Positions 1 through 64,000 of a stretch of DNA of 64,000 nucleotides are shown here, one piece after another. A program made the translations under genes and the position numbers. Numbering within the stretch: the stretch's first letter is position 1; the number at the start of each line of letters is the position of its first letter. Source of the stretch: a virus; the IMG/VR virus record IMGVR_UViG_3300045988_137103; one strand, 5' to 3'. Below the pieces are notes generated by a model that searched no databases, was not told the DNA's origin, and worked only from the letters and a program-made list of their open reading frames with translations.

Positions 1-39
1 CTCTATCTAGCCAGCAGCATGATCCGTTCCCTGTATAGT

Positions 40-68
40 CACCGTTCCAGGCGATTCTATCGCCTGTC
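40..68 (+). repeat. Flank-conserved hairpin element, copy 1
   Basis: cACCGTTCC, then 7-bp stem CAGGCGA/TCGCCTG with loop TTCTA, then GTC. Same architecture as the copies at 34530, 42425 and 42562. Lies 34 nt upstream of the + strand ORF at 102. Confidence 0.6.
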
Positions 69-101
69 AATATAAGTTAATAATTAAAAGTAATAAGAAA
101 A

Positions 102-569
102 ATGAAACAAAGTTATTCTAACCTGCTGCGTAAGATGCTCATAGCCATCTACCAGCCTATCGTCACTCGTATCGAACTCTTCCGTGCCACACGCATGTGG
201 CAAAAAGGAGTCAAGGCAACCATTTCCAAGTATAAAGAATGTGGTGCGCCTCGTTTCTACATGCTCTACGACCAGTCGCATAAAGATTGGGCGATTATGA
301 CCTACGATCCTAACCGCAAGTGCATGCTTGCCTATCGAAAATTAGTCCAGATGGGCAAGTGGAAAGCTACTCGCTATTTCAAAAATGTAGAAGACATCAA
401 AGCCGCATCCTACTACTATACCCCTTCCAAGTGGGGAGCCATCGGCTGCGATGCAGACAACAAGGTGCGCACAACCAAACTAAAAAACTGGCAAGAGTAT
501 TACATGTACCGAGTTTCTACCCTTATGTTTAAGTTACGCTTATACAAGAAGAGACATGGTATTGATTAA
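102..569 (+). CDS. Hypothetical protein (155 aa)
   Basis: Open frame with balanced, protein-like composition. Convergent with the portal gene. No recognisable motif. Confidence 0.55.
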   Translation: MKQSYSNLLRKMLIAIYQPIVTRIELFRATRMWQKGVKATISKYKECGAPRFYMLYDQSHKDWAIMTYDPNRKCMLAYRKLVQMGKWKATRYFKNVEDIKAASYYYTPSKWGAIGCDADNKVRTTKLKNWQEYYMYRVSTLMFKLRLYKKRHGID

Positions 570-570
570 A

Positions 571-605
571 CAAAAAGAAGAGGAGACCATCACGGCTTCC
601 TCTTC
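571..605 (-). terminator. Hairpin terminator downstream of the portal transcript
   Basis: Stem GAAGAGGA(G)/(C)TCCTCTTC (577-585 / 597-605) with an 11-nt loop. On the minus strand it is followed by a TTTTT run (572-576). Sits between convergent genes. Confidence 0.5.
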
Positions 606-702
606 ACAATCTAACAACCTTAAAAACTAATAAACCTAAAAAAATAATTTAAGAACTGAACTACATTTCGTTCGATATTATGAATTAACTAAGAACTTTC
701 TT

Positions 703-2760
703 CTACATAGCTGCCGAAGGAAGAGCTGCCAAATCATTCGCACCATCACCGGAATCCTTTAGGTGCGTATCTGGTTCTGCTGACAGTTGTTGCTGGCCTC
801 CGTCTGTAGGTACCTGTCCATTGGCTGCTTGCTGTGCCTGAAGAGCCTCCAACTTTTCCAGTTGCTCCTTGAAGTATTTCCTCATTCTGCCTGTACCAGG
901 GAAATTAGCTACCGTAAGCATCGTATATGGGTCCATCTTGCCGCTCACCATCATCTGCCAAGCCATATCTTTATTTGTATCTCTGATGAGTGGGCTGTAT
1001 GCATCCAAGTCGATAGAAACATCTAGATCCATATCCCTCATGGTTTTCGAGTTGAAATGAATCTCAAATTCATCACCTGTCAGTTTTACGCTGTCTTCAT
1101 CGGTACAAAATTCCTGTATCAGGTAAAGTTTCTTCTTGGCCACGCGTACCTTGAAGTTGTTGAAACTCTCCACAAAGTCCTGTATGGTGGTAGATGATGA
1201 TTCTCTTTCCAACTGATATTGCTTACCGCTGGTGTTCCGGTGCTGGCCTTGTAGAGCACCCTGCACACCACTACCCTCGCTCGCCATCGTCTTGGCAAAG
1301 TTCACCATGAAGTCAACACCTGCCGGAATACTCTTGTTGACCAGTGTCTGCGGTGGCTTACCTCCATTCTTGGAGTTCCATAAGATAAAACCATCTGTCT
1401 TGGTATAGTTCACCTGCATTTCATCGATGCTCTGTTTTTCGCTCAATGCGTTCTCATCAACAAGCATCGTTCCCTTGGCACCATTCGCTACAATGAAGTT
1501 GATCATCATCATATAATGGTTCAAGGTGCGCTGGTTGTTTTCTGCTCGCATCGTGAAACTTCTTACCTCGCCATTCAAACATGGATAGGCATCGAAGGTG
1601 TATGGATGGATAGAGGTTCTGAATCCGTCCCTGAGCACATAGTATGGTGATTCCCTGGCATCCAGCAGATAGCCATTCGGTGTGATATATCTTCTGAACC
1701 AGTAGGTTTCAGCCTCATCCTTAATCTCGATGGTCTTAAGTTCAGAAGGGTCTACATAGTAGATAGGCTCACCATTCTCATCGAGCACAGGTAGGCCATT
1801 CTCATCTTTCATGATGTTGGATTCCTCTATCTTACGCTTCTTTTCCTCATAGAAGGCTCGTTGGTCGGGAGATGCATAGCCGCAATCTCCACTCTCCCAG
1901 TCATGTACCCAGATGGCAGGTCTGGTTTCTTTTGTCCAGATTTCCAATACCCGGTACTTGCCTACTACTGAAGAATGGGTGAAATCATCTATTCCGGCAT
2001 ACTGGGCTTCACCAGTCGGGTGATAAGTCTGTTCGGGCGCAAAATGGTGCTGCGTCTGTAGATAGATCTCACTGAGTTTATTAGCCTCTTCCTTGCTTCC
2101 ATTTGTAAAGGTAGCAATAATCTCACGCCAAGTCAAATCATGAGCCTCAGCAATAAATTCCACATCGCTCAGATCATACTTAAAGAAAGGTGGTATAGCT
2201 AGCTTAAAGATGTCTACAGAATAGTCAAAGATGCCATTTTTGCCATCCCTTCTGCCATAATAGGTTTTCATGCCCACAAAGGCGAATACACAGAAGGCAT
2301 AGAACATTCTCGCATCTAACTCTTGCCTTTCGTTCTGGTTGTCGTTCTGACGAAGATATTCATTGAAGAAACTGATATAGTCTTCCTCGTTTGGATCCAC
2401 GGCACTACATGTAGCAGTACTGCGCTGCTGGCGCACAAGACCAACGAGCGAAAGAAGTTTGTCTCCGATTACATCGTATTCCAGTATTGGCATACCTTTC
2501 AGTTCCATATACTGCCGGATGGTAATCTTTCTTCCGTTCCATTCTATCAGCTCTTCCAACTGTCTTCCCATCACGAAGTCTTGCGCTCGCTTCCACTTCT
2601 TTCTCAGTTCTGCACCATCATAGAAGTATTGGCAAGCCCATTGCAGCAACAGAAGATTGCTTTCGCTCTGCGTAAACCGCTCTCGGCTCACTCCTTCAAG
2701 TGAGTCTGGTCCCGGCTCTGCATAGTTCGATATGTCATTTATTACATGATTGTCAACCAT
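703..2760 (-). CDS. Portal protein (685 aa)
   Basis: Size, acidic/Gln-rich C-terminus and overall sequence character are typical of tailed-phage portals. Adjacent to the giant putative ejected protein. Assigned by eye only. Confidence 0.65.
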   Translation of the reverse strand: MVDNHVINDISNYAEPGPDSLEGVSRERFTQSESNLLLLQWACQYFYDGAELRKKWKRAQDFVMGRQLEELIEWNGRKITIRQYMELKGMPILEYDVIGDKLLSLVGLVRQQRSTATCSAVDPNEEDYISFFNEYLRQNDNQNERQELDARMFYAFCVFAFVGMKTYYGRRDGKNGIFDYSVDIFKLAIPPFFKYDLSDVEFIAEAHDLTWREIIATFTNGSKEEANKLSEIYLQTQHHFAPEQTYHPTGEAQYAGIDDFTHSSVVGKYRVLEIWTKETRPAIWVHDWESGDCGYASPDQRAFYEEKKRKIEESNIMKDENGLPVLDENGEPIYYVDPSELKTIEIKDEAETYWFRRYITPNGYLLDARESPYYVLRDGFRTSIHPYTFDAYPCLNGEVRSFTMRAENNQRTLNHYMMMINFIVANGAKGTMLVDENALSEKQSIDEMQVNYTKTDGFILWNSKNGGKPPQTLVNKSIPAGVDFMVNFAKTMASEGSGVQGALQGQHRNTSGKQYQLERESSSTTIQDFVESFNNFKVRVAKKKLYLIQEFCTDEDSVKLTGDEFEIHFNSKTMRDMDLDVSIDLDAYSPLIRDTNKDMAWQMMVSGKMDPYTMLTVANFPGTGRMRKYFKEQLEKLEALQAQQAANGQVPTDGGQQQLSAEPDTHLKDSGDGANDLAALPSAAM

Positions 2761-2806
2761 AATTCTTAATTTTTCGCCAAAAATACTCTTTTTTTTGCCA
2801 ACCTTT

Positions 2807-2830
2807 GTGATAATCTGCGCAAATTATCAC
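2807..2830. promoter_or_regulatory. Operator-like palindrome GTGATAAT-CTGCGCAA-ATTATCAC in a divergent promoter region
   Basis: Perfect 8-bp inverted arms flank a TGCGCAA core. Member of the TGATAA-NN-TGCGCAA motif family. A TAttTTTG -7 box points toward the portal (complement of 2778-2785) and another lies on the + strand about 35 nt downstream, toward ORF 2907. Confidence 0.5.
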
Positions 2831-2906
2831 TCTTTATGCTCCCTTTTATTGTATTTTTGTTCCGCAATTCATTAAAACATGTTGAATTTCTAATATATTA
2901 GATATT

Positions 2907-3383
2907 ATGGGTAAATCTATCAATGTACATGAAGCCTGCGTCATTACAAAAGATGATAAAGGCAACCTCTCCATGGTAGGCAAGGCAAAAGAAGCCCTTA
3001 CCACCTTGAAGAAGAATAAGGTTTCTGTCTGCATTCTTCTCTGTGACAACAAAAAAGATGATGTAGAAAAGTTCCTTAACGATAATAATGTACCTTTCGC
3101 CTCTCTCAGTACCAAGGAGGAGACCGATAAGGATGGCAACACCAAGCATGTTGATCCACCAAAGGCAGATGTAACCATCATGCCAAGTTCCAAGGTCATC
3201 ACTCTTCGAGACGATTGGCAATGGTGCTTGGATGATATTGCCCAACGTCTCTGGGGCGAGAAAAAGAAGGAGAATCCAAAGAGTGAACAACAGCGCATGG
3301 ATGACAGCATGGCTGATTACATACGCTGGGCAACACCAAAGAAAAAGGAACCAGAGAATGCATCTGGTCCTTCTCTCGGATAA
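2907..3383 (+). CDS. Hypothetical protein (158 aa)
   Basis: Protein-like composition. The two overlapping minus-strand ORFs (2846-3310, 2898-3413) are Leu/Phe/Ser/Cys-rich shadow frames. Confidence 0.6.
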   Translation: MGKSINVHEACVITKDDKGNLSMVGKAKEALTTLKKNKVSVCILLCDNKKDDVEKFLNDNNVPFASLSTKEETDKDGNTKHVDPPKADVTIMPSSKVITLRDDWQWCLDDIAQRLWGEKKKENPKSEQQRMDDSMADYIRWATPKKKEPENASGPSLG

Positions 3384-3475
3384 CATCGCTCCAACATCTT
3401 CAACTTTAAACACACAAATGATTCATTAATCATAACTATTTTAAATTTATTTGGAATTAGATTTTTTATAACTAT

Positions 3476-3511
3476 CAAAAAGGGACTCGCTGTGAAGCAA
3501 GTCCCTTTTTC
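3476..3511. terminator. Bidirectional intrinsic terminator
   Basis: CAAAA-AGGGACT-(12 nt loop)-AGTCCCT-TTTTT. The stem is flanked by an A-run and a T-run. Sits between convergent ORF 2907-3383 (+) and the giant ORF (-). Confidence 0.6.
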
Positions 3512-3601
3512 TGTTTGTAGAAATATCGAACATAAAATTGAATTGGCCAAAGCCTATTTTCGGAAATATAGAACATTTCCTAGAATGAAGTAGCCCGAAG
3601 G

Positions 3602-6600
3602 CTACTCCATTCCGTTCAACGTTTTTAGCAGCTCCTTTCTGGTATTCCGAATCTCTACCAGTTTGGCAGCATCGTTCGTACCATCCATTTGCTTCTTAGC
3701 CTTATTCATCTTCCTTCTTGCAGCAGAGATAGCCTTTCTAGCCGCAAACAGTCGCTTGTTGGTCTTGCTGTTCTTAAAGGCATTTGCCTTCGCCTTATCA
3801 ACATCCTTCAAACGCTGATACTCCTGATAAGTCTCCATGGTTCCGTTCCAGACGTTCTGTATTCTCCAGTCCTCCGTCACGTCCTCTGCCTTAGCCTTTA
3901 TCAGGTACTTGCTTTCAGCCTTCTCCATTTCCTTCAAGTCTTCATCACCGTTCAGATAACCCTGCACCATGTCCAGAGCCTCCTTCTGGGTGAAAGCCTT
4001 GTAATCACTCTGCGAGAGGAATTTCTTCATCTTCTGGCGCATCTTCTTCTTTTCCGTGATACTCTTGGCAGTATCAAAGCGTTTACTAGCCTCCTGTAAG
4101 GAAGTCACTCCATCGCTCATTTCTGCACTCTCCAGTGCCTTCACCGAACCGATGGCAGCCTTAATCTGAGCCTCAGGATCAATACCATTGCGCTGGCAGC
4201 TCTGATAGGTCATCACCACGCCCTCCATGTCACCGCTCAGGATAAAGTCCTTGAAGTAACTCTGAGCCTTCCATGGAGAGAAGCCCTTAGAAGAAGGGAA
4301 GAAGAAATCAACGGCCTTGAACTCCTTATTCTCCTGACTCGGAATCAGGAAAGGTGCCCAGTACAAAGCATCCTTATAAAGCAGTCCGATGGTCTTACCA
4401 TACTTGCGCTGAATCTCTTGATCCGCATGGCTGGCTTGGAAATCGCTCAGATAGTTTATATCATCCAAGGTCATTCTCACCATAGGGTTAGCCTTACCTA
4501 TCATTCGCTGTACCATAGGTCCAGGGAACTCTAGTTCTCCCTTATGATTGAAAAGGTATTCCGGAACCTCACGGAATTGCTTACCATGTCTCACATACAT
4601 TTCTGTACCATCTTCATATCTGCCTAAGAAGATCTTGCTCTGCTGGCCAAGGCTGTTGCCTCTCATCAGATAGTCATACCATTTTATACCCTCATCACCA
4701 TAAGCCAGTTCATACATACTCTTATAGCTTGGGTTGGTCTTCCGGATCTCCTCTGCCTTCTTGCGCTCCTTCTCCTCGTCCAGGGCACGGAAAGCAGCAT
4801 TGATGCCATTGGCAATACCCTCATAAAATACCATGAATCCGATACCATAACAGAGCAAAGCCGAAATCTGCCTGCTTCTTCTGCCTTCATCCTCCGGTGC
4901 AAGTTCCTTATGTTTGAGCCTCTTGTAATACTGTTTGAAGTTCTCAAAGGTTGCCTCATTCCAGATAGAACCAAATCCGGTTAATGCCAGAAAATGACGT
5001 GTAGTAGAAGCATTCCAGTCTGAAGAAAGAAGAACTCGTCCGGCATAGCGCAAGGTACGATGGCTGGCTCCCAACACATCCCAGTGCTGACCGCCAAACA
5101 TATCGTTTACAAACTGTCCGTCCTCGTCCAAAGCCCGGCTCAGTTCCTCCTCAGTCCAACCCTTCTTCTTGGCACGCTCTTTGGTCTTGTCTGCCCTCAT
5201 ACGATAGGTAGCAAGTTTCAGTCCATCATGTAGGAAATCCCACAAAGCAACATCCATACCCTTATTGATGAGAGAAAGCATCTGCGTTGCCACCTTCAAT
5301 GGCATAGAAGCCTTAGCCACCGTTCCGGAAATTTTATTTCCGTCCTTCAACTTCTTCTGCACCTTTATCATCGCATCGCGCATGTTGTCAAACATGTTCT
5401 GTACATCCGCTGCAGCATAGTCGTTGGTCGCTCCGAACTTCACCAGATGGCTAGCAGCCTCTTGGAAATCCTCAGGATTGGCGAAGCAAGGAAGTTCATG
5501 GTTCTTGGCTGTATCTGCAAAGATATACTTCATAAAGTTGGCCATAGCCTTCTTAGGTCCAAACTCCACCATATTCTGTACCATATAAACCTCCGTCAAG
5601 GCTCCGGCATGGAAACCGCTAAAGCCCAATTCCAGTTTCTTGGCACTAGAAGCAAGCGTATCAAACGTTTTCCAAAATGGGGAAGACTGATAGGTATCAA
5701 ACACAACTCCAAATCTGTCACCGGCACTGGCCTCGCTATAGAGCACCTTTTCGTTGTCAGTGATAGGATTCTTCACCTTCACTTGCTTTGGAGATACATT
5801 ATATACCCATACAGGGCCTACGCCCGGAATCTCAAAGTACTTATATTGCTCCAAATTGAATGGAGCAGAAGAAGAAAGTAGTGGATCAGTTGAAATCACC
5901 TCTCCTTTTTCATTCCTCTCAATTACGTTCAGTCCGGTCAACTCCTGTAACATGGTCTTGTTCGCCCATGCCTCAATATTACTTCTGCTGTAATATGCCA
6001 TCATCTTCGTAATGTCAGTAGTTTTTGGCACAAGTCCGGCATAAACACCTTCCATCAAAGTGCTGATGGTTCGCTTCTTCTCATTAGGGCTCTTCGTGCG
6101 CTGCCTATTCTCCACAAAGGTAGCATACGCCTCAGGATCAGATTTCTCTTTATCCCAAATATGATTTACGTAGTCAACATTATAACCAGTGCCAGCTTTC
6201 AAAGTATGATTATCCATCAACCAGTCGTAGGTATAGTTATACCAGTCACGGATGGAATCAATGGCAGCCTGCATTTCAGGAGAAAGTTCCTTATAATTGA
6301 TACGTCCAGGCACTACCCTCTCTTTTACGAGTTTCAAAACATGCTTACTGAGGATGTCTGTTCCATCACATGGTACAAAACCTTCCTCGCCCTGGTGATT
6401 GGCATTAATTGCCTGAGCCATTTTGCTTGCCACCTCGCTCACAGCCTTAGGATCATCGTATACCTCTATCTCCTTGCCTTTTTTAATCTCTGTATGCTTC
6501 TTTGCTGTCTCGGTAATCAAGTCTGTCACGTATGGCTGGATAGCCTCAACATCAGCTGGCTGAATATGGATATGTCCCTTATCAAAGACACCAGTGGCAT

Positions 6601-9600
6601 TTAAGTTCTGAGCCATGTCACGCAAACGTCTAGGAGCCTCTATTATATAAGGTATAGTCTCGGCAAGTTTTTCTGCCCTGTTTTTCTTTCCCTTGTAATC
6701 AGAAAGCAACTTGTCAAAAACACCGCTATCAGCCATCTTCTCGATTCTGTTCTTCACATCATTGATATAGATGGCATCATCAGCACTAGCCTCTTCCATG
6801 TTCTTTCTACGATGGATAACGGCATGCTTAACGGTCTTTGCTGCACCTTCCTTGCTCACGTCAGTACTGGTCACTTCTGCCAAATCCTGCATCACTTGCT
6901 GCTCCAGTGCATCAGCCTTCGGATTGGTCTCTGCTGGGTAAATCTTACCCTCATACAAGTCCAGATCGGCTTGTTGCTGCTCCAGCAAATCATGTTTGGC
7001 CAGCCAGTCCTCATACTTGCGTTTCACCTCCTCCTGCTTCTTCTTTTCGAAGGCAAACATATCTGGCAAAGGGTCTTCCTGGTCCTTCATGGCTGACTGC
7101 CATTTCTCATATTCATGAATACGATTCATGTAGGCAGCATCCTCTTCACCTTCCATTCGGATAGGCATACCAGTAGGTTCCTCGCCAACAAGGTGGTGGC
7201 GTTCACGCCAGTCTTTATTGAGTTTTGCCCATTCCTTCTTGCCTACTTCATCCTTATCAATGTCGTAGAACATAGGAGGCTCTGGGTTCTCTTTATCCTC
7301 GCGCGCATTCTGCCACTTGCGCCATTCCTGTACACGTTTCATGTACTGAATAGTGCTTTCGCCCTTCTTCTGGCGTGGTTTACCCTTACCTGCACCATCA
7401 CCCAGCGCATCCTTGATTTCAGCATTGCTAGCCTGCTTCATCATGGCTTCCTGCTTCTCCTGAGGCATTTCGTCCCAAACGTGCAGAGCCTTGCCAGCCT
7501 TCATTAGGTAGTATCTCAAATCCTTGTCATTGAGAAGTCCCGGCACACGAACACCCAGCTTCTTAAGCACCTTGATAAGATAATGCTTAATCTTGGTCCA
7601 AAGAGAAAAGTCCTCAGCAGTCTTAGGACCCTCCTCGGCCAAATGAGCGATATACTCCTGCGTTCCCACATTCATGCGGTCAGGGTTCTTCCAGTCCGGA
7701 TCATATTTGTTGGCAAAGTCAATAATCTTGCCTCGAACATCCTTACCTACGGAACGATAAACGAAGTTGGCGAACTTTCTCACGCCATCTTCGCCACCAA
7801 GAAGTACTTCCATACCCTCATGGCCTATCTTTTCATGCAGCACCGTTCTCTCAGCCTCGTTGGCATCAGCACAGTTAGGCAGATAAACATGCACCGTGTG
7901 TGTAGTAGGGTCATACCATCCGGTAGCCCCATTCTTCACATCACTCAGATAAGCATCAGGAACCTCATCCACAGAAGTGTAAACTGTAGCCTCAGCACCA
8001 CCCAGTTTGTTGGCAGTGTTCACTACCCGGTCGCTCACTTGTTTCTGCTTGTCTGCATCCCAGTTGTTCTTGAAGATAGAGCTGCCAAGTCGTGCCAATA
8101 CATTTCTGCCCGACAAGTCATCCTTATTCAGCAGAGGAGCAATCACGCCCTGAGTCAACTGCACCGGAATACCATTACCAATGATGGTATGTGCCAAAGA
8201 TTCCGTCTTAGGCAATTTATAGTCATCGCCCAGTCCGGTAATCCTAGCCAATACCCTGCCATCTGCACGCAATACCTTTCCACCCGGCATGATGATCACA
8301 TCACCACTCTTGGTTCTCAGCGTAGGCAGAATTTCATCCCCATAGGCATGAGGAATCTTGCCATCGGCATAAGCACTACCCATTACATAAAGAGGCTTCT
8401 CCACCTTCTGCCAGTCGATACCATCAACCTTCAGTCTGGCATCCATCCATGGAGCCACACCGCTTTCTTTCACCGTCAGAGTAGGAAGAATATCCTCCAC
8501 AGCCTCTAGCCATCCACCCTTGCGTGGTTGCTTCTTAGGCTTTTCAGGCAGTTCTCCATCCTTCACGGCTCTGACAATTAGTCGCTCCCTGCTGGTATAG
8601 CCTCCAAAATCTGCGGCATTATACACGTCTACATCCCATTTGTAGCCGTTCTTATCCAGCGCCTGGGTGATAATCTTCATCGCCTCAGAGTCCTTGTAAC
8701 CCTTCACGTTCTCGATAGTCACCACTCGCGGTTTCACGGCATCAATGAAGTCGGCAGTGCTCTTGGCAGTCTCCTTGTCAAGCTCCACCTCTCCACTATT
8801 ACTCTTTGCCTGCGAGTAGTTCTTGCATACAGGAGAAGCGTGAAAATACTCTACCTCACCATCAATCTGCTTCACCAGTTCCTTAGGATCCACATCCCTC
8901 ACATCAGCCGTAACAATATGCTGCCCGAAGTTATTGCGATATACACCGCTTATCTTCCGGTCATACTCTACAGCCACCACTGGGTCGATAATGCCCTTCA
9001 ATCCCTCTTCAACCAGTCCACCACCGCTAAAGTAGGTACCTGCCTTCATCAGAGAATCAGGATGCTTCTTCAACTTCTGCTCCAAGATAGGAGATTGCGC
9101 ATTTTTACCGTACACCTTGGAATAATGCACACCATCATTCTCACCTCCTACGATTCTGCCTCTGTTATCGGTCTCCACAAACGGCACACCTCGCTTCTCC
9201 AACTCTTTTCTGAGACTTGGAGTAACCACATTCGAAGGCATAGTGATATTCTTGCCCTTGAACATATCATTGACGATAACATCAGCCACCTCGCTGTCAG
9301 GCACGATACGCACAGGCTTATCCCAACGAGAAAGCACCACTTTGCGCTTGCCTGTCAACTGTCCTTGGATGATACCAGCCTTCCACTCTACTTCGCCCAC
9401 GGCATCCTTGGCTTTATCAGCCTTGTAGCCACTGGTCAGCTCGCTCTTTGGCACCTCAACCTCTACGGTCACGATATTAGGGCGATTCTGAGCCTCGCTA
9501 AACTGGTCGTTCAGTGGAGTGCGAGAAGTATGAAGGTAAGGATTGTAAGCAGCCTTAAGCGATTTACCATTACCCTTGTTTAGGGTAAACATACCCTTAT

Positions 9601-12600
9601 CATCAGCAAGTTCTGGTCGCTCATCTGCCTGTTCCCACTTACCGAGTTCGATAGGTTCCACAAACTTGCCCTTCACCTTTGCAGCCATCGGTGGATAGAG
9701 TTTTCCATCTTCGCCTACCTGCATGGCACGATAAACCTTCACCGTGTCTTCTTTATCCAGCTTCTTGATGGTCTCAGGGTCTTTCACGATGCTATAGCTA
9801 GCATCATTCCCATTCATCACAATCTGCTCGTCACGGTTCACGTCCTCAGTTTCAGATGCCAAGGAGTTTCTGCGCTCCTCGTCCGTCATACCCAAACGCT
9901 TCTCCACATTTCGAGATTCAACTTCACCAGCCAACTTTCTATATTCTTGGTAAGAATCAAAGTCTGTACGCTGGAACCTATCCAAACGGAAACGCTTAAT
10001 GGCATCATCCATACTTCTGTCTGCATAGCCACGTGCGAAGTAGTTGAATCCCTTAATTCGGGTTTCCTTGTCAGGAATGAACTCAGGCATATCCATGTCC
10101 TTATATTCCTGAATAAGGGCTTTCTCTACAGCAGATTGGTTATACTCACCACCCATTTCCTTGGCTTTCTCTTCCAATTCAAAGGCATAGGAACGTGCCT
10201 TCCATTCAACCTTAGCAGCATTGAAATCCCTCTCCACCTGCTCGGGTGTGCCACCATGCGCAAACCCCTCTTCACGCTGAATTACGTGCTGAATTTCATG
10301 ATTCAGAATGCTATTCAGATACTTTAATTCATCCGCATGAATGGTAATAGTCTTTGTTTGTGGATTGTATTCCCCATTTGAAGGCATGTCATTCATTACT
10401 GCATCAGTATGGATTTTAATATTTTTCAACTGAGGATAAGCCTCAAAAAGCTTTGGTGCATCCACAGCATCTTCCAACTTACCATCAGTCCATAGCATAT
10501 CCTCTTCGAAACGTTTAACGATGTTTCCACCACCTACATCGATGGTGTCCTTTATCTTGGCATCAGGCATTTCGTATCTCCACTTGCCATCCACGCCTTT
10601 CTCCCAACCTGTAGCCATCTTGATAACCTTGGCATCCTTCTTTGCCTCTTCCATCTGCTTAGCAACATCCAGATTATCCATGCGGATAGTTCGCTCATCA
10701 GCCTTATCAGCCTCAGCAGCTCCCTTTTCTCCAGCAAACATGAAGCGAATATCGCTCTTGCGAGAATTGAAACGCTTAGAAGGAGGAATAACGTCACCCT
10801 CATCATCATAGGTAACAAGGTCGTTCAACTTTCTATTATTCTTGGCATTCTTGTATTTATACTCCTTGCCATCATCAAAGCCAAACTCGTTTGCGTCATT
10901 ACCATCCCACCACAGTTGAGTAGCCGGAACTTCGTCTTCAATGATACGATATTTGCCTTCCAGTCGGTTCGTTCCGTGCATTTCGGCATATTTCTTAGAA
11001 GGAGTAACCCAGTCACCATTACGCAACTTTCCTTCCTTCACAGAAGTAGGAACAGCACGATAAACCTTTACCTTAACATCCTTCTCGCCATTCTTAATGG
11101 CATCAATAGCCGTATTGATGGCTTTCACAGATTCCAATCCATGAGGAGTGTTCTGCGAATAACGCTCAGGGTGAGAGAAGTAATCATCAGGCTGAGGAGT
11201 GTACCCCAAAGCCATATCCTCCAGGTTTACATCTGAGCCACTGGATTCCCAATCGTCACGTCTCGCCTTGTCGCTTTCATATCCAGGGTTTCTCGGTGCA
11301 GCCCATGCACCTACGCCCTGATATGCGCTTTCGGTATCGTCATATCCCTTGCGTCTGGCAGCCTCATCAAGCATTTCCCTGGCTGTAGCATCATCACCCT
11401 TAGAAAGAGCATCCATATACTGCTTGTCAAGTTTATCATCAGGAATCAAAGAAAGTTCCTCCAAGTGCTTTTTGCGTTTGGCTTCCTCTTCCTCTGCTCT
11501 CTTTCTAGCAGCTTCCATAGCATTACGCTCTGCTTCAACCTGCTTTATTCGTTCCTCTATCATTGCATCAAGGTCACCAAAATTCTCCTTCAAGGCTTCA
11601 TTTATAGGTTTGGTGTACTTAACAACATCCTTAAATGAGAAAATGTTACCTTCATTTACCTGCATCAAGTGACGCTTAATATTGGCTCTGGCACGTGCAG
11701 CCTCAGCAGTAGAACCCTTCTTAACAGCATTGGCATACATTGCCACATCTGCCTCATCTACCCCAAATTGCTGAGATACAGCCTTAATTTTATCCTCCAC
11801 AGATAAATTTCCACCATTTTCCTTGGTGATTTCAAAGGAATTGCGTATCTTTGCATCGCTATGAGGATTCAGGACGCTATCCTTTCCGCTTGGGTTATTT
11901 GCGGATGGAGTTAATGCCGAACCTTGATTCTCGCCCAAGGAATTAGAATCGCCTCTGAAACGATTCCATAGCATTTTTGATTCCGTTAATTCTTTCAACA
12001 ATTTTGAAGGCTCTATTTGATGGGCACTGATTGAAACTTCATCCTCGCCTTGCTTTACGGTGATTGATTCAAAATTCAGAATCTTTGTTCCGTCTACTTT
12101 CTTGAAAGACTTTACAAACAGATACTTGGTCTGTCTTTCTGCACCTTCTTTAGGAGCAGGCTTCTCTAAGATAACATCTGGACGCTCCAAGGTAGGTTTC
12201 AATAGACCAAATCGTTTGATTCTGTCTTCTCTACCAGCCTTTTTATATTGGTTTTCACCTAACTTGATGCTACCTATTGGTGTATTGACACGACCATCCT
12301 TGCCGAAATCCTGTAACCAGTTATCCTCTGTATGTTCGAGGATTCTTTCAGGCTCGGCATTATCAGCCATCTGCTGGCGTAAAGACACAGCTTCGTCCTT
12401 GGTCATTTGACCTTTCAGCACGTTACGTGGGTCCACACCATTAGCCAAGTCTCTCAGCACAAGGTTACGAATATCCTCCAAGGTCATTTTCTTGATGTCC
12501 TCAGGCTTCCACTTGGTGAAGGTCTCCAAAGTCCAATACCAGAACTTCTTCAACCACTCCTTCAACTTATTGATAACACTCAGTTCCTTAGCTGTATCAA

Positions 12601-15600
12601 GCGGATTCTCCTTGATGGCATCCTTAGCCATCTGTTCAAGTATTGCTTCACCATCCTCACCAGTCAAACGAGCAAAAGCCTCATCGCAAATCTCGTCATC
12701 GCTCAGATGCTTATAGTTAGGATCCTTCTTCAAATCGGCAAATAGCTGGGTCTGCATGATGAGTTTATCACCATGCTCTATAAGTTCCGGATTCATGTTT
12801 TTGGCAGCAGTACGCCAAAGATGTTGATACTCATGAATAGGAGTATTAGGATTCAGATGCTCCGCGTTCAGCACAATCTGCTTGCCATCAGTGTAGCCAT
12901 AAACCACACCCTTTCCCTTCAAATACTGCACTCCAGGCTCAGCAACAGCCTTCAACTGATTATCTAACTCAACATACTTATGGAACAAGTCATCAAGTGT
13001 ATCTTGATACTTTTCAAAGGATTTATCCCTGTAGTCAGTCCAAACATCATCTGGAATATCGTTCTCAGAAGATAAACCGTGTTGGTCCATATAGTCCTGC
13101 ATTAACTGATTTTGATACTCTGCTCGCTCTTTCTTCTTGGCATTATAGGAATCCTCGGTTTCTTTAATCTGCTTCTCTAACTCGATTCTCTTATTGAGCA
13201 GAGATTCAGCCTTGTAAGGGTCAAACTCACTAGGAACATCACCCTTCACGTCCTTGATCTGCTCCTCAAAAGGCTTATTCAGATTAAATGCCTTGTAGTT
13301 TCCTATCTTCCAGGCATTGGTATAGTACTTGCGCCACTTCTCCGCTAAGTCCTTCTTTTCAAAGTACTGAGGAGGTTGGTTCGGATTATCCATATTGACG
13401 ATGGCATACTGCTTAAATTTGTCCGGTCTGTTCTTTGCAGCCCAGTCATAAGCTGCCTTGGCCGCCTCCTTCTGCTCAGGAGTCTTGATATAGAAGCGCA
13501 AACGAGGATCATTCAAAAGCATTTCGACTGCCAAATTATCCTGCGCCTCAGCCACCTTCTCCATATCCTCATTGCTAACAACCTTCACAGGGATGCCAGC
13601 CTTCTTAAGCATAGTAGATACAGTATCATAAGCCACCTTCTGCGCCTCCGTCATTTCCGAAGGCTTCACCTCCTTCACATCGCGGTCAAATTTCGCCTGT
13701 TCCTTCTGTACCATAGCATACTCCGCAAAAGGCTTAGTCTTGCGGTCAGAAGACTCCAGCCACTTATCAAAGGTAGTCTTAGGTACAGAAGTAACCTTAC
13801 CAAGTCCCTTCCAGCCCTTGGAGTAGTTGGCAAGATAAGCCTCTGTAGCTGCCTCTTCAGAAGGATAGCCATACATCACCTTATGCTCGTCAAACTCACC
13901 AGTCTCTGGGTTCACTTGGTCAACAACATAAACGTTACCATCAAAAGTATCAAGGTCAGCTGCATCATTGATGAACATATCAATATGATCACCATCAACG
14001 CCAATTTTACCAAGGATATAGCCGTAAGTATCGTGCATGGTCACACTCCAAGGCTTGCCCTGCTCGTCCTTACCGCTTCGAGTCACGCCCTTTGGTGTTT
14101 CTACGGTATAATCGTAGCCACCAAAGGACAAATGACCCTTTTTGTAGTTACCAGCCTTCTTCTGAGCCTCTGTAGGTTCGGTCTCAGTTTCGGCAATGGC
14201 ACTCTTTAAACGTTCTCCGAAGGATGCTTCTTGCGGTAGATGTGAGCCTCGAACAGCTGAGCCTTCGCCAGGTTCCATGCTGCCAGTCTCTTGTCGCCCT
14301 TTGCGTCCGCTATCAGAGCCTTCTCCAATCTCGGACTCAGAAGATGCTTCTCCGTTACCAACTTCTTCGCCTTGGCTATTTCCTTCATCAACTCCTCTCC
14401 GTGAAGAGTCGCTACCCAGGCTACTGCCTCCTCCATATCCTTCTTCATTGCTTCTGTCATCATAATCTGCTAATTCTGGTAAAATTGATTTGACATATTG
14501 TTTGTACTCTCGTTCACGATCCTCAATCTCCATCATACGGTCAAATTCAAGTCCATTGATGTGATCAAGTTCGCTTTCAGGCGGCAAAGATAACTCTTTT
14601 TCGTGAATATACGATTTATATTTCTCAATTTCTGCCTGTCTTTCGATAATTTCTCGCTCTTTCTGTGCTTCGTAATACTCTTCCTCGCTTGAAAGTTCAT
14701 CTTCTGCAGCTGCTATGCGGTTCATCAGAGCCACATTTCTCATTTCCTTCACACAGTCATAAGACTTGAACATATCAAGAAGGGTATTACGAACATCTTG
14801 ATCGGTATATCCCATATCCTGCAAGTTTACAGGAAGGTCATTATATACTCTCACAGCAAATTCGTTAACCGACATACCGGTTCCTTTCTTTGCAATAAGA
14901 TAATTGAACTTATTAGAATCATACCCCTTGCCAATACCAAACTTAAAATTGCTCTTGCCCAACTCATATTGAAGAGATTCTGGATTCAAGCTATGAGGAA
15001 GCAAAGACTCTGATACAGCCTCTTCGAGAGTCTGAGGAGTTAAGTCCATCACATCAACGGAAGCATCCTTATATATTTCATGGATAGCTTTCATATCGTT
15101 CTTCTTCAGCGCATCAGCCACCAATGCCTTGCGTTGCTCTGAAGGTGTCATGCCCAGTTTCTCCATTTCCTGCTTGCTAACTTCCGTTTTGTAGAGTCTG
15201 CTGAGTTTATTAGCCTGAGCCTTCAAACCCTTGGCAGCAACAGACAAATTAGTCTGCAGGGCCTCCAGTTGAGCCTTTGTAGTATTCAATTCCATAAGTT
15301 GGCTAGGGTCCAGCTCTGTTTCACCATTGATATACTGATCCAGCATATCATTCACACCATTTATCTTGCGCTCCACATCCTCCTGGGTATGATAGATGTC
15401 CTTGCGCTGAGAGGTAATATAGTCGGTAGCCTCATCCATAGTTGGATATTGCTTCTTCAATTCTTTATCATCAAGTACGAGCACATGGAAATCATCAGAT
15501 GGCACGATGGCTGATTCATCAACACCAGCCTTCTCTACCTCAGCCTTGCGCTCCTCCTTCATAGCTTTCACCTCATCAGGAGTCATCACACTGTTGCGGA

Positions 15601-18600
15601 TAGTATTCCAGTTCTTGAAACGAGCATCAAGATCTGCAATCTGCTCATTAACCAGACTCAACTCATCCTCCACCTTCTTAGCTTTTTCCGGGTCAAGATC
15701 GGAATTGGTATCAAGCCAGTTCTGATATTCAATAGCAGCCTTTCTCTTGTTGGCAAGTTGCGTTTTGATGTCATCACGGCTGCCATTAACCAGATTCAAA
15801 AGTTTGCCATGGTCTTCCCCAAACTGCTCCTGAAGATACTCAGCCGCCACATTTGGATCTGTATCTTTAGAAGAATAGTCCGGCTGGCCCTCGCTCAGTC
15901 CCACGATGCCATTGGCATAACGCTGTTTCTTATCAGCCTCAGCCTGAGAAACTGCTTTCTGCTCACGTTCATCGTCCTCGGCATCCAAATGCTCATTGAT
16001 TGTGTTGTCGAGCGCATTCTTGCGCCATGCTGCAAACTCTTCTTTAGATAGGGGAAGATAATCTTTGCCATCAGTAAGTACAATCTTTCCGTCCTTGCTA
16101 TATCCGGCAAAGGTCATATTGATATTAGCATCACCCTCCTCCATGGCAACTGTAACCTGGTCATTCGGCTTCAAACCGCTGCCATCAAACTGACTAATAA
16201 ACTGCTGCGCTCTTGCATCCTTCTGCTGAGCCACCGCATTTTCGATGTATTCATCAAGAGAAACAGGAGTGCCTACCTCTTTAATCTCGGCATTAGATAC
16301 CTGCTTAATCATAGGCTGTCCCTGCTCATCAGGAACGACAACAAAGGCTCCACCATATTCGTTAGCCTTCTTCAGGAAGACCTGTTTTCCGCTATCCAGA
16401 GTAGCTGACACGATGTTTCCGTCTTCCGTCTGGTATGGCCAGAGTTGCTGCTTCAACGCCTCACCATAGCCATCATCAGCATGCTGCAGAGCATCAATAG
16501 CACCCTTCTTGGCATCCATAGCCTCCACATACTTACTGATAGCCTCTTTCTGTGCCGGGGTCAGACTGGCACGCTGAGCCACAAACTGCTCCATATCTCT
16601 ACCCTCATTATAGGCATTGGCTACAATATCAGGCATCTTCTCGTTATCAGCAAACGCTCGCTTCAAACGTCCTGTAGCTAAATCACTATTATAGTCGATA
16701 GCCTGCAAAGCCTCAGAATCCCCATTCTTATAGGCATTCTGTCCCATAACAAAAGCATCAGAGCTTGCAACCTTAGGCTCATTTCCTGCACCCTCAGCAG
16801 CAGAGTTTGCAGGGTTTGCAGCAACTTCTGCATCACTCGGAGTTGGTACGGAGTTGGTACGGTCTTGATATGGAGCAGGTTCCTCTGAAACTGGAGGCTC
16901 CTGACCACTAGCAGAACCCTCTACAGAAGCAGGTCCCTCAACAGGAGTAGGTGGTTTTGCGCCATCAACATCGCCCTGCTCTATACGTTTTTTATCATCC
17001 TCTATCTGCTTCATTTCACGTTTCAGTTCAATGGAATTGTAAAGCTCCTTAAGATAAGACTCAACCAAAGGCGCATATTTCTTATCTTTCGACTCCAAAG
17101 CCTTACGAAGTGTACCGCGCGCCACGCCATGGGAATCCTCAAACGTGTTGACAAACTCCCTCATCACAGAACTATTCTCCAGAGCACTGTCATAATAATG
17201 ACGGTAGGCGTTAACCTGCTTCTGCTCCTCATCAGTAAGGATTACACCCTTCTGCTGCTTATCCATGATCTCCTTGATGGCACCAGCATTCTGATGAAGA
17301 TAAACCGCTGCCTTATCCTCATCTGTCAATTTCTCACCCATATTATATTTCTGGGCTGCCTTGTTGTATAAGCCATCAAGATGCTCCTGCGTAAACTCAT
17401 TGTGGAACTCACCTTCCAGCACAGAAGCCAAACCAAGAGTCTTATCATACTCCAGTTTCTTATCTGCTTTCTGAGCCTCATCAAGAGAAGAATACTCCTT
17501 TCTGTCAACAACACCGCCATCCTTGTTCAAAGTTTCGAGATAAACCTTGCCACCATTATCCATTGGTTGCACGATGATGGAATCTACAATAGGCGAGAAA
17601 GAAGAAGGTCGTTTGCCTTCTACAACTGCCATCATCTTAGCCTTCAACACCTCCGGAACACTCTTGTCGTTCATCAGGTCCATATACTTCTGGGTTAACT
17701 GCCCATCAAGTCGCTGAGCATTCTCACCAACCATAGCATACTCCCCGATGCCCATCTTCTCAAAAGCATCACGAAGACCATCATAGCCGAATCTCTTCAA
17801 CTCGGCAATATCCTGATCAGTGAAATCAAACTTCTTGTTAAACTCCCTTGCATCCTTGAATCGGGCATACTTGCCCACAAAACCAGGGAAACCAATAGAC
17901 AAAAGATTAGCACCACTCTCCAAGAAAGTTTCAGCAGCATCCTTGCCAGTAGGCTTGAAATTCGGGTCGTGCGCCATACGCTCCAACAACTGCTGACCGG
18001 TCATAATACCGGAATCCACAACCTTACCACCAATATCAGCCAGAATATTGGTAGCTAAGCCTCTGCCTTTACCTACCATGTTAGCGATTGTTCCACCCTG
18101 CATGATAGCACCTACGGCACTCTGTTTAGCCACTTCGCCCAAAGTGTTGGCAATAACCTTACCCACGGAAGGATTGTAAATCTTGCCATTCTCATCGAAC
18201 TGACCTGTACGATAAATCTCATCAATAGGCTTCGAGATTGCAGACTGACCACCAAAGGTAACAGCACCATGCGCGGCTCCACCCTTCAAAGCCGCGGCCT
18301 TGCTCTTGCCGATAAGCACCTTGGCAGCTCGCTCAGCCATCTTGCGCTCCATACCCTTAGCCATGAGGTCACCAGCCAGTTTACCCTCTGCCTTGGCTAC
18401 CATGCTCTTAGTCAACTTGCCACCTGCGGCTCCCGGCAGCCAATAACTCCAGGCATCACCTGCAAAGGTCAGAGCACCACTAGCTACGTTTTCCCAGAAG
18501 CCCGGCTGATACTGCTGATTGGCAATATCCTCCAGCCAGTTCTGGTAGTCCGTCTGAACAGCCTTGCGAGTAATCTTACCCACAATAGTGTTACCCAAGC

Positions 18601-20032
18601 CATTCTTCCAGATGTACTCAGCACTACCCTTAGGCATCATACCCTTAATCTCCAACTGATCGAGTTCATTTTTAAGAACAGAATTGATCATCGGCTTGAA
18701 CTGCTTAGGATCACTACTCTGAGTGCCATTCAAGCCATATCGCTGCATCACCTTAAATGCCGCATTGCTCATATCATTCAGGAACTCCGGATTCCGGTAG
18801 AGCCTGCCAAACTTCTTCTGCAAACTAGAAAGCACCTTTGCAGGATCCTTGGCCTCGTTTGCCTCATACTGAGCACCAAGTGCTGTACCCAGACGAAGAT
18901 TAGCCGGAATAAACTGGCTTCCTTCCATTCCCTCCGTAAATGCCTTACTGCCTGCCTCCTGAGCCTTGTTGTACTCATCCACTACAGATGGATTCACATA
19001 CTTACTGATAACGCTAGAAAGCGCATCATTGATGTCCTGATTCATCAGTCTGTCCTGCACATGCTCATCATGAGAATAGAGGCGTGTAGCAATACCCTCA
19101 GCGATGTCACGATAGTTCGGGCCATACTTGTTAACCAAACTCTGCACCATAGCTGGTTTCAAGAATTGTCCCACATAGTCATCATAGCTGATACCCATGC
19201 TGTCAGCCTCCTGCTTCAACTTATCCTGCACACCATGGCTATACCATTGTGCTTCGATACTCTTCTCAGCATCCTGCACAGTATCATCAGGCAAAGAAGA
19301 AACAACCTGGTTAGTTACGTCCATGGCTGAACGGTTGGCATATCTGCCCAGAGCAGACTGCACCATCTTAACAGCCTCCTCATTGTTATTGGCAGTACCA
19401 TCAGCTAACAAGTCGGCAACCATATTTTCGAAGTAAGTACCCTGCTTATCCGGTCTCTGCTTCCAGTTCTCCAGATAGTTGGCAAACTTGGCATCCATCA
19501 TGCCTTCATTATTCACCACACCAGTTGGAGTTGTAACAGGAGCCACTTCCTTAGATTCAGGAGAAGCGTGCTGCACAGTACTTTGCGGTTGATTATTGTT
19601 CACACTTGGCTGGTTAGCCTCTTGTGGCTGATTGTCTCCACCAAACAAGCCTGAAACAGTAGAAATCATCTTTCCTGGCATTTCCTTCAATTTATCCACA
19701 AAGTCATTACCAAAGTCTTTCACTGCTTCGGGAACCCTGTCTTTTCCTTCATTAGAAGAAGACGGATGCGCTGAAGGTTGCGCCACCTGCTGTTTTGTCT
19801 CAGTAGAAGCACTCTGATTCGTAGCAGAAGTAGATGGAGCTGGCTCCAACACCATCTTATCAAAGTCTGCCTGTGTTCCTACATCATAACCCATGTTCTT
19901 GGCCTCATTGTAGTACCAGTCACGATCTTCCTTGTTGTTCAAGTCCTTTTTAAAGTCATCATAGCTACCTACTTCATAGCCATTGTTCTTGAACTCATTA
20001 TAAAAATATTGTCTGTCTTGCTCGTCAAACAT
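3602..20032 (-). CDS. Giant polyvalent multi-domain protein (5,476 aa), putative packaged/ejected virion protein
   Basis: Single uninterrupted 16,431-nt ORF. One frame carries a PPase-like module, three zincin-type HExxH/HExxxH motifs, an R-S-ExE-like segment and a full C5-DNA-methyltransferase motif set. All + strand ORFs inside it are antisense shadows. Confidence 0.85.
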   Translation of the reverse strand: MFDEQDRQYFYNEFKNNGYEVGSYDDFKKDLNNKEDRDWYYNEAKNMGYDVGTQADFDKMVLEPAPSTSATNQSASTETKQQVAQPSAHPSSSNEGKDRVPEAVKDFGNDFVDKLKEMPGKMISTVSGLFGGDNQPQEANQPSVNNNQPQSTVQHASPESKEVAPVTTPTGVVNNEGMMDAKFANYLENWKQRPDKQGTYFENMVADLLADGTANNNEEAVKMVQSALGRYANRSAMDVTNQVVSSLPDDTVQDAEKSIEAQWYSHGVQDKLKQEADSMGISYDDYVGQFLKPAMVQSLVNKYGPNYRDIAEGIATRLYSHDEHVQDRLMNQDINDALSSVISKYVNPSVVDEYNKAQEAGSKAFTEGMEGSQFIPANLRLGTALGAQYEANEAKDPAKVLSSLQKKFGRLYRNPEFLNDMSNAAFKVMQRYGLNGTQSSDPKQFKPMINSVLKNELDQLEIKGMMPKGSAEYIWKNGLGNTIVGKITRKAVQTDYQNWLEDIANQQYQPGFWENVASGALTFAGDAWSYWLPGAAGGKLTKSMVAKAEGKLAGDLMAKGMERKMAERAAKVLIGKSKAAALKGGAAHGAVTFGGQSAISKPIDEIYRTGQFDENGKIYNPSVGKVIANTLGEVAKQSAVGAIMQGGTIANMVGKGRGLATNILADIGGKVVDSGIMTGQQLLERMAHDPNFKPTGKDAAETFLESGANLLSIGFPGFVGKYARFKDAREFNKKFDFTDQDIAELKRFGYDGLRDAFEKMGIGEYAMVGENAQRLDGQLTQKYMDLMNDKSVPEVLKAKMMAVVEGKRPSSFSPIVDSIIVQPMDNGGKVYLETLNKDGGVVDRKEYSSLDEAQKADKKLEYDKTLGLASVLEGEFHNEFTQEHLDGLYNKAAQKYNMGEKLTDEDKAAVYLHQNAGAIKEIMDKQQKGVILTDEEQKQVNAYRHYYDSALENSSVMREFVNTFEDSHGVARGTLRKALESKDKKYAPLVESYLKELYNSIELKREMKQIEDDKKRIEQGDVDGAKPPTPVEGPASVEGSASGQEPPVSEEPAPYQDRTNSVPTPSDAEVAANPANSAAEGAGNEPKVASSDAFVMGQNAYKNGDSEALQAIDYNSDLATGRLKRAFADNEKMPDIVANAYNEGRDMEQFVAQRASLTPAQKEAISKYVEAMDAKKGAIDALQHADDGYGEALKQQLWPYQTEDGNIVSATLDSGKQVFLKKANEYGGAFVVVPDEQGQPMIKQVSNAEIKEVGTPVSLDEYIENAVAQQKDARAQQFISQFDGSGLKPNDQVTVAMEEGDANINMTFAGYSKDGKIVLTDGKDYLPLSKEEFAAWRKNALDNTINEHLDAEDDEREQKAVSQAEADKKQRYANGIVGLSEGQPDYSSKDTDPNVAAEYLQEQFGEDHGKLLNLVNGSRDDIKTQLANKRKAAIEYQNWLDTNSDLDPEKAKKVEDELSLVNEQIADLDARFKNWNTIRNSVMTPDEVKAMKEERKAEVEKAGVDESAIVPSDDFHVLVLDDKELKKQYPTMDEATDYITSQRKDIYHTQEDVERKINGVNDMLDQYINGETELDPSQLMELNTTKAQLEALQTNLSVAAKGLKAQANKLSRLYKTEVSKQEMEKLGMTPSEQRKALVADALKKNDMKAIHEIYKDASVDVMDLTPQTLEEAVSESLLPHSLNPESLQYELGKSNFKFGIGKGYDSNKFNYLIAKKGTGMSVNEFAVRVYNDLPVNLQDMGYTDQDVRNTLLDMFKSYDCVKEMRNVALMNRIAAAEDELSSEEEYYEAQKEREIIERQAEIEKYKSYIHEKELSLPPESELDHINGLEFDRMMEIEDREREYKQYVKSILPELADYDDRSNEEGYGGGSSLGSDSSRRGVDEGNSQGEEVGNGEASSESEIGEGSDSGRKGRQETGSMEPGEGSAVRGSHLPQEASFGERLKSAIAETETEPTEAQKKAGNYKKGHLSFGGYDYTVETPKGVTRSGKDEQGKPWSVTMHDTYGYILGKIGVDGDHIDMFINDAADLDTFDGNVYVVDQVNPETGEFDEHKVMYGYPSEEAATEAYLANYSKGWKGLGKVTSVPKTTFDKWLESSDRKTKPFAEYAMVQKEQAKFDRDVKEVKPSEMTEAQKVAYDTVSTMLKKAGIPVKVVSNEDMEKVAEAQDNLAVEMLLNDPRLRFYIKTPEQKEAAKAAYDWAAKNRPDKFKQYAIVNMDNPNQPPQYFEKKDLAEKWRKYYTNAWKIGNYKAFNLNKPFEEQIKDVKGDVPSEFDPYKAESLLNKRIELEKQIKETEDSYNAKKKERAEYQNQLMQDYMDQHGLSSENDIPDDVWTDYRDKSFEKYQDTLDDLFHKYVELDNQLKAVAEPGVQYLKGKGVVYGYTDGKQIVLNAEHLNPNTPIHEYQHLWRTAAKNMNPELIEHGDKLIMQTQLFADLKKDPNYKHLSDDEICDEAFARLTGEDGEAILEQMAKDAIKENPLDTAKELSVINKLKEWLKKFWYWTLETFTKWKPEDIKKMTLEDIRNLVLRDLANGVDPRNVLKGQMTKDEAVSLRQQMADNAEPERILEHTEDNWLQDFGKDGRVNTPIGSIKLGENQYKKAGREDRIKRFGLLKPTLERPDVILEKPAPKEGAERQTKYLFVKSFKKVDGTKILNFESITVKQGEDEVSISAHQIEPSKLLKELTESKMLWNRFRGDSNSLGENQGSALTPSANNPSGKDSVLNPHSDAKIRNSFEITKENGGNLSVEDKIKAVSQQFGVDEADVAMYANAVKKGSTAEAARARANIKRHLMQVNEGNIFSFKDVVKYTKPINEALKENFGDLDAMIEERIKQVEAERNAMEAARKRAEEEEAKRKKHLEELSLIPDDKLDKQYMDALSKGDDATAREMLDEAARRKGYDDTESAYQGVGAWAAPRNPGYESDKARRDDWESSGSDVNLEDMALGYTPQPDDYFSHPERYSQNTPHGLESVKAINTAIDAIKNGEKDVKVKVYRAVPTSVKEGKLRNGDWVTPSKKYAEMHGTNRLEGKYRIIEDEVPATQLWWDGNDANEFGFDDGKEYKYKNAKNNRKLNDLVTYDDEGDVIPPSKRFNSRKSDIRFMFAGEKGAAEADKADERTIRMDNLDVAKQMEEAKKDAKVIKMATGWEKGVDGKWRYEMPDAKIKDTIDVGGGNIVKRFEEDMLWTDGKLEDAVDAPKLFEAYPQLKNIKIHTDAVMNDMPSNGEYNPQTKTITIHADELKYLNSILNHEIQHVIQREEGFAHGGTPEQVERDFNAAKVEWKARSYAFELEEKAKEMGGEYNQSAVEKALIQEYKDMDMPEFIPDKETRIKGFNYFARGYADRSMDDAIKRFRLDRFQRTDFDSYQEYRKLAGEVESRNVEKRLGMTDEERRNSLASETEDVNRDEQIVMNGNDASYSIVKDPETIKKLDKEDTVKVYRAMQVGEDGKLYPPMAAKVKGKFVEPIELGKWEQADERPELADDKGMFTLNKGNGKSLKAAYNPYLHTSRTPLNDQFSEAQNRPNIVTVEVEVPKSELTSGYKADKAKDAVGEVEWKAGIIQGQLTGKRKVVLSRWDKPVRIVPDSEVADVIVNDMFKGKNITMPSNVVTPSLRKELEKRGVPFVETDNRGRIVGGENDGVHYSKVYGKNAQSPILEQKLKKHPDSLMKAGTYFSGGGLVEEGLKGIIDPVVAVEYDRKISGVYRNNFGQHIVTADVRDVDPKELVKQIDGEVEYFHASPVCKNYSQAKSNSGEVELDKETAKSTADFIDAVKPRVVTIENVKGYKDSEAMKIITQALDKNGYKWDVDVYNAADFGGYTSRERLIVRAVKDGELPEKPKKQPRKGGWLEAVEDILPTLTVKESGVAPWMDARLKVDGIDWQKVEKPLYVMGSAYADGKIPHAYGDEILPTLRTKSGDVIIMPGGKVLRADGRVLARITGLGDDYKLPKTESLAHTIIGNGIPVQLTQGVIAPLLNKDDLSGRNVLARLGSSIFKNNWDADKQKQVSDRVVNTANKLGGAEATVYTSVDEVPDAYLSDVKNGATGWYDPTTHTVHVYLPNCADANEAERTVLHEKIGHEGMEVLLGGEDGVRKFANFVYRSVGKDVRGKIIDFANKYDPDWKNPDRMNVGTQEYIAHLAEEGPKTAEDFSLWTKIKHYLIKVLKKLGVRVPGLLNDKDLRYYLMKAGKALHVWDEMPQEKQEAMMKQASNAEIKDALGDGAGKGKPRQKKGESTIQYMKRVQEWRKWQNAREDKENPEPPMFYDIDKDEVGKKEWAKLNKDWRERHHLVGEEPTGMPIRMEGEEDAAYMNRIHEYEKWQSAMKDQEDPLPDMFAFEKKKQEEVKRKYEDWLAKHDLLEQQQADLDLYEGKIYPAETNPKADALEQQVMQDLAEVTSTDVSKEGAAKTVKHAVIHRRKNMEEASADDAIYINDVKNRIEKMADSGVFDKLLSDYKGKKNRAEKLAETIPYIIEAPRRLRDMAQNLNATGVFDKGHIHIQPADVEAIQPYVTDLITETAKKHTEIKKGKEIEVYDDPKAVSEVASKMAQAINANHQGEEGFVPCDGTDILSKHVLKLVKERVVPGRINYKELSPEMQAAIDSIRDWYNYTYDWLMDNHTLKAGTGYNVDYVNHIWDKEKSDPEAYATFVENRQRTKSPNEKKRTISTLMEGVYAGLVPKTTDITKMMAYYSRSNIEAWANKTMLQELTGLNVIERNEKGEVISTDPLLSSSAPFNLEQYKYFEIPGVGPVWVYNVSPKQVKVKNPITDNEKVLYSEASAGDRFGVVFDTYQSSPFWKTFDTLASSAKKLELGFSGFHAGALTEVYMVQNMVEFGPKKAMANFMKYIFADTAKNHELPCFANPEDFQEAASHLVKFGATNDYAAADVQNMFDNMRDAMIKVQKKLKDGNKISGTVAKASMPLKVATQMLSLINKGMDVALWDFLHDGLKLATYRMRADKTKERAKKKGWTEEELSRALDEDGQFVNDMFGGQHWDVLGASHRTLRYAGRVLLSSDWNASTTRHFLALTGFGSIWNEATFENFKQYYKRLKHKELAPEDEGRRSRQISALLCYGIGFMVFYEGIANGINAAFRALDEEKERKKAEEIRKTNPSYKSMYELAYGDEGIKWYDYLMRGNSLGQQSKIFLGRYEDGTEMYVRHGKQFREVPEYLFNHKGELEFPGPMVQRMIGKANPMVRMTLDDINYLSDFQASHADQEIQRKYGKTIGLLYKDALYWAPFLIPSQENKEFKAVDFFFPSSKGFSPWKAQSYFKDFILSGDMEGVVMTYQSCQRNGIDPEAQIKAAIGSVKALESAEMSDGVTSLQEASKRFDTAKSITEKKKMRQKMKKFLSQSDYKAFTQKEALDMVQGYLNGDEDLKEMEKAESKYLIKAKAEDVTEDWRIQNVWNGTMETYQEYQRLKDVDKAKANAFKNSKTNKRLFAARKAISAARRKMNKAKKQMDGTNDAAKLVEIRNTRKELLKTLNGME
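7817..7837 (-). other. Third metallopeptidase-like motif HEKIGHE inside the giant ORF
   Basis: Context AERTVLHEKIGHEGMEVLLGG. Confidence 0.4.
8150..9050 (-). other. C5-cytosine DNA methyltransferase domain inside the giant ORF
   Basis: Motif I YFSGGGLVEEG (about 9017-9031), motif IV HASPVCKNYS (Cys codon about 8825-8827), motif VI TIENVKGY (about 8706-8714), motif VIII GYTSRERLIV, motif X IIGNGIPVQL (about 8171-8182). All lie in the ORF frame and in canonical order. Confidence 0.8.
10286..10300 (-). other. Zincin-type metallopeptidase motif HEIQH inside the giant ORF
   Basis: Context LNSILNHEIQHVIQREEGFAHGG. HExxH followed by a downstream Glu. Confidence 0.5.
10870..11080 (-). other. Candidate ADP-ribosyltransferase-like segment inside the giant ORF
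   Basis: VKVYRAVPTS ... DWVTPSKKYA ... YRIIEDEVP gives Arg, Ser and ExE in the order and spacing of R-S-E ARTs. Weak, motif-level only. Confidence 0.3.
12821..12835 (-). other. Zincin-type metallopeptidase motif HEYQH inside the giant ORF
   Basis: Reverse complement reads CAT GAG TAT CAA CAT in the context NTPIHEYQHLWRTAAK. Confidence 0.45.
13750..14155 (-). other. Inorganic-pyrophosphatase-like domain inside the giant ORF
   Basis: Translation ...NYKKGHLSFGGYDYTV...MHDTYGYILGKIGVDGDHIDMFIND...EFDEHKVMYGY... parallels the family I PPase core (NYGYI...DGDPvDvlV). Confidence 0.5.
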
Positions 20033-20061
20033 ACTTTATCTGATTTTTGATTAATATTCCG

Positions 20062-21357
20062 TTACTTTCTTCTCGATGGTGGAACCTTGCTTCCACCGCC
20101 CCTACGTGAAGGAGGAACCTTACTGCCACCTCTGCCTCTACGAGAAGGAGGAGTTCGGTCAAACTTCATCTGAGCCTTTGCCCATCTTGAAGCCTGCTGG
20201 CGGTTCTTCTCGTTAGCCCAGGTTCCACCCCTGCCATCATTTCCACCGATAGACATACCATTATTCTCTGCCCACTTGTTTACAAGTTTCTTAAACTTCG
20301 GGTCATTAACATACTGGGTGTTGAAATCGTCAGCCTCTTTCTGGTTGGCATTTTTCTGATTCTGTCCCTCGGTTTGCGAATTGATATGCCTTACTTGCGC
20401 TCCCTTAACGACAACGCTAGCATTATGGTCGGCTGCTCCGGCATTGGCATTGTTTGCTTGAGCATCAAGTAATTTTCCCTTCTTGCCTCTCAAAGCATCC
20501 TCAGTCTCCTTCTTAGAAGTACTAAGTGCAGCCTGTGCGGCAGCAGCATTGCCTCTCTCTTTCTCCGTCTGAACCTTAACAGGAGTAAGAGCATCCTCTT
20601 GTGCTTTCTGTGAGCCACGATAAGCAGCCAGAGCCTCATTAGCCTTTACAGCAGCCTCTGCTTGCATCTGTGCTTGCTTGTTTTGTCTATCCTTCCAGAT
20701 ATTCACCATCATCTGTTTATATCCCTTGGCACGAAGAGCATCAGTAGCCTCTCTTATCTTGCGCTGGCGATCAGTAAGGTCTTGCGCTGATTCTATCTTC
20801 TGCGATGGAGCACCTTGAACTGTACCAAAGAAATTACCCAAGTGCATGAAAAGGTTACCCCATTGTTCCCATTTGGCTTGCTTTTCTGCCTTCTTTTGCA
20901 GAGCTGCATTTGACGCCACGGTTTTATCCGCATCACCAAGTGAAGAGAGCCAAGGCATGAAGGCAGACCAGTTTCCATCACCATTCTTCTGGTAGTCCCT
21001 CATGATGTCATACGGCTTCATCTGCTGCAAGATAGGATTCTGCTCTATCTCGGCATAAGGCCTGCTCCAGTCGATTGTGATACCTGTATTAGGCGTTACT
21101 TTAGTAACAGCTTCTGCTGGCTGTTCTGCGAAAGATTCATGACCGGCATTCCCAGTAATACCAGTAGTATCAATAGCTGTATTCTTAACTGGTTCTGTAG
21201 GTGTAGTATCAATAGCCGTATTATTCACCTGCTCAGTAGTCGTATTCTGAACAGGTGTTTCTTCCGGCTGATCCACATTATCAGAAGAAAAATCAGTAAA
21301 AGGAGTTGTTGCTGTTGCCGGGCGTTTAGGAGTTAAATCATCAAAAGTAAATCCCAT
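20062..21357 (-). CDS. Low-complexity virion-type protein (431 aa) with a C-terminal KVPPSRRGGGS tandem repeat
   Basis: ORF immediately upstream of the giant ORF. Has a Thr/Asn-rich N-terminus with duplicated NTAIDTT, an Ala/Gln/Lys coiled-coil-like middle, and three PPSRR(G)n SKV units at the C-terminus. Confidence 0.65.
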   Translation of the reverse strand: MGFTFDDLTPKRPATATTPFTDFSSDNVDQPEETPVQNTTTEQVNNTAIDTTPTEPVKNTAIDTTGITGNAGHESFAEQPAEAVTKVTPNTGITIDWSRPYAEIEQNPILQQMKPYDIMRDYQKNGDGNWSAFMPWLSSLGDADKTVASNAALQKKAEKQAKWEQWGNLFMHLGNFFGTVQGAPSQKIESAQDLTDRQRKIREATDALRAKGYKQMMVNIWKDRQNKQAQMQAEAAVKANEALAAYRGSQKAQEDALTPVKVQTEKERGNAAAAQAALSTSKKETEDALRGKKGKLLDAQANNANAGAADHNASVVVKGAQVRHINSQTEGQNQKNANQKEADDFNTQYVNDPKFKKLVNKWAENNGMSIGGNDGRGGTWANEKNRQQASRWAKAQMKFDRTPPSRRGRGGSKVPPSRRGGGSKVPPSRRK

Positions 21358-21371
21358 AATAACCTCCTTTT

Positions 21372-21875
21372 TTAAATTGGTAACTTACTTGCTGCTCCAG
21401 CCAATCCACCAGCAGCATCTGTGATACCCTGTGCAGTAGAAAGAGCTTTCTCCTTCTTGGCAGTGGCGATGTAGTTAGTCATCTGGTCTATCTGCGAATC
21501 AGCAGTATTCCAGACATTTTCTTTCGTTTGAGCACCTTGCACGGCAGCCTCTTGCATCATCTTGCCAACCTGTTCTTGGGCAGCCTGCTTACTCAGCGCA
21601 ACAGATTCATCTGAGCCGCCACTAACAATATTGGTATTCTTTGCTGTCTGCGTAGCATTATCCAATACCTTCTGGGCATTGGTCACGGCAACCTGATTCT
21701 CAGCAGACTGAGTAGGATCCTGGTAATACAAATTGTCCCGATGATCCTTCACCTGTTGCATACGGTCTTGAAACATTTTGATATATTCATTATATCCCTT
21801 GTTTCTTGCTTTGGCTGCTAGAGCACCACCTACAGCAGAGGTTACTCCACCAGCAATACTTCCTATTAATCCCAT
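21372..21875 (-). CDS. Gly/Ala-rich small protein (167 aa), possible internal or pilot-type protein
   Basis: First gene of the minus-strand operon. Gly/Ala-rich hydrophobic N- and C-termini (MGLIGSIAGGVTSAVGGALAA ... AAGGLAGAASKLPI). Confidence 0.6.
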   Translation of the reverse strand: MGLIGSIAGGVTSAVGGALAAKARNKGYNEYIKMFQDRMQQVKDHRDNLYYQDPTQSAENQVAVTNAQKVLDNATQTAKNTNIVSGGSDESVALSKQAAQEQVGKMMQEAAVQGAQTKENVWNTADSQIDQMTNYIATAKKEKALSTAQGITDAAGGLAGAASKLPI

Positions 21876-21933
21876 AAAATTCGAATTTTAATGTTTAAAC
21901 TGTTCAAAAGTAATGCGTTTTTTGCAAAGGTTA

Positions 21934-21950
21934 TTGATAAATTGCGCAAC
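21934..21950. promoter_or_regulatory. TGATAAATTGCGCAAC motif in the divergent promoter region
   Basis: TTGATAAATTGCGCAAC, nearly identical to the copy at 45774. TActTTTG and TAtaTTTG -7 boxes lie on either side, facing the 21875 (-) and 22027 (+) genes. Confidence 0.5.
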
Positions 21951-22026
21951 TCAAACACCCATATATGATATTTTTCTGTATATTTGCACCCGAAAACTAT
22001 CAGTAAACATTAAAAATCAATAGAAT

Positions 22027-22410
22027 ATGGCAGTAAAACAAGAAAATAATAATGAGCCAAAGCCAAAAAGGAAGAAGACTGGCGGACGCAAGGCAGGCAC
22101 ACCTAATAAGGTTACCAAAAGTGTTCGTGAAAGTCTACGTGATGCCCTTACTGGCTACATCAATGGTATCAATGAGAAGAACTATTCTCTTTTCACGGAT
22201 CTCATGCAGATTCAAGAGCCTGCCGGACGTCTGGCGATGGTGGCAAAGTTCCTTCCATACGTGGCTCCTAAACTCCAGTCTGTATCGTTCAATAATGATG
22301 AATCCAGAAACTTATCTGTGGAGGAATCTTTCATGCAGTTGGAAGAGAAATTTGAGAAACAAGAAACCACTATCAACATCAAAAATCTCAAAATTGTTAA
22401 TAATGGCTAA
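22027..22410 (+). CDS. Hypothetical protein with a basic N-terminus (127 aa)
   Basis: KPKRKKTGGRKAGTPNKVTK N-terminus suggests nucleic-acid binding. The alternative-frame ORF 22052-22543 looks spurious. Confidence 0.55.
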   Translation: MAVKQENNNEPKPKRKKTGGRKAGTPNKVTKSVRESLRDALTGYINGINEKNYSLFTDLMQIQEPAGRLAMVAKFLPYVAPKLQSVSFNNDESRNLSVEESFMQLEEKFEKQETTINIKNLKIVNNG

Positions 22411-22543
22411 TTATAAAAAATGGGTAGCCCTCTCTAAATTTTCTTCAACTTTAGAGAAGACTACCCTTGACTTGGTTATCGAGCAAAAACGCTCTATTTT
22501 AACTTATATTGGGTCAATTTTAATCTGTATTAACACAAAATAG

Positions 22544-24007
22544 CTATTTTATGTCCCTGACTCGTTCAAAGTACTTCGTCTGGTCCTTGGTGATATTCTT
22601 CACCTTGATCTGTATCGTGCAGTTCTTAGGCACAGTATCATTTATGCTGGCCATGAGCTGCTCTATTATCTCATCTGTGTTCTTGTAGCCCTTGCCATCC
22701 ACATGAGCCACAACCTCGCCCATGAAGTAGGCATCAGCACAAAGTTCAAACGTCTCCTCGACCTTATCAAATTCAGGCACATGATACTCCTGCATTCGCC
22801 TGCTTGGATCATTGGTAAAGAAGACCTTCTCCACCACCTTCTCATTTAGTTCCCAAGCCCTAGAGAAATCTGGCTTCACATATCCGCTTGTTATCCTATG
22901 AGCTGTTGCATGATTCATAGCAAAGCCAATCTCTGCATAGTTGGCACCAATATCATTCTGGGCTACTGTGGCCCAAGTGTGCCGGAATGTATAAGGAGTA
23001 TAAAAATTATCATCAGGCATACCCAAATAGTTCTTACAGATAGCTTTAATGAAATGTACCAAATTCGTATCCATAGAACGATTAGTGGAATACATTTTAT
23101 GAAAAATAAATAGATAAGGGTCACTTTCCTCAGAAAAATATTTCTCCAAGGTTGGTAAAAGCATATCCGGCACCCTCATTTCTATATACGCTTTATCATA
23201 ACGACGCGTACTTGTTTTCTTTCTCTCATAGTGCAAGATTCCATCATAATAGTCCACCTTTTTCATTTTCATGAGGTCAGCTACATTGATGCCAGCCAAG
23301 CACAATATCATCTTGCAAACATCCAGAGCCAACTGCTGCCGTGGATATTCAGGAGTAACGGCAAAAAACTTTCTACACTCCTCCAGCGATATGGCACGCT
23401 TGTGTGGACCTGCTTTTTTCTCTATCTTTATCTTATTCCAAGGATTGAATTTTATTGGCATAAGACCTGCCTCCTCATCATTAAATTTCTTGATACCTTC
23501 CAAATAAATACGCTTAACCAAAGAAGGATAATAATTTCTGCTACTAGGCTTATTCTCCATGGTTTTCATCCATGCTGTCAGAAAACGTACAGTTAAGTGC
23601 GAAAACATTACCTTATCAGTACCAGCAAAGTTTTCCAAATGTTTCAAAGCACTTTCATAAATTTGGCGTGATGAAGGCTGCAAAGAAAGTGATTGAAGAT
23701 AAGAACGAGCAAATTCAGAAAAACAAATATCCTGGGCAGAAGTCAAAAGGTAATCTCTAACCTTATAAACAGACCAGTCAGTTATATCAAGTCTGTTCAA
23801 TTTGTCAACCCAGCCATTTATTTGGCTCATACAGGCTGCGAGCACGAATGAGTCCTTCACCTCTTTCGTGCCCTTAACCAATCCTTTGTCTGTTACAAAC
23901 TTATCGGTCTTAACTACCAACTTTTGACGGTTATGCAGTATTCTAATGTAAACTGGATAATAACCATCAGAACGTTTCTTTGAAACTACCACTTTAAATG
24001 TTGCCAT
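22544..24007 (-). CDS. int: Tyrosine recombinase / phage integrase
   Basis: N-terminal arm-binding-type region MATFKVVVSKKRSDGYYPVYIRI. C-terminal catalytic region ...YTFRHTWATVA...AMNHATAHRITSGYV (R...HxxR...Y). Start moved to the Met at 24007. Confidence 0.85.
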   Translation of the reverse strand: MATFKVVVSKKRSDGYYPVYIRILHNRQKLVVKTDKFVTDKGLVKGTKEVKDSFVLAACMSQINGWVDKLNRLDITDWSVYKVRDYLLTSAQDICFSEFARSYLQSLSLQPSSRQIYESALKHLENFAGTDKVMFSHLTVRFLTAWMKTMENKPSSRNYYPSLVKRIYLEGIKKFNDEEAGLMPIKFNPWNKIKIEKKAGPHKRAISLEECRKFFAVTPEYPRQQLALDVCKMILCLAGINVADLMKMKKVDYYDGILHYERKKTSTRRYDKAYIEMRVPDMLLPTLEKYFSEESDPYLFIFHKMYSTNRSMDTNLVHFIKAICKNYLGMPDDNFYTPYTFRHTWATVAQNDIGANYAEIGFAMNHATAHRITSGYVKPDFSRAWELNEKVVEKVFFTNDPSRRMQEYHVPEFDKVEETFELCADAYFMGEVVAHVDGKGYKNTDEIIEQLMASINDTVPKNCTIQIKVKNITKDQTKYFERVRDIK

Positions 24008-24270
24008 ATTACCATATTTTTTTGCAACTGTTTTGCAACATTGCATTGCACATGTCCTATTTAACGTGTCAAACGTAAAATTTTAGCACGAAGATAAGTG
24101 CTTATACATCAATACATTAGATATATATAGCTGATATTCAGATAATTATCAAAAACCATGATATAAAATCACAGTTTTAATCATATTACCCTTTATTTAC
24201 TAATACCCTATAATGTAGTGCGCAACTATCTTGCAACACATTGCGATTTATTATTTACTAAATTATTTTT

Positions 24271-24465
24271 CTATTTTCCACACCAGCCACACAAGGTTTT
24301 GACTTGATCAATGGCACTAGCCTCATCTGTAAAAGTTATCTTGCCTGTACTTCTCTTAAGAGCTGGGCAATTTCTGTCCTTGTGGTACCGCTTAGAACCT
24401 GGACTGTCTGATACATAGTCTGCAAGCGTGTGAGGTCTCATTCTTTCAGCTAACGGTTCACTCAT
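24271..24465 (-). CDS. Small Cys-containing protein (64 aa)
   Basis: ORF in the lysogeny module. YHKDRNCPALKR...CGWCGK suggests a small zinc-binding fold. Confidence 0.45.
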   Translation of the reverse strand: MSEPLAERMRPHTLADYVSDSPGSKRYHKDRNCPALKRSTGKITFTDEASAIDQVKTLCGWCGK

Positions 24466-24515
24466 AGTAATATCCTATAATCACTATAGTTTTGAAGCAT
24501 TTCTCTAAACTATCT

Positions 24516-25142
24516 CTATTCTTTTGATAAATCAAAGATATAAATGTTTCCATTAACAGGAACCTTCACTATCAAGTTCTGAGCCTTTGGATTCTTCGCC
24601 ACAACCATACCATAGCGCATTTGACCGGCATTGATAGTTACACGCTTGAAGTATCTGCTATTGATACTTGCCTCTGCTTGTGCCCTAGCCTCATCATTAG
24701 CGTTAGTTACAATCTGTGCTTTAGTCTCGATGGTCGTAGTCTTGCCATCAGCTCCTTTAACATTAGTGCTTACAGACTGCTCCTCTACATTATTTGGACC
24801 CCATAACAGAATCCTTGTCTTTTCTTTCTTTACCCATTCATCACAAGTGTACACTTCGCAAGACTCAGTCTTATTCTTGTTAATAGCCTCAACTTGTATT
24901 TTTGATGGGTCAAAGTTAAATCTATTCTTACTCTGGTTAATAATCGAAACATAAAACTCCTGATGTTTGGTTATCTTCCGATCATCTTTTTTAGAGACAA
25001 CAACTATTACACCATCATCACCATCAACCTGTATACCTTTATTACCTGATTCATAGCCGACAGTATACTTCTCAAATGTTTTCTGTGCCATTACAGGAAC
25101 ACTCAAAAGAAACATTGAAAGAGCAAATAAAATCTTCTTCAT
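24516..25142 (-). CDS. Secreted/periplasmic protein (208 aa), moron candidate
   Basis: N-terminal signal peptide MKKILFALSMFLLSVPVMAQ. Located between the integrase and the repressor. Confidence 0.6.
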   Translation of the reverse strand: MKKILFALSMFLLSVPVMAQKTFEKYTVGYESGNKGIQVDGDDGVIVVVSKKDDRKITKHQEFYVSIINQSKNRFNFDPSKIQVEAINKNKTESCEVYTCDEWVKKEKTRILLWGPNNVEEQSVSTNVKGADGKTTTIETKAQIVTNANDEARAQAEASINSRYFKRVTINAGQMRYGMVVAKNPKAQNLIVKVPVNGNIYIFDLSKE

Positions 25143-25189
25143 ATCTTAATCCTTTTGAAATTTAACTATATATCATTTACCGCACCAGC

Positions 25190-25930
25190 CTATTTTAAAA
25201 GAGAAGCATCAAATACTTTCTTTGGAGGAAAGGATGTGCTAATATGATAAACCTTACCTGTCTCATTGTCTAAAACATACCTATCCTGTAAAGTATATCT
25301 TTTGTTACTATCCATGATAGTTTTATTATTCAACAAAAAGATGCAGCAACAATATATAAATACAGAAGCTACAATCATACTTAGCACCATATAGTAATAT
25401 TTGAGCCAATTTTGCCCAGAATGTGTATCAATTTTATAAAGATGAAAAATTCTATTCATAACACTTTTAGAGTTTAATTTATTACCGAAGCACTCCCAAT
25501 ACCTACTAGTTATATGCATAACTGCAGTCATTTTCCGATAATCGGGATTGAAGTGGGTAAAAATAGATATACTCAACAAAGGGTTCAAATATCCATATTT
25601 TATTGCATCATGATTCGATGAAGAATTGTTAATAACAAACAAATTGGAATCCAGCATCCCCATTAATACATTTACCGCATCCCATACATTTGCAGTTCTG
25701 TCTGTGCAACTTTCAATTGTTATATCGACACATTTATTATTGTCGAATTTATATAATATTGAAACATACAGATTGGCATTTATCTTGTAACTAGGGATAA
25801 TAATTTCAATCATATCAGTTTTGCCATCATATAAAGAAGCGATTTCCATTACGTGCTGAAAATCGTCACCTATCGTGATTCCTAAAACTGTTACATTGCC
25901 ATTAGAATAGCAATTTATAAAATTCTTCAT
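25190..25930 (-). CDS. Membrane-anchored hypothetical protein (246 aa), moron candidate
   Basis: One strong TM segment (YYYMVLSMIVASVFIYCCCIFLL). The local sequence is visibly AT-richer than its neighbours. Confidence 0.55.
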   Translation of the reverse strand: MKNFINCYSNGNVTVLGITIGDDFQHVMEIASLYDGKTDMIEIIIPSYKINANLYVSILYKFDNNKCVDITIESCTDRTANVWDAVNVLMGMLDSNLFVINNSSSNHDAIKYGYLNPLLSISIFTHFNPDYRKMTAVMHITSRYWECFGNKLNSKSVMNRIFHLYKIDTHSGQNWLKYYYMVLSMIVASVFIYCCCIFLLNNKTIMDSNKRYTLQDRYVLDNETGKVYHISTSFPPKKVFDASLLK

Positions 25931-25946
25931 TCCTTTCTCATTTTAA

Positions 25947-26276
25947 TTATCCTACATGTACCTGGCTTCTAGCCGAAAGACCCTGAATCTCCCTCAGCAC
26001 CTTATTTTCCGCTCTTAGAGCTATTACTTCTCGTTCCAATTCATTCATATCTACTACACTTCTATTGGACAAAGAAGGCGTTTTCTTATCTGAACTAAAA
26101 AACTCAGCAACATCTACACCAAGGACTTCAGCAAGGTTTTCAACTGTACTAACCTTCACATCAGCACCGTTCAGAAGGTTATCCAACGTAGTTCGACTAA
26201 CCTTCATCCTAGAAGCAATATCAATTTTGCTAAGTTTGTTGGACGTTATGATGTCCACTATTCTTTGCACATTCAT
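25947..26276 (-). CDS. XRE-family HTH repressor (CI-like)
   Basis: LSKIDIASRMKVSRTTLDNLLNGADVKVSTVENLAEVLGV is a classic HTH_3 pattern. Divergent from the + strand early genes. Confidence 0.75.
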   Translation of the reverse strand: MNVQRIVDIITSNKLSKIDIASRMKVSRTTLDNLLNGADVKVSTVENLAEVLGVDVAEFFSSDKKTPSLSNRSVVDMNELEREVIALRAENKVLREIQGLSARSQVHVG

Positions 26277-26421
26277 ATTAAAATCCTTTAAATGTTCAAC
26301 AAAGTGGGTTAATATATACTAATAATGCCCACCAAACCATACACTTTCAAAAAGTTTATTGTACTTTTGCACCGTAAAGTTAGTAAATAAATAAATAAGT
26401 ACCAAATAAATTTGAAGAAAA

Positions 26422-26844
26422 ATGAAGAATGAAGATAAAAAAGTTCCAGATGCGCCTAAAAGGTTATGGGTTTTTCCATATCATTTAAATCGGTTAGGAG
26501 GCCTAGTATATGCATATGGGCATTCCTATAAAGAATATTGGGAAGGGCATGAATATCCAAAGAATTTGGATAAAGATGTGGAATACGTCAGCCTCAGCCA
26601 ATCTTGGCATAAGGCAAAGGAAGTTCCAAAAGATTTGCACACCTATATCATTGGTGTTTCCAAAAACTTCACTCATCCGGTTCTTATTGACTTAGAAAAG
26701 AAATGCCTGCATAAGTTTTATGATGCTGTCAAAATAAGCGATAAGATGAAGTGGAACGGAATCATCCGGAAAGATTTTCGCTTCGCTTACTGGGCTTACA
26801 TTAGGGACTTAGTTCCTACTATTGAGGAAGGAGGCACAAAATGA
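26422..26844 (+). CDS. Hypothetical early protein (140 aa)
   Basis: First ORF of the + strand block, divergent from the repressor. Confidence 0.6.
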   Translation: MKNEDKKVPDAPKRLWVFPYHLNRLGGLVYAYGHSYKEYWEGHEYPKNLDKDVEYVSLSQSWHKAKEVPKDLHTYIIGVSKNFTHPVLIDLEKKCLHKFYDAVKISDKMKWNGIIRKDFRFAYWAYIRDLVPTIEEGGTK

Positions 26845-27011
26845 AAAAGAATAAAGCTCTATTCCTCGATATTATGCTCAATAACAGATTTGTATGCACA
26901 CTGAAATACATGTATTGTCCATTGTTCGTGATAAGATACGAGGAGTTATTAAAGTTTGTTCTCGATAAGAGGCCATCTTTGAAAGGCAAACCATTCAGAA
27001 TAATGTTTTGA
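26841..27011 (+). CDS. Small hypothetical protein (56 aa)
   Basis: ATGA start/stop overlap with the upstream gene. Too short for the ORF track, so translated by hand (MKKNKALFLDIMLNNRF...). Confidence 0.4.
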   Translation: MKKNKALFLDIMLNNRFVCTLKYMYCPLFVIRYEELLKFVLDKRPSLKGKPFRIMF

Positions 27012-27033
27012 AACAACAAACGAAATCAGGCGT

Positions 27034-27618
27034 ATGAAAAAGATAATGTTCAATGACCAGTACGGTCTCACCGAAGCCGTTCTAGATGGTCGCAAGACTC
27101 AAACCAGAAGAATCGCTTACGAAAAGCCTTTCAAGTATTACTGCAATTGCGGTTTCTATATGGAAGGAAAAGACAAAGGCAAACTCGCCATCAATGATGG
27201 AAATGAGATTGTAGCAAAGTCCACTTATAAAATAGGTGAAGTCGTAGCAGTCGCACAAAGATACAGCGATATTCCGTATATCAAAGAACTACACCCAAGG
27301 ATAAATACTTCCGAAGGATGGGGAAACAAGATGTTTGTGAAGTCTGATTTGATGCCTCATCAAATCAAAATTACCAAAATTTGGTGTGAAAGACTTCAGT
27401 ACATCAGCACCGATGACTGCATGAAGGAAGGAATCTTATGTTGTCACATGGAATGGTATCATGATACCTATTCATACGATGCCACTAACGATAGCAAACG
27501 TAAGAAATGGTGGTACAATACTCCTATCGAAGCATACAAAATGCTTAGCTGTAAACTTCACCTCCATTGGGATGCCAATCCTCTCGTTTTCGTTTACGAT
27601 TTCAAACTAGTAAAATAA
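27034..27618 (+). CDS. ASCH-domain-like protein (194 aa)
   Basis: N-terminus MFNDQYGLTEAVLDGRKTQTRR matches the ASCH pattern (M.F...y...I..G.KT.E.R). Confidence 0.55.
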   Translation: MKKIMFNDQYGLTEAVLDGRKTQTRRIAYEKPFKYYCNCGFYMEGKDKGKLAINDGNEIVAKSTYKIGEVVAVAQRYSDIPYIKELHPRINTSEGWGNKMFVKSDLMPHQIKITKIWCERLQYISTDDCMKEGILCCHMEWYHDTYSYDATNDSKRKKWWYNTPIEAYKMLSCKLHLHWDANPLVFVYDFKLVK

Positions 27619-27636
27619 TAATTAAAATCAAGCAAT

Positions 27637-27828
27637 ATGTCAGAAGAAAAAGTACCACTCAGACCTCAGATCAGAGAACTGGAGCTGGGTAAATCAATTT
27701 CATTCCCTATCAGAAGAATGAGAACGATCAAAACAACCTGCTCGGAATTAGGTGTAATTTACTGTCGTAAGTTCAGAACCAAAATCAACCGGGAGAAAGA
27801 GATCATCACAGTTACAAGAACAAAATAA
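27637..27828 (+). CDS. Hypothetical protein (63 aa)
   Basis: ORF in the co-directional gene array. Confidence 0.5.
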   Translation: MSEEKVPLRPQIRELELGKSISFPIRRMRTIKTTCSELGVIYCRKFRTKINREKEIITVTRTK

Positions 27829-27839
27829 AAACAATAGTC

Positions 27840-28139
27840 ATGAACGAAGTAGTACAAATCCAGTTTGCAGATAAGATGCTATCCTTTGATACATTCCTGT
27901 CAGCCATACGTAACGTTGTGAAAGAAGAAGTCTGCAAGGCTGTGGGTAAACGTCCGTTCCTCACACAAGCCAAGGCATACGACATCTACGGAAGAAAAAA
28001 CGTAGAGCGATGGAAACGTGAAGGAAAGGTGAAGGATTTTGCTAGAGGCAGAAATGGCAAAATTACTCGCCACGAATACAAAGTATCAGAGCTGGAAGCT
28101 TGTGCCTGCCAAGTTCAAGATTATCTGTGTCCCAAATAA
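27840..28139 (+). CDS. Hypothetical protein (99 aa)
   Basis: ORF in the co-directional gene array. Confidence 0.55.
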   Translation: MNEVVQIQFADKMLSFDTFLSAIRNVVKEEVCKAVGKRPFLTQAKAYDIYGRKNVERWKREGKVKDFARGRNGKITRHEYKVSELEACACQVQDYLCPK

Positions 28140-28200
28140 GATTTTACTTTTAGGATAGATATAAGGCTGATATTGATTAGTACAAATTATGCGAAACTAT

Positions 28201-28338
28201 GGTAGGTAACAGTTGCTTTGCCCATTGGGGGCGATGTTCAAGTTATAACGTTTAAATTACTTCTATGGGTGTTAATCAAAAAAGACTGCGAAAAAGGACT
28301 AAGCAGCCGGGCACGGGGTTCGAATCCCTTTACCTACC
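28201..28338 (+). ncRNA. tRNA-like structured RNA (acceptor-like stem plus canonical T-arm, no cloverleaf)
   Basis: 5' GGTAGGTAA (28201-28209) pairs perfectly with TTACCTACC (28330-28338). Immediately 5' of the 3' strand is GGGG-TTCGAAT-CCCT (T-loop consensus). Sits in a 230-nt ORF-free gap. The interior about 105 nt does not fold as D/anticodon arms. Confidence 0.4.
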
Positions 28339-28369
28339 GCAAATATAAACAATATAAAAAGATAAAGTT

Positions 28370-28588
28370 ATGAAAACAATTAAGATCTTCTTCTGCATTG
28401 CCATCTGGCTAGTCCTTGGATGGCTCTGCCTCAGTAAACTCTCTCAGGGCATTCATGATGAGAACCTCATTTCACAGATGCCTCAGAGCACCTATGATGA
28501 GATAGTAGATACTCTTACCACTCGTAATGGCTTTCAGCCTACTGAACATCAGATAGTAACTTACTATTATGAGCGATTCCAGAAGTAA
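28370..28588 (+). CDS. Small membrane protein (72 aa)
   Basis: N-terminal TM segment IFFCIAIWLVLGWLCL. Confidence 0.5.
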   Translation: MKTIKIFFCIAIWLVLGWLCLSKLSQGIHDENLISQMPQSTYDEIVDTLTTRNGFQPTEHQIVTYYYERFQK

Positions 28589-28706
28589 GAGCTATGCAGC
28601 TCGCAAGTGCCTCCTCTGCCCTGATGTGCGTAATTGCATCAATGGCAAGTATTGCCTAAAGTACAAAAGGTACGTGCAGCATCAGGAGAAACTGCCGTGT
28701 GAATGA
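28569..28706 (+). CDS. Small Cys-rich protein (45 aa)
   Basis: Hand translation MSDSRSKSYAARKCLLCPDVRNCINGKYCLKYKRYVQHQEKLPCE. Overlaps the upstream gene by 20 nt. Confidence 0.35.
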   Translation: MSDSRSKSYAARKCLLCPDVRNCINGKYCLKYKRYVQHQEKLPCE

Positions 28707-28737
28707 AAAGTAGATTAACTAATAAACAGTTAGCAAT

Positions 28738-28953
28738 ATGGATAAACAAAAATTAGAAAGAGCAAAAGATATTGAATCTTTATTGTCCAAATTAAATAGT
28801 GTAGATTTTTGGTCGAGAAATAAAAACACTACTGACATTCTAGGAAATTATCTTTATCATTTATGCTACAGAGATAAAGAATTCGGTGGCAAGTTACACC
28901 AGCTTATTTCTGAAACTATAAATAGATTAAAAAAAGAGCTTGATGAACTTTAG
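28738..28953 (+). CDS. Hypothetical protein (71 aa)
   Basis: ORF in the co-directional array. Confidence 0.5.
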   Translation: MDKQKLERAKDIESLLSKLNSVDFWSRNKNTTDILGNYLYHLCYRDKEFGGKLHQLISETINRLKKELDEL

Positions 28954-29174
28954 TAGTAACCACCCTATCCTGCAATAGGGAGAGGGTAAAAAGAAGATAA
29001 TATGGCAAAAATGAATGTAACAGAAAAGGACTTTGAAGCTTTCTTACAAGCTACAGAATCCCTTATGTCTATGTCTGGTACTTTAGATGAAGGATTCGAT
29101 GAAGAAGTTCATGCTATAAACAGGCAGTTCAAAAGTTTTGAACGAAGATACTTAAAGGCAAAGGAGAATAAGAA

Positions 29175-29807
29175 ATGAGCAAAGAAAAAGCTATTGAGAA
29201 AATCGATAAAAGTATTGACATACTTAAATGGTATCGCGTATCAAAGAATGAGAAAAATAAAGCTATTTGTTTTTTGCGTGAGGCACTTGAAGAGTTGGAG
29301 GACAATATGGAACAGAACAACAAACAGACGATGCCATGTTTCGAACTTGGCAACCTCTACGTCTTCAAAGAAGAAGACGAGGATGGTGAATTGACCATTA
29401 TCGGCAAACTCATCGCCAAGAACGAGAGCCAAGACACATTGACATTTGGCAATCAGTATGAGATTGAGACCGAGAACTTTGTTACCGATCAGGCATTTGA
29501 CCTTCGCATTAGTGTAAACAAGGATCTGCGAGAAGCTACAGAGGATGAAGCCAGTTTGTTCCAAGAGGCTTACACTCTCTGGAAAAAGAGCAAAGAACAG
29601 CCCTCGTTCAAACCTTTCGACAAGGTGCTGGTACGTAACAGCGGTTTTCACAAATGGAGACCAGCTATCTTCGTACAAACACGTATAGGTGAATCCCCAT
29701 ATAAATACAATGCTTTGCTATTATCTACGGGGCACGTAGGTGACTTTACCCAATGCATTCCATACGAAGGAAATGAGAAAATGGCATTCACTCCTGTCCC
29801 ATTCTAG
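29175..29807 (+). CDS. Hypothetical protein (210 aa)
   Basis: Protein-like composition. The antisense ORF 29241-29678 is a shadow frame. Confidence 0.6.
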   Translation: MSKEKAIEKIDKSIDILKWYRVSKNEKNKAICFLREALEELEDNMEQNNKQTMPCFELGNLYVFKEEDEDGELTIIGKLIAKNESQDTLTFGNQYEIETENFVTDQAFDLRISVNKDLREATEDEASLFQEAYTLWKKSKEQPSFKPFDKVLVRNSGFHKWRPAIFVQTRIGESPYKYNALLLSTGHVGDFTQCIPYEGNEKMAFTPVPF

Positions 29808-29845
29808 CTAAACAGAAATGTGGTTTTTATATAATATCAATCATC

Positions 29846-30274
29846 ATGGAATCAGAAGAAGCAAAGTCCAAACAAAAAGAAAGGCAGCGAGAATACTATC
29901 TTAAGCATCGTGAAAAGTTGCTCGCCTATTCTCGCAAATACATCCAGGAGCATCCCGAAAAGATGAAGCTGTATAAGGAAAATGCTGCCAAGAAACGAGC
30001 CAACGGCACTGGATATTATCAGAGATACTATCAGCGCAACAAAGAAAAATTGCTGGAAAAATCTAAGAGCTGGAGACAGAATCACCCCGAAAAGGTGAAG
30101 GAGTACCAGCGCAGATACTATCAGAAGAAAAGAGCAGCAGCAAAGAAAGAGAAGAAGATAATGCTGAATCCAGATATAGATAAGGCAAAATCCCTCTTCC
30201 GTGATCCTTCCAAGGCTGTTCATCTACAGTGGCTCCTGGAGCACAACAAAATTAAGCAATATGAATCATGCTAG
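29846..30274 (+). CDS. Basic repeat protein (142 aa)
   Basis: Two internal repeats of the type YYxxxxEKLLxxSxxxxQxHPEKxKxY. Confidence 0.55.
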   Translation: MESEEAKSKQKERQREYYLKHREKLLAYSRKYIQEHPEKMKLYKENAAKKRANGTGYYQRYYQRNKEKLLEKSKSWRQNHPEKVKEYQRRYYQKKRAAAKKEKKIMLNPDIDKAKSLFRDPSKAVHLQWLLEHNKIKQYESC

Positions 30275-31307
30275 TTTATTCAGCGGAATCGGTGGTGCAG
30301 AGGTCGCGGCATCCATGATGGGATGGCAGAACCTCTTCCATTGCGAGATACAAGAGTCCCCTCGCAAGGTGCTCCAATACTGGTTCCCAAATTCAGAAAG
30401 TTATGAAGACATTACCAAAACAGACTTCCATCAGTGGCAGGGAAAAGTCGATATTCTCACCGGAGGATTCCCATGCCAGCCTTTTAGCGTTGCAGGCAGA
30501 AGAAAGGGAGAAGACGATCACCGCTATCTCTGGCCACAGATGCTACGAGCGATTCGGGAGATTAAGCCCACTTGGGTCGTTGGTGAAAACGTTATTGGAA
30601 TCAGAACTATGGTGGAGCCCGGTCAAGAGATTAAAATGGGACGCACAGACGATTTCTTCGAAGAGAATTACATATATCGAGAGGAAAGCAGGTTCACACT
30701 CGAAAAAATCTGCCAAGAACTTGAAGCAGCAGGATATTCCGTCCAACCGCTTAATATTCCAGCTTGCAGTGTCGGAGCACCCCACAGAAGAGAACGCGTC
30801 TGGATTGTTGCCCACCGTACAGACTCAGGGGCTGAAACGCTGCAACAAGAAAGGAAAAACAGAGTTCATGCCTCTAGATCTCCTTCCTACGCCAACAGCA
30901 ACAGACAAAGGAAGTGGAAGAATAAACAGAAGTCCTTCTCCCGGTGCTGCAGAACGTCCAACACTGGCCCTTGCCGCAAAACAAGGACTCTTGCCGACTC
31001 CTTGCGCCATAGAAGCAACAAAGTTCACCAAGACCTTCAACCCAAATTCTCAGATGGGGAAAAGTCTTACGGCATTGGCAAACAGCGGAATATTACCTTC
31101 TCGGTCCCAAAAGAAGATTTCTGGAAAGACTTCCCAACTCAATCCCCTCTATGTCGAAGAAATGATGGGATTCCCTTTGATGTGGACCGCCTTACCATTT
31201 CTTTCCCAAAGTGGCGAACAGAATCAATAAAGGCTTATGGCAACGCTTGGGTACCACAAGTTGCTTATGAGATATTCCGGGCAATAGAGGCAGAAGAAAA
31301 GAAATAA
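30261..31307 (+). CDS. C5-cytosine DNA methyltransferase (frame A, 348 aa from MNHASLFSGIGG)
   Basis: Motif I LFSGIGG, motif IV GGFPCQPFSVAG, motif VI VVGENVIGI, motif VIII APHRRERVWIVAH, C-terminal FPTQSP...SIKAYGNAWVPQV (motif X). The roughly 100 residues between motifs VIII and X are Arg/Lys/Ser-rich and look like out-of-frame sequence. Confidence 0.8.
   Translation: MNHASLFSGIGGAEVAASMMGWQNLFHCEIQESPRKVLQYWFPNSESYEDITKTDFHQWQGKVDILTGGFPCQPFSVAGRRKGEDDHRYLWPQMLRAIREIKPTWVVGENVIGIRTMVEPGQEIKMGRTDDFFEENYIYREESRFTLEKICQELEAAGYSVQPLNIPACSVGAPHRRERVWIVAHRTDSGAETLQQERKNRVHASRSPSYANSNRQRKWKNKQKSFSRCCRTSNTGPCRKTRTLADSLRHRSNKVHQDLQPKFSDGEKSYGIGKQRNITFSVPKEDFWKDFPTQSPLCRRNDGIPFDVDRLTISFPKWRTESIKAYGNAWVPQVAYEIFRAIEAEEKK
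30403..31230 (+). CDS. Fully overlapping +1-frame ORF (frame B, 275 aa) carrying LLPTP-type methyltransferase target-recognition motifs
   Basis: Open for 828 nt entirely inside frame A. Contains LLPTPTATD, LLPTPCAIE and LNPLYVEEMMGFPLMWT. From memory, these occur between motifs VIII and X of a phage/plasmid Dcm subfamily. Status unresolved: a separate product, part of a frameshifted MTase, or a relic. Confidence 0.4.
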   Translation: MKTLPKQTSISGREKSIFSPEDSHASLLALQAEEREKTITAISGHRCYERFGRLSPLGSLVKTLLESELWWSPVKRLKWDAQTISSKRITYIERKAGSHSKKSAKNLKQQDIPSNRLIFQLAVSEHPTEENASGLLPTVQTQGLKRCNKKGKTEFMPLDLLPTPTATDKGSGRINRSPSPGAAERPTLALAAKQGLLPTPCAIEATKFTKTFNPNSQMGKSLTALANSGILPSRSQKKISGKTSQLNPLYVEEMMGFPLMWTALPFLSQSGEQNQ

Positions 31308-31345
31308 GATAGTAAATTCTATATTCCAAATAAAAGAAACAGCAA

Positions 31346-32731
31346 ATGAAAACAGATGGCTACATTCTTACTCCAGAGCTGCTGCAGTGGCGTTACTTTC
31401 ATCGTCCGGTGGTGGTACAGGTGCTCATCTATGTGCTCCTGTCTGCCACCCACAATGAGGCTTCCGCTGCTACGCTCTCCTTACGTCTGTTGGCTGATCG
31501 GCTCCATACCTCTGTCAAGTCTATCCGCTGTGCCATCGATGTTCTCATACAGGAACGAATCATCACGAAATGCAGCTCTCCCAAAGCCTCAACAATCGTG
31601 TATGTTAACAGTTCGCATCCCCTCTCCCACTGCATCCTACCATACCAAAACCCACTTGGGGCACAGAATGGGGCACTCTTTGGGGCACAGATAGGGGCAC
31701 AATCAGGGGCACAGATTTTAACTTCACAAGTTACTGATACACAAGGTTGTGCAGCATATCTTCAAGACAACAAGGGCACAGATAGGGGCACGATTAAGGG
31801 CAAAGATGGGGCACGCTCTAGGGCACACCCTAAACAAGGGGCACGCCAAAAGGCACAGTCTAGGGCACAGATTAACAATCCCGAAACCCCTTTAAATAAA
31901 GGTGATTCCGAAGATTCTGCCGAAGTTGAGGGCACAGATAAGGGCAAGGGTAAGGGCACAGAAGTAAGAGGAAAGAAACAAATAAAAGAAAACATTTCCC
32001 CCGAACCCCCTATAAAAGAAAACAAACAAAGAAAGGAGAAAGCCCACACCCACACACAAAAAAAAGAAAAAGAAAAAAAGTCGCAGGATCCGGAAGTTCA
32101 GTTCTCGGAAGTGCTAAGACTCTTCAATCGCCTATTCCTGGGCACGCAGGTCAAGCCAATCTCAAAGATGACTCCCGACCGCAAGAAGATGGTAGCCAAG
32201 TTTATCTCAGACTACTCCTTCGAGGATATAGAACCAATGCTTCGCAAGGCTCTCAACTCAGATCTTCTCTCAGGGCGCAAGGATGGTGGATGCTATATCT
32301 CCTTCAACTGGATCTTCAATCCGAAGAACTACGAGGCTCTGATGGAAGGTACCTTCGACAACCCTACAGTTGCAGCCTCAGCCGGGAAGAAGCCTCAGCC
32401 TTCAAGTTCTCCACCATCTGCTCCTCCACAGCCTCAACGCGAGGAGACTAACGAGGAAATAGAAGCTCGCCTAAGAATGAAAGAAGAGCGCAAGAAGGAA
32501 TTGAAGAAAGAACAGACCGAAGCCCTACGGCAGAAGTATCTAGGCTGGATAGAAGCCGCCAAGAAGAACCCGAATGGTTCCATGGCAAAGATGGTAAAAG
32601 ATGCCTACAAGAATGGCACTCTAGCCAAACTGGGCATCGTCTGGAATCCATCGGTGGCAGAAGAAGAACAGTCACTGGCCGACTTGGATGATAAGACACA
32701 GAGTTATCTCCAGTCTCTCCTCGGCGACTAA
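31346..32731 (+). CDS. Putative replication initiator / replisome organiser (461 aa)
   Basis: N-terminal winged-helix-like region, an internal low-complexity region encoded by the GGGCAC iteron array, and a conserved-looking C-terminal domain. Position and iterons parallel lambda O-type initiators. Confidence 0.55.
   Translation: MKTDGYILTPELLQWRYFHRPVVVQVLIYVLLSATHNEASAATLSLRLLADRLHTSVKSIRCAIDVLIQERIITKCSSPKASTIVYVNSSHPLSHCILPYQNPLGAQNGALFGAQIGAQSGAQILTSQVTDTQGCAAYLQDNKGTDRGTIKGKDGARSRAHPKQGARQKAQSRAQINNPETPLNKGDSEDSAEVEGTDKGKGKGTEVRGKKQIKENISPEPPIKENKQRKEKAHTHTQKKEKEKKSQDPEVQFSEVLRLFNRLFLGTQVKPISKMTPDRKKMVAKFISDYSFEDIEPMLRKALNSDLLSGRKDGGCYISFNWIFNPKNYEALMEGTFDNPTVAASAGKKPQPSSSPPSAPPQPQREETNEEIEARLRMKEERKKELKKEQTEALRQKYLGWIEAAKKNPNGSMAKMVKDAYKNGTLAKLGIVWNPSVAEEEQSLADLDDKTQSYLQSLLGD
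31658..31965 (+). repeat. Iteron-like array: about 17 copies of (G)GGGCAC(A/G) with about 12-bp phasing
   Basis: GGGGCAC starts at 31658, 31670, 31682, 31694 and 31707. Further copies lie near 31773, 31785, 31808, 31820, 31837, 31850, 31862, 31929 and 31953, plus degenerate GGGCAA units. Embedded in the initiator ORF, so a candidate ori. Confidence 0.6.
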
Positions 32732-32765
32732 GATACAAGTAATAAACAATTTAATTCATACGATT

Positions 32766-33344
32766 ATGGACAGACAAGAATTAATCGACCGCCTCAGCGG
32801 AAATCATTCTGAATACACCAAGAAATCTGCTACCAAACAGAAGAAGGTGCAACATGAAGGGCAGCTACAGATAGCTTGTGTACGCTGGTTCCGGCTTCAG
32901 TACCCGGCTTATGCCTCTCTCCTCTTCCATCCCAAGAATGAGGCAGATGGTGCTACCAGTGGTAAGAAGATAGCCATCAACGCTGCATCAGGAGTTGTGC
33001 CGGGCGTTCCAGATCTCATCCTGGCTCTCCCTTCATACAAGAATGGCAAAAATGGAGTTATCAACAGGGGTACAGAAGTATTCTACGGCTTGGGCATTGA
33101 ATTGAAGTATGGCAAGACAAACAATCAGACAGCTCATCAGAAACGTTTCCAGGGCTACTGGCAGTGTGCTGGCTATAAATACGCCCTCTGTCGATCTCTG
33201 GAAGACTTTATCAAAGTAGTCAATGATTACATGCTGTCAGTTGATTTAGGCATCCTTAAGGAAATAAGTTCTTACCATCAGAGCAACGATGATACAGAAC
33301 ACAACAAGCAAGTATTAAACAAAATCATTAAAAACAAGAAGTAA
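32766..33344 (+). CDS. VRR-NUC-type nuclease
   Basis: ...GVVPGVPDLILALP...GLGIELKYGKTNNQTAHQKRF matches the PD-(D/E)xK pattern (G.PD ... E.K ... Q) of VRR-NUC proteins. Start set at MDRQELID. Confidence 0.6.
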   Translation: MDRQELIDRLSGNHSEYTKKSATKQKKVQHEGQLQIACVRWFRLQYPAYASLLFHPKNEADGATSGKKIAINAASGVVPGVPDLILALPSYKNGKNGVINRGTEVFYGLGIELKYGKTNNQTAHQKRFQGYWQCAGYKYALCRSLEDFIKVVNDYMLSVDLGILKEISSYHQSNDDTEHNKQVLNKIIKNKK

Positions 33345-33345
33345 T

Positions 33346-33573
33346 ATGGAAATCGGATTTATCATTATCATGGTGTGCCTTGTATATATTGCCGGCACAT
33401 TCGTATATCTAGTATACCACCATAACCATCGCTCATGCAAGAACTGCAAGTTCTTCCACCCTAAGGCTGACAGTAAGTACAGCGGAACATGCAATGGCTT
33501 CGGCCATCATCGCTTTCACTGGGAATGCTGTGGGGAATGGAAACGTAAAACTACCAAACAGGATGAACTTTAA
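33346..33573 (+). CDS. Small membrane/Cys-rich protein (75 aa)
   Basis: N-terminal TM segment, then CKNCKF...CNGFGHHRFHWECCGEW. Confidence 0.5.
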   Translation: MEIGFIIIMVCLVYIAGTFVYLVYHHNHRSCKNCKFFHPKADSKYSGTCNGFGHHRFHWECCGEWKRKTTKQDEL

Positions 33574-33585
33574 AATCATACATCT

Positions 33586-34152
33586 ATGGGCAATTACATC
33601 AAACAAAACCTGATGCAGCCAACACCATCGGTTGCTGAGCAGGAGCAAATGAGGATGTGCAAGTTCTGTGTACATAGCCACATCAGCGACCTCGGCTACA
33701 ACCATTGCTGGAAGTCAGATAGTGCTAATTACAACGGAGATTCCCCTACAGGCGTCTGCTGGTCTTTCAGAGATAATCGGATATGGAAGCCCTATTATTT
33801 CTCTAGACTCATGTCTAGCTACAGGGGGAATATCTGCTGGGTAAGACCGATTTACAGCTCTTCTAAAAAGAGAAAGAACCGTATTATCCAATACGAAGTC
33901 GTCGACCCGGTAGCCTCAACAATAGATAAAGTTTCCCCCAAGGAGTTCGCTAGGGATTACATTCCAGCCACACCTGGCTCCAAGCCTCCACATACGATGA
34001 AGGAGTATGAGAAATGGGACACCTATTGTTTCGGTGGCTACGATTCACAGCTTTCAGAAAAACAGGAGGCAAGAAATTATCATGAAGCCAACTGGCAGCA
34101 AATCCTTGCTCAGGAAGCAATAGAAGAACAATTAAAACAAGAAGCAATATGA
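33586..34152 (+). CDS. Hypothetical protein (188 aa)
   Basis: ORF in the co-directional array. Confidence 0.55.
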   Translation: MGNYIKQNLMQPTPSVAEQEQMRMCKFCVHSHISDLGYNHCWKSDSANYNGDSPTGVCWSFRDNRIWKPYYFSRLMSSYRGNICWVRPIYSSSKKRKNRIIQYEVVDPVASTIDKVSPKEFARDYIPATPGSKPPHTMKEYEKWDTYCFGGYDSQLSEKQEARNYHEANWQQILAQEAIEEQLKQEAI

Positions 34153-34409
34153 AGAAAAGATATTTTTATGTAGTCGCATCATTCATGCGCAAAGACATAG
34201 CCAACACATGGCGTAAGGTTGACTTTACAATCATGAAGGATGATGGCTCATCATTGTTTCCTCTTATGGAGGCTATCAGAGTGATTAATGAAGGATATTC
34301 AGAGATTGCTGATCCTGCAACTATCCAGTTCGACAATTACCTTGAAATTAGCAAGGAAGACTACGAGGCTTACAACAAACTCAATAATTTAGTCAAAAAG
34401 AATAAGTAG
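34149..34409 (+). CDS. Hypothetical protein (86 aa)
   Basis: ATGA overlap with the upstream gene. Confidence 0.55.
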   Translation: MKKRYFYVVASFMRKDIANTWRKVDFTIMKDDGSSLFPLMEAIRVINEGYSEIADPATIQFDNYLEISKEDYEAYNKLNNLVKKNK

Positions 34410-34412
34410 CGT

Positions 34413-34526
34413 ATGAAAAGAACAATGATGACAGTTGATGAGTATTTATCTTTTATGAAAAAGTTAGAGAATGCTGCAAAGCGACATAAAAGAATAATTA
34501 TTTTGAAAACTAGGAAGATTTGGTAA
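34413..34526 (+). CDS. Small hypothetical protein (37 aa)
   Basis: Starts in the conserved TAGCGTATG junction. Hand translation MKRTMMTVDEYLSFMKKLENAAKRHKRIIILKTRKIW. Confidence 0.3.
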   Translation: MKRTMMTVDEYLSFMKKLENAAKRHKRIIILKTRKIW

Positions 34527-34529
34527 AAT

Positions 34530-34561
34530 CCACCGTTCCCAGCGATTCTATCGCTGGTCCC
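34530..34561 (+). repeat. Flank-conserved hairpin element, copy 2
   Basis: CCACCGTTCC-CAGCGA-TTCTA-TCGCTG-GTCC. The stem sequence differs from copies 1 and 4 but pairing is kept. Confidence 0.6.
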
Positions 34562-34580
34562 TCAAAAAGAATATAAGCGT

Positions 34581-34913
34581 ATGACAAAGGAAGAATATGA
34601 AGAAATGCGTAACACCATCGACTCCGTAGGCAAATACTTCAATTCCATCGAAGAGCTAACCAAGGTCAGAGATCTTGTAGAAGAAGTAGATGCATCAAAC
34701 AACATGGCTATGCTAGAAAGCCCTATAAAGCTGAATATATCCCTCGAGGGAATATGCCGTGTTGCAAACGAAGACATCACCAAGTATCTTGATGCAGAAA
34801 CAATTCTCTACATCAGAAATGCCATCCTACGAAGATTAAATGGCCGTATCGCATTCTTCGAAAATCAGATAGAAAACATTAATTACACCAAACGTAAAAC
34901 AAAGAAAAAATAG
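34581..34913 (+). CDS. Hypothetical protein (110 aa)
   Basis: ORF preceded by AAGCGTATG. Confidence 0.55.
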   Translation: MTKEEYEEMRNTIDSVGKYFNSIEELTKVRDLVEEVDASNNMAMLESPIKLNISLEGICRVANEDITKYLDAETILYIRNAILRRLNGRIAFFENQIENINYTKRKTKKK

Positions 34914-34916
34914 CGT

Positions 34917-35396
34917 ATGGAAAAGACAATTTATATACCAGGAGATCTGGTTATGACAAACGGCATTCCTATCGGAACCAAAAAGGGCATCGTTTACCAA
35001 GTCACAGAAAGTAATGCTGACAAATGTGCAAAAGTGAAAGATGAAAATGCATTCACTGAACTGAAAGGTTCCGTCACTCTTTCCAACTTAAAAGGAAAAA
35101 CCATTAAAGATGATGGATTCCTGTTCTGTGATAGTGGTGCATGGGTGAAGGATATTGTTCCTATCCCTCTTACTCCTTCCATACTAGAGAAGAATGGGTG
35201 GAAGAGGGATGATTATGATTGGTATAGATTACCTGTAAAAAGAGCTTATCTGTACATAACTAAAGATACTGAAGTTAAGGATGAGTTCTTGGTGTGTGCA
35301 GGTTTAGAAAAGCATAACCTGGCAAGTGTTAGTTTCGTTCACGAACTTCAACACCTTTTCTATGGATTAAAAATCAACTCAGAAATGGAGATATAG
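34917..35396 (+). CDS. Hypothetical protein (159 aa)
   Basis: ORF preceded by TAGCGTATG. Confidence 0.55.
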   Translation: MEKTIYIPGDLVMTNGIPIGTKKGIVYQVTESNADKCAKVKDENAFTELKGSVTLSNLKGKTIKDDGFLFCDSGAWVKDIVPIPLTPSILEKNGWKRDDYDWYRLPVKRAYLYITKDTEVKDEFLVCAGLEKHNLASVSFVHELQHLFYGLKINSEMEI

Positions 35397-35399
35397 CGT

Positions 35400-35549
35400 A
35401 TGACAGAGAAAGAGTTAAAAGCCAAATTAAGAGTTGATATGCTCATCTTAGAGATAGAATCCGCATTAAATATTTCTGGCTCCAAGTACATCAATGCAGA
35501 GCATGTCTTATCACAGTTGAGAATTATTAAACAAGAATTAGATCAATGA
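35400..35549 (+). CDS. Small hypothetical protein (49 aa)
   Basis: TAGCGTATG start and ATGA overlap with the next gene. Hand translation MTEKELKAKLRVDMLILEIE... Confidence 0.35.
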   Translation: MTEKELKAKLRVDMLILEIESALNISGSKYINAEHVLSQLRIIKQELDQ

Positions 35550-35794
35550 AGATAAAATTAATCAAACCAACGAAGTGCGCTCAGGATGTTCACGAAACAA
35601 CCAAATATCCTCGCCCATGGTTCAAGCCAAAGCCAAAGCTTCCAGCAGGTACGACTTTGGAGGTGGGTGATGTATGGACGAATTTCGTTGGTATATATTA
35701 TCGCTGTATATTGCCAGACGAAATGAAGGACAAAGGATATTCCATCCCTTACTACGACATTCCTGCCGACAAAGCAAAAGTAATAGAACTATAA
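35546..35794 (+). CDS. Hypothetical protein (82 aa)
   Basis: ORF in the array. Confidence 0.5.
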   Translation: MKIKLIKPTKCAQDVHETTKYPRPWFKPKPKLPAGTTLEVGDVWTNFVGIYYRCILPDEMKDKGYSIPYYDIPADKAKVIEL

Positions 35795-35815
35795 TTATTT
35801 TAAATATTTACAATT

Positions 35816-36496
35816 ATGGAAGTAAAAATTGCACTAATTATTTGCCTCAGCGTGGTCTTTATATTCACGCTAGGCATCGTCTCTTGCACGCTAAGAGACA
35901 AGAACTTCAAGGCTCGATTTGACAAAAGTAACGAGCGTTTAAAGAGAATCATCAAAGAGCAGCATGATGAACTTATCTCGTACAGAGAGGCTATCAAGAA
36001 AAATGATGCCAATCTAGAAAGATCTCTAGAGGTGTTAGCTTCTGCTTCTGATGTAATCAAAACCAGAATGTCTCGTTTGAAAGATACGGAAGAAGCTCTA
36101 TCCATGTTAAAGGTTGAAGTTGCAGACCTCAATTTGGGGCAGGATAAGTCTTTAAAGAAGATGGATGAAGCTATTCGGTCATTCTCTTCATGCGTAAAGA
36201 AAATTGAGAATAATAATGAGGTATCATTCAAACACTTTGAACAATATCTTGTCAGTCGTCCTTCCTACCTCTCTAAGGAAGAGAAGAAGCATTTCAAGGA
36301 ATATATGCAATCATGTGCCAGAGGCTATACATATATTAGCAATATGCCAAACAAAATGGACTTAGATTTTGTCTGTCTTGAAGATGTAGTAAAAGCACTT
36401 GAATTTGTAGGTAGAGACCAATGGGATTCATTATACATTAAATACCCATCAGAAGAAGAATATGCCAATGGACAGAATACAGAACGAAATCAGTAA
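35816..36496 (+). CDS. Membrane-anchored coiled-coil protein (226 aa)
   Basis: N-terminal TM segment IALIICLSVVFIFTLGIV followed by heptad-like sequence. The antisense ORF 35800-36231 is a shadow frame. Confidence 0.55.
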   Translation: MEVKIALIICLSVVFIFTLGIVSCTLRDKNFKARFDKSNERLKRIIKEQHDELISYREAIKKNDANLERSLEVLASASDVIKTRMSRLKDTEEALSMLKVEVADLNLGQDKSLKKMDEAIRSFSSCVKKIENNNEVSFKHFEQYLVSRPSYLSKEEKKHFKEYMQSCARGYTYISNMPNKMDLDFVCLEDVVKALEFVGRDQWDSLYIKYPSEEEYANGQNTERNQ

Positions 36497-36698
36497 ACTT
36501 CGTCATGAGCAGCATTTGCATGAAAGACTGCAAGAAGCCCAACTTCGACAGATAAAGCGTGAGCACGATGGTCTTCACAAGTGGATTACCATTAAGCCAA
36601 ATCTCAGGCTCCTCTGCCGGATAGACGAACATGGCAAACTCCTCCCTATAGAACAGGAGCGCATTAACAAGATAAAGAAAACATTAGGCATCAAATAA
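36462..36698 (+). CDS. Hypothetical protein (78 aa)
   Basis: ORF overlapping the upstream gene end. Confidence 0.45.
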   Translation: MPMDRIQNEISKLRHEQHLHERLQEAQLRQIKREHDGLHKWITIKPNLRLLCRIDEHGKLLPIEQERINKIKKTLGIK

Positions 36699-36699
36699 T

Positions 36700-37275
36700 A
36701 TGAGTGAACAGGCAGCCCTCGCATTTCGTAAGCTAGTAGCTTCTATGCGAACATTAGAAAAGCAGTATTGGGCACACCGCGATAAAGCCGCCCTCCGGAA
36801 ATCCATTGAACTGGAAAAGCGCGTTGACGATACCATCATGAAGGTTGATCCCAAAAACGTACCGCAAACAGACAATGGGAACTTCTTTATCCTGGTAGCT
36901 GAACTTCGGGTGGCAACTAAGCAGTATTTCTCTGAGAAGAAGAAACCTGATCCTGACAAAGAACTGGTGAAGACTCTCTTTAACACCATCAAGGAGAAGG
37001 AAGCAAAGATTGATCAGCAGCTCATACGCTTTCAGGAAGAAGACTTTCGCAAACAAGGCTACACAATTCAGTACCATGTCATGGAACGTCCATACAAATG
37101 CCCTCCTCATAGCCTCTTCCAGTCCACTGATGAACAGTTGGCAAATGTGATGTTTAATGATTACTTGCGCCATCCCTCACCCGGTACAATGATCTTCATG
37201 ATGAAGAAGTACATCGGCAAGGATGGTAAACCTCTCTCAGACGAAGAAATCGATAAATTAACGTATAACAATTAA
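36700..37275 (+). CDS. Hypothetical protein (191 aa)
   Basis: ORF in the array. Confidence 0.55.
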   Translation: MSEQAALAFRKLVASMRTLEKQYWAHRDKAALRKSIELEKRVDDTIMKVDPKNVPQTDNGNFFILVAELRVATKQYFSEKKKPDPDKELVKTLFNTIKEKEAKIDQQLIRFQEEDFRKQGYTIQYHVMERPYKCPPHSLFQSTDEQLANVMFNDYLRHPSPGTMIFMMKKYIGKDGKPLSDEEIDKLTYNN

Positions 37276-37287
37276 AAACAAAGAATT

Positions 37288-37870
37288 ATGAAAAAAATCA
37301 GAAAAGAAAGAAGAGTCTGCACAAAATGTTGCAGCCAAAGTAAACGTTGCAACCGAGAAAATCATCGGCACAGGCAATTACCAATCTCTCCGCTCTCGCT
37401 CCTCAACCTGGTTTGAGTGCAAAGTGAGATACGAAAAAACACGTGAAGATGGCTCCGAAAAAATGACAACGGAACATTACACTGTAGATGCGCTCTCTTT
37501 CACCGAAGCAGAAGCAAAAATCATTGAAGAAATGGCAGTCTACGTCTCTGGTGAACTGAGGGTAGATAACATCAACAGAGCTGCCTATGGAGAAATCTTC
37601 TTCTCCGACATCAGCGATGATGATCTCTGGTTCAAGGCTCGTCTTGCTTTCATCACCATTGATGAGAAGAGTGAAAAGGAGAAACGTTCCTACGTTACCT
37701 ATCTCGTACAGGCAAAGAGTCTAGAACGTGCTCGCCGCTATATTGACGAGGTGATGGGTAAAACCATGATAGATTACGAGGTCAAAGGCCTCAACGAGAC
37801 TAATATCATGGATGTTTTCGAACATAAATCCTCTTCTGACGAGAAAAAGGATGAGAAGTCCGAAAAATAA
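37288..37870 (+). CDS. DUF4494-like protein; the ATG lies one frame off, across an A7 tract
   Basis: WFECKVRYEKT...YTVDALSFTEAEAKIIEEM...WFKARLAFITIDEKSEKEK... matches the Bacteroidota DUF4494 pattern as I remember it. That frame is open from 37292 but has no ATG. ATG 37288 followed by A7 (37291-37297) is in frame -1 relative to it and stops after 42 codons. Confidence 0.55.
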
Positions 37871-37924
37871 GTAGTAATCTTGCGCATTTCGGTCTACTAT
37901 GGCCGAAGTTGCGCAAGTTATCAC
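37871..37924. promoter_or_regulatory. 54-bp imperfect palindrome built from two inverted TAA-NN-TTGCGCA half-motifs
   Basis: GTAGTAATCTTGCGCATTTCGG-(10 nt)-CCGAAGTTGCGCAAGTTATCAC. The arms are near-identical when reverse-complemented. Directly after the DUF4494 stop codon. Confidence 0.5.
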
Positions 37925-37984
37925 TTTTTATTCTCATTTTTCTCGTACCTTTACCCACATTATTAATATATAACATCATTCTAT

Positions 37985-38317
37985 ATGAAAAAGTTGAAAC
38001 GTTTTATCATTTACCTACGCCTCTGGTTTATCCGCCAGATGGGGTACAATCTCCCATCCCTCCGTGAGGCTACCTTTATCGTTCCCGGTCAGCTCTATGA
38101 CCACTTTGGCCGTGTTGTCAGGGCAGTACCAAGTAAGATGCCTGCAACTGATAATGGAGACAGCAAAGAACAGGAAGAAGTGCCTGAGCATTGCCTTCAG
38201 TGCGATCTGTACAACAAGCACATTCCTTGCTCCTTCAATCATCGCATGGCCAACGGCAACGACATCTGCGAAAAGCACCATTTCGAAATCATCTGCCTCA
38301 ACTCTGGCAACATCTAA
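37985..38317 (+). CDS. Hypothetical Cys-containing protein (110 aa)
   Basis: ORF. The alternative-frame ORF 38064-38522 looks spurious. Confidence 0.5.
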   Translation: MKKLKRFIIYLRLWFIRQMGYNLPSLREATFIVPGQLYDHFGRVVRAVPSKMPATDNGDSKEQEEVPEHCLQCDLYNKHIPCSFNHRMANGNDICEKHHFEIICLNSGNI

Positions 38318-38329
38318 AGATTACTCATT

Positions 38330-39079
38330 ATGGAAAAGCAAAAACCAAGATACAAACTTGATAAGAAAACTGGTCATCTTCTGGAAATACCTTCTAAGAA
38401 GCAGGTTCGTGAAAACGTCAAGAAGATTCGTGAGCAAAAGGGAAAAGATCAGTTACCTCAATCTCCGGTCACTATTCATGAGACTCAGGCAGAGAAAAAC
38501 TTCAAAAAGGTCCAGAAGGTAATCGACCGCATGCACGCCAAGGCAAAACTGCCTGATTTCCTCTCCATGGCTCGACATAAGTTCCTCTCCACCGTCTGTG
38601 TCATCAATAAGCCGGGCAAACAGCGTAGCCTACTTCCTGATAAGAAAGGCCGCTTCGTAATGCTCTGCCATGGCAAGATGGCTAAAGTTTTCACGGCTGA
38701 TGTTTGCCTTCTCGTCAAGATTCAGAAGTCCATCATCAAGAAACATGAAATGGCACCAGGTGGAGAAGTGACCACAGAGCATTGGCAGGATGGTAGCTGG
38801 AGTATCGTTCCATGCCGGGCAGACAAGAGTAATTACACCACCATTCAGGAGGTTCGTCTTCGTCCATGGTTCTTTCTCCACCGCTACTGGTATGAGATTT
38901 CCTTCGATGGCAGAGTAGAGCCAGCTATGATGTTGAACGATTACAACCTCAACCCTACTCTCAGCAAGAAGCATTTCTATGTTACCAGAGAATACGTCAA
39001 AGTACGAAACCAGGATGCCGAAAACGATTATTTCCGTTTCTGGCTCCACAAACCTACAGATCATGAAGCAAACAAATGA
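38330..39079 (+). CDS. Hypothetical protein (249 aa)
   Basis: ORF with protein-like composition. Confidence 0.6.
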   Translation: MEKQKPRYKLDKKTGHLLEIPSKKQVRENVKKIREQKGKDQLPQSPVTIHETQAEKNFKKVQKVIDRMHAKAKLPDFLSMARHKFLSTVCVINKPGKQRSLLPDKKGRFVMLCHGKMAKVFTADVCLLVKIQKSIIKKHEMAPGGEVTTEHWQDGSWSIVPCRADKSNYTTIQEVRLRPWFFLHRYWYEISFDGRVEPAMMLNDYNLNPTLSKKHFYVTREYVKVRNQDAENDYFRFWLHKPTDHEANK

Positions 39080-39485
39080 TGTCATTATTCTCAATCGTCC
39101 TCGCGTACAGAAGCGAGGACTTGCCCTTAATCTGAATGGGCGTATCACTCTAAGGTCTAGTCCGTGCAAACTGCTAGACCTCAAACCGGGTGATAAGATT
39201 TGCTTCTGTCTCTATACGCCAAGTAAGCAGATGTATGTAATCAAGTCCACACCGGAGTTAGAAACTAAAGATATATGCATCAAACTGTCTGGCCGTAAGG
39301 GGCAGCTCCATGCCAGTAACGTTTCTACCGTCAGTTTCTTGCTTAGCTATATACCGAATATCCCGACTGGTACTAAGCAGATAGAACTGGTTACGGCTAA
39401 TGAAACCATCAATCTCAATGTAGATGGCGTCAGTTGTCCAGCCCTAGCGATCGTCAATAGGGCCGACAGCGAGCATTGCCGATAG
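39063..39485 (+). CDS. Hypothetical protein, possible AbrB/SpoVT-like N-terminus (140 aa)
   Basis: Start set at MKQTNDVIILN. LALNLNGRITLRSSPCKLLDLKPGDKICF resembles a looped-hinge-helix DNA binder. Weak. Confidence 0.45.
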   Translation: MKQTNDVIILNRPRVQKRGLALNLNGRITLRSSPCKLLDLKPGDKICFCLYTPSKQMYVIKSTPELETKDICIKLSGRKGQLHASNVSTVSFLLSYIPNIPTGTKQIELVTANETINLNVDGVSCPALAIVNRADSEHCR

Positions 39486-39508
39486 TAAAATATTAAACAT
39501 TAAGAAAT

Positions 39509-42415
39509 ATGCAACAATCAATTAGATACAAAGGCCTCAGCCTCACTCCTGATGAAATGGCAGTAGAAAACGGTGCGCTATCCCTCTGCGGCAATCTAGA
39601 GCTGCATGATGGCGCATTGCGCCCTTCTATTGTCACAGGAACACCCCTCTCTCAGCCACTCACCATTAATGGTGTAGTGGCTAAGATTCTTTATGTACAC
39701 GAAACAGGCAATTACCGCCACCTCATAGCCATAGCCTCATCAGCCATCTACTGGTTCCTTCAGGATGGCTCTCTTGGCTCAACCACCCCTATCAAGTCCT
39801 TCGACTACGAAGCATCGGTTCTTTCCGTTAATTCCATCGGTAATACGCTTATCATTGTAGCTACAGATGGTATTCACTATGCTTTATGGGTGGATGGTGG
39901 CTATAAATATCTGTCACAGAAGCCTCCATTCGTAGAAATCGCCTTTTCTATTTCCGATGATTACCCAGAGAACTACAGTAATGGTGGAATAGTAACAGAA
40001 GGTAGTGTTAAAGGTTTCCGGGAAGTCTTCCAACAAACCACATACTCCTGCAATGACGTTTTTGATAAGGTAAAAATTTCCACGAACATAACAGATCTTT
40101 TTATCAGAGAATTTGAATGTCTTACAATTAAAGAAGACAAGCAGTCCGATCTTACACAGAGCATCTATGCACTTGTCAATCGAACAAACAATCTTATTGC
40201 TCGTAATGGACGTTTCTATGCAAATTTCTTTGTTAGATATTGCTATAGAATGTTTGATGGTTCCATGATTATGCACTCTTCACCTGTATTTATACCAGTG
40301 CAAATTCCTGATAGCTATATGGTGCTGTCGGCTAACGCTTTATCAAGTTTTACTAATAATGTCGTCGATACCAGTGATGACTTTACCCTTCAGCGCATAG
40401 ATGGAAATAATAACAAATTCAGTGTACATATCACAAAGGCAGCATTTATTTATTATCCACGAAATGTAGATTTAAACTATACTATACTGGACGCAAAACG
40501 TGAAGAACTTGAAGAATGGAAGGATGTCATCAAATCGGTAGATATATTCATTACGCCTCCTATTTCTAACGTTGACACATCTAAGCAAATTTCAAGTATC
40601 AGGTATAATAGAAGAAATTTCATGCTAGGAAAAGGTTTACTATCACTCACTTTTGAAACATCTCTCACTTCTGATGAAGGTAAACAATATATTGGAGGCG
40701 CTTCTGTAGATTTCCCTTCACTTAGTCCAGATGCCTATCGTAACAAATTAAAGAACACCTCTGCTTTCTACAAGGTCTGTTCGTTGAAACTATCAGATTT
40801 AGCAATTTGCTCAGCGAAGAAATTACCTGTTGACAAGAATGCAGTCTATCAGGTATCATTACAGGAACAGATGAAGGATGACTACAAAACTCATAACTCG
40901 CTCTTCGCACAAGGTGGCTATGTCTATAACCACCGCCTCAATCTGTACGGCATGAAAGAGAAACTGTTTCAAGGATTCAGCGGCTATGTTATGCTACCAG
41001 GTCAGTACAGCCTTAAATACGATGATAGTACGAATTACCAGGGATTAAGGTACAAAATTCAGAAAATTGTAGTTAGCCTCAACACCACTTCCGGAACGAA
41101 ATATGTTGAAAGTAGCGACAAATTCTTCTCTCGTCAGGATATTGATGGCTTCATGATCGGCAACCTTGTCAAGTTCTACCCGGATTCCAGAGCTGATAAA
41201 ATGGCTATCTTCTGTAAGGATTATTCTGATAATGATGCCATCTTCGTCTTCCCTCTGGAACAATGCGAAGAACTGAATGGAGCCATGCACATGGGAGATT
41301 TCACCGACATTTTTTTAACCGACAATTTCGAGCAATATAGGGTTGATTCGTTTGATTATACGGTTGATGATGTAGTGGAACTGTCCAATAAGATCTACAC
41401 ATCAGAGTCCGATAATGCCTTCTATTTCCCATTAAACGGAATCAATACCGTAGGTATCGGAACCATACAAGGTATAGCCTCTACCACGCGTGCGCTCTCT
41501 CAGGGACAGTTCGGTCAGTATCCATTAATGGCATTCTCTACCGATGGTATCTGGGCGATGGAAGTCTCTTCCAAAGGTACTTATAGCAGCATCCACCCGA
41601 TTAGTCGTGAGGTTTGTAGCAATCCGAAGTCTATCACTCAGCTAGACCAGTCCGTGCTTTTCGCCACAAACCGCTCAATCAGTCGCATAGCAGAGTCACA
41701 AGTGGTTTCCATGTCCGATGTCTTAGATGGTCCCGGCTTCAATATTTCCGGCACTCTAGGCAAATTTCTCAACTTCTTCAATGACACAGATGAAGATAGT
41801 GATTCCGTCAAGACTATCAAGGCTCAGATGCGACAACTCATAGATTTCACCTCATCGCCAATAGAGTTCTTCCAGCATTGTCAGGTTATCTACGATTACA
41901 AAAACTCTCGCATCTTCTGCCTGGATGTTACACAGACGAGTAAGACCTCTACGGCTGATACGGTGGCCCTCTGCTATTCTATCAAGGATAATGCCTGGAG
42001 CACTTTCCTCATACAAAACGTGCTTACTGCTATCAATTCTTATCCTCACCCCTACATACAATATAGGGATGGCAGCGTGATAGTGCTAGATAAGGGCTAC
42101 GATTACGAAGATCCAACAGAGTATCATGGTATCATAGTTACTCGCACCTTGAAGTTCGATGAAGACAATGTACCTGATTCCATTACAGGCTACATCCACT
42201 CCCTTACCTCAGGTACCGTACCTGTCATGTGGCTCTATGGTAGCAACGATAATCAAAATTGGCATTACATCGGTCGCTTGGGCGGTATGAAGTCCAGCTA
42301 CATGGCTACTCACAGCTATCGTTTCTTCCGCATCGCCCTATACCTTAAGATGAAATCCATGAATCAATACTTTGCCACTCGCCTCGAAATCATCAGGCGT
42401 TTCAGCAAGTTCTAA
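39509..42415 (+). CDS. Large protein of unknown function (968 aa)
   Basis: Last ORF of the + strand block. No motif recognised. Followed by two hairpin elements. Confidence 0.7.
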   Translation: MQQSIRYKGLSLTPDEMAVENGALSLCGNLELHDGALRPSIVTGTPLSQPLTINGVVAKILYVHETGNYRHLIAIASSAIYWFLQDGSLGSTTPIKSFDYEASVLSVNSIGNTLIIVATDGIHYALWVDGGYKYLSQKPPFVEIAFSISDDYPENYSNGGIVTEGSVKGFREVFQQTTYSCNDVFDKVKISTNITDLFIREFECLTIKEDKQSDLTQSIYALVNRTNNLIARNGRFYANFFVRYCYRMFDGSMIMHSSPVFIPVQIPDSYMVLSANALSSFTNNVVDTSDDFTLQRIDGNNNKFSVHITKAAFIYYPRNVDLNYTILDAKREELEEWKDVIKSVDIFITPPISNVDTSKQISSIRYNRRNFMLGKGLLSLTFETSLTSDEGKQYIGGASVDFPSLSPDAYRNKLKNTSAFYKVCSLKLSDLAICSAKKLPVDKNAVYQVSLQEQMKDDYKTHNSLFAQGGYVYNHRLNLYGMKEKLFQGFSGYVMLPGQYSLKYDDSTNYQGLRYKIQKIVVSLNTTSGTKYVESSDKFFSRQDIDGFMIGNLVKFYPDSRADKMAIFCKDYSDNDAIFVFPLEQCEELNGAMHMGDFTDIFLTDNFEQYRVDSFDYTVDDVVELSNKIYTSESDNAFYFPLNGINTVGIGTIQGIASTTRALSQGQFGQYPLMAFSTDGIWAMEVSSKGTYSSIHPISREVCSNPKSITQLDQSVLFATNRSISRIAESQVVSMSDVLDGPGFNISGTLGKFLNFFNDTDEDSDSVKTIKAQMRQLIDFTSSPIEFFQHCQVIYDYKNSRIFCLDVTQTSKTSTADTVALCYSIKDNAWSTFLIQNVLTAINSYPHPYIQYRDGSVIVLDKGYDYEDPTEYHGIIVTRTLKFDEDNVPDSITGYIHSLTSGTVPVMWLYGSNDNQNWHYIGRLGGMKSSYMATHSYRFFRIALYLKMKSMNQYFATRLEIIRRFSKF

Positions 42416-42424
42416 AAAGAAAAG

Positions 42425-42456
42425 CCACCGTTCCATGGCTTTTTAAGCCATGTCCC
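42425..42456 (+). repeat. Flank-conserved hairpin element, copy 3
   Basis: CCACCGTTCC-ATGGCT-TTTTA-AGCCAT-GTCCC. The stem is completely different in sequence, but the flanks and geometry are conserved. Starts 10 nt after the stop of the 968-aa ORF. Confidence 0.6.
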
Positions 42457-42561
42457 CCCAAAACAAGAGCCTTCGCAAATCAGGAGTAATCCCGAAAGCG
42501 AAGGCTCTTTCCATAAACACACCTAAAACGAAAGAAGAAAAAAAAGTTTCATTAAGTAAAG

Positions 42562-42593
42562 CCACCGTTCCAGGCGATTCCATCGCCTGTCCC
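42562..42593 (+). repeat. Flank-conserved hairpin element, copy 4
   Basis: CCACCGTTCC-AGGCGA-TTCCA-TCGCCT-GTCCC. Confidence 0.6.
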
Positions 42594-42603
42594 CAGCAGC
42601 CTC

Positions 42604-43245
42604 CTACGTAAAGCTAGGTCTTCTCAAAGTATAGTTATCCCGGCTCAACAGGTTGCTCTTCATATTATTGAAGTCTGCTGTAGCACTATTCCCATACTGT
42701 CCAGCCTTATCTGCATACTGATCCTGCAAAAATTGGCTCATCGTATAGTCAACCATATACCGGTGCATATTGCTCTTAAGCGCATCCGTCACAGCCACAT
42801 TCCAGTTCGGAATCTCCAGTTTCAGGGTAACAGTCTCATAGATACTTTCCTCCCGATCATTACCAGCCTTATTTACGGTAGAAGTCACTTCCTCATCTTC
42901 CTGTCCGATGATGCTTGTGGTCACTACCTCCGTCCAAGTTCCGTTCTTGTTATCGGTGTACACATACTTCTTCGTACCCTTCACCAGTCGCTCCAGATTG
43001 TTGTTATCCTCCACTCTACCTGAGGTCAGATAACGCTGAGCTGCAACCTTGATATTACCGATAGCTTCTGTTACTGCACGGTTGATAATACTGCGAGTCT
43101 CTTTACTGTCAGGACTTTCGATAGTGGCTCTGATGTCCTTCTGGGCATCATTCACCAGTCCTTGGCTCAATACATAGCATCTGGCAAGTATGTCATTACA
43201 TACCTGCTCCATGCTAAAGTTCAGTGTAACTAATTTACTATCCAT
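42604..43245 (-). CDS. Hypothetical structural-module protein (213 aa)
   Basis: Last ORF of the late minus-strand block. Confidence 0.55.
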   Translation of the reverse strand: MDSKLVTLNFSMEQVCNDILARCYVLSQGLVNDAQKDIRATIESPDSKETRSIINRAVTEAIGNIKVAAQRYLTSGRVEDNNNLERLVKGTKKYVYTDNKNGTWTEVVTTSIIGQEDEEVTSTVNKAGNDREESIYETVTLKLEIPNWNVAVTDALKSNMHRYMVDYTMSQFLQDQYADKAGQYGNSATADFNNMKSNLLSRDNYTLRRPSFT

Positions 43246-43274
43246 ATTTCGAAATATTTAGATGATTAATAAAT

Positions 43275-44129
43275 CTACCTCAGTTCATAAGGCGGCCTGC
43301 CTCCGCTCCAGTCAACACGATCCTGATGAAAATGCTGCGAAACGAAGTCCTGATTGCGCTCAGATCCTTTCGGCCCACTCTGGGCATCTTTGTCTACTTC
43401 GTCCACATTTCGAGCCTCAGCATCCTGTTCATTCTGACTTTTAGCCTCAGTATCTATACTGCGACTTTGAACAGCAAGTTCGCCATTCTCTTTTTCATCA
43501 GTATCTACAGAACGCCCGGCTGTAGCCTGCGCATTCTTCTGCTTACCTATCTCATCCCCACTTCTTGCCAAAGCTGTAGGAGTAGAACCAGCCTTTTCAT
43601 CACCATCCGCTGCTCTAGAAGAAGTGTTCCCAGACGAAGAGCCTTCTTTCGTTGTATCATCTGCTTTTCTTTCAGCCTCAGCAAAGTTAAAGTCTTTCTT
43701 CAATAAGATTTCCTTAATGGCATCAAGGTCACTCGCTCCCATACCGGCATAGTCTGTATGAGCCATTTCAGGGAAATCACTCAGCCATCCAGCAATAATG
43801 GCATGCACCAGGTAGTTCTGAATCTGATTGCTCAATACTCCACTTAACCTTGGTGGCCAAGCCGCAAGTGTCACTATAGTGATTGAGAAATCATCAGCCA
43901 GAGCCTGCAAATCAAACTTCTGTGTGGTAGAAGAAGAAAACCTCGCAAGAAAGTTCTCTAGGTCGGTTATTGCCTCCCTATAATATATATCCAGTCTAGC
44001 CTCCTCTGCATCACTTGCCCATACACTTTGGAAGTCCACCTCTGGGTTATGCTGTGCAATGGTGGCAGAAAGTCCTTCTACCACGCCCATCACGCTCTTC
44101 TTGATGATTTTAATTGTTATTGTCTTCAT
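43275..44129 (-). CDS. Hypothetical structural-module protein (about 284 aa)
   Basis: ORF 43275-44162. Start moved to MKTITIKII to avoid overlapping the spanin. Low-complexity Asp/Glu/Ser C-terminal half. Confidence 0.5.
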   Translation of the reverse strand: MKTITIKIIKKSVMGVVEGLSATIAQHNPEVDFQSVWASDAEEARLDIYYREAITDLENFLARFSSSTTQKFDLQALADDFSITIVTLAAWPPRLSGVLSNQIQNYLVHAIIAGWLSDFPEMAHTDYAGMGASDLDAIKEILLKKDFNFAEAERKADDTTKEGSSSGNTSSRAADGDEKAGSTPTALARSGDEIGKQKNAQATAGRSVDTDEKENGELAVQSRSIDTEAKSQNEQDAEARNVDEVDKDAQSGPKGSERNQDFVSQHFHQDRVDWSGGRPPYELR

Positions 44130-44133
44130 ACGC

Positions 44134-44703
44134 TCATTTTTTTCTATGCCACAACCAAACAAGAATACCTATTATGGCTATGATGATACCTGCTAACGCG
44201 CCAAGACTTACCTTCCCTATAGTCACAAGTCGCTGCTCATTCTTGGTCAGTTCTCGCCTCATGATATTGATAGAGTCTTGCTTTAACCGAATCAGCGAAT
44301 CTTTTTGAACCACAAGATGTTGATATTTATCTACCTTCTTAGATATAATATTGATGGAATCCTTTAGCCTCAGCACCTCTTTTGTGTCCCTGTTGGTTAC
44401 TACAGAGTGCCATGACTCTGTCTTGATAGGCTTACCATTCTGGTCAACAGTCGTAGATGTACTGTCTTTTGTATGTGTAGTTTCCCTGACTGATGTTTCA
44501 TGCTCCTGAGTTCGGCTATTCGCCATCTGCTCAAAAGCAGAGATAAACCGCTCCTGCCAGGAGGCATCCAACCCCTTGCTAACGGTGTTGTCTGTGATAT
44601 AGTGTTCCTGTGTCACTGTCTTCGTCTTACAACTCGTCAGAAACAACATCGAGAAATAAGCTATCCATACAAACAGATAGATAATTAAATGTTTCGATTT
44701 CAT
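44134..44703 (-). CDS. Unimolecular spanin candidate (189 aa)
   Basis: N-terminal lipobox-like signal (...MLFLTSC) and a C-terminal TM segment (LGALAGIIIAIIGILVWLW). Immediately downstream of the endolysin. Confidence 0.55.
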   Translation of the reverse strand: MKSKHLIIYLFVWIAYFSMLFLTSCKTKTVTQEHYITDNTVSKGLDASWQERFISAFEQMANSRTQEHETSVRETTHTKDSTSTTVDQNGKPIKTESWHSVVTNRDTKEVLRLKDSINIISKKVDKYQHLVVQKDSLIRLKQDSINIMRRELTKNEQRLVTIGKVSLGALAGIIIAIIGILVWLWHRKK

Positions 44704-44706
44704 AAG

Positions 44707-45243
44707 CTATGAGATATTGAGTGCTCGCTTTGACCTTTTCAAATACTCCTCGCATTCGTCCAGACCATTGTAGCCACCGTTAATTTTCCGTCTTATTGCT
44801 TTCAGATTATCCTCGTCAGCCAATTTATTGCATCCGAAAGTATCGAATATCCACATCGATGAACGTGTGGCACCAAGAGGCTGTTCCAATAGTTCTGGCT
44901 TCTCCACTACATCATAGCCGCAATATCTGGCATACTTGCTGTAGTTGGCTCGTCCTGTTATCTGTATCAGTCCACGCCCCTTATACCTCACACCATCGCC
45001 CTTATGGGTATTGCCCAAGTCCTTGCGACCCTCATAAGCCTTTCCGCTGGCTATCTCCTTGGTATATCTCAGTTCACCGCTCTCATGGGCAATCTGAGCC
45101 AAGTAGTGCGCCCATCTTAAAGGCGTGTTAATTTCGAATTCCTCGGCAAATCGGTTCAGGTATGGCAGAAACTTCTCCGCCCTCTTCCCTGCGTTAGGCA
45201 TTGCCATCAGTAGCTGTTCCAATCTGATTTCCTTCATTTCCAT
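44707..45243 (-). CDS. Endolysin, GH19 / chitinase-like lysozyme
   Basis: AHYLAQIAHESGELRYTKEIASG...GRGLIQITGRANYSKYA is the COG3179/GH19 phage lysin signature. Confidence 0.8.
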   Translation of the reverse strand: MEMKEIRLEQLLMAMPNAGKRAEKFLPYLNRFAEEFEINTPLRWAHYLAQIAHESGELRYTKEIASGKAYEGRKDLGNTHKGDGVRYKGRGLIQITGRANYSKYARYCGYDVVEKPELLEQPLGATRSSMWIFDTFGCNKLADEDNLKAIRRKINGGYNGLDECEEYLKRSKRALNIS

Positions 45244-45712
45244 TTCCTGTATTGTTTTTATATTCTTGATACTTCTTAAACATCGGGAATTTCTCTACGA
45301 ATCCTAGTGTCAGTGCATAATAGGCATAGTCAACCAATTTATAGAAAGGTGTTTCTGGAACCAGCATACGCCTCAGATTCTTAAGAATATTGGTTCCAAA
45401 CAGATAAGTAGCTGCTATACATACCCATTTCACGCAAAACAAAGCCTCTGTGTCTGAGTGAAGGAAATGTCCGATGATGAACAGGGCTGCCACCGTCACA
45501 AAGAACACCGCACAACAGACAAAGAACATCCCGAATTTCTTCCAGCTCCATTCTTCGCTATTAAACACTGCTGCCACGATGCCAAACACCAGGTTTAGCC
45601 CAAATAATACCATCATGGCAATCATAAAATCCCTGATGGGAACCAGCAGACTCAGAAAAGTCCATAAAGTCCCAATTAAGTAACCTCGAATATCATTCAT
45701 TTTCTTTTTCAT
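45194..45712 (-). CDS. Holin candidate (172 aa, about 4 TM segments)
   Basis: Multi-TM small protein directly upstream of, and overlapping, the endolysin gene. Confidence 0.6.
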   Translation of the reverse strand: MKKKMNDIRGYLIGTLWTFLSLLVPIRDFMIAMMVLFGLNLVFGIVAAVFNSEEWSWKKFGMFFVCCAVFFVTVAALFIIGHFLHSDTEALFCVKWVCIAATYLFGTNILKNLRRMLVPETPFYKLVDYAYYALTLGFVEKFPMFKKYQEYKNNTGNGNEGNQIGTATDGNA

Positions 45713-45773
45713 TTATCCGTCCCCACTACGTTATGGAAACGATGCAAATTTAAGTCATCATTTCCGATTCTCT

Positions 45774-45790
45774 GTGATAAATTGCGCAAC
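45774..45790. promoter_or_regulatory. TGATAAATTGCGCAAC motif upstream of the lysis cassette
   Basis: GTGATAAATTGCGCAAC. On the minus strand a TAaaTTTG -7 box follows, toward the holin start. Confidence 0.5.
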
Positions 45791-45922
45791 TTCAAACGAA
45801 AAAAGAGAACGCAAGCCCATTTTTCGCCTGCATTCTCTTCTTCTGATAGTTTTCTTTTATATATCTCTAGTCATTATGGAATTTCCCACAAACTCTACAT
45901 TCAACACTCAACATTCAACATT

Positions 45923-46414
45923 TCAATGGTTGAAGTACCCCCAAGCCTTACAATGCCCATAAGGGTTATCATCATCCCTTAGCCAGTTCACGGCAAGGTC
46001 CACCATTCTGTCCATCATCTGCTCCTCGCTGTCCTCCGGGAACCATTTCTTCATCAGATTATAGTTGTCAGAGTAGATCATGTTCAGCACCACGGCAAAA
46101 TCCCATTGGTTGTAAGGTCTGATCTCGTCCTTCACCGTCTCATAGATCTCCTGAGTCTTAGCTGCGGTATAGTAAGGAGCACGATGTTCTACCTCCTTGT
46201 CATCCTCAAACACCATCTTCTTGATCTGAGCCTCAGCAAAGAAGTCGTTAAAGTGGCCGTTACCCACAACCCCATAAATCTCCTTATAGAGTTTCAGAAG
46301 GTCATTTTCCTCTGCGTGCATGGCCACAAACTTGCCGATGATCTTGGTTACCTTCACCATCTGCTCCGGTGTGGCGTCACTCTGATATTTTGTGATAAGT
46401 TCTACTAAGTTCAT
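45923..46414 (-). CDS. Hypothetical protein (163 aa)
   Basis: Start set at MNLVELITKY. The upstream part of ORF 45923-46591 overlaps the preceding gene and is Arg/Ser/Thr-rich. Confidence 0.55.
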   Translation of the reverse strand: MNLVELITKYQSDATPEQMVKVTKIIGKFVAMHAEENDLLKLYKEIYGVVGNGHFNDFFAEAQIKKMVFEDDKEVEHRAPYYTAAKTQEIYETVKDEIRPYNQWDFAVVLNMIYSDNYNLMKKWFPEDSEEQMMDRMVDLAVNWLRDDDNPYGHCKAWGYFNH

Positions 46415-46415
46415 A

Positions 46416-46907
46416 TCATTCTTGTTTTTGTGATTTGACAAATTTGAAAATCTCGTCCAGCTTGTTCTCCATCTGGTCGAGTCTTTCGTTGGTTTTCTGC
46501 TGGTCACGAAACGTTGTGTCCAGTTCTGAGAGAAGATGATCACAGTCCTTAACGGTCTGCTCGAAGTCCGGCATCTTATTGATGATGTCATTGGCTTGAT
46601 TCTTCAAGGCGTTCACCTCGTTGATGATACTCTCCTTGCTACAGGAGATTACAAGGGTGTCGCTGTATGCTGTTTGCTCAGTATCTACAACCGAGTAGAT
46701 AGACTGCTTGCCATCCTCAGTTTGCACGTTTACTTTCACGTTCCTTGCCCCATAATTCGGCATTCCAGGCATAGCAGCCATAACGTTCTGCTTGCCATTC
46801 TCAAAGTCAGGGCATGGATTGGTCGTCACCTTACCTTGTTTAAATTTTCTGCTGGCTCTATCAAATAGATAGATTGGAAATCCAGCCTTCAAGTCTCTGA
46901 ATATCAT
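46416..46907 (-). CDS. Hypothetical protein (163 aa)
   Basis: ORF. Its stop is one nucleotide from the next start. Confidence 0.55.
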   Translation of the reverse strand: MIFRDLKAGFPIYLFDRASRKFKQGKVTTNPCPDFENGKQNVMAAMPGMPNYGARNVKVNVQTEDGKQSIYSVVDTEQTAYSDTLVISCSKESIINEVNALKNQANDIINKMPDFEQTVKDCDHLLSELDTTFRDQQKTNERLDQMENKLDEIFKFVKSQKQE

Positions 46908-46984
46908 AATCGTATCTTTTTAAATGGATAATGCGAGGGAAACAATGGCTAACAAACCATCCATCATTTCCCCCTATAATGATA

Positions 46985-47428
46985 CTAAGCAGTAGTCAAT
47001 GCTACGGTTAGACTGTCAAATATGCTCAGGCCTCTAGCCTTTCCGCATACCACATCGTTAGCCTTTTGCGTTCTGCCTACACTGGTGATGGTCACAGCCG
47101 TTGGCAGAGCTGTCTGCCCTTGGAAGGCTGCTACCCATTTTTCCGTGTAAATCAACGGCTGTGCTCTCATCATGTTTTTGTTGCCTGTTACAGGCGAAAT
47201 GATGGAGATAGTTGCCACGATAGGCACAAACACCGTTGTACCATTCAGGATAGGCTGCTCATAACTGTAGGTTATGCTTGCCTGTGGCTGCACACTGCCA
47301 TTCACGCAATAAGGTCTGCAAAGCTTCTCATTGTAAGTAGCTAAGACTGAAACTTGGTTGGCTACCAATGCTGTAGTAGCCAAACCCACTGGAGAAATCT
47401 TGTTCATACCACTACGCTTCTGTTTCAT
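46985..47428 (-). CDS. Hypothetical protein (147 aa)
   Basis: ORF with beta-rich composition. Confidence 0.55.
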   Translation of the reverse strand: MKQKRSGMNKISPVGLATTALVANQVSVLATYNEKLCRPYCVNGSVQPQASITYSYEQPILNGTTVFVPIVATISIISPVTGNKNMMRAQPLIYTEKWVAAFQGQTALPTAVTITSVGRTQKANDVVCGKARGLSIFDSLTVALTTA

Positions 47429-47439
47429 TCTTTACTTTT

Positions 47440-48306
47440 TTACTGATAGCCACCTGCTACACCTGCGCCACATCCGCAACCGCCATTCATCAGATTGGCA
47501 AGGTAGATGTTCTGCTGCAACTGCGAGTTCTTAAACTTCAAGTCCTGAATCTCGTTAGCTTGCTCCTGGCTCCAATGACCTGTCAAGGTATCGATGATAC
47601 GCTGGGTGTTGTTCTCACCTGCACGGATGATGTCACACTTGTCTTGCTGCATCTGGAAACCGAGGTTCGAAGCTGCTCTTTCTATACCAGTGTTGGTATA
47701 GCTAAAGCCCTGCTGCATCTGGTTAACGATGTCCTTCTGACCAAGCTGGTTGTCGTACCCCATCTTGATGATGTTCTGCTGCGTCTGGCAGCAGCAATCC
47801 TTCAATGCTATGGTCATCTGCAAGTTACCCTGCGAGATAGCGTTAATTACTCGCTCTGCCGAGAATCCTACCTGACCGCCAAGCTGCTGGATGCCTGCCT
47901 GGATGCCACAGATAGAGTTCTGCAAGGCGTTGAAGTCACAGTTCAGATTGCTTGCTAACATCTTAAGGTCGTTGCCATTACCCTGGATGGCACCCATCAG
48001 CAAGTTGCTGTTTTGGTTGTCTGCCATCTGGTTGCGCAAACTTTCAATTTGGCTCTGAATCTCCGCACGCTGTACGTCTGCACCGTTGTCACGATTGTTC
48101 CAGTCTGCACCATACATATAGCGCATCATGCCCATCATCATCATGTAGGCAAATGGATTGTTCCACATGTCGGCATCGTCACGGTCTCGCATCATAGCTG
48201 CCATTGCCAAAGGATTGTTGTTGTCACGATTTGCCATCGCTCCAAGCAAACCACCCATCATTGCATCGTTGCAACAAGAGGTAGTCTTAATTACTTCTTC
48301 TGCCAT
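47440..48306 (-). CDS. Met/Asn/Gln/Cys-rich protein of unknown function (288 aa)
   Basis: ORF with striking composition: MMMMGMMRYMYG, CC and CCC clusters, Q/N-rich middle, GGCGCGAGVAGGYQ C-terminus. Confidence 0.6.
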   Translation of the reverse strand: MAEEVIKTTSCCNDAMMGGLLGAMANRDNNNPLAMAAMMRDRDDADMWNNPFAYMMMMGMMRYMYGADWNNRDNGADVQRAEIQSQIESLRNQMADNQNSNLLMGAIQGNGNDLKMLASNLNCDFNALQNSICGIQAGIQQLGGQVGFSAERVINAISQGNLQMTIALKDCCCQTQQNIIKMGYDNQLGQKDIVNQMQQGFSYTNTGIERAASNLGFQMQQDKCDIIRAGENNTQRIIDTLTGHWSQEQANEIQDLKFKNSQLQQNIYLANLMNGGCGCGAGVAGGYQ

Positions 48307-48504
48307 AATTCCTAAAGTAATAAAAGTTTTACATTTTGTTTATTAACACATGTAACCGATTACGGCAGCAAAGTTATCCCAAAATATCTACATGTTTCAT
48401 AACTCTGTCAAACATTCTTTTAGTGGCTGAGTTCCAATGATTTAAGGTGACATAGACCCATATCAAAAAAAGAGAAGCCTCATCAGCTTCTCTTCATTAT
48501 TCTG

Positions 48505-48687
48505 TTATTTACCCATAAAATAAGTGATGATGGTTCCAGCAATCACTATCACATTGATAAATGTTAGCCACGCAAACAACCACTTCTTGCGTTTATAATC
48601 TCCTGTCCACCAAACAAAGATATTAAACGAAACGCTCAACATTATAATGATAGCACACTCTACAAATAAAAATGTTACCATATTCAT
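48505..48687 (-). CDS. Small two-TM membrane protein (60 aa)
   Basis: Hydrophobic ORF. Confidence 0.45.
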   Translation of the reverse strand: MNMVTFLFVECAIIIMLSVSFNIFVWWTGDYKRKKWLFAWLTFINVIVIAGTIITYFMGK

Positions 48688-48713
48688 ATCGCTTATCCGT
48701 GTTGCGATAGGGC

Positions 48714-49064
48714 TTAGTTCTTGTTTCTTTTCAGTCTTTTCTTGATAAACTCCTTAACGTCCCACTTCTTGAAGAAATGAGAATGATCCCCAGCGTTCCC
48801 CACGCTCTCCAGCTCCCCATCAGCGATAGCCCTTCTTAGGGTAGATTCGCTGATATGCGCCTCCTTCTTCACCTGTCCAGCAGTCATCATTGGGTTGAGA
48901 GCATACGGCAGATAGTTCTCACAAAGGTCTTCTATCTCATCGCTACTCATTCCGCAAGCAGTTACCTTCTCCCCTCTCTTCTCTTGCTCGTCTGCTCGAA
49001 AGCAAGAGTCAGACAACGATTTTAATAACACTCCCGCGGTGTGATAACCAAATAACTTTCCCAT
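48714..49064 (-). CDS. HTH DNA-binding protein (excisionase/MerR-like), 116 aa
   Basis: MTAGQVKKEAHISESTLRRAIADGELESV is an Xis/MerR-type helix-turn-helix pattern. Confidence 0.55.
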   Translation of the reverse strand: MGKLFGYHTAGVLLKSLSDSCFRADEQEKRGEKVTACGMSSDEIEDLCENYLPYALNPMMTAGQVKKEAHISESTLRRAIADGELESVGNAGDHSHFFKKWDVKEFIKKRLKRNKN

Positions 49065-49068
49065 ATCA

Positions 49069-49620
49069 TTATAATCTAGAGATTAAACTTTGACAGCCCT
49101 TGCCTGAGAAATACTTATCAGCAAACCCATATACATAAAATATAATGGTCATTACAAGTATTACAACATTAGCTTCCAACATTTCGTTGGTAGTAAAAAC
49201 ATTCCAATATACAATGTGTATAGCATTAATACCGAATAGGTATATAATCATAGGAATACGCCATCTGTAGCAGAGCCAGAAGAACCTACTTGCAAGTATA
49301 AGCACAAGCGGATGGATGTAAACTGAGAAATATATAAATGCTGCCGATACCCAATTCTCCTTAAACCATACGCACATTTCTTTTTCATGAGACGCAAATG
49401 TTACCATGCATGCAATATGAAAAAGCATGATAAACAGAGGCATCACTTCACAATAATACTTGAACCAAGTGAGTAGCTTCACGCTGTAGCCTCTACCTGC
49501 AAGGATAATGACGTTAATCATTTCGCTAACGTCCATACCCTTAAACATTACTCTTGACAACTGTACTACACCGACTGATTGAACTAACCGATGGACTTCA
49601 TCTTCTTCCTCTTTAGTCAT
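49069..49620 (-). CDS. Multi-pass membrane protein (183 aa)
   Basis: Four to five hydrophobic segments. Confidence 0.55.
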   Translation of the reverse strand: MTKEEEDEVHRLVQSVGVVQLSRVMFKGMDVSEMINVIILAGRGYSVKLLTWFKYYCEVMPLFIMLFHIACMVTFASHEKEMCVWFKENWVSAAFIYFSVYIHPLVLILASRFFWLCYRWRIPMIIYLFGINAIHIVYWNVFTTNEMLEANVVILVMTIIFYVYGFADKYFSGKGCQSLISRL

Positions 49621-49938
49621 AAATTCTTCTCCTTTTGTTTTTGGGTTTATTATTTGTTCTTAGTTCCTCATTCTTAATAATAAGGAAAGTGCTGCAAAAA
49701 TAAACAATTCTGCACAAAAACATTCATTTTGTGCCATTTTTTATAGTTAAACTTTGCTAAAGTAACAATCCGTAAGCAGATATTAGCGGAGCTTACTAAT
49801 AAACACACCATTTGATTGATTGATTGACACAGTTTTTTATGTAGTATTCAGATAGAGGTTATCTCTTCTACTATGTCGTTTCCTCTCATGTAAATTTCTA
49901 CTACCTTATGCTGGCTGATGATGCGACTGATTTCACTC

Positions 49939-51210
49939 TCACTTGGAATTTCGTTTAATATTTTTATTTGACGTTTCTCGTAATCCATAGTAATTATCCA
50001 TTAAAAATTCGAAATCTCTGCTATTTTTCTTCTTTAGCAGCTTTCGATTAATCATATCTCTCTTGTATTTATTCTTTACGCAAACACATTCATAATGACC
50101 TTTGATATAAAGATGTCTGTAAAATCTTAAATCCATTTCTAACATAACACACTTTCTGATCTCGTAGCTGTCGCAGTGTCTCATTAACCCAAGATAACTG
50201 TTGATAGAGCAAATGTAATGTTGCAACTCCTCTATGCTATAGTTTTCGGGTAATGTGTTCATGTGATGTATCAATTGCTTAAAATTACTCACCATGCGGT
50301 TACTGGCATAAATTCTATCTCGTTTCACTACCATGCCTGTAAACTTGATTCCCTTGTATACGGATTGCAGCTCTATCTTCCTTGGATGTAAGGTCACACC
50401 TATATTGGCAAGATATTTTCTTATTTTAGGCGCAGAAGCTAGTAATACTTGCTTATCCTGATGAATCAGGAAGAAATCGTCAACGTATCTACCATGATAA
50501 TAGATATGCAGAATTATTTCAAGCATCCAGTCAAAATCGTTAAGCCAGAAGTTGGCATCATGCTGGCTTGTAAGATTGCCGATAGGAAGACCGTGATTCT
50601 CCTTCGCCCCTCGCAAAGTTTTGCCTAGTGGTACTTTTGCCATAGATTCTTCAGAAGAACGCTTAATACAGTTCTTTGTCGGATCGTTCATTATTGTGAC
50701 ACGAGATAAGTAGCGCAAGTCTTCTATATCATCACCCTTGTAATTATCTACAATAAAAGCATCCACTTTATCAGCGAGTTCTGTTCTCGGAATACTCATA
50801 AAGAAGCCTTTCATGTCGCATTTCAAATACCAGCACGGCTTGGTAAAGTTCTCGGAACATTCTTTGATGTCTGCTGCAAGTTGTTTTACTCCATAGAGTT
50901 GACCCTTACCTGTGCGACAATTATATGTTCTATCACTAAACACTCCTTCAAACAAAGGTTCTAATCTGAGCGCAATATAATGATGGATAACTCTATCACG
51001 AAAATTAGCAGCGAAAACCTCACGGTAAACAGGTCGAGAGACAACAAAGGTAATGGATGGCATCGGCTCATAAGTCCTGGAGTTTATCCTTTCAACCAAA
51101 TCCGTTATATTTTCGAATAAGTACGTTTCAAACCTTATTGCATCTGGCGATGATGCCTTGCCTTTTCGGCAGTCTTCGTAGGCTGCCATTATATATTCTG
51201 CCTTTACCAT
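49939..51210 (-). CDS. DGR reverse transcriptase
   Basis: RT motifs: NFRDRVIHHYI, NCRTGKG, KCDMKGFFMSI, LPIGNLTSQHDANFWLNDFD (DGR-specific [I/L]GxxxSQ), RYVDDFFLI. Confidence 0.9.
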   Translation of the reverse strand: MVKAEYIMAAYEDCRKGKASSPDAIRFETYLFENITDLVERINSRTYEPMPSITFVVSRPVYREVFAANFRDRVIHHYIALRLEPLFEGVFSDRTYNCRTGKGQLYGVKQLAADIKECSENFTKPCWYLKCDMKGFFMSIPRTELADKVDAFIVDNYKGDDIEDLRYLSRVTIMNDPTKNCIKRSSEESMAKVPLGKTLRGAKENHGLPIGNLTSQHDANFWLNDFDWMLEIILHIYYHGRYVDDFFLIHQDKQVLLASAPKIRKYLANIGVTLHPRKIELQSVYKGIKFTGMVVKRDRIYASNRMVSNFKQLIHHMNTLPENYSIEELQHYICSINSYLGLMRHCDSYEIRKCVMLEMDLRFYRHLYIKGHYECVCVKNKYKRDMINRKLLKKKNSRDFEFLMDNYYGLRETSNKNIKRNSK

Positions 51211-51240
51211 TACTATTATCTCCCTAACTCTCCTAACTAG

Positions 51241-51368
51241 TGCTGTAACAGGACGAACCCGATTCGAATTGTCAACCTTACCGTTGTTGTTCCGATTGCC
51301 ATTCGAGAAATTCAGATTCCACGCATTCGTGCCAGAATTCTCAACGCACGACCAGTAATTCGTCCGCT
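51241..51368 (-). repeat. DGR template repeat (TR)
   Basis: 128 bp, 113/128 identical to 52006-52133. Read on the minus strand it is rich in AAT/AAC codons at the mismatched positions. Confidence 0.9.
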
Positions 51369-51519
51369 ATTTTCTCGCTCTTTATTATACATCTTAGCTG
51401 CTTCGCTACACCGAACAAATGATGATGCGACTTGACAGCAGCGAGACCATTATTTATGGAGAATCACATTCTATAATAAGCCTTGACCTAATTATACTCT
51501 AGCTTTATTCGAAGAAGGA

Positions 51520-51867
51520 CTAACCTTTCTTCGAATTTCCCCAAGCTGTAGCCTGTCTACCGATGGCGGTTGTCAGTCTGCAAATATCAGCAGCTTGCTT
51601 CTCTGAGAATAATTTCCTCTTGAAGCAAAGGCGAAGGACAGTTTTGAGGAGTTCGAATTTTACTCGGAATCCCATCATATACTGATGCCTGTTATCCGCA
51701 TACATATTCGCTAGCTGGATGTACTCGAAAAGTTCAAGAGCAACGCTTGTCATTTTCTCACCCAAATCGTAACGATACATTCTCGGAAAGCTAACCTTCA
51801 TCGCGGTGAGTTTATCGACCAATTCAAACGTATCTTTATATATTTGTAAATCCTTCGCTAATGCCAT
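51520..51867 (-). CDS. avd: DGR accessory variability determinant (Avd-like four-helix-bundle protein)
   Basis: 115-aa basic helical protein between the target and TR. The sequence style is that of the Avd / 23S-rRNA-IVS protein family. Confidence 0.75.
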   Translation of the reverse strand: MALAKDLQIYKDTFELVDKLTAMKVSFPRMYRYDLGEKMTSVALELFEYIQLANMYADNRHQYMMGFRVKFELLKTVLRLCFKRKLFSEKQAADICRLTTAIGRQATAWGNSKKG

Positions 51868-51953
51868 AGATATTCCAGCTTATTGCCACTAATTATTCGT
51901 GATATTGTTATTATTTATATGTTCGTATCTCTCTATCTCTTAACCTTGCTTGA

Positions 51954-51968
51954 CCGACCTGCGGTCGG
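51954..51968 (-). promoter_or_regulatory. GC-rich hairpin downstream of the VR
   Basis: CCGACC-TGC-GGTCGG, 37 nt 3' of the VR end on the coding strand. Same position as the hairpin/cruciform that assists homing in characterised DGRs. Confidence 0.5.
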
Positions 51969-51999
51969 AAAGAGATAAAGAGGTGAAGAGATAAAATGA

Positions 52000-52776
52000 T
52001 TAAAATGCTGTAACAGGACGAACCCGATACGAAGTGTCAACCTTACCGTCGTAGCTCCGATTGCCAGTCGAGAAACCCAGACCCCACGCACGCGTGCCAG
52101 AACCCTCAACGCACGACCAGTAATACGTCCGCTGCAAGAGTGATACAGACTGCTTTCCAGCATCCCTGATACGCTGTAGGGCGAGATTGATAGTCTCGAA
52201 GTGCTGATGGATGAGAGATAAATCTCCCATCGTTGGCAACCACCAGTGATGCTTGCCAATCTGGCATATCTTGCTACCTTCAGCACGCTTCGTCATATAG
52301 TTCCAGCAGTATGCAACCGCATACGTTGCAGGATCATCGTTCTTATAGTAGCTGCTCGCCATGACGCCAGCAGTACGTGTTGCACCATCGAAGGTATTCA
52401 TGTCGCCTGATGTCTGATACCCGACAGAGCTGCTATTCTGCACGCTTCCCCATTTCATCGCTGCCGACGGCTCAGTCAGAGCAATACCCAGTCTGTAGCC
52501 ACCATGCTGGATAACGATAGCATCAGCATCGGCAGATGAAATGCCAATTGATGTTGTCTGCCATGGTTCTATGCGCATGTACGAGCCGATATTGTCGGTA
52601 TCGCCTCCGCTCTGCGTTCCCCATCCGTCATTCTGTATCTTACCGATATACACTCCATCCTGCAAAGGACGAAGGTTCTGATTAAGATAAGCCTGCATGC
52701 TTGCCTTGCTTGCGTTCGTGACCGCTTCTCCGTTCTGAGATAGCCAGTCACTCATTCTTTTTGTTTTTATTCCCAT
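52000..52776 (-). CDS. DGR target protein, C-type-lectin-fold / DUF1566-like receptor-binding candidate (258 aa)
   Basis: The VR occupies the last 43 codons (...YYWSCVEGSGTRAWGLGFSTGNRSYDGKVDTSYRVRPVTAF). Upstream HHWWLPTMGDLSLI resembles the DUF1566 W.LPT..EL motif. Follows the fibre-like genes. Confidence 0.8.
   Translation of the reverse strand: MGIKTKRMSDWLSQNGEAVTNASKASMQAYLNQNLRPLQDGVYIGKIQNDGWGTQSGGDTDNIGSYMRIEPWQTTSIGISSADADAIVIQHGGYRLGIALTEPSAAMKWGSVQNSSSVGYQTSGDMNTFDGATRTAGVMASSYYKNDDPATYAVAYCWNYMTKRAEGSKICQIGKHHWWLPTMGDLSLIHQHFETINLALQRIRDAGKQSVSLLQRTYYWSCVEGSGTRAWGLGFSTGNRSYDGKVDTSYRVRPVTAF
52006..52133 (-). repeat. DGR variable repeat (VR)
   Basis: 15 mismatches to the TR. Every one falls where the TR has T on the + strand (A on the coding strand). 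The 3' 23 nt are identical to the TR (IMH-like). Confidence 0.9.
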
Positions 52777-52794
52777 TTTACTTCTGTGTTTATA

Positions 52795-53961
52795 TTAACT
52801 AATTTCATCACTGGCATCTACCAGAAAATTCAAATCCTTTGCACTACAAATTGATATGTCAAATTCAGCCTCTGTGCTGACGAAATTACCAGACATACCA
52901 ATGTAACCACAATTAAACCGTATTTGATTTGATGTTTTGTTTATCCATATCAATCTTCCAATTCTAGGAGTAATATTAACAATAGCATCCCCAGCAGCAC
53001 CATTAAACCATTGTGATGGTAATGTAAGCGTGTATTCTCCTCTATCATCATAGGTGATACTCATTTTTCGATTGTCGAATGTTAGCTGACTCATCGTTAC
53101 AGTACCGGTATCTTTTATTTGCTTTCCTGTTATATGAGCATAAGCAAGAACATGTGAACTGTGTCCGTACAGGTATTGCGTCCCAATATAGGCTCTATTG
53201 AGTACTATCCATCCATAGAAGGTGTCTGGGGTTCCATATCCCAGCAATTCTACAGCTTCCCTAGATATAACTAGTTTTTTCTTCTTCACACCGTCCTCGT
53301 AGAAATAACATCCATCTGGGGCACTAATAGTTCCATACATATCGGCATATTCTCCATTCCAAAGATAGTTGACAAGTGTGACTCTACGACCACTCTGATT
53401 GGTAGTCCACTTAATGCTGAAGTTGTTGCCAAAAATATGGTTCCATCCAGATTCATCTGAAATAAGAGCAACATTGTCGCTATAATCAATATCCGTAGAC
53501 GATGACGCTAAAGTGAAAGGCACTCTTGTGGATCCTGTTATCTTTACATTTTCAAAATTACCACTCTTGCACACAATTCCATCTTTATCCGCCTTGAGAA
53601 GAACATTACCATTTCCTTCACCTTGGTCTGTGATAAGGATATTGTCAACACCAAGGTTATGGATATACGCCTTCCGTGCAAGGAATAGTCCAGTTGCAAG
53701 CCGCTTGTAGTCTGTGATAGGCTTGAAATAAATCGTGTTCGTAGGTACGACACCATTTCCCTTCACGAATGATCTGATGCACTGGTAAATGTTATCTCCA
53801 TACAGAACAATGTCAATCCACTGCTCATCTCCTGTACCTGATTCTATTGCGGATCCATCGGGGATGTCTTCCCAAGGGCGAGGGCGTTCTGTTGCGCCCT
53901 TCGCTCCTTTTTCTATCTCTGCAATAGATCCAGTCGTTGTTGCTAAGATATTACTTCCCAT
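52795..53961 (-). CDS. Tail fibre/spike-like protein (388 aa)
   Basis: ORF in the late block immediately upstream of the DGR target. Beta-rich composition. Assignment by context. Confidence 0.5.
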   Translation of the reverse strand: MGSNILATTTGSIAEIEKGAKGATERPRPWEDIPDGSAIESGTGDEQWIDIVLYGDNIYQCIRSFVKGNGVVPTNTIYFKPITDYKRLATGLFLARKAYIHNLGVDNILITDQGEGNGNVLLKADKDGIVCKSGNFENVKITGSTRVPFTLASSSTDIDYSDNVALISDESGWNHIFGNNFSIKWTTNQSGRRVTLVNYLWNGEYADMYGTISAPDGCYFYEDGVKKKKLVISREAVELLGYGTPDTFYGWIVLNRAYIGTQYLYGHSSHVLAYAHITGKQIKDTGTVTMSQLTFDNRKMSITYDDRGEYTLTLPSQWFNGAAGDAIVNITPRIGRLIWINKTSNQIRFNCGYIGMSGNFVSTEAEFDISICSAKDLNFLVDASDEIS

Positions 53962-53964
53962 AGG

Positions 53965-55068
53965 CTAATCTGATGTTTGAATAATATAGGTTGCTCCACC
54001 ATGACCAACAATCATTTCGCTAGTAACCTCAAAGGTTTCTGCAGGAGTTTCGAACTTCTGCAGCGAAACACCGGCATTGTCGTAAATCCACATCTTGAAC
54101 TTTTGATTTTTGACGGTATTACGTACACCATTATCATTATACCAGAGAATAGGCTTGTAGTAGATGGTCTTTCCATCTCCTCGGGTAAACTGCTCCACTG
54201 TAGGGAATCCGTTTTCGTCACAAGGGTTTGCGTGAATATTATAAGGGTCGGAAGCATCATTTACAGTCTGCACGTCCTGACCATACAAGTCGTCATTCTT
54301 ATATACTTCTACTTTAACCAAAGCAGATGAATTTACCTGAGACTCCAATATCGTGAATACATCAGATGTTTCTGTCTGTAGGGTCCATGCTCCACTTTCT
54401 TCAATATACCATTTAAATGTATATCCAAGACCTGCGGCAGATTTGTTATCAACCTGTGCCCGAAGTTTACAAGTTCCGTTCTTTGTGCGAATGGTAAAAT
54501 AATTAGTATCACCTGCAACAATCGTTACCATCTTGGTGTTTTCTGTTCCAAGGGTAATTGATACCTGGTATGCACTTGATAGTTTAACAGAAGAGTTAAC
54601 AACGGAAACATCTGCCTCACCTCTAATAAGGAAGGAATTGCATCCGTTCACCTTTACAAGGTTTTTATTTACTTGCAAAGCTTGAACTTTAATGTAGCCA
54701 CTTTCAGCGTCACCAATCTGCTGCGTTGTCTTTGTGAAATGACCAGTATCCCCACCGAAGGTGTTTTTCGATACTCCCTGCGAATCAAACAGGATTTCAG
54801 TAGTACCAATAAACCAGTGCATGTTAGCATTTTCTATGGATGCGAGACCATTTCCACTACCAACCTCGGAAGAGTAGGCCAGAAAAACTAACATAGGCTT
54901 GGTTACTCCACTGGCTTCAAAGTCAGGAGCAATATTTGTGGGCGCATCAGCATCACCAAGATATGTTTGATATAAGTCACCTAATTGACATTGTATAACG
55001 GTATAGAAAGTAGTACCATTGCTTACAACGGTAATCTGTCCGGTTGTAGACGCTTTTGCATTAACCAT
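53965..55068 (-). CDS. Structural protein, Ig-like/beta-rich (367 aa)
   Basis: ORF in the late block. Confidence 0.5.
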   Translation of the reverse strand: MVNAKASTTGQITVVSNGTTFYTVIQCQLGDLYQTYLGDADAPTNIAPDFEASGVTKPMLVFLAYSSEVGSGNGLASIENANMHWFIGTTEILFDSQGVSKNTFGGDTGHFTKTTQQIGDAESGYIKVQALQVNKNLVKVNGCNSFLIRGEADVSVVNSSVKLSSAYQVSITLGTENTKMVTIVAGDTNYFTIRTKNGTCKLRAQVDNKSAAGLGYTFKWYIEESGAWTLQTETSDVFTILESQVNSSALVKVEVYKNDDLYGQDVQTVNDASDPYNIHANPCDENGFPTVEQFTRGDGKTIYYKPILWYNDNGVRNTVKNQKFKMWIYDNAGVSLQKFETPAETFEVTSEMIVGHGGATYIIQTSD

Positions 55069-55351
55069 TATTCACCTCGCTTTCCTTTTTAGCAGCATCC
55101 TCTTTTACCTCATCAGGGTCATAGCACTTTGCTGGATTTTCTGTAGTACCATCAATCTCCATACGAGCCTGCTCTGGGGTGAGGAGTGCACCACCGACTT
55201 TCTCTGCACGTTCACTAAGTGTAAGCCCAGTCACACCATTCAAGTCGCTTTGAAACAAAATAATGTTTCCATCAGCACTTTTTGTGCCAGTTACGAAAGA
55301 AGGAAGAATCCTCTTCTTCACCTCTGGCTTAACTTTTACATAATATGCCAT
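55061..55351 (-). CDS. Small structural-module protein (96 aa)
   Basis: ORF. 8-nt overlap with the downstream gene. Confidence 0.5.
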   Translation of the reverse strand: MAYYVKVKPEVKKRILPSFVTGTKSADGNIILFQSDLNGVTGLTLSERAEKVGGALLTPEQARMEIDGTTENPAKCYDPDEVKEDAAKKESEVNNG

Positions 55352-55368
55352 ACTGAATTATATTTAGA

Positions 55369-56586
55369 TTAAACAATTACTGGCTTTTCAATGATTCTAG
55401 CATCTTCATCTACGAGATAGCTGCCTTCATCGTCAACCATAGCTGCGGTAGCACCACGATCACATATCTCCAGTTGAACAAACTTAGCCTTATCTGCTTC
55501 TACAGAAATTTCAGCTCCAGTACCGATGAGAGTTTTGGTTGTTGAAATGCTACCATCACTATTCCTGGCAGAAGTACAGATATACCAATTAGCGAAAGCT
55601 ATGCTCTCCCAATTAGGTATCTCACCTTGCGTGTCAGAGACTATCGCTTTCAAAAGAATATTCACGTTACCGGTTACCCTTGCATTGGAATTGGTGAACA
55701 TTGCTCTGATTGGAGGAAAACATCTTATGAGGGTAGTAGATGCAACAGGATCACCCGGCTCTGGTTCAGACGGAAGATTTCCATCTGTTCTGTAAGCACA
55801 CTTAACTTCATAGGTGATTTCCTCTCCCATTTTATCGCGGTCTACTGTGATAGACTTAATCTGACCATTTTCCCCAGTCGTAGCAGATGTTATCTCCCAG
55901 TTTTCTTCATCATCTACGCTAGTGATTAGTTTCTTGGTCTTATCGTTCATTACTCGATACCAGAAAATCTTTACCTTTGTGCTTTCCGTCATATTATGCG
56001 AGCCTACCATTACCAATGCTTTAATTGTTCTGGTAGGCTGTTGACGGAAGGGGTTCCATTTATCGGTGTTAGGCATATCAAGAGTTATGGAAGCTCTGGC
56101 ATCCGTAACATCTTCTAGTACCAAAGGAATATCCTTTGTAAACCTGTAAGAATATCCGCTAACGGAATCCTCCCATGTGCCTACAAAACGAAGCGTTCTT
56201 CTTACGCCCACAACAGCGTTGGAACTGACGGTTATCTGTCCCTTGCTATCACCTGATACGACAACCTGATAACCTTCCTTTGTACTTCCACTCTGCGTGG
56301 CAATTTCAGTCTGTCCCGATGATGTAACCTCAATCCATCTGAACGAAGCGAGGGAAGAGTTTACCATGATAGACGAGACAGGGCTATCTGGGTCTATAAG
56401 TTGGCATTCAGGGAATACCACCAGATTAGAAGTGCTGTAGTCTGGTGTATAGAGATTGGTAACCGCATCATAAGTCTGGCGGTTAACTGTATTAGTCCTT
56501 ACAACCATGTTGCAGCATTGATGATAGCATACCGGCTGAATGTCTATCTTCTTTTGTTCTGACTGCGCTAAAATATTATTTGCCAT
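55369..56586 (-). CDS. Structural protein, beta-rich (405 aa)
   Basis: ORF in the late block. Confidence 0.5.
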   Translation of the reverse strand: MANNILAQSEQKKIDIQPVCYHQCCNMVVRTNTVNRQTYDAVTNLYTPDYSTSNLVVFPECQLIDPDSPVSSIMVNSSLASFRWIEVTSSGQTEIATQSGSTKEGYQVVVSGDSKGQITVSSNAVVGVRRTLRFVGTWEDSVSGYSYRFTKDIPLVLEDVTDARASITLDMPNTDKWNPFRQQPTRTIKALVMVGSHNMTESTKVKIFWYRVMNDKTKKLITSVDDEENWEITSATTGENGQIKSITVDRDKMGEEITYEVKCAYRTDGNLPSEPEPGDPVASTTLIRCFPPIRAMFTNSNARVTGNVNILLKAIVSDTQGEIPNWESIAFANWYICTSARNSDGSISTTKTLIGTGAEISVEADKAKFVQLEICDRGATAAMVDDEGSYLVDEDARIIEKPVIV

Positions 56587-56604
56587 AACAATAAATATTA
56601 AATA

Positions 56605-57474
56605 TTAAAATTGAACAGAATATGTAGCTGCCTTAGCTTCCGTTGTTGTCTGGTATTCTGCCGAGCAAGTAAAATATACTTGCCCTACTCTATATTCATC
56701 TCCGCCTAGGTCTTCATAGGTAATTGGAAGAGTTAAACCAACGTTATTATGAGCCTTATTCCATGCTAAATCTAATTCTTCATTTCCCGTATCTCGCTGC
56801 CAAATTATATTTTTTAGTTTTTTAGTAACATCCAAACCATTATATCTTGCTTGCAAAGATAGCCTTGTAAAGGCCTTATAGCTGCCATCCGCATTGAGGA
56901 CTCGTAACTGATAAGTCTTCCAGGTCCAGCCCATAGATGAAGACATCGCCAAAACAAAGCCTGAAGCTACAATACTTTCTGCTAAATTATTAATAGCTTC
57001 AGTAGTAGCTTTTTGACTCATTATTGAGCCAGGATTATTACCCATTTCTTGTTCTAGCTTGACCAGGTTATAAATCTCCCAATTATTGCCGAAAGTATAG
57101 ATGATACTGACACCTGCGTCAGCTATTACGCCTTTACCAAAATTGGAATATTCGCCTTCTTCCTTTGCTATATAAAACATTTTTGCTCCATCAGTCTTAT
57201 CAGGAATGGTGGATGTTGTCGCAATCCCCATAAAGGTTGCTCCTCGTATTTTGCTTACGATATTAACTATATTAGTAATCAATTCATCCCAATAAGAATC
57301 ACGCTTAGCATTAACACACCATGTTGCCCTATCAGCATTCCAATAGTGCGCCCATCCTTCTATATCTACGAAATCACCATCCACACCGCCATTGGGGTAA
57401 CGGCGTTCTACAGCGTAAATATCGGGGAAAGTCCCTTTAAAATGGGAAGAAGATGTGTCCATATTACTAGCCAT
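56605..57474 (-). CDS. Structural protein (289 aa)
   Basis: ORF in the late block. Confidence 0.5.
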   Translation of the reverse strand: MASNMDTSSSHFKGTFPDIYAVERRYPNGGVDGDFVDIEGWAHYWNADRATWCVNAKRDSYWDELITNIVNIVSKIRGATFMGIATTSTIPDKTDGAKMFYIAKEEGEYSNFGKGVIADAGVSIIYTFGNNWEIYNLVKLEQEMGNNPGSIMSQKATTEAINNLAESIVASGFVLAMSSSMGWTWKTYQLRVLNADGSYKAFTRLSLQARYNGLDVTKKLKNIIWQRDTGNEELDLAWNKAHNNVGLTLPITYEDLGGDEYRVGQVYFTCSAEYQTTTEAKAATYSVQF

Positions 57475-57480
57475 AAAATA

Positions 57481-58212
57481 TTATATTTGAGATAATTGGT
57501 TATACTTTTCTGCCAGCTCGCTCTCCTTCTTGCTTACAAGGAAGATGGAAACGGCACGATAAATGAGATATTTCTTGCATTCATCAGTTAGGGCAAGGAT
57601 GATTTTCTGACCTATCACTTCGTTTTCATGCCCAGTTTCAGTAGAATGCACATCCTCCAACTTCTGATAAGGAATATAAGTGAACAGTTCAACCTCATGA
57701 TCATATACAGCTCCAACAGGCGCATGGTTGGCATCATACCTACCAGCAGTCCAATACATCAGCACTCGTTTGCCTGTTATTGGTGATGTAGTAATCATAC
57801 CTTTAGGCTTCTGGGGAGTTCCCCTGGTCCATCGGGATGCTTGCATCTGAGCCTCCTTGCTGCCCGGTTCCATCAGCATAGTCAGCGTACTTTGCCAACT
57901 TTTCAGTTTCAGTTCTACCAGTCTCAGCCAATCTTCAGGAATTGTCAGGCATCCATGACCATCTGTAAACTGCGTTTGGATGGCATCATAATCCTGTTTT
58001 CCACTTTCATTCAGCGACACTTCTACCCTTTGGGGGAGAATCATCTGTGCCGGTGCTTGCAGCAAAATCTGTTGTGCTGCCGTTTCAATGGCTTGCTTCA
58101 TTTCCGTGTCCGAGTCATCCGTAATGATGTCATTCACCTCATCATGGATCACTTCGTCCATAGCTATGCGCATTTCCTTCACAAGGTCACTCATAAGAAC
58201 TTCCATAAGCAA
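57481..58212 (-). CDS. Head-completion/connector-type protein candidate (243 aa)
   Basis: Position two genes downstream of the capsid gene. No motif recognised. Confidence 0.4.
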   Translation of the reverse strand: MLMEVLMSDLVKEMRIAMDEVIHDEVNDIITDDSDTEMKQAIETAAQQILLQAPAQMILPQRVEVSLNESGKQDYDAIQTQFTDGHGCLTIPEDWLRLVELKLKSWQSTLTMLMEPGSKEAQMQASRWTRGTPQKPKGMITTSPITGKRVLMYWTAGRYDANHAPVGAVYDHEVELFTYIPYQKLEDVHSTETGHENEVIGQKIILALTDECKKYLIYRAVSIFLVSKKESELAEKYNQLSQI

Positions 58213-58245
58213 GAAACCTATTAACTATAAATTATAAACTATAAA

Positions 58246-58623
58246 CTAAAACTCTATCACCACGCCCAGCTCTTTAGCCTTCTCCTTCACACTCTCAGGT
58301 GATTTCAGTTTCCTTACATCTACCTTAAAAGTCTTCTGGAGATAGTTCTTGGCCTTGGTGATATTCTCGAAACGAAGGGCATTCTCGTCCTTCACCTGCT
58401 CTTCTTTTTGTTGCTGAATCTGCACCTCTTCCGGCTGGCTCTCATCAATGATACGGCCTGCCTTCGTAAGAGGATGTTTCCTGATGCATTCTGCCACCTG
58501 CTTGTTATCCGTAATGTACGAATAGGCATCGTTGCTGCACCGTTCAAACTCAATGTTCTTGATCAGTCCGCTCGGCAGAGTCACAACAAAGATGAGCATG
58601 CTCTTAGCTACAAATCTATACAT
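58246..58623 (-). CDS. Hypothetical head-module protein (125 aa)
   Basis: ORF directly downstream of the capsid gene. Confidence 0.5.
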   Translation of the reverse strand: MYRFVAKSMLIFVVTLPSGLIKNIEFERCSNDAYSYITDNKQVAECIRKHPLTKAGRIIDESQPEEVQIQQQKEEQVKDENALRFENITKAKNYLQKTFKVDVRKLKSPESVKEKAKELGVVIEF

Positions 58624-58647
58624 ATCTATTTGTGTTTATGGTGAGAA

Positions 58648-58681
58648 GGGATAGTGAGGCTGTATTAGCCTCAACTATCCC
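58648..58681 (-). terminator. Strong hairpin just after the capsid gene (attenuator/terminator candidate)
   Basis: GGGATAGTGAGGCT-GTATT-AGCCTCAACTATCCC, a 14-15-bp stem with one bulge, between the MCP stop (58726) and the next start (58623). Confidence 0.5.
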
Positions 58682-58725
58682 CTAGATTGATATATGTAGA
58701 AAACTATCAGTTTCCTATACGATGA

Positions 58726-60306
58726 TTACGCTGCCTCCAAAATCTGCTCATCTGTAACGCCATCACCAGTGAAGACTGGGCGGGCTACACGCGCATGAGC
58801 ATCAGGGAAGGTCAGTACCCAGCAGCTATACTCCTCCATCACAACACCTGCAGTATTACGAATCAAGAGATCCTTGGCGTTAAACTCGTTTCTGCTCCAT
58901 ACACCAAATACGTATTTGTCAAGATAACGAGCATCCAGCAAGAACGCTCTACCATCCATACCCCAGGAGTTAAAAGCATCGTGACGATAAATCAGTATCT
59001 TTGTACCCATGCTCTCGAACTTCTCAAAATCAAGTTTCCATCCCTGATAATCCTTTTCGGTCTGTGTAATGATGCGCTTATTAGAACGAAGATTTGCAAA
59101 TGCCTGATAAATCAAGTTGTCAACGAAGAGAAGTTTCGTACGGCTGGAGTTACCAGCACCCTTCAATACTGCTGCAATAAAAGCAGAAAGTTCCTTCTCG
59201 CTGATCACATACTCATATACTGTTTTTTCCTGCTCTACAGTTTCGCCATCGGAACCACCTGGCTTAGGTACTTTTACCTTTGCCTTTACAATTTCACCAT
59301 TCTCATCTTTCTTGACAGCCCAATGGCCAATCTGCAAGTCCTTGCCTGCTTCCCAGTAAATACCGCCCATGGTATAGGTCAAACCAACTTTCTCGCCACC
59401 ATTCGACATGCTCTTTACACCGAACAGACCACTTCGCTCCTGGCCATAACGCATATCGTCCATAGCCATTTTTTCCTGTCGTGTGAAGTCCCATTTTACC
59501 TGAGTCTTACTCATGCGGTTGATAAGAGACTCCTCAACCTGCATGATAAATCGCTGGCAATACTGGAAACTCTTATCTGGCATAGAGTAATAACTACCAG
59601 TTTCAACCTCTTTCTCGCCTGCGGCTCTTCCGAGGCGCATCAGAGTTGTACCTACCGGAATATTGTCTTCAAAGTCACGGTTGCCACGCGAAGGGTTTTT
59701 CTTTCCATTCAGAGCGTAGGCAATAGGGTTATTGTCATTATCATGGCTGATTACACGGAACTGAAGAGGAATCAAAGTGCTCTTGTTTGTACCAGTCTCG
59801 TCATAGCCATAGATGCCATCTACCATAATAACATCACCATTATCGAAAGCTGCCGGATTCTCCACGATGAAAGTTACAGAGTTACCATTGGTCTGCTTAT
59901 TAACCTGAGTAGTAAGTTTTGACATGATAGGCTTCTGACCGATAGAATAGTATTCTACTCGAACAGAGTCGATAGGAGTCATCTTCTTGGATGCACGTAA
60001 AATCTGATCAATAGGACAACTCTCCAGTTTCATCTCTACGACTGTTGGGTTAACGTGAGCAACATAGTAATCCCAGTTACCCATAGCTTCCTGCTGCTCC
60101 TGGCTACCACCCTGCCACTGAGGACCAGAGCCACCTACACCGGGACCATCCAAAGGACCTGTCGCACCACCGCCACCTGCACCAGCAGGAATACCACCAC
60201 CTGGTACAGGTGGAGCCGTTTCAGCCATTGCATAAGAACTTCCACCACTAAGGATCATGACGAGCACCGCCATCATGAAACCAAACCATTTCTTAAACTG
60301 TTTCAT
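58726..60306 (-). CDS. Major capsid protein candidate (526 aa) with a signal-peptide-like N-terminus
   Basis: Follows the scaffold-like gene. Length and sequence character fit HK97-fold MCPs. The N-terminal 70 aa are a hydrophobic segment plus a Gly/Pro-rich tract. The antisense 375-aa ORF is a shadow frame. Confidence 0.55.
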   Translation of the reverse strand: MKQFKKWFGFMMAVLVMILSGGSSYAMAETAPPVPGGGIPAGAGGGGATGPLDGPGVGGSGPQWQGGSQEQQEAMGNWDYYVAHVNPTVVEMKLESCPIDQILRASKKMTPIDSVRVEYYSIGQKPIMSKLTTQVNKQTNGNSVTFIVENPAAFDNGDVIMVDGIYGYDETGTNKSTLIPLQFRVISHDNDNNPIAYALNGKKNPSRGNRDFEDNIPVGTTLMRLGRAAGEKEVETGSYYSMPDKSFQYCQRFIMQVEESLINRMSKTQVKWDFTRQEKMAMDDMRYGQERSGLFGVKSMSNGGEKVGLTYTMGGIYWEAGKDLQIGHWAVKKDENGEIVKAKVKVPKPGGSDGETVEQEKTVYEYVISEKELSAFIAAVLKGAGNSSRTKLLFVDNLIYQAFANLRSNKRIITQTEKDYQGWKLDFEKFESMGTKILIYRHDAFNSWGMDGRAFLLDARYLDKYVFGVWSRNEFNAKDLLIRNTAGVVMEEYSCWVLTFPDAHARVARPVFTGDGVTDEQILEAA

Positions 60307-60346
60307 AATCTATACATTTAAAATTATTAATTATAAATTTCTTATT

Positions 60347-61159
60347 CTACATTCCAATCATCTTGCTGTACACCTGTTCTGTACGGCTCTTTTCCTTTGG
60401 GAGTGAAGGCGCACCACCGCCACCATCGATATTGATGTTCTTCTTGCCTCCCTGTTTGCCATCATGCAGTTGTTTCTGCTGGTCAATCTTCTCATTCTTA
60501 CCACGCTTGTAGCCTCGCTCTTCTGCATCAGCCACAGCCTTGTCGAAGTCCTTGATCTGGAAGAGGCGTAAGAAGTCTTCCTTTTTCAAGCCATAACGAG
60601 CTGCACGCCATACGAAACCATCATCATCGTGATCCTCGCCATCATCGCTACGCTTGTAAAGCCATTCTATCAAATCACTAATCGCCTCAGGCTTCAATTT
60701 CGCTTCTTTAATAGCTGCGTCAAGTTCGGCATCTTCCTGCTCCATATTGGCAGCAAGTTGCTCATTGTCCTTTGCTAGTTTCTCGCTGGCTTCAAGTTTC
60801 TCTTTCTCGCTAGCTTTCAAACGTGCTTTAGCCTTCTCATCACCATTGATGGCATCAACATAGTCCTGACCCAACTCATCAATAATGAAATCGATAAAAT
60901 TGAAGTCGCTGCCATCGGCATTTTTCTTGGTCACAAGACCTGTCACCAGACTTGGAGCATGAGGGTTGTCCTGCAACATTTTGTTGAAGTCATCCATTTT
61001 TTGCTTATTCTGGTCATACTGGTCGTAATCGGTCGAAAGTTGACCATAAACAGCCTCATCATCGTCCATATTCAAGTCCGGATAACGCTGAGCAAGACGC
61101 TCTCGGAAAGAATCTCGCTTTGACTTAACATTCTGATTATCAATAGTTTCTTTTGCCAT
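60347..61159 (-). CDS. Scaffolding protein candidate (270 aa)
   Basis: Acidic, helical, coiled-coil-like. Immediately upstream of the capsid gene. Confidence 0.5.
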   Translation of the reverse strand: MAKETIDNQNVKSKRDSFRERLAQRYPDLNMDDDEAVYGQLSTDYDQYDQNKQKMDDFNKMLQDNPHAPSLVTGLVTKKNADGSDFNFIDFIIDELGQDYVDAINGDEKAKARLKASEKEKLEASEKLAKDNEQLAANMEQEDAELDAAIKEAKLKPEAISDLIEWLYKRSDDGEDHDDDGFVWRAARYGLKKEDFLRLFQIKDFDKAVADAEERGYKRGKNEKIDQQKQLHDGKQGGKKNINIDGGGGAPSLPKEKSRTEQVYSKMIGM

Positions 61160-61214
61160 AAATATTCATTTTTAATATTTGTGTGCTAAATTAAGGAAAA
61201 TTTCGCATAACTTA

Positions 61215-61231
61215 TTGATAAAATGCGCAAG
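61215..61231. promoter_or_regulatory. TGATAAAATGCGCAAG motif in the divergent promoter region
   Basis: TTGATAAAATGCGCAAG, followed 10 nt later by TAacTTTG just before ATG 61254. Confidence 0.5.
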
Positions 61232-61253
61232 TTGCTATATTAACTTTGCTAGC

Positions 61254-61685
61254 ATGAAACATAAAAATTCTATATCCCAAATAAACCCGATACGAGACCG
61301 TGAAATGATCATCCTCTATCGCAAGGCTCTCGAAGTGGTAGAATATCCTACTACTACGGATAAGATATGCGAAGTTGTTTCATCGCTACCTACCACCTGC
61401 TACTATATCTCAGATACATCAGCATTCAGGTACGTTTCGCTGCGTCTCAAAGGTATCATTCCTAAGTTCGATTTGGCTTCCTATCGCAAACAGCAATTAT
61501 ATGAAGCTCTGTATGAAGAAGTGCTCAGACTTAGGGAACAGCGAAGGGAAAAATCTCCATGCTTGTATAAACTGGTAGACTTAGCCCTGGAGCGGCCTGC
61601 TCCGTGCTTGGGGCTTTCTCCTCGTACCATCAGGCAGAAACTTTCTGCCTATTTCAATCAAAATCGAAAAAACGATTCCAAATAG
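61254..61685 (+). CDS. Hypothetical protein (143 aa), possible DNA-binding or small-terminase role by position
   Basis: Start set at MKHKNSISQ. First gene of the + strand unit that ends in the large terminase. Confidence 0.45.
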   Translation: MKHKNSISQINPIRDREMIILYRKALEVVEYPTTTDKICEVVSSLPTTCYYISDTSAFRYVSLRLKGIIPKFDLASYRKQQLYEALYEEVLRLREQRREKSPCLYKLVDLALERPAPCLGLSPRTIRQKLSAYFNQNRKNDSK

Positions 61686-61698
61686 TAATATTCTGTCT

Positions 61699-62178
61699 AT
61701 GCGAACATTATATATAACTCTCATCTGTATTTTTCTGATGGCTATCATCGTACCGCTACATGCCTCGCTGGCTGTGTCTCCATCATCGCCATTATACACC
61801 CATTTCGCCTATATGTTCGGTCATGCCAACTTTATACACTGGGGTATCAACGGCTGGTGCATATTGATGGTTCATCATCAGTTCCGCTTCCATCGCCTAC
61901 TGGCAGCATGGCTCTGCTCGGTGTTGTTGTCGTTCATATACTATCCGGCATTACCTGTATTGGGTGCATCCGTATTGATTTCTTTCTTCATGGGATTCTC
62001 TGCGCAATGGTATTATCGGTATCACCGCATCTACTTCTGGCAGATGGTGCTCGGTATGGCTATAGGTTTCCTTCTCCCTTACATAGCTGGTATCTTCCAC
62101 ATAGTTCTATTCTGTTTAGGTTTCATCTATGCCAAGGCAGAGAGATTTATCCGACATGCCAATACACTTAACATTTAA
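61699..62178 (+). CDS. Rhomboid-family intramembrane serine protease homologue (159 aa)
   Basis: Six hydrophobic segments. HANFIHWGIN matches the TM2 HxxxxHxxxN motif exactly. VLGASVLISFFMG is the TM4 GxS(G) motif with the Ser retained. IAGIFHIV is the TM6 His. Confidence 0.6.
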   Translation: MRTLYITLICIFLMAIIVPLHASLAVSPSSPLYTHFAYMFGHANFIHWGINGWCILMVHHQFRFHRLLAAWLCSVLLSFIYYPALPVLGASVLISFFMGFSAQWYYRYHRIYFWQMVLGMAIGFLLPYIAGIFHIVLFCLGFIYAKAERFIRHANTLNI

Positions 62179-62209
62179 CATTCAACACTTACATTATTAT
62201 ATATAACGA

Positions 62210-64000
62210 ATGCCAGTAGCAAAATCCTCCTTAAAGGTTCGACCTCAGCAGCAGATTTCAGAAAAGAAGCTCAAAGAGATTCTTGAAGAAGATAAGAGAA
62301 GACTCCAAAGTCTCCTCGCTACTTATCGTCCAATTACAGGAGAGAATGCCCCTGGTCTCCGCTTTGAATGTGTCATCACAGACTTCCTAAAGGGAAAGAA
62401 ACTCTGGCTCCCGGTAGAAATGCTGAAGGAAAAGAAGTTCTGCGCTATCATTAAGTGCGGATCTATTGAGGCTTTCTGCGATAAGTACATGCCGGATTAT
62501 GATCAGGAGAAGGCACGTGATGCTGTCTTCCGCTATCTCATCCGCCTGCGCTGTAAGCACGATTTCTACTTCTTTGCATACGCCTACGCCCGAATCAAAA
62601 ATAAGGATGGTGGTGAAGATATTCCTTTTCTTCTTCGCAATGCCCAGATTAAACTAGCCAAGGTATTCGAACAGTTGCGCCTTCATAGTCAGTACCACTA
62701 TATCCGTGTCATTCTCTTGAAGTGCCGCCAATGGGGTGGTTCTACCCTTACCGACATCTACATGGCATGGCTGCAGATCTTCTGGAAGACAAACTGGAAT
62801 AGTAATATCGTTGGCCACCAGTCTTCATCTGCCACACAGGTATTCGATATGTACGAGAAGTTAATTAATGCCATTCCTACATGGCTCTTCTACGACATTG
62901 GTGTACCATTCAAGAACGACCCTCGCAAAATCAAGACATCAGGAACCATACAGAATATCAAGTATCTCATTCCACGCGATTGCAAGATACAGACTGGTTC
63001 TGCCCGTAACCCAGAATCTTGTCGTTCTGGTGATGCTGCTCTTGCTCATATTACTGAGGAAGCCTTCTTCCCTAACACCACAGAGTGGACTCCAGCTAAG
63101 GTTATTAAGGCTGCATCATCATCTATCCAACCGGATCCTCTAACCTTTATTGTCAGAGAGTCAACGCCAAACGGACGAGAAAACGAGTTCCACGATGCCT
63201 GGGTAGCTGCAAACTCAGTAGATAAGGATGGTAAACCTCTGTCAGCATTTACTCCTGTCTTCGTGGCATGGTTCGAAATTGAAAAATATATATTGCCATT
63301 TGCTTCCGAGGATGAACGTGCCGATTTCGCCATCTGGCTGTGGAAGAATCGCAATGACGAGCAAGGTCATGGTAAGTACTATTGGTGGCTCTACGAATGT
63401 AAAGGAGCATCTTTCGAGGGCATCCATTGGTATATTGAGAAGTCCAAGGAGTATGAGACTCTTGACGATATGCGTCAGGAGTTCCCTTCTGATGATGTAG
63501 AAGCCTTCCTCTTCTCAGGTACTACAGTCTTCGATCCATACAAGTTGAAGGAAATGGAAGAGGACTGCAAGGGTATCGAGCCTATCATGGTGGGTGACAT
63601 TGAGGGAGATTCCTACGATGCAGCCGACCCTGCTTGCATGAACAACATCCGTTTCGTAGAACGTGCTGGTGGACCTCTCAAAGTTTGGGCTGGACCCGAC
63701 AACTCCGAGATTGTCAAGCATCGTTATGTTGTGGCGTGCGATATTGGTGGCTCTCACAAGACTTCCGATCCCTCCGACATCGTGGTGCTCGACCGCTACG
63801 ATGAAATCTATGGTGGAGTTCCCGAGGTAGTAGCCGAATGGCATGGTCACTGCGATGCCGACCAACTCGCGATGCGTTGCGCCCAGATAGCTCATTTCTA
63901 TAATGATGCCTTCCTGGTTATCGAGAACAATACCGCTTACTCTCGTATGAACAATACCGAGGGCAACCAGTCAGAGCTGTTCTTCCCTATCCTCATCCCT
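62210..64000 (+). CDS. terL: Terminase large subunit (3'-truncated by the window end)
   Basis: Hand translation from ATG 62210 is open to position 64000 and is not in the ORF track. It shows the Walker-A-like LLKCRQWGGSTL, the Walker-B/coupling ALAHITEEAFF, and nuclease-domain VVACDIGGS...D and FLVIENN. Confidence 0.8.
   Translation, partial: MPVAKSSLKVRPQQQISEKKLKEILEEDKRRLQSLLATYRPITGENAPGLRFECVITDFLKGKKLWLPVEMLKEKKFCAIIKCGSIEAFCDKYMPDYDQEKARDAVFRYLIRLRCKHDFYFFAYAYARIKNKDGGEDIPFLLRNAQIKLAKVFEQLRLHSQYHYIRVILLKCRQWGGSTLTDIYMAWLQIFWKTNWNSNIVGHQSSSATQVFDMYEKLINAIPTWLFYDIGVPFKNDPRKIKTSGTIQNIKYLIPRDCKIQTGSARNPESCRSGDAALAHITEEAFFPNTTEWTPAKVIKAASSSIQPDPLTFIVRESTPNGRENEFHDAWVAANSVDKDGKPLSAFTPVFVAWFEIEKYILPFASEDERADFAIWLWKNRNDEQGHGKYYWWLYECKGASFEGIHWYIEKSKEYETLDDMRQEFPSDDVEAFLFSGTTVFDPYKLKEMEEDCKGIEPIMVGDIEGDSYDAADPACMNNIRFVERAGGPLKVWAGPDNSEIVKHRYVVACDIGGSHKTSDPSDIVVLDRYDEIYGGVPEVVAEWHGHCDADQLAMRCAQIAHFYNDAFLVIENNTAYSRMNNTEGNQSELFFPILIP

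Follow-up and report, generated by a model that had tools for sequence, protein, structure and literature searches.

The window, the whole 64,000-nucleotide stretch of DNA that was analysed, belongs to a ~64-kb temperate phage of Segatella (Prevotella) copri, which is also found integrated in S. copri genomes as a prophage. One gene, the last of a three-gene operon that begins right after the integrase gene, makes up a quarter of the genome of this temperate gut phage. The neighbourhood comprises the following features.

703..2760, (-) strand: portal protein of the P22 type (PF16510 E 5e-33; phrog_156 E 2e-37), immediately downstream of the giant gene
2907..3383, (+) strand: ORF of 158 aa lying between the portal and giant genes, called in relatives too
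3602..20032, (-) strand: giant ORF encoding a phage-type polyvalent protein, a single ATG-to-stop frame of 5,476 aa
20062..21357, (-) strand: 431-aa protein upstream, with threonine-rich repeats and a basic tail of PPSRRGGGSKV repeats
21372..21875, (-) strand: 167-aa protein, first gene of the trio, with Gly/Ala-rich hydrophobic ends

The trio is closely spaced, with 14 nt between the 167-aa and 431-aa genes and 29 nt between the latter and the giant gene. An earlier note on this DNA had placed the giant gene upstream of the portal gene, separated from it only by the opposite-strand ORF, and beside two repeat-rich or Gly/Ala-rich proteins; the portal profile match and the compositions listed above bear this out. 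The 158-aa ORF and the 431-aa protein have no family match. The 431-aa protein occupies the same gene position as gp56 of Bacteroides phage BKO1-TP3 and is a candidate co-packaged or ejection protein, and the 167-aa protein shares 31.6% identity with gp57 of that phage (E 1.6e-14). Other genes of the Segatella phage encode an SU10-type capsid protein, an integrase, a repressor and, elsewhere, a separate stand-alone C5 methylase. Searches for promoters and terminators near the operon, using no model of Bacteroidota promoters, found nothing above chance, and the giant gene is not the target of the phage's diversity-generating retroelement.

The 16.4-kb ORF is a real gene. The uninterrupted minus-strand frame of 5,476 aa that had been read from the sequence is exact at its coordinates, and a complete frame of 4,689-5,935 aa is found in 73 of 80 related IMG/VR loci and in three S. 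copri genome loci (L085-L087), one of which (L087) is the complete chromosome of Segatella copri strain G8. Longer frames leave the fetched DNA, and the length in L095 is thus a lower bound of at least 6,756 aa. Every 400-codon block of the giant ORF is under purifying selection (dN/dS 0.03-0.39). Because of this continuity and constraint, the long frame is neither chance nor artefact. For practical purposes it is already refuted that the frame results from faulty assembly or sequencing, or from a decaying fusion of what are naturally at least two separate genes: L009 and L088 have shorter frames, and L001-L003 and L004 are called as two genes (about 3,070-3,100 aa plus 2,115-2,121 aa), but the split in L004 is a scaffolding run of 10 N, that in L001-L003 is a 1-nt deletion (AAA to AA) within a conserved domain, the loci with uninterrupted frames differ in module content, and cultured phages hold annotated single CDSs of 5,553 and 5,145 aa. 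These cultured-phage counterparts, and family members that reach 7,483 aa, also mean that the length is not extreme for this family, contrary to the earlier claim. A megablast search of the locus against deposited phages gave no match, no paper describing the giant gene was found, and polyvalent or giant proteins go unmentioned in the 'Quimbyviridae' paper.

The giant protein is a single polypeptide whose conserved chassis ends enclose a run of effector modules. Its parts, from the N-terminus to the C-terminus, are as follows.

19583..20032, (-) strand: Module A, aa 1-150, with a duplicated ~25-aa motif (aa 9-27 and 39-57)
14633..19585, (-) strand: Module B, aa 150-1800, the N-terminal chassis, defined by conservation, with a Gly/Ala-rich amphipathic stretch at aa ~520-720
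14228..14635, (-) strand: acidic Gly/Ser-rich low-complexity linker, aa ~1800-1935
13754..14170, (-) strand: InPase domain, family-I pyrophosphatase-like, polyvalent type, aa 1955-2093 (PF18823 E 2e-50)
12923..13696, (-) strand: Module D, aa 2113-2370, in 14 of 245 proteins of the local comparison set
12398..12931, (-) strand: Module E, aa 2368-2545, a mobile putative metallopeptidase with an invariant HExxH (H2400, E2401, H2404) and a downstream Glu
12071..12319, (-) strand: PBECR2 predicted RNase domain, aa 2572-2654 (PF18810 E 2e-5)
10742..11935, (-) strand: Module G, aa 2700-3097, mid-gene, in 100% of close relatives; phrog_2579 matches aa 2947-3057
9818..10750, (-) strand: Module H, aa 3095-3405, with LPD23 (aa 3098-3160) and then an invariant HEIQH..Q..EGF (H3245, E3246, H3249)
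9083..9820, (-) strand: Module I, aa 3405-3650, with conserved YRxM..G.LY.PM..YNPY.H motifs
8141..9031, (-) strand: C5 cytosine DNA methyltransferase domain, aa 3668-3964 (PF00145 E 3e-27, profile positions 7-319 of 324)
7391..8110, (-) strand: Module K, aa 3975-4214, start of the C-terminal chassis, with an invariant HExxxH (H4066, E4067, H4071) and a downstream Glu
6878..7402, (-) strand: Module L, aa 4211-4385, acidic, with internal repeats at aa 4230 and 4301
3605..6892, (-) strand: Module M, aa 4381-5476, mostly helical and family-defining, with an invariant GRYxDGTExYxRxGKQFRE core

The paired N-terminal motif recognised in the earlier note recurs in BKO1-TP3 gp55, a protein compared below. 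The N-terminal end is otherwise variable, with at least three N-terminal types among close relatives. Module B occurs in 95% of the 73 close relatives and in the majority of distant giants, and has no Pfam, PHROG or PDB match. The pyrophosphatase core proposed earlier is well founded, because PF18823 scores 170 bits, above its cut-off. The InPase domain also matches the unmodelled C-terminal part of the portal protein of Pseudomonas phage Pa193 (PDB 9b41; E 9e-20).

Among the middle modules, Module D has no Pfam family match and Module I has neither a Pfam nor a PDB match. LPD23 within Module H is above cut-off (PF18838 E 5e-12, 46 bits). The PBECR2 match, at 25.0 bits, falls below the Pfam threshold of 27.1 bits, and the homologous segment of P0049 passes it with 29.9 bits. 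Module G includes the stretch that had been described as R-S-ExE-like. An ADP-ribosyltransferase reading of this stretch (aa 2984-3054) is rejected: Pfam gives no match even with E values of 0.1 allowed, the protein scores -19.9 against an unfiltered HMM made from the ART domains of 26 relatives' sequences, and hhalign of ART (ART-PolyVal, PF18760) against Modules G and I gives probabilities of 0.1-0.2%. The ART domains of relatives sit in segments that have no homology to the window protein.

The earlier claim of three zincin-type motifs (aa 2400, 3245 and 4066) stands in part. The motif residues are invariant in 52 of 52, 24 of 24 and at least 80 of 84 diverse homologues, respectively, and the downstream Glu of Modules E and K is invariant too. 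However, the third motif is HExxxH, and for Modules E and K a peptidase fold has no Pfam or PDB profile support. No Pfam peptidase family matches the whole protein, and diverse members of Modules E and K match no Pfam family (the polyvalent peptidase model included) and no PDB sequence profile. Comparison of the three modules by blastp found no internal paralogy. An HEXXXH variant has been described (PMC5512222), and all three modules fit described metallopeptidase variants at the level of motifs only.

The methylase motif series reported earlier is complete, with FSGGG, SPVC, ENV, SRERL and GNGIPV present in order. Motif IV is atypical, being S-P-V-C and not P-C; alignment with M.HhaI indicates that the catalytic Cys is kept and that the preceding Pro is changed to Val. 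This form is conserved in 24 of 29 relatives. Because Val replaces the conserved Pro before the catalytic Cys, the activity of the embedded methylase, judged from its sequence, is not assured.

In the window allele the methylase domain is an exchangeable cassette. The site of exchange lies between Modules G and K, where 73 close relatives carry cassettes of 90 to 941 aa. Otherwise near-identical phages have a methylase, ART-PolyVal plus LPD3, Kinase-PolyVal, PBECR3 or MuF_C at this site. MuF_C, a PBECR domain, is found only as an alternative cassette in relatives (for example, L005), and the ADP-ribosyltransferase found at the swap site of some sister phages is genuine and is absent from the window allele. 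In distant relatives the order of modules is shuffled. The swap site is flanked by a conserved chassis, formed by the N-terminal region and InPase on one side and by the C-terminal Modules K, L and M on the other, which is a new observation. A payload that differs among otherwise near-identical phages points to an arms race with host defences that is still under way.

Within the C-terminal chassis, Module K also occurs in helicase-type polyvalent proteins (P0057 and P0058) and in BKO1-TP3 gp55. The duplicated module that the earlier note had identified corresponds to the two repeats of Module L. A ~900-aa C-terminal module M defines 519 protein clusters with members of up to 7,483 aa, and across these clusters it is almost always at the extreme C-terminus. 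Its last 76 aa are a basic tail (28% K+R). Of the 'hydrophobic segments' ascribed to the C-terminal region there remains a single 19-mer (aa 5056-5077), the only strongly hydrophobic one in the giant protein.

An AF2 model of Module M from 45 diverse sequences reached a pLDDT of 80.5 and a pTM of 0.69; an earlier run of the C-terminal region with 16 sequences gave a pLDDT of 56, and its PDB Foldseek result is meaningless. The 45-sequence model has no match in the PDB, in which solved ejectosome proteins are included (best E 0.84). In BFVD, many other phage polyvalent proteins have the same fold at their C-terminal ends (E down to 4e-14). Matches to BFVD entries named 'Internal virion protein D' (T7-type) are weak and not significant (E 0.05-0.12, probability about 0.3). 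A tblastn search of the C-terminal 1,177 aa against deposited phages gave no match. One BFVD match of Module M is to Cellulophaga phage phi19:3. In a search for a link between Module M and structural proteins of Cellulophaga phages that have proteomic support, proteins gp111 and gp120 of phage phi46:3, which is not the phage of that match, had no sequence similarity to Module M.

The giant ORF is a large new member of the class of phage-type polyvalent proteins, in the sense given to the term in 2017 by Iyer, Burroughs, Anand, de Souza and Aravind (PMC5512222). This reading holds because the ORF encodes class-defining Pfam families, its phage has a portal-type packaging system, and its orthologues are mosaic in architecture. 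The earlier note had invoked the polyvalent concept, and InPase, LPD23 and the near-threshold PBECR2 are indeed Pfam families defined in the polyvalent-protein paper. Of the enzyme modules that it had read, the pyrophosphatase and the C5 methylase gained Pfam support. Proteins of the class typically exceed 2,000 aa, join unrelated enzymatic effectors and contain InPase, PBECR and LPD domains; here, 5,476 aa in one frame combine InPase, PBECR2, LPD23 and a C5 methylase, with PBECR2, just below its own threshold, supported through homologue P0049. According to PMC5512222, only phage-type polyvalent proteins carry InPase and PBECR2. The class also carries one to five interspersed HExxH or HExxxH peptidase modules, a likeness that applies at motif level here. 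The link to a packaging system comes from the P22-type portal, SU10-type capsid, integrase and repressor genes (the terminase gene was not identified). Orthologues in the class differ by module swaps, as do the cassettes of the 73 close relatives and the shuffled modules of distant ones. The mosaic Helicobacter prophage protein jhp1044 has also been counted among phage-type polyvalent proteins.

The best explanation, which we consider probable, is that this phage-type polyvalent protein is packaged and injected with the DNA to act in the new host. We infer capsid packaging and ejection by analogy, because of the position of the gene and because of three analogues: gp47 of phage phi24B, the portal-InPase fusion of phage Pa193 and the N4 vRNAP. 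In Pa193, InPase is fused to the capsid-interior end of the portal protein, which provides a precedent for packaging. Synthesis of the giant protein would be late, alongside that of the portal protein and of the two small proteins encoded upstream, and a few copies would enter the procapsid. It would then be expelled with the DNA through the portal and tail channel, possibly after being cut into pieces by its own metallopeptidase-like modules. Interspersed metallopeptidase modules, the HEXXXH form included, are a described processing solution for polyvalent proteins (PMC5512222). In the new host cell the effectors may act before any phage gene is expressed, with the methylase protecting incoming DNA from restriction, and with the RNase and pyrophosphatase blunting RNA- or nucleotide-based defences or clearing pyrophosphate. 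The chassis would be the source of the packaging and translocation functions. The stand-alone C5 methylase of the phage argues against part of this proposal, because the embedded methylase is then not the only route to self-protection.

Alternatively, the giant might serve against host defences or in host takeover without being packaged, being made and working within the infected cell or lysogen as many stand-alone anti-restriction proteins do, in which case its adjacency to the portal gene would be incidental, or its late expression would pre-modify progeny DNA. Methylation of progeny DNA before packaging would also be protective, no known capsid-targeting or MuF domain was detected, and the place directly after an integrase gene is a common one for accessory genes. 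Moreover, undelivered polyvalent proteins that hosts have captured are on record (PMC5512222). However, the order of small, medium, giant and portal genes on the strand of the capsid genes is conserved between Segatella and Bacteroides phages, and InPase and PBECR2 are reported only in the phage-type, virion-linked class (PMC5512222). Also, other phages fuse InPase to portal proteins, a stand-alone methylase is already available for intracellular use, and phi24B gp47, the nearest analogue with experimental data, is a virion protein. We therefore regard an exclusively intracellular role as unlikely, while still giving it appreciable weight.

A further possibility is that the giant serves chiefly as a structural component of an ejectosome or conduit, functionally equivalent to T7 gp16 or to the ejection proteins of N4. 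It would form a trans-envelope channel with the 167-aa and 431-aa proteins of a virion presumed to be short-tailed, and the enzyme modules would be secondary passengers. The row of small, medium and giant genes beside the portal gene resembles T7 genes 14-15-16, a likeness of gene order that is suggestive only. Modules B and M, both long and conserved, do not look like enzymes, Module M has a weak BFVD similarity to 'internal virion protein D', the ends of the small protein are hydrophobic and rich in Gly and Ala, and the same role has been proposed for phi24B gp47 (bioRxiv 10.64898/2026.04.10.717836). However, this BFVD similarity does not reach significance, the solved ejectosome proteins in the PDB are unmatched, and only one strongly hydrophobic segment is present in 5,476 aa. 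A chiefly structural role is therefore improbable as the whole account, and it overlaps with packaging and injection of a polyvalent protein without excluding it.

A more speculative extension of the packaging and injection reading is that the ends formed by Module B and by Modules K, L and M are a dedicated, undescribed delivery chassis, and that the site between Modules G and K is a payload slot exchanged by recombination. We offer this tentatively, and would on balance expect it to be wrong. If it is true, the chassis loads itself into the capsid and threads through the tail, and its slot is exchanged among co-circulating Segatella phages. Such a system would be directed against the defences of the host and would be the phage equivalent of polymorphic-toxin systems, and the 519 clusters with Module M would constitute one of the largest uncharacterised effector-delivery families in gut phages.

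One protein takes a quarter of the genome of this phage lineage, and about 3,500 conserved residues (Modules B, D, E, G, I, K, L and M) matched no Pfam family in our scans. The family also amounts to a natural experiment, in which the same chassis carries a methylase, kinase, ADP-ribosyltransferase or RNase payload, and it has a culturable relative in Bacteroides phage BKO1-TP3. Together these allow tests of three long-standing and largely untested claims, namely that polyvalent proteins enter the capsid, that their own peptidase modules cleave them and that their activity precedes phage gene expression.

Compared with the set of Iyer et al. 2017, the giant protein is over twice the size threshold. 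Its close clade has a fixed chassis and one dominant exchange site, in contrast to free shuffling, and about two thirds of its length (Modules B, D, E, G, I, K, L and M) is unmatched in Pfam, LPD models included.

The BKO1-TP3 counterpart, gp55 (XPO94969.1; PQ571269.1 42666-59327), is a single 5,553-aa CDS in a 65-kb temperate Bacteroidota phage with the same gene order: repressor, integrase, small, medium and giant proteins, and portal. The two giants have in common the N-terminal motif pair (module HMM E 9e-19), part B2 of Module B (E 7e-12), InPase (E 4e-79) and Module K (E 4e-48). However, parts B1 and B3 are undetected in gp55, its last ~1,000 aa have no detectable similarity to Module M, and the host genus is Bacteroides and not Segatella. 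Its automatic annotation is 'DarB-like antirestriction', and the BKO1-TP3 paper (PMC12694917) contains no discussion of it. Relatives of gp55 are found in BF1-TP2 and BS-TP4, which are cultured gut temperate phages (PMC12694917).

Another cultured phage, Pseudomonas phage 8P (63.8 kb), encodes a 5,145-aa single CDS annotated as 'structural protein' (8P_023; QIW89234.1), an annotation that serves as a further precedent for packaging. The sole detectable common part is a related LPD23/HEIQH-type module with 31% identity over aa ~3120-3289, and 8P differs in host and in genome context, with a holin gene following 8P_023. A fusion of the MuF or SPP1 gp7 head-protein type was also considered and is rejected, because Pfam finds in the giant protein no MuF (Phage_Mu_F) domain, by which such fusions anchor their effector to the portal, and no other known head-incorporation domain.

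DarB of phage P1 is packaged in the head, and protects incoming DNA against restriction by modifying it. In the polyvalent-protein literature, its defining parts are an N6-adenine methylase and an SNF2/DExH-type helicase. The best PHROG match of the giant is phrog_10089, 'DarB-like antirestriction', and this match is confined to the InPase region (about aa 1944-2160; profile positions 876-1103 of 4,647). When the giant protein was scanned over its full length, Pfam gave neither an N6-adenine methylase nor a helicase domain, and its methylase is a C5 cytosine enzyme, so a DarB-like identity is rejected. The sister proteins P0057 and P0058, which share Module K, do carry helicase modules.

The vRNAP of coliphage N4, of about 3,500 aa, is ejected with two other ejection proteins (PMC13434306). 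It has been counted among polyvalent proteins, and its metallopeptidase region is needed for encapsidation (PMC5512222). In the proposed role the likeness is that of a giant protein with two smaller co-ejected proteins. In contrast to N4 vRNAP, the Segatella phage protein has no RNA polymerase module and no fold match to solved structures.

The closest experimental model of the proposed mechanism is gp47 of Stx phage phi24B, likewise a large polyvalent protein of a temperate phage. At 2,811 aa it is half as long as the giant, and it has another set of Pfam domains (LPD5, LPD1, LPD38 and MuF-C). Proteomics finds gp47 in abundance in virions, whereas cryo-EM does not show it, and its proposed role is that of an encapsidated ejection protein (bioRxiv 10.64898/2026.04.10.717836).

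The giant gene is a single ATG-to-stop frame (3602..20032, minus strand) that encodes 5,476 aa, exactly the uninterrupted 16.4-kb ORF claimed in the earlier note. It follows two smaller genes and lies beside the portal gene, in the following context:

703-2760, after the giant gene: P22-type portal gene (PF16510, E 5e-33; phrog_156, E 2e-37)
2907-3383, opposite strand: ORF between the giant gene and the portal gene
20062-21357, same strand as the giant ORF: 431-aa gene, 29 nt before the giant ORF
21372-21875, same strand as the giant ORF: 167-aa gene, the first of the trio, 14 nt before the 431-aa gene
22544-24046, giant gene's strand, further upstream: Bacteroidota-type tyrosine integrase
25947-26276, giant gene's strand, further upstream: HTH repressor
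58726-60306: SU10-type major capsid protein

Because integrase, repressor, portal and capsid genes are present, the window represents the greater part of a temperate phage genome, with Segatella (Prevotella) copri as host. A 728-aa ORF starting at 62210 continues past the end of the window, which is therefore an excerpt of a longer contig.

Related loci were retrieved by querying with the middle of the gene, which lets 10-kb flanks cover its entire length, and the stop-to-stop frame was measured through the match. A complete unbroken frame of 4,689-5,935 aa is present in 73 of 80 IMG/VR loci and in the S. copri loci L085-L087. S. copri strain G8, whose chromosome is complete (NZ_CP146523.1), has a frame of 5,215 aa, and those of two S. 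copri MAGs are 5,705 and 5,203 aa long. Some longer frames exceed the fetched DNA, such as that of a Prevotellaceae MAG (L095, at least 6,756 aa). These lengths vary with module content, so the frames do not repeat a single assembly error. Relative to three relatives, dN/dS (Nei-Gojobori) is 0.03-0.39 in each 400-codon block, all unassigned parts included, and dS ranges from 0.05 to 1.6 per block, a spread that indicates recombinational mosaicism. By sequence comparison, the giant ORF is evidently a translated gene that is constrained over its full length.

Database gene calls for close relatives divide this region into two genes, of ~3,070-3,100 aa and 2,115-2,121 aa. The division in locus L004 was rejected, as it reflects a 10-N scaffolding run at the DNA level. 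In loci L001-L003 the gene is split by a common 1-nt deletion (AAGAAATATG -> AAG-AATATG; L001:9781-10200), located in conserved module G (aa 2700-3097) at ORF nt ~9040, about window position 10993. This change (AAA -> AA) falls within a conserved domain. With the scaffold gap and this deletion behind the split calls, the two-gene state was rejected as the natural organization. L001 and L003 share a sequencing project (BOND22-1), and L002 was assembled by Logan from a separate run accession; the deletion may be a genuine frameshifted variant or a sequencing error common to all three.

A Pfam scan of the giant protein finds four families in total:

aa 1955-2093: InPase (PF18823), E 2e-50
aa ~2572-2654: PBECR2 (PF18810), E 2e-5, 25.0 bits, below the 27.1-bit cut-off
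aa ~3098-3160: LPD23 (PF18838), E 5e-12
aa ~3668-3964: DNA_methylase (PF00145), E 3e-27

The InPase and methylase matches bear out the pyrophosphatase-like core and the C5 methylase motif series that had been read from the sequence. The sub-threshold PBECR2 call is backed by the matching segment of a homologous protein (P0049), which clears the Pfam cut-off. A further match of the InPase segment is to residues 638-763 in the portal protein of Pseudomonas phage Pa193 (PDB 9b41, E 9e-20), a part of that portal that is not visible in the cryo-EM map (PMC11456595). On alignment to M.HhaI, methylase motifs I, VI, VIII and X are intact, and motif IV is S-P-V-C, not P-C, a form kept in 24 of 29 relatives. 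In this motif (SPVCKNYS, aa 3733-3740, within window 8141-9031), Val takes the place of Pro before the catalytic Cys, and Pro is moved one position. The canonical SPC occurs in one relative.

Several features elsewhere in the window also were identified:

30201-31307, plus strand, early/replication region: stand-alone C5 cytosine DNA methylase (PF00145, E 4e-40)
39509-42415, plus strand: 968-aa early-region protein (phrog_32516, E 3e-120)
49939-51210, minus strand: reverse transcriptase (phrog_1423, E 1.6e-80; RVT_1, E 1e-18)
51241-51368: 128-nt template repeat, adjoining the reverse transcriptase
52006-52133: variable repeat, at the 3' end of a 258-aa ORF (52000-52776, minus strand) among tail genes

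The stand-alone and embedded methylases have no significant sequence similarity to each other, and presumably differ in specificity or timing. The pair fits, and does not prove, a division of labor in which one enzyme is delivered and the other expressed. The 968-aa protein matches no Pfam family, and its PHROG is a family of unknown function. The reverse transcriptase and repeats make up a complete diversity-generating retroelement (49939-52776), in which 15 of 15 mismatches between the two repeats lie at template adenines; the giant gene is not its target.

The three zincin-type motifs proposed earlier are real and invariant, and the third has the form HExxxH. H2400/E2401/H2404 is kept in 52 of 52 homologues, H3245/E3246/H3249 in 24 of 24, and H4066/E4067/H4071 in at least 80 of 84. 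Modules E (aa 2368-2545) and K (aa 3975-4214) also contain an invariant Glu ~50-60 residues downstream of the motif. These motifs match the published pattern of polyvalent-protein metallopeptidases, which number one to five per protein, are interspersed among other domains, include the HEXXXH form and have been proposed to process the polyvalent protein (PMC5512222). Because no Pfam family or PDB profile supports a peptidase fold for module E or K, the call is held at the motif level, and the modules with HExxH or HExxxH are putative metallopeptidases.

Two other features suggested by the earlier note fare less well, while the rest of what it observed holds up. The R-S-ExE-like segment (aa 2984-3054) is ruled out as an ADP-ribosyltransferase: it has no Pfam match, an HMM trained on 26 true ART-PolyVal domains from relatives finds nothing even with filters off (score -19.9), hhalign against ART domains gives probabilities of 0.1-0.2%, and the ART domains of relatives sit in segments that lack homology to the window. 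The hydrophobic character of the C-terminal region was overstated, as just a single 19-mer of the giant protein (aa 5056-5077) is strongly hydrophobic. Lys and Arg together make up 28% of the protein's final 76 residues.

The architecture of the family was derived by mapping 73 complete close relatives to the window protein and by probing ~150 distant members with module HMMs. The family has a conserved chassis, whose N-terminal part comprises a motif pair (module A), region B (aa 150-1800) and then InPase. Its C-terminal part comprises K, the duplicated acidic module L (aa 4211-4385) and module M (aa 4381-5476). The center between them is variable, at roughly 400-3,000 aa, and the smallest complete member (P0070, 3,707 aa) is nearly chassis alone. 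Within the close clade, the site between G and K is a hot spot, occupied by cassettes of 90-941 aa in ~20 length classes. By Pfam, these carry the C5 methylase, ART-PolyVal with LPD3, Kinase-PolyVal, PBECR3 or MuF_C, each with or without LPD23. At the level of sequence, exchange of this payload between strains is evident. Distant relatives have the same modules in changed order.

An exhaustive HMMER search with module M as query (aa 4381-5476), run over 1.84 billion representative proteins, returned 519 clusters at E <= 1e-3, 172 of them at E <= 1e-30. Nearly all members carry the module at their extreme C-terminus, and many are 4,000-7,483 aa long. The longest (P0075) takes up about a third of a metagenomic 65.8-kb contig. 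Module M has no PHROG family and no tblastn match among 50,697 deposited phage genomes. Its AF2 model, based on a 45-sequence alignment, is mainly helical with one small beta subdomain (pLDDT 80.5, pTM 0.69). Foldseek finds nothing for this model in the PDB (best E 0.84), and 19 matches in BFVD at E <= 1e-3. The best are terminal chunks of uncultured-phage "Large polyvalent protein associated domain-containing" proteins (E 4e-14 to 3e-11; TM 0.43-0.50 over 750-940 columns); the rest include a protein of Cellulophaga phage phi19:3 and polyvalent proteins of the helicase type. Entries named "Internal virion protein D" reach E 0.05-0.12 at best. Because the BFVD matches are to the ends of polyvalent proteins and there are none in the PDB, module M is, as modeled, a C-terminal fold that recurs among phage polyvalent proteins and has no experimentally characterized relative.

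The extreme C-terminus is suggestive of a separable unit. The last ~275 aa of M are undetected in ~12% of close relatives (L035, L036, L046, L050, L056, L076, L077, L079 and L081), which have an alternative C-terminal end. Four homologous proteins (P0048 and P0050-P0052) have only the last ~100 aa in common with the giant protein, at 31% identity.

The giant protein is a single constrained polypeptide with the domains described, encoded beside virion genes, and we infer by analogy that it may be packaged in the capsid. It would be synthesized late, together with the two small upstream proteins, would then enter the procapsid, perhaps cleave itself at the HExxH modules, and be ejected along with the DNA. 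The methylase, the predicted PBECR2 RNase and the pyrophosphatase would act ahead of phage transcription. In other phages, portal proteins carry a fused InPase at the end that faces the capsid interior (PMC11456595; PMC5512222). The 2,811-aa polyvalent protein gp47 of phi24B is abundant in virions by proteomics and invisible by cryo-EM (bioRxiv 10.64898/2026.04.10.717836), and N4 ejects a protein of 3,500 aa alongside two partners (PMC13434306). By hand arithmetic, the volume of a ~600-kDa protein is far less than 1% of that taken up by 64 kb of packaged DNA, which makes a few copies per capsid physically plausible.

Iyer et al. 2017 defined the polyvalent-protein class as proteins of >2,000 aa with 2-15 domains, encoded either in conjugative elements or in phages that have a portal-terminase system, and predicted to travel with the DNA (PMC5512222). 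InPase and PBECR2 are listed there as phage-type only. Their presence, with PBECR2 just below threshold, supports the earlier assignment of the giant protein, which is a large new member of this already known class.

Giant syntenic counterparts of the gene are already in GenBank. In Bacteroides phage BKO1-TP3 the genes follow an identical order (repressor, integrase, 159-aa, 371-aa, giant, portal), and the small upstream protein is 32% identical to that of the window. The BKO1-TP3 gp55, a 5,553-aa CDS annotated as "DarB-like antirestriction", resembles the giant protein in modules A, B2, InPase and K, but M, B1 and B3 are not detected in it; the BKO1-TP3 paper does not discuss this gene. The "DarB-like" label was rejected for the window protein, whose PHROG match spans the InPase stretch only and which, by Pfam, has neither a helicase nor an N6-adenine methylase. 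Pseudomonas phage 8P encodes a 5,145-aa "structural protein" with the same type of LPD23/HEIQH module (MT152150.1 26390-41827, locus L100); a holin gene comes after it. Very long single genes thus occur in other phage genomes of ~64-66 kb, for example 8P and the P0075 contig. What is new lies at the level of the family: the amount of conserved sequence that matches no Pfam family, the M-module family's size and breadth, and the organization into a chassis plus a payload slot.

Follow-up and report, generated by a model that had tools for sequence, protein, structure and literature searches.

Cytosine-5 methyltransferase motifs split between two nested, selected reading frames of a phage gene

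In viral DNA from IMG/VR record IMGVR_UViG_3300045988_137103, two long reading frames lie on the same strand, one entirely within the other, and the motifs of a DNA cytosine-5 (C5) methyltransferase are split between them. Both frames are maintained and selected, and the layout is widely conserved. The best explanation, to which we assign a probability of roughly 0.7, is one phage 'orphan' DNA C5 methyltransferase made as two polypeptides, both encoded by a single stretch of DNA but in different frames. The window analysed is one strand of 64,000 nt, and all features described below lie on its (+) strand.

The two frames and the motifs they carry

Frame A, the proposed alpha subunit, runs from ATG to TAA over 30261..31307 (348 aa, ~40 kDa), carries motif X in addition to motifs I-VIII, and was picked by gene calling in three independent assemblies. 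The proposed beta subunit, frame B, also runs from ATG to TAA, over 30403..31230 (275 aa, ~30 kDa), in the +1 phase; the third frame has 15 stops across the same span. The two-frame observation on this locus is confirmed as real: an earlier, sequence-only reading had described both frames and the motifs in each, and its coordinates and phase are exact. That reading had also called the length of frame B an outlier, which it is, but the next longest same-strand nested ORF in the whole window is 112 aa and not the ~160 codons given for it then.

[quoted passage not shown] In frame A, motifs I (FxGxG), IV (PCQ), VI (ENV) and VIII (RxR) are all found in order in one polypeptide. The catalytic core spans 30261..30812 and its motifs are matched to M.HhaI residues: motif I is LFSGIGG (30276-30296), motif IV GGFPCQPFS (30462-30488), motif VI VGENV (30579-30593) and motif VIII APHRRERVWIVA (30777-30812), with alignment to M.HhaI residues 15-122 and 130-170. 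Frame A matches TIGR00675 (dcm; E=8e-34), phrog_363 'DNA methyltransferase' (E=4e-71, residues 1-344) and Pfam PF00145 (E=3e-40), the last over profile positions 1-237 of 324 only. The variable region and motif IX are absent from the polypeptide that carries motifs I-VIII, and the C-terminal half of A on its own gives no match to PF00145.

Beyond motif VIII, frame A continues as a read-through tether (30813..31130) of 106 stop-free codons, rich in Ser, Arg and Lys and neutral as protein. The stretch between motifs VIII and X had been described earlier as Arg/Lys/Ser-rich and out-of-frame in appearance, and both its composition and its dN/dS of 1.20 (0.90-1.66) agree. The alpha C-terminal module follows at 31131..31307, with FPTQSP...FPKWR (31131-31217) and motif X, GNAWVPQV (31239-31262), which aligns with FGNSVVINV of M.HhaI. 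This module is kept in Bacteroides phages BS-TP4 and BKO1-TP3 and at a distant locus (L091).

Frame B begins with a 134-aa N-terminal region (30403..30804) over alpha motifs IV-VIII, whose conservation is part shadow of A and part own constraint. The variable region (30805..31122), the proposed target-recognition part, holds LLPT(P) modules, namely LLPTV at 30805, LLPTPTATD at 30880-30906 and LLPTPCAIE at 30988-31014, and then NPNSQMG at 31039-31059. The number of LLPTP modules is 3 to 5 in 63 loci and ~10 at the distant locus L092. Motif IX, GKTSQLNPLYVEEMMGFPLMWT (31123-31188), is aligned to M.HhaI GKTRKLHPRECARVMGYPDSY and lies ahead of motif X, the order expected. In the same comparison GKTSQLNPLYVEEMMGFP of frame B was aligned to M.HhaI GKTRKLHPRECARVMGYP, a match that is weak alone (domain i-Evalue 2.8) yet colinear and strongly conserved. 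PF00145 positions 244-323 are matched solely when the motif IX segment of B and the end of A are joined (E=0.017, weak).

Searches with frame B give 3228 homologues at E<=1e-3, forming 3060 clusters at 50% identity, and a match to phrog_1008 'DNA methyltransferase' (E=2e-17). Frame B alone matches no family in Pfam or NCBIfam, and its profile finds a single chance match among PDB sequences. Its residues 141-262 align, all in one frame, with the part of a methyltransferase from a Mycobacterium prophage that lies between motifs VIII and X; the middle of B is homologous to the motif VIII-IX stretch of this single-frame protein. The sequence-only reading had assigned the LLPTP motifs to just such a stretch, and the alignment bears it out.

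An AlphaFold2 (AF2) prediction of frame B from 25 close homologues reached a pLDDT of only 43; with 74 diverse homologues, among which L77 and W79 are invariant, the result is a medium-confidence model (pLDDT 60.9, pTM 0.32). In the N-terminal region AF2 predicts helices at 27-65 and a hairpin at 77-123 (pLDDT about 65-79). A Foldseek search of the PDB with the AF2 model of B returned no match at E<=0.001. The beta start codon (30403..30405) is an ATG formed from the Tyr-Glu codons of A (tAT-Gaa). The Tyr codon is TAT in 63/63 unique loci, against a window-wide TAT:TAC ratio of 329:189, and at the Tyr codon 21 nt upstream of this ATG both TAC and TAT occur in the same loci.

Conservation, selection and chance openness

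The same 1047 nt are found, nucleotide-identical, in three other independent assemblies. Among 80 related but diverged viral contigs in IMG/VR, about 90% have both frames open, and in a few metagenomic variants one of the frames is interrupted by a stop or altered by an indel. The arrangement is kept at 40-90% protein identity over 63 unique loci, and in the IMG/VR loci the length of A tracks that of B with an offset of about +74 codons. Both frames are open in Bacteroides phages BS-TP4 and BKO1-TP3, and the same nesting occurs in Paenibacillus phage Shelly, Lactobacillus phage Lc-Nu, an Arsenophonus plasmid and an E. coli prophage, thus reaching other phyla. It is also present at distant loci L091 and L092; at the latter, B has 575 aa and A is open for 633 codons. 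At every locus examined B is nested inside an A-type gene and never stands alone. A megablast search of GenBank phages, with 24 kb around the locus as query, gave no close relative, and no account of a gene nested within a phage methyltransferase turned up in a literature search.

Selection on each frame was estimated as overlap-aware dN/dS over the 63 unique loci, with three neighbouring single-coding genes as controls. In those genes the +1 frames gave 0.83-0.87 (CIs down to 0.62) and the +2 frames 0.86-1.14, so that values near 1.2 are read as neutral and values of 0.37-0.49 as constraint. Frame A is constrained across 30406-30815 (0.28; 0.20-0.37), is neutral in the tether, with 1.45 in the inserted modules of relatives, and is constrained again over its last ~60 codons. 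Frame B is constrained along its whole length (0.37-0.49). Its N-terminal region, at 0.49 (0.35-0.68), is barely clear of the control range of 0.83-0.87, and at 30586-30675 B stands at 0.25 against 0.36-0.60 for A. The middle of B gives 0.37, with sliding windows of 0.30-0.52 in the variable region, and substitutions in the middle segment concentrate at B third positions (74,212, against 36,277 and 30,697 at the other two). At 31126..31215 the overlap is doubly constrained, with sliding windows of 0.23-0.28 for A and, over motif IX, 0.12-0.22 for B.

Chance openness was estimated by holding one protein fixed and drawing its synonymous codons at random. When the A protein was fixed, ~0.1% of trials left the +1 frame free of stops throughout the 136 upstream codons that the two frames share; when the B protein was fixed, none of 20,000 trials did so for frame A across the 139 codons downstream (<5e-5). 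The openness of both frames is therefore selected.

As a separate observation, the overlap contains three types of segment: one in which both frames are constrained, one in which only B is constrained and one in which A is selected just for openness.

A proposed enzyme of two polypeptides, and the alternatives

In the proposed enzyme, alpha would form the large catalytic domain, with motifs I-VIII and then motif X, and would read the DNA of the small domain in the wrong frame, yielding a sequence-neutral tether whose sole requirement would be the lack of a stop. Beta would initiate at its own ATG within alpha, just 5' of motif IV, and would contribute, in this order, a docking N-terminal region, the variable LLPTP modules and motif IX, which together would make up the small DNA-recognising domain. 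Docking of the N-terminal region onto alpha is probable by analogy with N-terminal deletions of the M.EcoHK31I beta subunit (PMC2836561). Alpha and beta would assemble into active enzyme, as for M.EcoHK31I, and the enzyme would methylate phage DNA, presumably evading host restriction. We infer in particular that beta is translated independently, assembles with alpha and recognises the target, and that the enzyme counters restriction. The layout suggests that the recognition part is located in beta, in which case an exchange of modules in beta could alter specificity and leave the catalytic subunit as it is. A genuinely overprinted second protein was among the explanations listed in the sequence-only reading, and it gains support from the finding that both frames are selected and kept open.

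The genomic surroundings were also inspected. No cognate restriction endonuclease gene is found among the neighbours, which are a 142-aa basic protein (weak HNH match only), a replication-initiator-like protein and a resolvase-like protein; the surroundings in Bacteroides phages BS-TP4 and BKO1-TP3 are similar replication modules. In having no adjacent nuclease, the locus differs from a Type II restriction-modification system.

A single chain could also be produced by programmed recoding, with a +1 shift after motif VIII into B and a -1 shift after motif IX back into A, the long open frames being incidental. The resulting A-B-A chimera is the sole construct to span the full PF00145 profile (1-323, against 1-237 for A alone), its motifs IX and X align with those of M.HhaI, and a Mycobacterium prophage has a single-frame equivalent. 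The sequence-only reading had leaned towards this product, and the colinearity with PF00145 and M.HhaI that came out of its proposed check against Dcm families stands; as the product of the gene, the chimera is disfavoured by the double constraint. A single ribosome path cannot account for the joint purifying selection at 31126-31215. Purifying selection acts on A at 31131-31217, a stretch that the ribosome would be reading in B, and B is the more tightly constrained frame at 30586-30675, which lies upstream of every useful shift. Recoding further leaves unexplained why A is stop-free for 106 to >400 neutral codons, why B, with its conserved ATG, is open for 137 codons upstream of any useful switch point, and why both frames are open >100 codons beyond any junction. 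Direct reading found no +1 site of the stop-codon type in A, which has no stop 3' of motif VIII, and, in frame B between the GFPLMWT motif and the B stop (31189-31230), no heptamer of the form X XXY YYZ. We know of no precedent for two efficient frameshifts in one gene, which also counts against recoding, and the whole makes it very unlikely.

Two real proteins that do not form one enzyme would account for selection in both frames: alpha would work without a small domain or be inactive, and beta would be an independent DNA-binding, regulatory or anti-defence protein derived from a captured recognition domain. The 134-aa N-terminal region of beta, which is constrained in its own right and matches no known family, and the wide variation in module number fit such a protein. 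Against this, motif IX and the variable region correspond to the small domain, and in the M.HhaI and M.HaeIII structures every specific contact with DNA is made by that domain (PMC3404938); alpha has no conserved sequence at its position. The constant nesting of B in A-type genes among the loci examined and the biochemical precedent of a heterodimer in M.EcoHK31I weigh in the same direction, and separate functions are thus unlikely. It is highly improbable that frame B is untranslated and owes its conservation to constraint on the A gene at the nucleotide level, for instance through RNA structure or codon bias. Much of the N-terminal conservation is indeed a shadow of A motifs: KTITAISG in B coincides with EDDHRYLW in A, GSLVKTLLES with WVVGENVIG and FQLAVSEHPTEE with IPACSVGAPHRRE, and the shadows pointed out earlier (VGENV in A read as LVKTLLES in B, GGFPCQP as EDSHAS) hold. 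In the middle, however, A is neutral while substitutions concentrate at B third positions and B retains its dN/dS of 0.37, and the middle and C-terminus of B have homologous counterparts in single-frame enzymes, where they are translated.

An artefact or decay, in which two compensating indels (sequencing errors or recent mutations) struck a once single-frame gene, would be in keeping with rare metagenomic variants that fuse A to B by single indels at differing points (P0015, P0034, P0106, P0111) or carry single stops. Sequencing or assembly error and recent pseudogenisation, both raised in the sequence-only reading, are nevertheless refuted by the identical sequence in three independent assemblies, by conservation of the arrangement across the 63 unique loci and several bacterial phyla, by selection in both frames and by a chance of joint openness below 1e-3 times 5e-5.

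With one enzyme from two polypeptides as the preferred reading, a wider claim can be framed, tentatively and at a little under even odds: phage orphan C5 methyltransferases, represented by thousands of protein clusters, may follow a nested alpha/beta plan that is old and spans phyla. The small recognition domain would be encoded in the +1 frame within the large-domain gene, LLPTP cassettes would be gained and lost in beta, and the alpha tether would need only to stay stop-free. If this is true, few same-strand dual-coding regions in prokaryotic viruses would be longer than these (about 830 to 1700 nt) or more widespread, and annotation pipelines would routinely mishandle such loci, rendering beta as 'hypothetical protein' and alpha as pseudogene pieces. 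Gene callers choose either A or B, and in the E. coli prophage PGAP breaks the A-type gene into two 'partial' pseudogenes; functional methyltransferases are therefore probably under-counted. The split two-frame architecture appears to be a common phage solution. For research on overlapping genes, the locus offers a rare, well-controlled long same-strand overlap.

Comparison with known methyltransferases

The closest described counterpart is M.EcoHK31I (E. coli HK31, YGGCCR), in which beta lies wholly within the alpha gene in another frame, alpha has motifs I-VIII and X, beta has motif IX, and activity needs both (PMC2836561, PMC3404938). N-terminal truncation of its beta weakens association (PMC2836561), and its subunits are of ~38 and 23 kDa, as judged from pET construct names (PMC2836561, PMC3404938). 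The present locus shares the nested beta ORF in the other frame and the distribution of motifs by that description. It differs in the recognition part. In M.EcoHK31I, alpha is reported to contain the TRD (PMC2836561, PMC3404938); here, the segment of alpha that separates motifs VIII and X evolves neutrally and is of low complexity, and beta holds the conserved modules. The setting differs as well, the gene lying in a phage replication module with no adjoining nuclease. M.EcoHK31I, by contrast, is reportedly part of a Type II restriction-modification pair. To our knowledge, it is the only enzyme for which the nested two-frame layout has been shown experimentally. The layout is already known but rarely noted, and the locus adds a case to it.

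A natural C5 methyltransferase of two polypeptides that must combine is also found in Agmenellum quadruplicatum (M.AquI; PMC3404938), and it resembles the enzyme proposed here in being built from two chains. M.AquI is split once, in the variable region, with motifs I-VIII in alpha and IX-X in beta, and has neither a long nested overlap nor a tether; because the cut falls inside the variable region, motif X is outside its large subunit. The single-chain actinophage type is represented by Mycobacterium prophage prophiT46-2 gp23, which has the same order of parts as here: motifs I-VIII, LLPTP modules with LLPTPTA-type motifs, F.EWMMG.P.GW (IX) and GNGVVPQQ (X). All of these are in one frame and one polypeptide, unlike here, and a residual 116-aa +1 ORF with LLPTPRA lies over the catalytic core.

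The A/B nesting itself recurs in Paenibacillus larvae phage Shelly gp55/gp56 and ~45 relatives. Frame B matches the nested ORF of Shelly, labelled 'g55 internal gene' in GenBank, over 98% of its length at 26% identity (E=1e-8). The Shelly type differs from the present locus in the phylum of its host, in an alpha C-terminal module of the form W.EP...RVGRIKALGNAV and in having fewer modules. Passages of comparative-genomics papers on Paenibacillus phages mention two cytosine methyltransferases, and the overlap goes undiscussed in those passages. The present gene has something in common, too, with the methyltransferases of Bacillus phages SPR, phi3T and rho11s, which are orphan C5 enzymes with tandem, swappable recognition modules in a single polypeptide and one frame. 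All are phage orphan C5 enzymes with an array of modules, to which a recognition role is only putatively ascribed here; the present one is spread over two frames.

Two nested frames and the methyltransferase parts that they carry

Frame A, the outer C5-methyltransferase ORF, runs on the plus strand from an ATG at 30261 to a stop ending at 31307 (348 aa). Frame B lies wholly within it on the same strand in the +1 phase, from an ATG at 30403 to a stop ending at 31230 (275 aa). Both sets of coordinates are exactly as the sequence-only reading described them. In frame A, motifs I, IV, VI and VIII are followed by a middle rich in Ser, Arg and Lys and, at the C-terminus, by FPTQSP...KWRTESIKAYGNAWVPQV; frame B carries LLPTV, LLPTPTATD, LLPTPCAIE and GKTSQLNPLYVEEMMGFPLMWT. 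The remaining third frame has 15 stops across the same span, and the runner-up among nested same-strand ORFs of the entire window reaches 112 aa. This second ORF (31356-31694) lies inside a replication-initiator-like gene (31346-32731, plus strand; phrog_345/DnaD-like in PHROG) with a GAQ-rich low-complexity tract.

In Pfam, PF00145 matches frame A at profile positions 1-237 of 324 only, and B alone has no family match in Pfam or NCBIfam. A hypothetical A-B-A chimera (A to motif VIII, B through motif IX, A again for motif X) covers positions 1-323 of 324. Aligned with M.HhaI, the chimera falls into three blocks that are colinear: motifs I-VI, then motif VIII, and last motif IX with motif X. 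In the last block, B's GKTSQLNPLYVEEMMGFP pairs with GKTRKLHPRECARVMGYP of M.HhaI and A's YGNAWVPQV with FGNSVVINV. A single-frame Mycobacterium prophage methyltransferase is homologous to B residues 141-262 in the interval that separates its motifs VIII and X. Both frames fall in PHROGs families labelled DNA methyltransferase, A in phrog_363 and B in phrog_1008. In solved C5 methyltransferases the large domain comprises motifs I-VIII together with X; the small domain comprises the variable region and motif IX (PMC3404938); by this layout, A encodes the whole large domain and B the small domain with an extra N-terminal region. The best AlphaFold2 model of B has a pLDDT of 61 and a pTM of 0.32, and neither Foldseek of the model nor a sequence profile found a PDB match.

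In Mycobacterium prophage prophiT46-2 (locus L005, 1202-1552), a 116-aa +1 ORF (...WPTSGTTRNG...SSLLPTPRAAAD) resembling the beta N-terminal region overlaps the catalytic core of a single-frame methyltransferase. The sequences hint that single-frame and two-frame versions interconvert through indels.

Selection on and conservation of both frames

Openness was assessed by fixing one protein and drawing synonymous codons at the window's own usage. With the A protein fixed, the +1 frame is open across the 136 shared upstream codons in ∼0.1% of trials; with the B protein fixed, frame A is open over the downstream stretch, 139-257 codons long, in 0 of 20,000 trials, and seven diverged loci give the same outcome. 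The openness of both frames is maintained by selection.

For dN/dS, 63 unique related loci were codon-aligned and each difference was scored for its effect in both frames (OLGenie logic). At 30406-30815 the ratio is 0.28 (0.20-0.37) for A and 0.49 (0.35-0.68) for B; at 30816-31191 it is 1.20 (0.90-1.66) for A and 0.37 (0.30-0.47) for B, and modules found only in relatives give 1.45 and 0.48. Non-coding frames of three neighbouring genes, used as a control, give 0.83-0.87 (+1) and 0.86-1.14 (+2), so that the middle of A appears to be a translated but sequence-free tether and B a real protein over its full length. In sliding windows, A and B score 0.23-0.28 and 0.12-0.22 at 31126-31215, and 0.36-0.60 and 0.25 at 30586-30675; ∼90 nt encode two constrained proteins simultaneously. 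The B ATG arises from A's Tyr-Glu codons (tATGaa), and this Tyr codon is TAT in 63/63 loci; window-wide, 36% of Tyr codons are TAC, and a nearby Tyr codon varies among the loci.

The 1047-nt gene recurs with zero differences in three independent metagenome assemblies, one from a Hadza sample. The cultured Bacteroides phages BS-TP4 and BKO1-TP3 (DNA identity ∼70-74%) each have an annotated frame-A methyltransferase with the same odd middle and C-terminal module, and +1 nested ORFs of 372 and 320 aa, respectively, with B motifs. Both frames are open in ∼90% of 80 related IMG/VR loci, the exceptions being single stops or indels in either frame; in this set B is 254-421 aa long and A length tracks it at about +74 codons. 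In a 90%-clustered collection, 3228 homologues of B score E<=1e-3, and at 50% identity there are 3060 clusters. The nesting is also seen in Paenibacillus larvae phages (inner ORF 'g55 internal gene' in GenBank), Lactobacillus phage Lc-Nu, an Arsenophonus plasmid, an E. coli prophage, the distant locus L091 and locus L092 (417-2661; B of 575 aa, A frame open for 633 codons). In L092 the methyltransferase N-terminal part is disrupted, and the gene called upstream gives a weak NUMOD-like (homing-endonuclease) match adjoining PF00145; this may be an insertion in the methyltransferase gene.

Sequencing error and a dead gene, both raised by the sequence-only reading, are excluded by the identical assemblies, the open frames and the wide phage spread. 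Its further option of recoding, a double programmed frameshift (+1 then -1) yielding a single A-B-A product, is disfavoured: it leaves unexplained the maintained open frames, the conserved B start and the constraint acting at 31131-31217 (A) and 30586-30675 (B), and frame B has no slippery X XXY YYZ heptamer at 31189-31230. That B is untranslated is contradicted by the third-position substitution pattern and by dN/dS. Two proteins with independent functions are improbable, since B is invariably nested in an A-type gene in the loci examined and alpha itself lacks a conserved recognition region. The sequence-only reading's option of an overprinted second protein was the right one.

Gene setting and annotation

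The gene sits in a phage replication module, where no nuclease partner was found, a setting from which its role is likely to be shielding phage DNA against host restriction. A Lys/Arg/Tyr/Glu-rich ORF of 142 aa (29846-30274, plus strand) shares 14 nt with the start of frame A; its PHROG matches are weak only (HNH endonuclease, E=2e-4) and it has no Pfam match. On the minus strand, an ORF of 5476 aa (3602-20032) fills about a quarter of the window, with Pfam matches to InPase, PBECR2 and LPD23 (a domain of the 'large polyvalent protein' type) and a C5 methyltransferase domain that is complete in a single frame (PF00145 positions 7-319 of 324), so that the element has a second, conventional cytosine methyltransferase within a polyvalent protein. 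No tRNA or tmRNA genes were found in the whole window. Most of the related IMG/VR contigs measure 57-64 kb, and the 64-kb window may thus approach a whole phage genome.

In the E. coli Ec1117 prophage (locus L087, 1493-2662), the A-type ORF is intact (400 aa, counted from the listed start) and encloses a B-type ORF of 334 aa; PGAP renders it as two pseudogene fragments marked 'incomplete; partial', probably because the tether fits no methyltransferase model. Four 323-aa metagenome proteins fuse the A N-terminus to B, without motifs VI-X, at different points: after motif IV (P0106, on 5 contigs, and P0111), after RYL (P0034) and after REIK (P0015). Either sequencing indels or natural loss of function may account for them. 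Within the literature searched, three features seem under-appreciated: how widely the arrangement occurs, how clean its selection map is and the frequency of mis-annotation.

A putative alpha/beta enzyme

Alpha (A) and beta (B) would be translated separately and then assemble into one enzyme. The small domain is an insertion within the large domain in primary sequence, and a simple cut would detach motif X from the catalytic core; reading the small-domain DNA in another frame would let alpha retain motif X on a flexible tether. In M.AquI, unlike alpha here, motif X is parted from the core by such a simple cut. Beta holds 3-5 LLPT(P) modules in the 63 loci and ∼10 in L092, and this varying number suggests modular target recognition.

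The biochemical precedent for alpha/beta assembly is M.EcoHK31I of E. coli, in which beta is encoded inside the alpha gene in another frame, alpha carries motifs I-VIII together with X and beta carries motif IX, activity requires both subunits and beta N-terminal deletions weaken association (PMC2836561, PMC3404938). The present locus resembles it by layout, but differs in that its conserved recognition region lies in beta, the target-recognition region of M.EcoHK31I being reported in alpha. By this analogy, the locus belongs to the M.EcoHK31I-type two-frame alpha/beta C5 methyltransferases, a known but rarely cited kind.

Follow-up and report, generated by a model that had tools for sequence, protein, structure and literature searches.

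The locus described here raises the question of whether a pair of repeats beside a reverse transcriptase gene amounts to a working DGR and, if so, which protein is diversified. In the window (the whole 64-kb stretch of DNA that was analyzed) the initial annotation had named the components of a DGR; all of these are present, and each passes independent tests (Pfam, PHROG, fold). Judged from sequence comparisons, the locus is very probably a complete, intact and currently active canonical DGR carried by a temperate phage of Segatella (Prevotella) copri, diversifying a lectin-like target. About 31,000 DGRs have been catalogued, with strong enrichment in gut phages. The class itself is not new, and this DGR cleanly exemplifies a system of a familiar kind, so that the existence of one more is unsurprising. 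Its value is that of an unusually clean natural example, a single-target intact cassette carried by a temperate, widespread phage of S. copri, which is a key, strain-diverse species of the human gut.

Repeat pair and cassette genes

Within positions 49000-54000 a repeat search returned only one long direct repeat, of 128 nt and 88% identity, formed by the TR (51241-51368) and the VR (52006-52133), both read on the minus strand and 765 nt apart. The similarity ends abruptly on both sides of the 128 nt. The TR contains 35 adenines and lies outside any ORF, with an in-frame stop at its start; 30 nt lie between it and the RT ORF downstream. The VR encodes the C-terminal 43 residues of the target (216-258 of 258). 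A base-by-base comparison on the minus strand identified 15 mismatches, all of them with an A in the TR (replaced in the VR by G in nine cases, C in three and T in three). With 35 A per 128 nt of TR, the probability that 15/15 mismatches fall at A is (35/128)^15 = 3.6e-9. Both procedures thus reproduced the coordinates, length and adenine-only mismatches given in the initial annotation. Its reading of AAT/AAC (Asn) codons was likewise matched exactly: read in the frame of the target, the TR holds 12 AAY codons, 11 of which are altered in the VR and there encode Y, G, R, G, G, T, S, Y, D, T and Y. The final 23 nt are the same in both repeats, the last mismatch being at index 104 (0-127). This segment had been called IMH-like; the identity between TR and VR stands, whereas the term is loose, since the segment is not GC-rich and lacks the BPP-1-type difference between IMH and IMH*. 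An adenine-tolerant scan of the whole 64-kb window on both strands added no further VR to the single one first reported.

The ORF list gives the cassette order as target, avd, TR and RT on the minus strand, and both this order and the ORF coordinates agree with those initially assigned. The RT (49939-51210, minus strand, 423 aa) matches Pfam RVT_1 with 67.9 bits (cut-off 29.6, E 1.3e-18) and phrog_1423 (1.6e-80). Its IGNLTSQ motif, at residues 210-216, fits the DGR motif-4 signature [I/L/V]GxxxSQ, and the catalytic YxDD is intact in sequence, as YVDD at residues 242-245; a disruption of this motif, which the initial annotation had named as a point against its own reading, is not seen. In tblastn searches its best named relatives are the RTs of the Bacteroides DGR phages F1/F2/F4 (44-51% identity), and Bordetella phage records match more weakly. 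No NCBIfam family scored above threshold for the RT, and its group II, retron and Drt matches were all far under the cut-offs. The Avd-like ORF (51520-51867, minus strand, 115 aa) can be assigned to avd (accessory variability determinant) on the basis of its match to PF22296 bAvd (51.4 bits, cut-off 40) and to phrog_3206, 'Avd protein of DGR' (1.2e-20); its score for the NCBIfam model DivGenRetAVD (NF033474) is 42.7 bits, under the cut-off of 80. Avd proteins form a four-helix-bundle family.

The target protein and its genomic neighborhood

The phage is a common and widespread temperate phage of approximately 65 kb, whose host is S. copri, a human-gut bacterium. A prophage copy is found in the chromosome of S. 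copri G8, accession NZ_CP146523, and the window encodes an integrase as well as a 5,476-aa polyvalent protein. As megablast of positions 49800-53000 gave no match among 50,697 phage records, the lineage was placed via protein searches, in which the best named relatives of the portal are the Bacteroides temperate phages BF1-TP2, BS-TP4 and BKO1-TP3 (26-30% identity). A tRNA search found none, and so gave no clue to the attachment site.

The target of the DGR (52000-52776, minus strand) is a protein of 258 aa, consisting of an N-terminal helix, a beta-rich middle domain and, at the C-terminus, a C-type-lectin-like domain of the DUF1566/Lcl_C type in which the VR lies. The match of the target to Pfam Lcl_C/DUF1566 (PF07603), spanning aa 168-255, scores 29.0 bits (E 1.4e-6), which is under the cut-off of 34.9; this score varies with the VR variant. 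More than 1,100 homologs were found, many with a precomputed PF07603 match, and PF07603.18 is matched in many relatives at 84-100% identity to the target. No NCBIfam family scored above threshold for the target, and its sequence-profile match to solved structures (Lcl C-terminal domain 8q4e / 4eps) has an E value of 0.032. The initial annotation had called for a structure prediction, and the AlphaFold model (pLDDT 88.8, pTM 0.83) matches 4eps (E 4.4e-4, prob 1.00) and 8q4e_A, the Legionella Lcl C-terminal domain (prob 0.98), in Foldseek, with snake-venom C-type lectins as a weak tail of matches. Matches in BFVD are to DUF1566 proteins (E 1e-11 to 1e-6) and tail fibers. The DUF1566/CLec-like C-terminus proposed at the outset is therefore supported by fold and by the sub-cut-off Lcl_C sequence match.

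Directly upstream of the target lies a mosaic gene encoding a 388-aa protein (52795-53961, minus strand). The N-terminal 37% of this protein is kept at 77-92% in proteins with differing C-termini, the C-terminal ~80% is found again at 40-60% following different N-termini, and the C-terminal part is swapped in the near-identical genomes L034 and L037. The structural model is of low confidence (pLDDT 68.8, pTM 0.44), and all of its Foldseek matches are phage baseplate or fiber proteins, but with TM of 0.18 or less, so that the model lends weak support at most. The protein is probably a tail-fiber or baseplate component. Further upstream, a block at 53965-56586 on the minus strand contains two paralogous genes matching phrog_3267 'tail protein' (53965-55068 and 55369-56586), with a small ORF between them. 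The initial annotation had placed fiber-like genes here; this identity is weaker than first stated, as it draws on 'tail protein' matches, a mosaic gene and a low-confidence structure.

As the last gene of the tail module, the target most likely functions in host adhesion or receptor binding. Because the upstream support for this role consists of the phrog 'tail protein' matches, the mosaic gene and a low-confidence structure, we infer it, together with a location on the virion. It seems unlikely, but deserves consideration, that the DGR is active and the target is instead a non-structural or otherwise acting hypervariable protein encoded beside the tail module, for instance in superinfection exclusion or defense conflicts. 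The target is small, is a separate gene rather than the C-terminus of a long fiber, and has neighbors whose tail annotation is weak; moreover, non-structural DGR targets have been reported in gut phages, including a proposal for one Quimbyvirus target (PMC8008677). Against this, the target ends a co-oriented block of tail-type genes and adjoins a mosaic gene with different C-termini in near-identical genomes, as is typical of receptor-binding proteins; its fold is common to the DUF1566 ends of annotated phage tail fibers and to a Bacteroides fimbrial tip adhesin, and among the Bacuni phages, which are related, host range correlates with differences in the VR (PMC8143477). If the target binds a receptor, VR diversification would let the phage track surface variation among S. 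copri strains. As a close relative of this phage resides in S. copri G8, a cultured lysogen, DGR-driven tropism in Segatella is experimentally approachable.

Variation of the VR among related genomes

The initial annotation had proposed read mapping to see whether polymorphism of the VR is limited to TR adenines. A comparison of near-identical metagenomic genomes, run as a proxy, favors a DGR. One of these genomes (L034) shows 3 differences from the window per ~2,950 nt outside the VR (99.9% identical) and an identical TR, against 18 differences in the VR, 18/18 of which are at TR-A sites. In a second (L037) the TR is again identical and 12/14 VR differences are at TR-A sites, and L035 and L036 show a single difference, at a TR-A site. 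Throughout the genomes with at most 3 differences outside the VR, the TR is identical (0 differences) and the VR differs by 14-18 or by 1. A constant TR, a VR with 14-18 differences versus 3 elsewhere and one pair with a single TR-A change point to turnover that is very recent and far above background divergence. When 29 related TR/VR pairs are pooled, A is changed at 394/1069 positions (36.9%), in contrast to 3/736 for C, 10/1049 for G and 7/858 for T, each below 1%, so that 394/414 mismatches are at TR-A. At the protein level, all 12 TR-Asn codon positions show an entropy of 2.3-3.2 bits and 10-14 residue types among 120 homologs, whereas adenine-free codons are invariant. Read from these differences between assemblies, the DGR is active in nature. 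More than 1,000 sequenced target variants are available, from a VR whose turnover is orders of magnitude above background divergence.

We regard it as very improbable that the cassette is a relic which lost its activity recently in this genome, with its TR/VR differences and diversity made in ancestors. Some relatives have indeed lost parts of the cassette (L022 and L024 are without RT and Avd, and L018 without avd and TR). Here, however, all ORFs are intact with catalytic motifs present, and the identical TR, the excess of VR differences over the 3 substitutions outside it and the pair separated by one TR-A site all speak for recent activity. Finally, an origin of VR diversity in point mutation with diversifying selection, or in recombination of alleles, with the TR as a pseudogene fragment of the target 3' end, is effectively refuted: receptor-binding proteins are often under diversifying selection and the upstream gene does recombine modularly, yet neither process would limit changes to the adenines of a non-coding copy 765 nt away, as the pooled TR-A counts show, or would hold that copy invariant next to RT and Avd.

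RNA elements, mechanism and comparison with known systems

The initial annotation had pointed to a GC hairpin 37 nt downstream of the VR, and this is found at 51954-51968 on the minus strand, 31 nt past the stop codon, as a 6-bp stem with a GCA loop (CCGACC-GCA-GGTCGG; CCGACC-TGC-GGTCGG on the plus strand). Among relatives 97.7% of the stem cells are paired, two stem positions show compensatory changes (AU/UA/CG/GC and CG/UA), and the covariation score is reached by 0/500 shuffles. We presume that this hairpin, or cruciform, acts as a target-recognition element. An intrinsic terminator can be ruled out, since no T-run follows the hairpin and the stem covaries at a constant distance from the VR. 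An outer stem extending the hairpin (CTCTTTATCTCTT with AAGAGATAGAGAG) received little support from RNAalifold, many of its pairs being broken, and is not claimed. The published consensus of phage DGR hairpins has a stem of 7-10 bp, a 4-nt GRNA loop and a distance of 4-34 nt from the VR (PMC3240598), from which the hairpin here departs in stem length (6 bp), loop (3-nt GNA) and distance (37 nt). Scanned against Rfam at E values of 1 or less, positions 48500-53500 yielded nothing beyond a chance match to a snoRNA, so that the TR flanks and the hairpin belong to no described RNA family.

Upstream of the TR, the 151-nt spacer between avd and TR is a covariation-supported structured RNA. It includes hairpin A (51511-51532), which spans the avd stop codon and whose closing pair occurs as AU 7, GC 5, UA 5 and CG 1 times, and the conserved hairpin B (51472-51496), both on the minus strand; jointly these are 98.3% paired, with 9 compensatory pairs and a covariation score reached by 0/500 shuffles. 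Closer to the TR lies the conserved element C (51373-51446, minus strand), which has 74 nt and three helices and ends 4 nt before the TR. Its 19 bp are 99.6% paired, with 9 compensatory pairs compared to 2.4 in shuffles (0/500) and 0-2 in slid controls, and its G-U pairs make it specific to the minus strand. A tentative long-range duplex of 7 bp, with a 5' arm at 51460-51466 and a 3' arm at 51225-51231 (minus strand, 10-16 nt past the TR), would bracket element C and the TR; it is 96% paired, with 2 compensatory pairs against 0-1 in slid controls. The covariance model R1 of element C, built from close relatives with an effective sequence number of 1.18, matches this phage family only and gave no match at the DGR loci of Bacuni F2, MT836212, MT835523 and BS-TP1; either the element is confined to this lineage or it has diverged too far elsewhere for this model.

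The BPP-1 DGR (mtd-avd-TR-brt) is the experimental prototype, and by analogy to it the RT-Avd complex would bind an RNA that takes in the avd-TR spacer, the TR and the first part of the RT gene. The RT would then reverse-copy the TR into cDNA, misincorporating opposite adenines, and this cDNA would take the place of the 3'-terminal VR of the target gene, with the shared 3' end of the two repeats and the downstream GC hairpin as guides. In this way the 12 Asn codons would be randomized in the ligand-binding face of the DUF1566/Lcl_C lectin-like domain, with an upper bound of about 10^14 to 10^17 protein variants; AAY codons cannot mutate to stop codons. In BPP-1 both the adenosine used for priming and the elements that bind Avd and RT are supplied by a 140-nt spacer 3' of the TR. 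Here, in contrast, the long structured non-coding RNA is found 5' of the TR, and the RT start codon follows the TR after only 30 nt, so that a downstream spacer of the BPP-1 type would overlap the RT gene; no cDNA priming site was identified at this locus. If the 5' elements (51373-51532) filled the role that the Avd- and RT-binding elements have in that spacer, the DGR RNA would have a permuted architecture. Such an arrangement for the lineage of Segatella phages, with structured RNA 5' of the TR, a duplex bracketing the TR and a priming segment inside the RT coding sequence, is a tentative and rather doubtful proposal drawn from sequence. The RNA structures and the variant target hairpin provide testable hypotheses on how far the BPP-1 mechanism reaches in DGRs of Bacteroidota.

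The features common to BPP-1 and this locus include the gene order, adenine-specific mutagenesis, an AAY-rich TR, the Avd partner and a VR at the 3' end of a gene for a C-type-lectin-fold protein, which in BPP-1 is a tail apparatus protein and is Mtd rather than a DUF1566/Lcl_C domain protein. Both systems have a GC-rich hairpin downstream of the VR, conserved in structure rather than sequence, and for BPP-1 it was found that structure and not sequence of the hairpin is required (PMC3240598). The BPP-1 hairpin has 8 bp and a GAAA loop and lies directly past the IMH, unlike the shorter and more distant hairpin here. BPP-1 also has a (GC)14 tract and differing IMH and IMH*, a distinction not made between the identical repeat ends of the Segatella phage. 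The TR-bracketing duplex resembles the 'cPRT stop' duplex of BPP-1.

The nearest named relatives in the phage collection are the Bacteroides uniformis 'Bacuni' phages F1/F2/F4 (RT 44-48%, target 30-31% identity), whose DGR likewise comprises a target with a 3'-terminal VR, Avd, TR and RT (PMC8143477). Their targets are of the DUF1566 type and match the B. ovatus fimbrial tip protein 4eps (PMC8143477), as does the target here, and in both groups near-identical genomes differ almost wholly in the VR (PMC8143477). The Bacuni phages have two VRs and targets, compared to one within 64 kb in the Segatella phage; they have a 40-kb backbone rather than one of ~65 kb with a polyvalent protein, without nucleotide-level similarity, and the F2 locus lacks a match to the spacer RNA model. 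Among solved structures, the Legionella pneumophila Lcl C-terminal domain (8q4e) and B. ovatus BACOVA_04982 (4eps) are the best matches to the VR-bearing domain; both are adhesin-type domains, with 14-17% sequence identity to the target. Lcl itself is not a DGR target, whereas the target here is a free-standing phage protein. Hankyphage (B. dorei) and Quimbyvirus are, like this phage, temperate phages of gut Bacteroidota with integrases and with DGRs acting on C-type-lectin-fold proteins (PMC8008677), and their activity was similarly deduced from A-site variation among near-identical genomes (PMC8008677). In Quimbyvirus the RT is frameshifted and one of the two targets lies in a defense island (PMC8008677), in contrast to the single intact RT ORF and the one target beside tail genes in the phage of S. 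copri.

Repeat pair and protein components

The region contains one long direct repeat (51241-51368 and 52006-52133, 128 nt, 88% identity in a repeat search), the similarity of which breaks off sharply at both ends. On the minus strand, the coding strand of all genes in the DGR region, the template repeat (TR) and the variable repeat (VR) differ at 15 positions. The TR has an A at each of them, replaced in the VR by G (nine times), C (three) or T (three); with 35 A in the 128 nt of the TR, the chance that 15 random mismatches all fall on A is ~3.6e-9. In the frame of the target ORF, 11 of the 12 AAY codons of the TR are altered in the VR, where they encode Y, G, R, G, G, T, S, Y, D, T and Y, and the 3'-most 23 nt of the two repeats are the same. 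An adenine-tolerant scan of both strands did not find a second VR in the window. The initial annotation had described this repeat pair with its adenine-only mismatches, the codon changes, the shared 3' end, a hairpin 37 nt downstream of the VR and a single VR; base-by-base comparison, recomputation of the codon list, location of the hairpin and the scan all agree, and that observation is therefore confirmed in full.

The reverse transcriptase (RT; 49939-51210, minus strand, 423 aa) matches Pfam RVT_1 (67.9 bits) and phrog_1423 (1.6e-80), and carries the motifs IGNLTSQ (residues 210-216) and YVDD (242-245). The Avd protein (51520-51867, minus strand) scores above the Pfam cut-off for bAvd and under the NCBIfam cut-off for Avd, and matches the PHROG family 'Avd protein of DGR'. 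The C-terminus of the target (52000-52776, minus strand) resembles Lcl_C/DUF1566 (E 1.4e-6); the window's variant scores below the gathering score, and many near-identical relatives have a precomputed match. An AlphaFold model of the target with 56 homologues as input is confident (pLDDT 88.8, pTM 0.83), and the solved structures that it matches best are 4eps (E 4.4e-4), a fimbrial protein of Bacteroides ovatus, and 8q4e (prob 0.98), the C-terminal domain of Legionella Lcl; snake-venom C-type lectins trail behind with weak matches. Its matches in a set of predicted viral structures are DUF1566 proteins from crAss-like phages and others, and the terminal parts of annotated tail fibres are among them. 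The domain matches and the target fold bear out the earlier reading of these genes as RT, Avd-like protein and DUF1566-type target, and the defining features of a DGR that sequence analysis can test (RT motifs, adenine-specific repeat pair, 3'-terminal VR in the target, Avd) are present.

Turnover of the VR in related phages

Metagenomes contain >1,100 homologues of the target. Among the top 120 (84-100% identity), all 12 positions templated by Asn codons of the TR show 10-14 residue types and an entropy of 2.3-3.2 bits, and the adenine-free codons interleaved with them in the VR are invariant. Three sets of contigs with almost the same DNA sequence as the window allowed a nucleotide comparison. 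Over 3,077 aligned nt, L034 differs from the window at 18 VR positions, all 18 at TR adenines, and L037 at 14, 12 of them at TR adenines; each has no difference in the TR and three elsewhere. L035 and L036 (813 nt aligned, with the TR outside the alignment) show one VR difference, at a TR adenine, and none elsewhere. By these counts the substitution density of the VR is therefore >100-fold that of the flanks, and the TR is frozen. The two non-adenine differences of L037 (T to C and G to C, window-equivalent 52032 and 52023) are consistent with ordinary mutation or with a low rate of error at bases other than A.

When 29 TR/VR pairs of related loci are taken together, A in the TR is changed in 394 of 1,069 cases (36.9%), as against 3/736 for C (0.4%), 10/1,049 for G (0.95%) and 7/858 for T (0.8%). 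The initial annotation had held that read-level variation that is absent, or not restricted to adenines, would speak against its reading; in proxy form, on near-identical contigs, the outcome supports an active DGR. Judged on this comparative sequence evidence, the locus is a real, complete DGR that is active in nature, as first read.

Some adenines stay constant. Those in the final 6 nt of the repeat are never changed, as would suit a cDNA that integrates at its 3' end. The TR adenines of K245 (AAG, 52037-52041) and E224 (GAG, 52103-52105) are likewise never altered in the 29 pairs, in which nearby AAY adenines are altered in 30-80%. The adenines of these two codons may be protected from mutagenesis, though the constancy probably reflects purifying selection on structural residues. 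Selection also fits at K245 because AAG, the sole in-frame TR codon able to do so, can become a stop codon.

Structured elements around the VR and TR

The hairpin past the VR (CCGACC-GCA-GGTCGG, 51954-51968, minus strand) is kept at the same spacing in almost all related loci, with compensatory stem variants (CCGACC/GGTCGG, CCGTCC/GGACGG, CCGCTC/GAGCGG, CCGTTC/GAACGG, CCGGCC/GGCCGG) and G-N-A or GTTA loops. In a 22-sequence alignment 97.7% of cells are paired, and no shuffle reached the covariation score. BPP-1 retrohoming needs the hairpin/cruciform structure, not the stem sequence, and phage DGR hairpins, at distances of 4-34 bp from the VR, have been described with stems of 7-10 bp and 4-nt GRNA loops (PMC3240598); with its 6-bp stem, 3-nt loop and distance of 37 nt, the present hairpin is a close variant. 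An intrinsic terminator was rejected because no T-run follows. The whole 31 nt from the target stop codon to the hairpin are taken up by a polypyrimidine tract of repeated ATCTCTT/ACCTCTT units, TCATTTTATCTCTTCACCTCTTTATCTCTTT (51969-51999, minus strand), conserved in nearly all relatives, and a purine-rich stretch 3' of the hairpin is partly complementary to it; in RNAalifold their pairing is weakly supported. Some relatives retain the target gene and hairpin but not the complete cassette: in two IMG/VR contigs (L022, L024) RT and Avd are absent within 4 kb downstream, and in L018 the RT directly follows the target, without avd or TR.

Non-coding DNA separates avd from the TR (151 nt) and the TR from the RT start codon (only 30 nt), a distribution unlike that of BPP-1. 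The larger spacer is highly conserved, and with covariation it folds into three elements: a hairpin at 51511-51532 across the avd stop codon, another at 51472-51496 and the three-helix element C (51373-51446, 74 nt), all on the minus strand, the last ending 4 nt short of the TR. Pairing reaches 98.3% in the two hairpins together, which include nine compensatory pairs; the 19 pairs of element C are 99.6% paired, and nine of them are compensatory, where shuffles give 2.4 and slid controls 0-2. The structures are coding-strand-specific because G-U pairs are frequent, as expected of an RNA. For the whole putative DGR RNA, RNAalifold predicts a 7-bp duplex (51460-51466 with 51225-51231) of modest covariation that brackets element C and the TR, resembling the upstream-downstream 'stop' duplex of the BPP-1 RNP, which is also predicted in many DGRs (bioRxiv 10.1101/2023.10.23.563531). 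In BPP-1, the RNA elements for Avd binding, priming and RT binding are all 3' of the TR (bioRxiv 10.1101/2023.10.23.563531). A covariance model of element C matches only within this phage family and did not find the element in the DGR loci of four more distant Bacteroides phages; Rfam has no family matching the RNA around the TR. This structured RNA 5' of the TR is the one part of the system that may exceed the textbook picture.

Phage context and comparison with known DGRs

The genome in the window is that of a temperate phage: a portal (703-2760) and a tyrosine integrase (22544-24046, minus strand) are annotated, as are a replication initiator and a DNA methyltransferase. A tRNA search found no tRNA genes in the window. 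A close relative is integrated in the cultured strain Segatella copri G8 (L030, NZ_CP146523 3107888-3116661), with an 87%-identical target in the same cassette. Further related targets occur in Prevotella MAGs, related viral contigs span 40-108 kb, and the window's own target is also present on a 65,055-bp metagenomic contig. A single ORF of 5,476 aa (3602-20032, minus strand) is a giant 'polyvalent protein'-type phage gene with InPase (PF18823, 1.7e-50), PBECR2 nuclease, LPD23 and C-5 cytosine DNA methylase domains in Pfam. A low-complexity, Met/Asn/Gln-rich ORF of 288 aa (47440-48306, minus strand) has a Cys/Gly-rich C-terminal tail, and its only match is a PHROG family of unknown function.

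Upstream of the target, two paralogues in the same orientation match a PHROG 'tail protein' family. The gene directly upstream (52795-53961, minus strand, 388 aa) has a conserved N-terminus and an exchangeable C-terminus, which is replaced in L034 (4024-4995) and L037 (4003-4974), giving 323 aa; these contigs are otherwise 97.7-99.4% identical to the window and lose nucleotide similarity between 53576 and 52776. As this mosaic gene adjoins the DGR, the phage has two different means of host-range-type variation next to each other, one by module swapping and one by the DGR. Structure prediction for the 388-aa protein is of low confidence, with weak matches only to phage baseplate and fibre proteins. 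Together with the paralogues and the mosaicism, these matches make a tail-module context likely; of the earlier proposal of fibre-like neighbours and a receptor-binding target, the fibre identity is tentative, and the receptor-binding role is an inference.

The DGR offers a well-populated natural data set and a way into studying DGR-driven tropism in S. copri. Among described systems, it most resembles the DGRs of the Bacteroides uniformis phages Bacuni F1/F2/F4, which share its gene order and a DUF1566-type target matching 4eps, with RTs 44-48% and targets 30-31% identical; in these phages SNPs are concentrated in the VR and show a correlation with host range (PMC8143477). DGRs also occur in other phages of gut Bacteroidota, such as Hankyphage and Quimbyvirus (PMC8008677). 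The class is already known, and the system holds moderate-to-low surprise for a specialist. Compared with BPP-1, hairpin details differ, there is no IMH/IMH* distinction, and the structured spacer lies 5' of the TR, all of which are variations within the DGR class.
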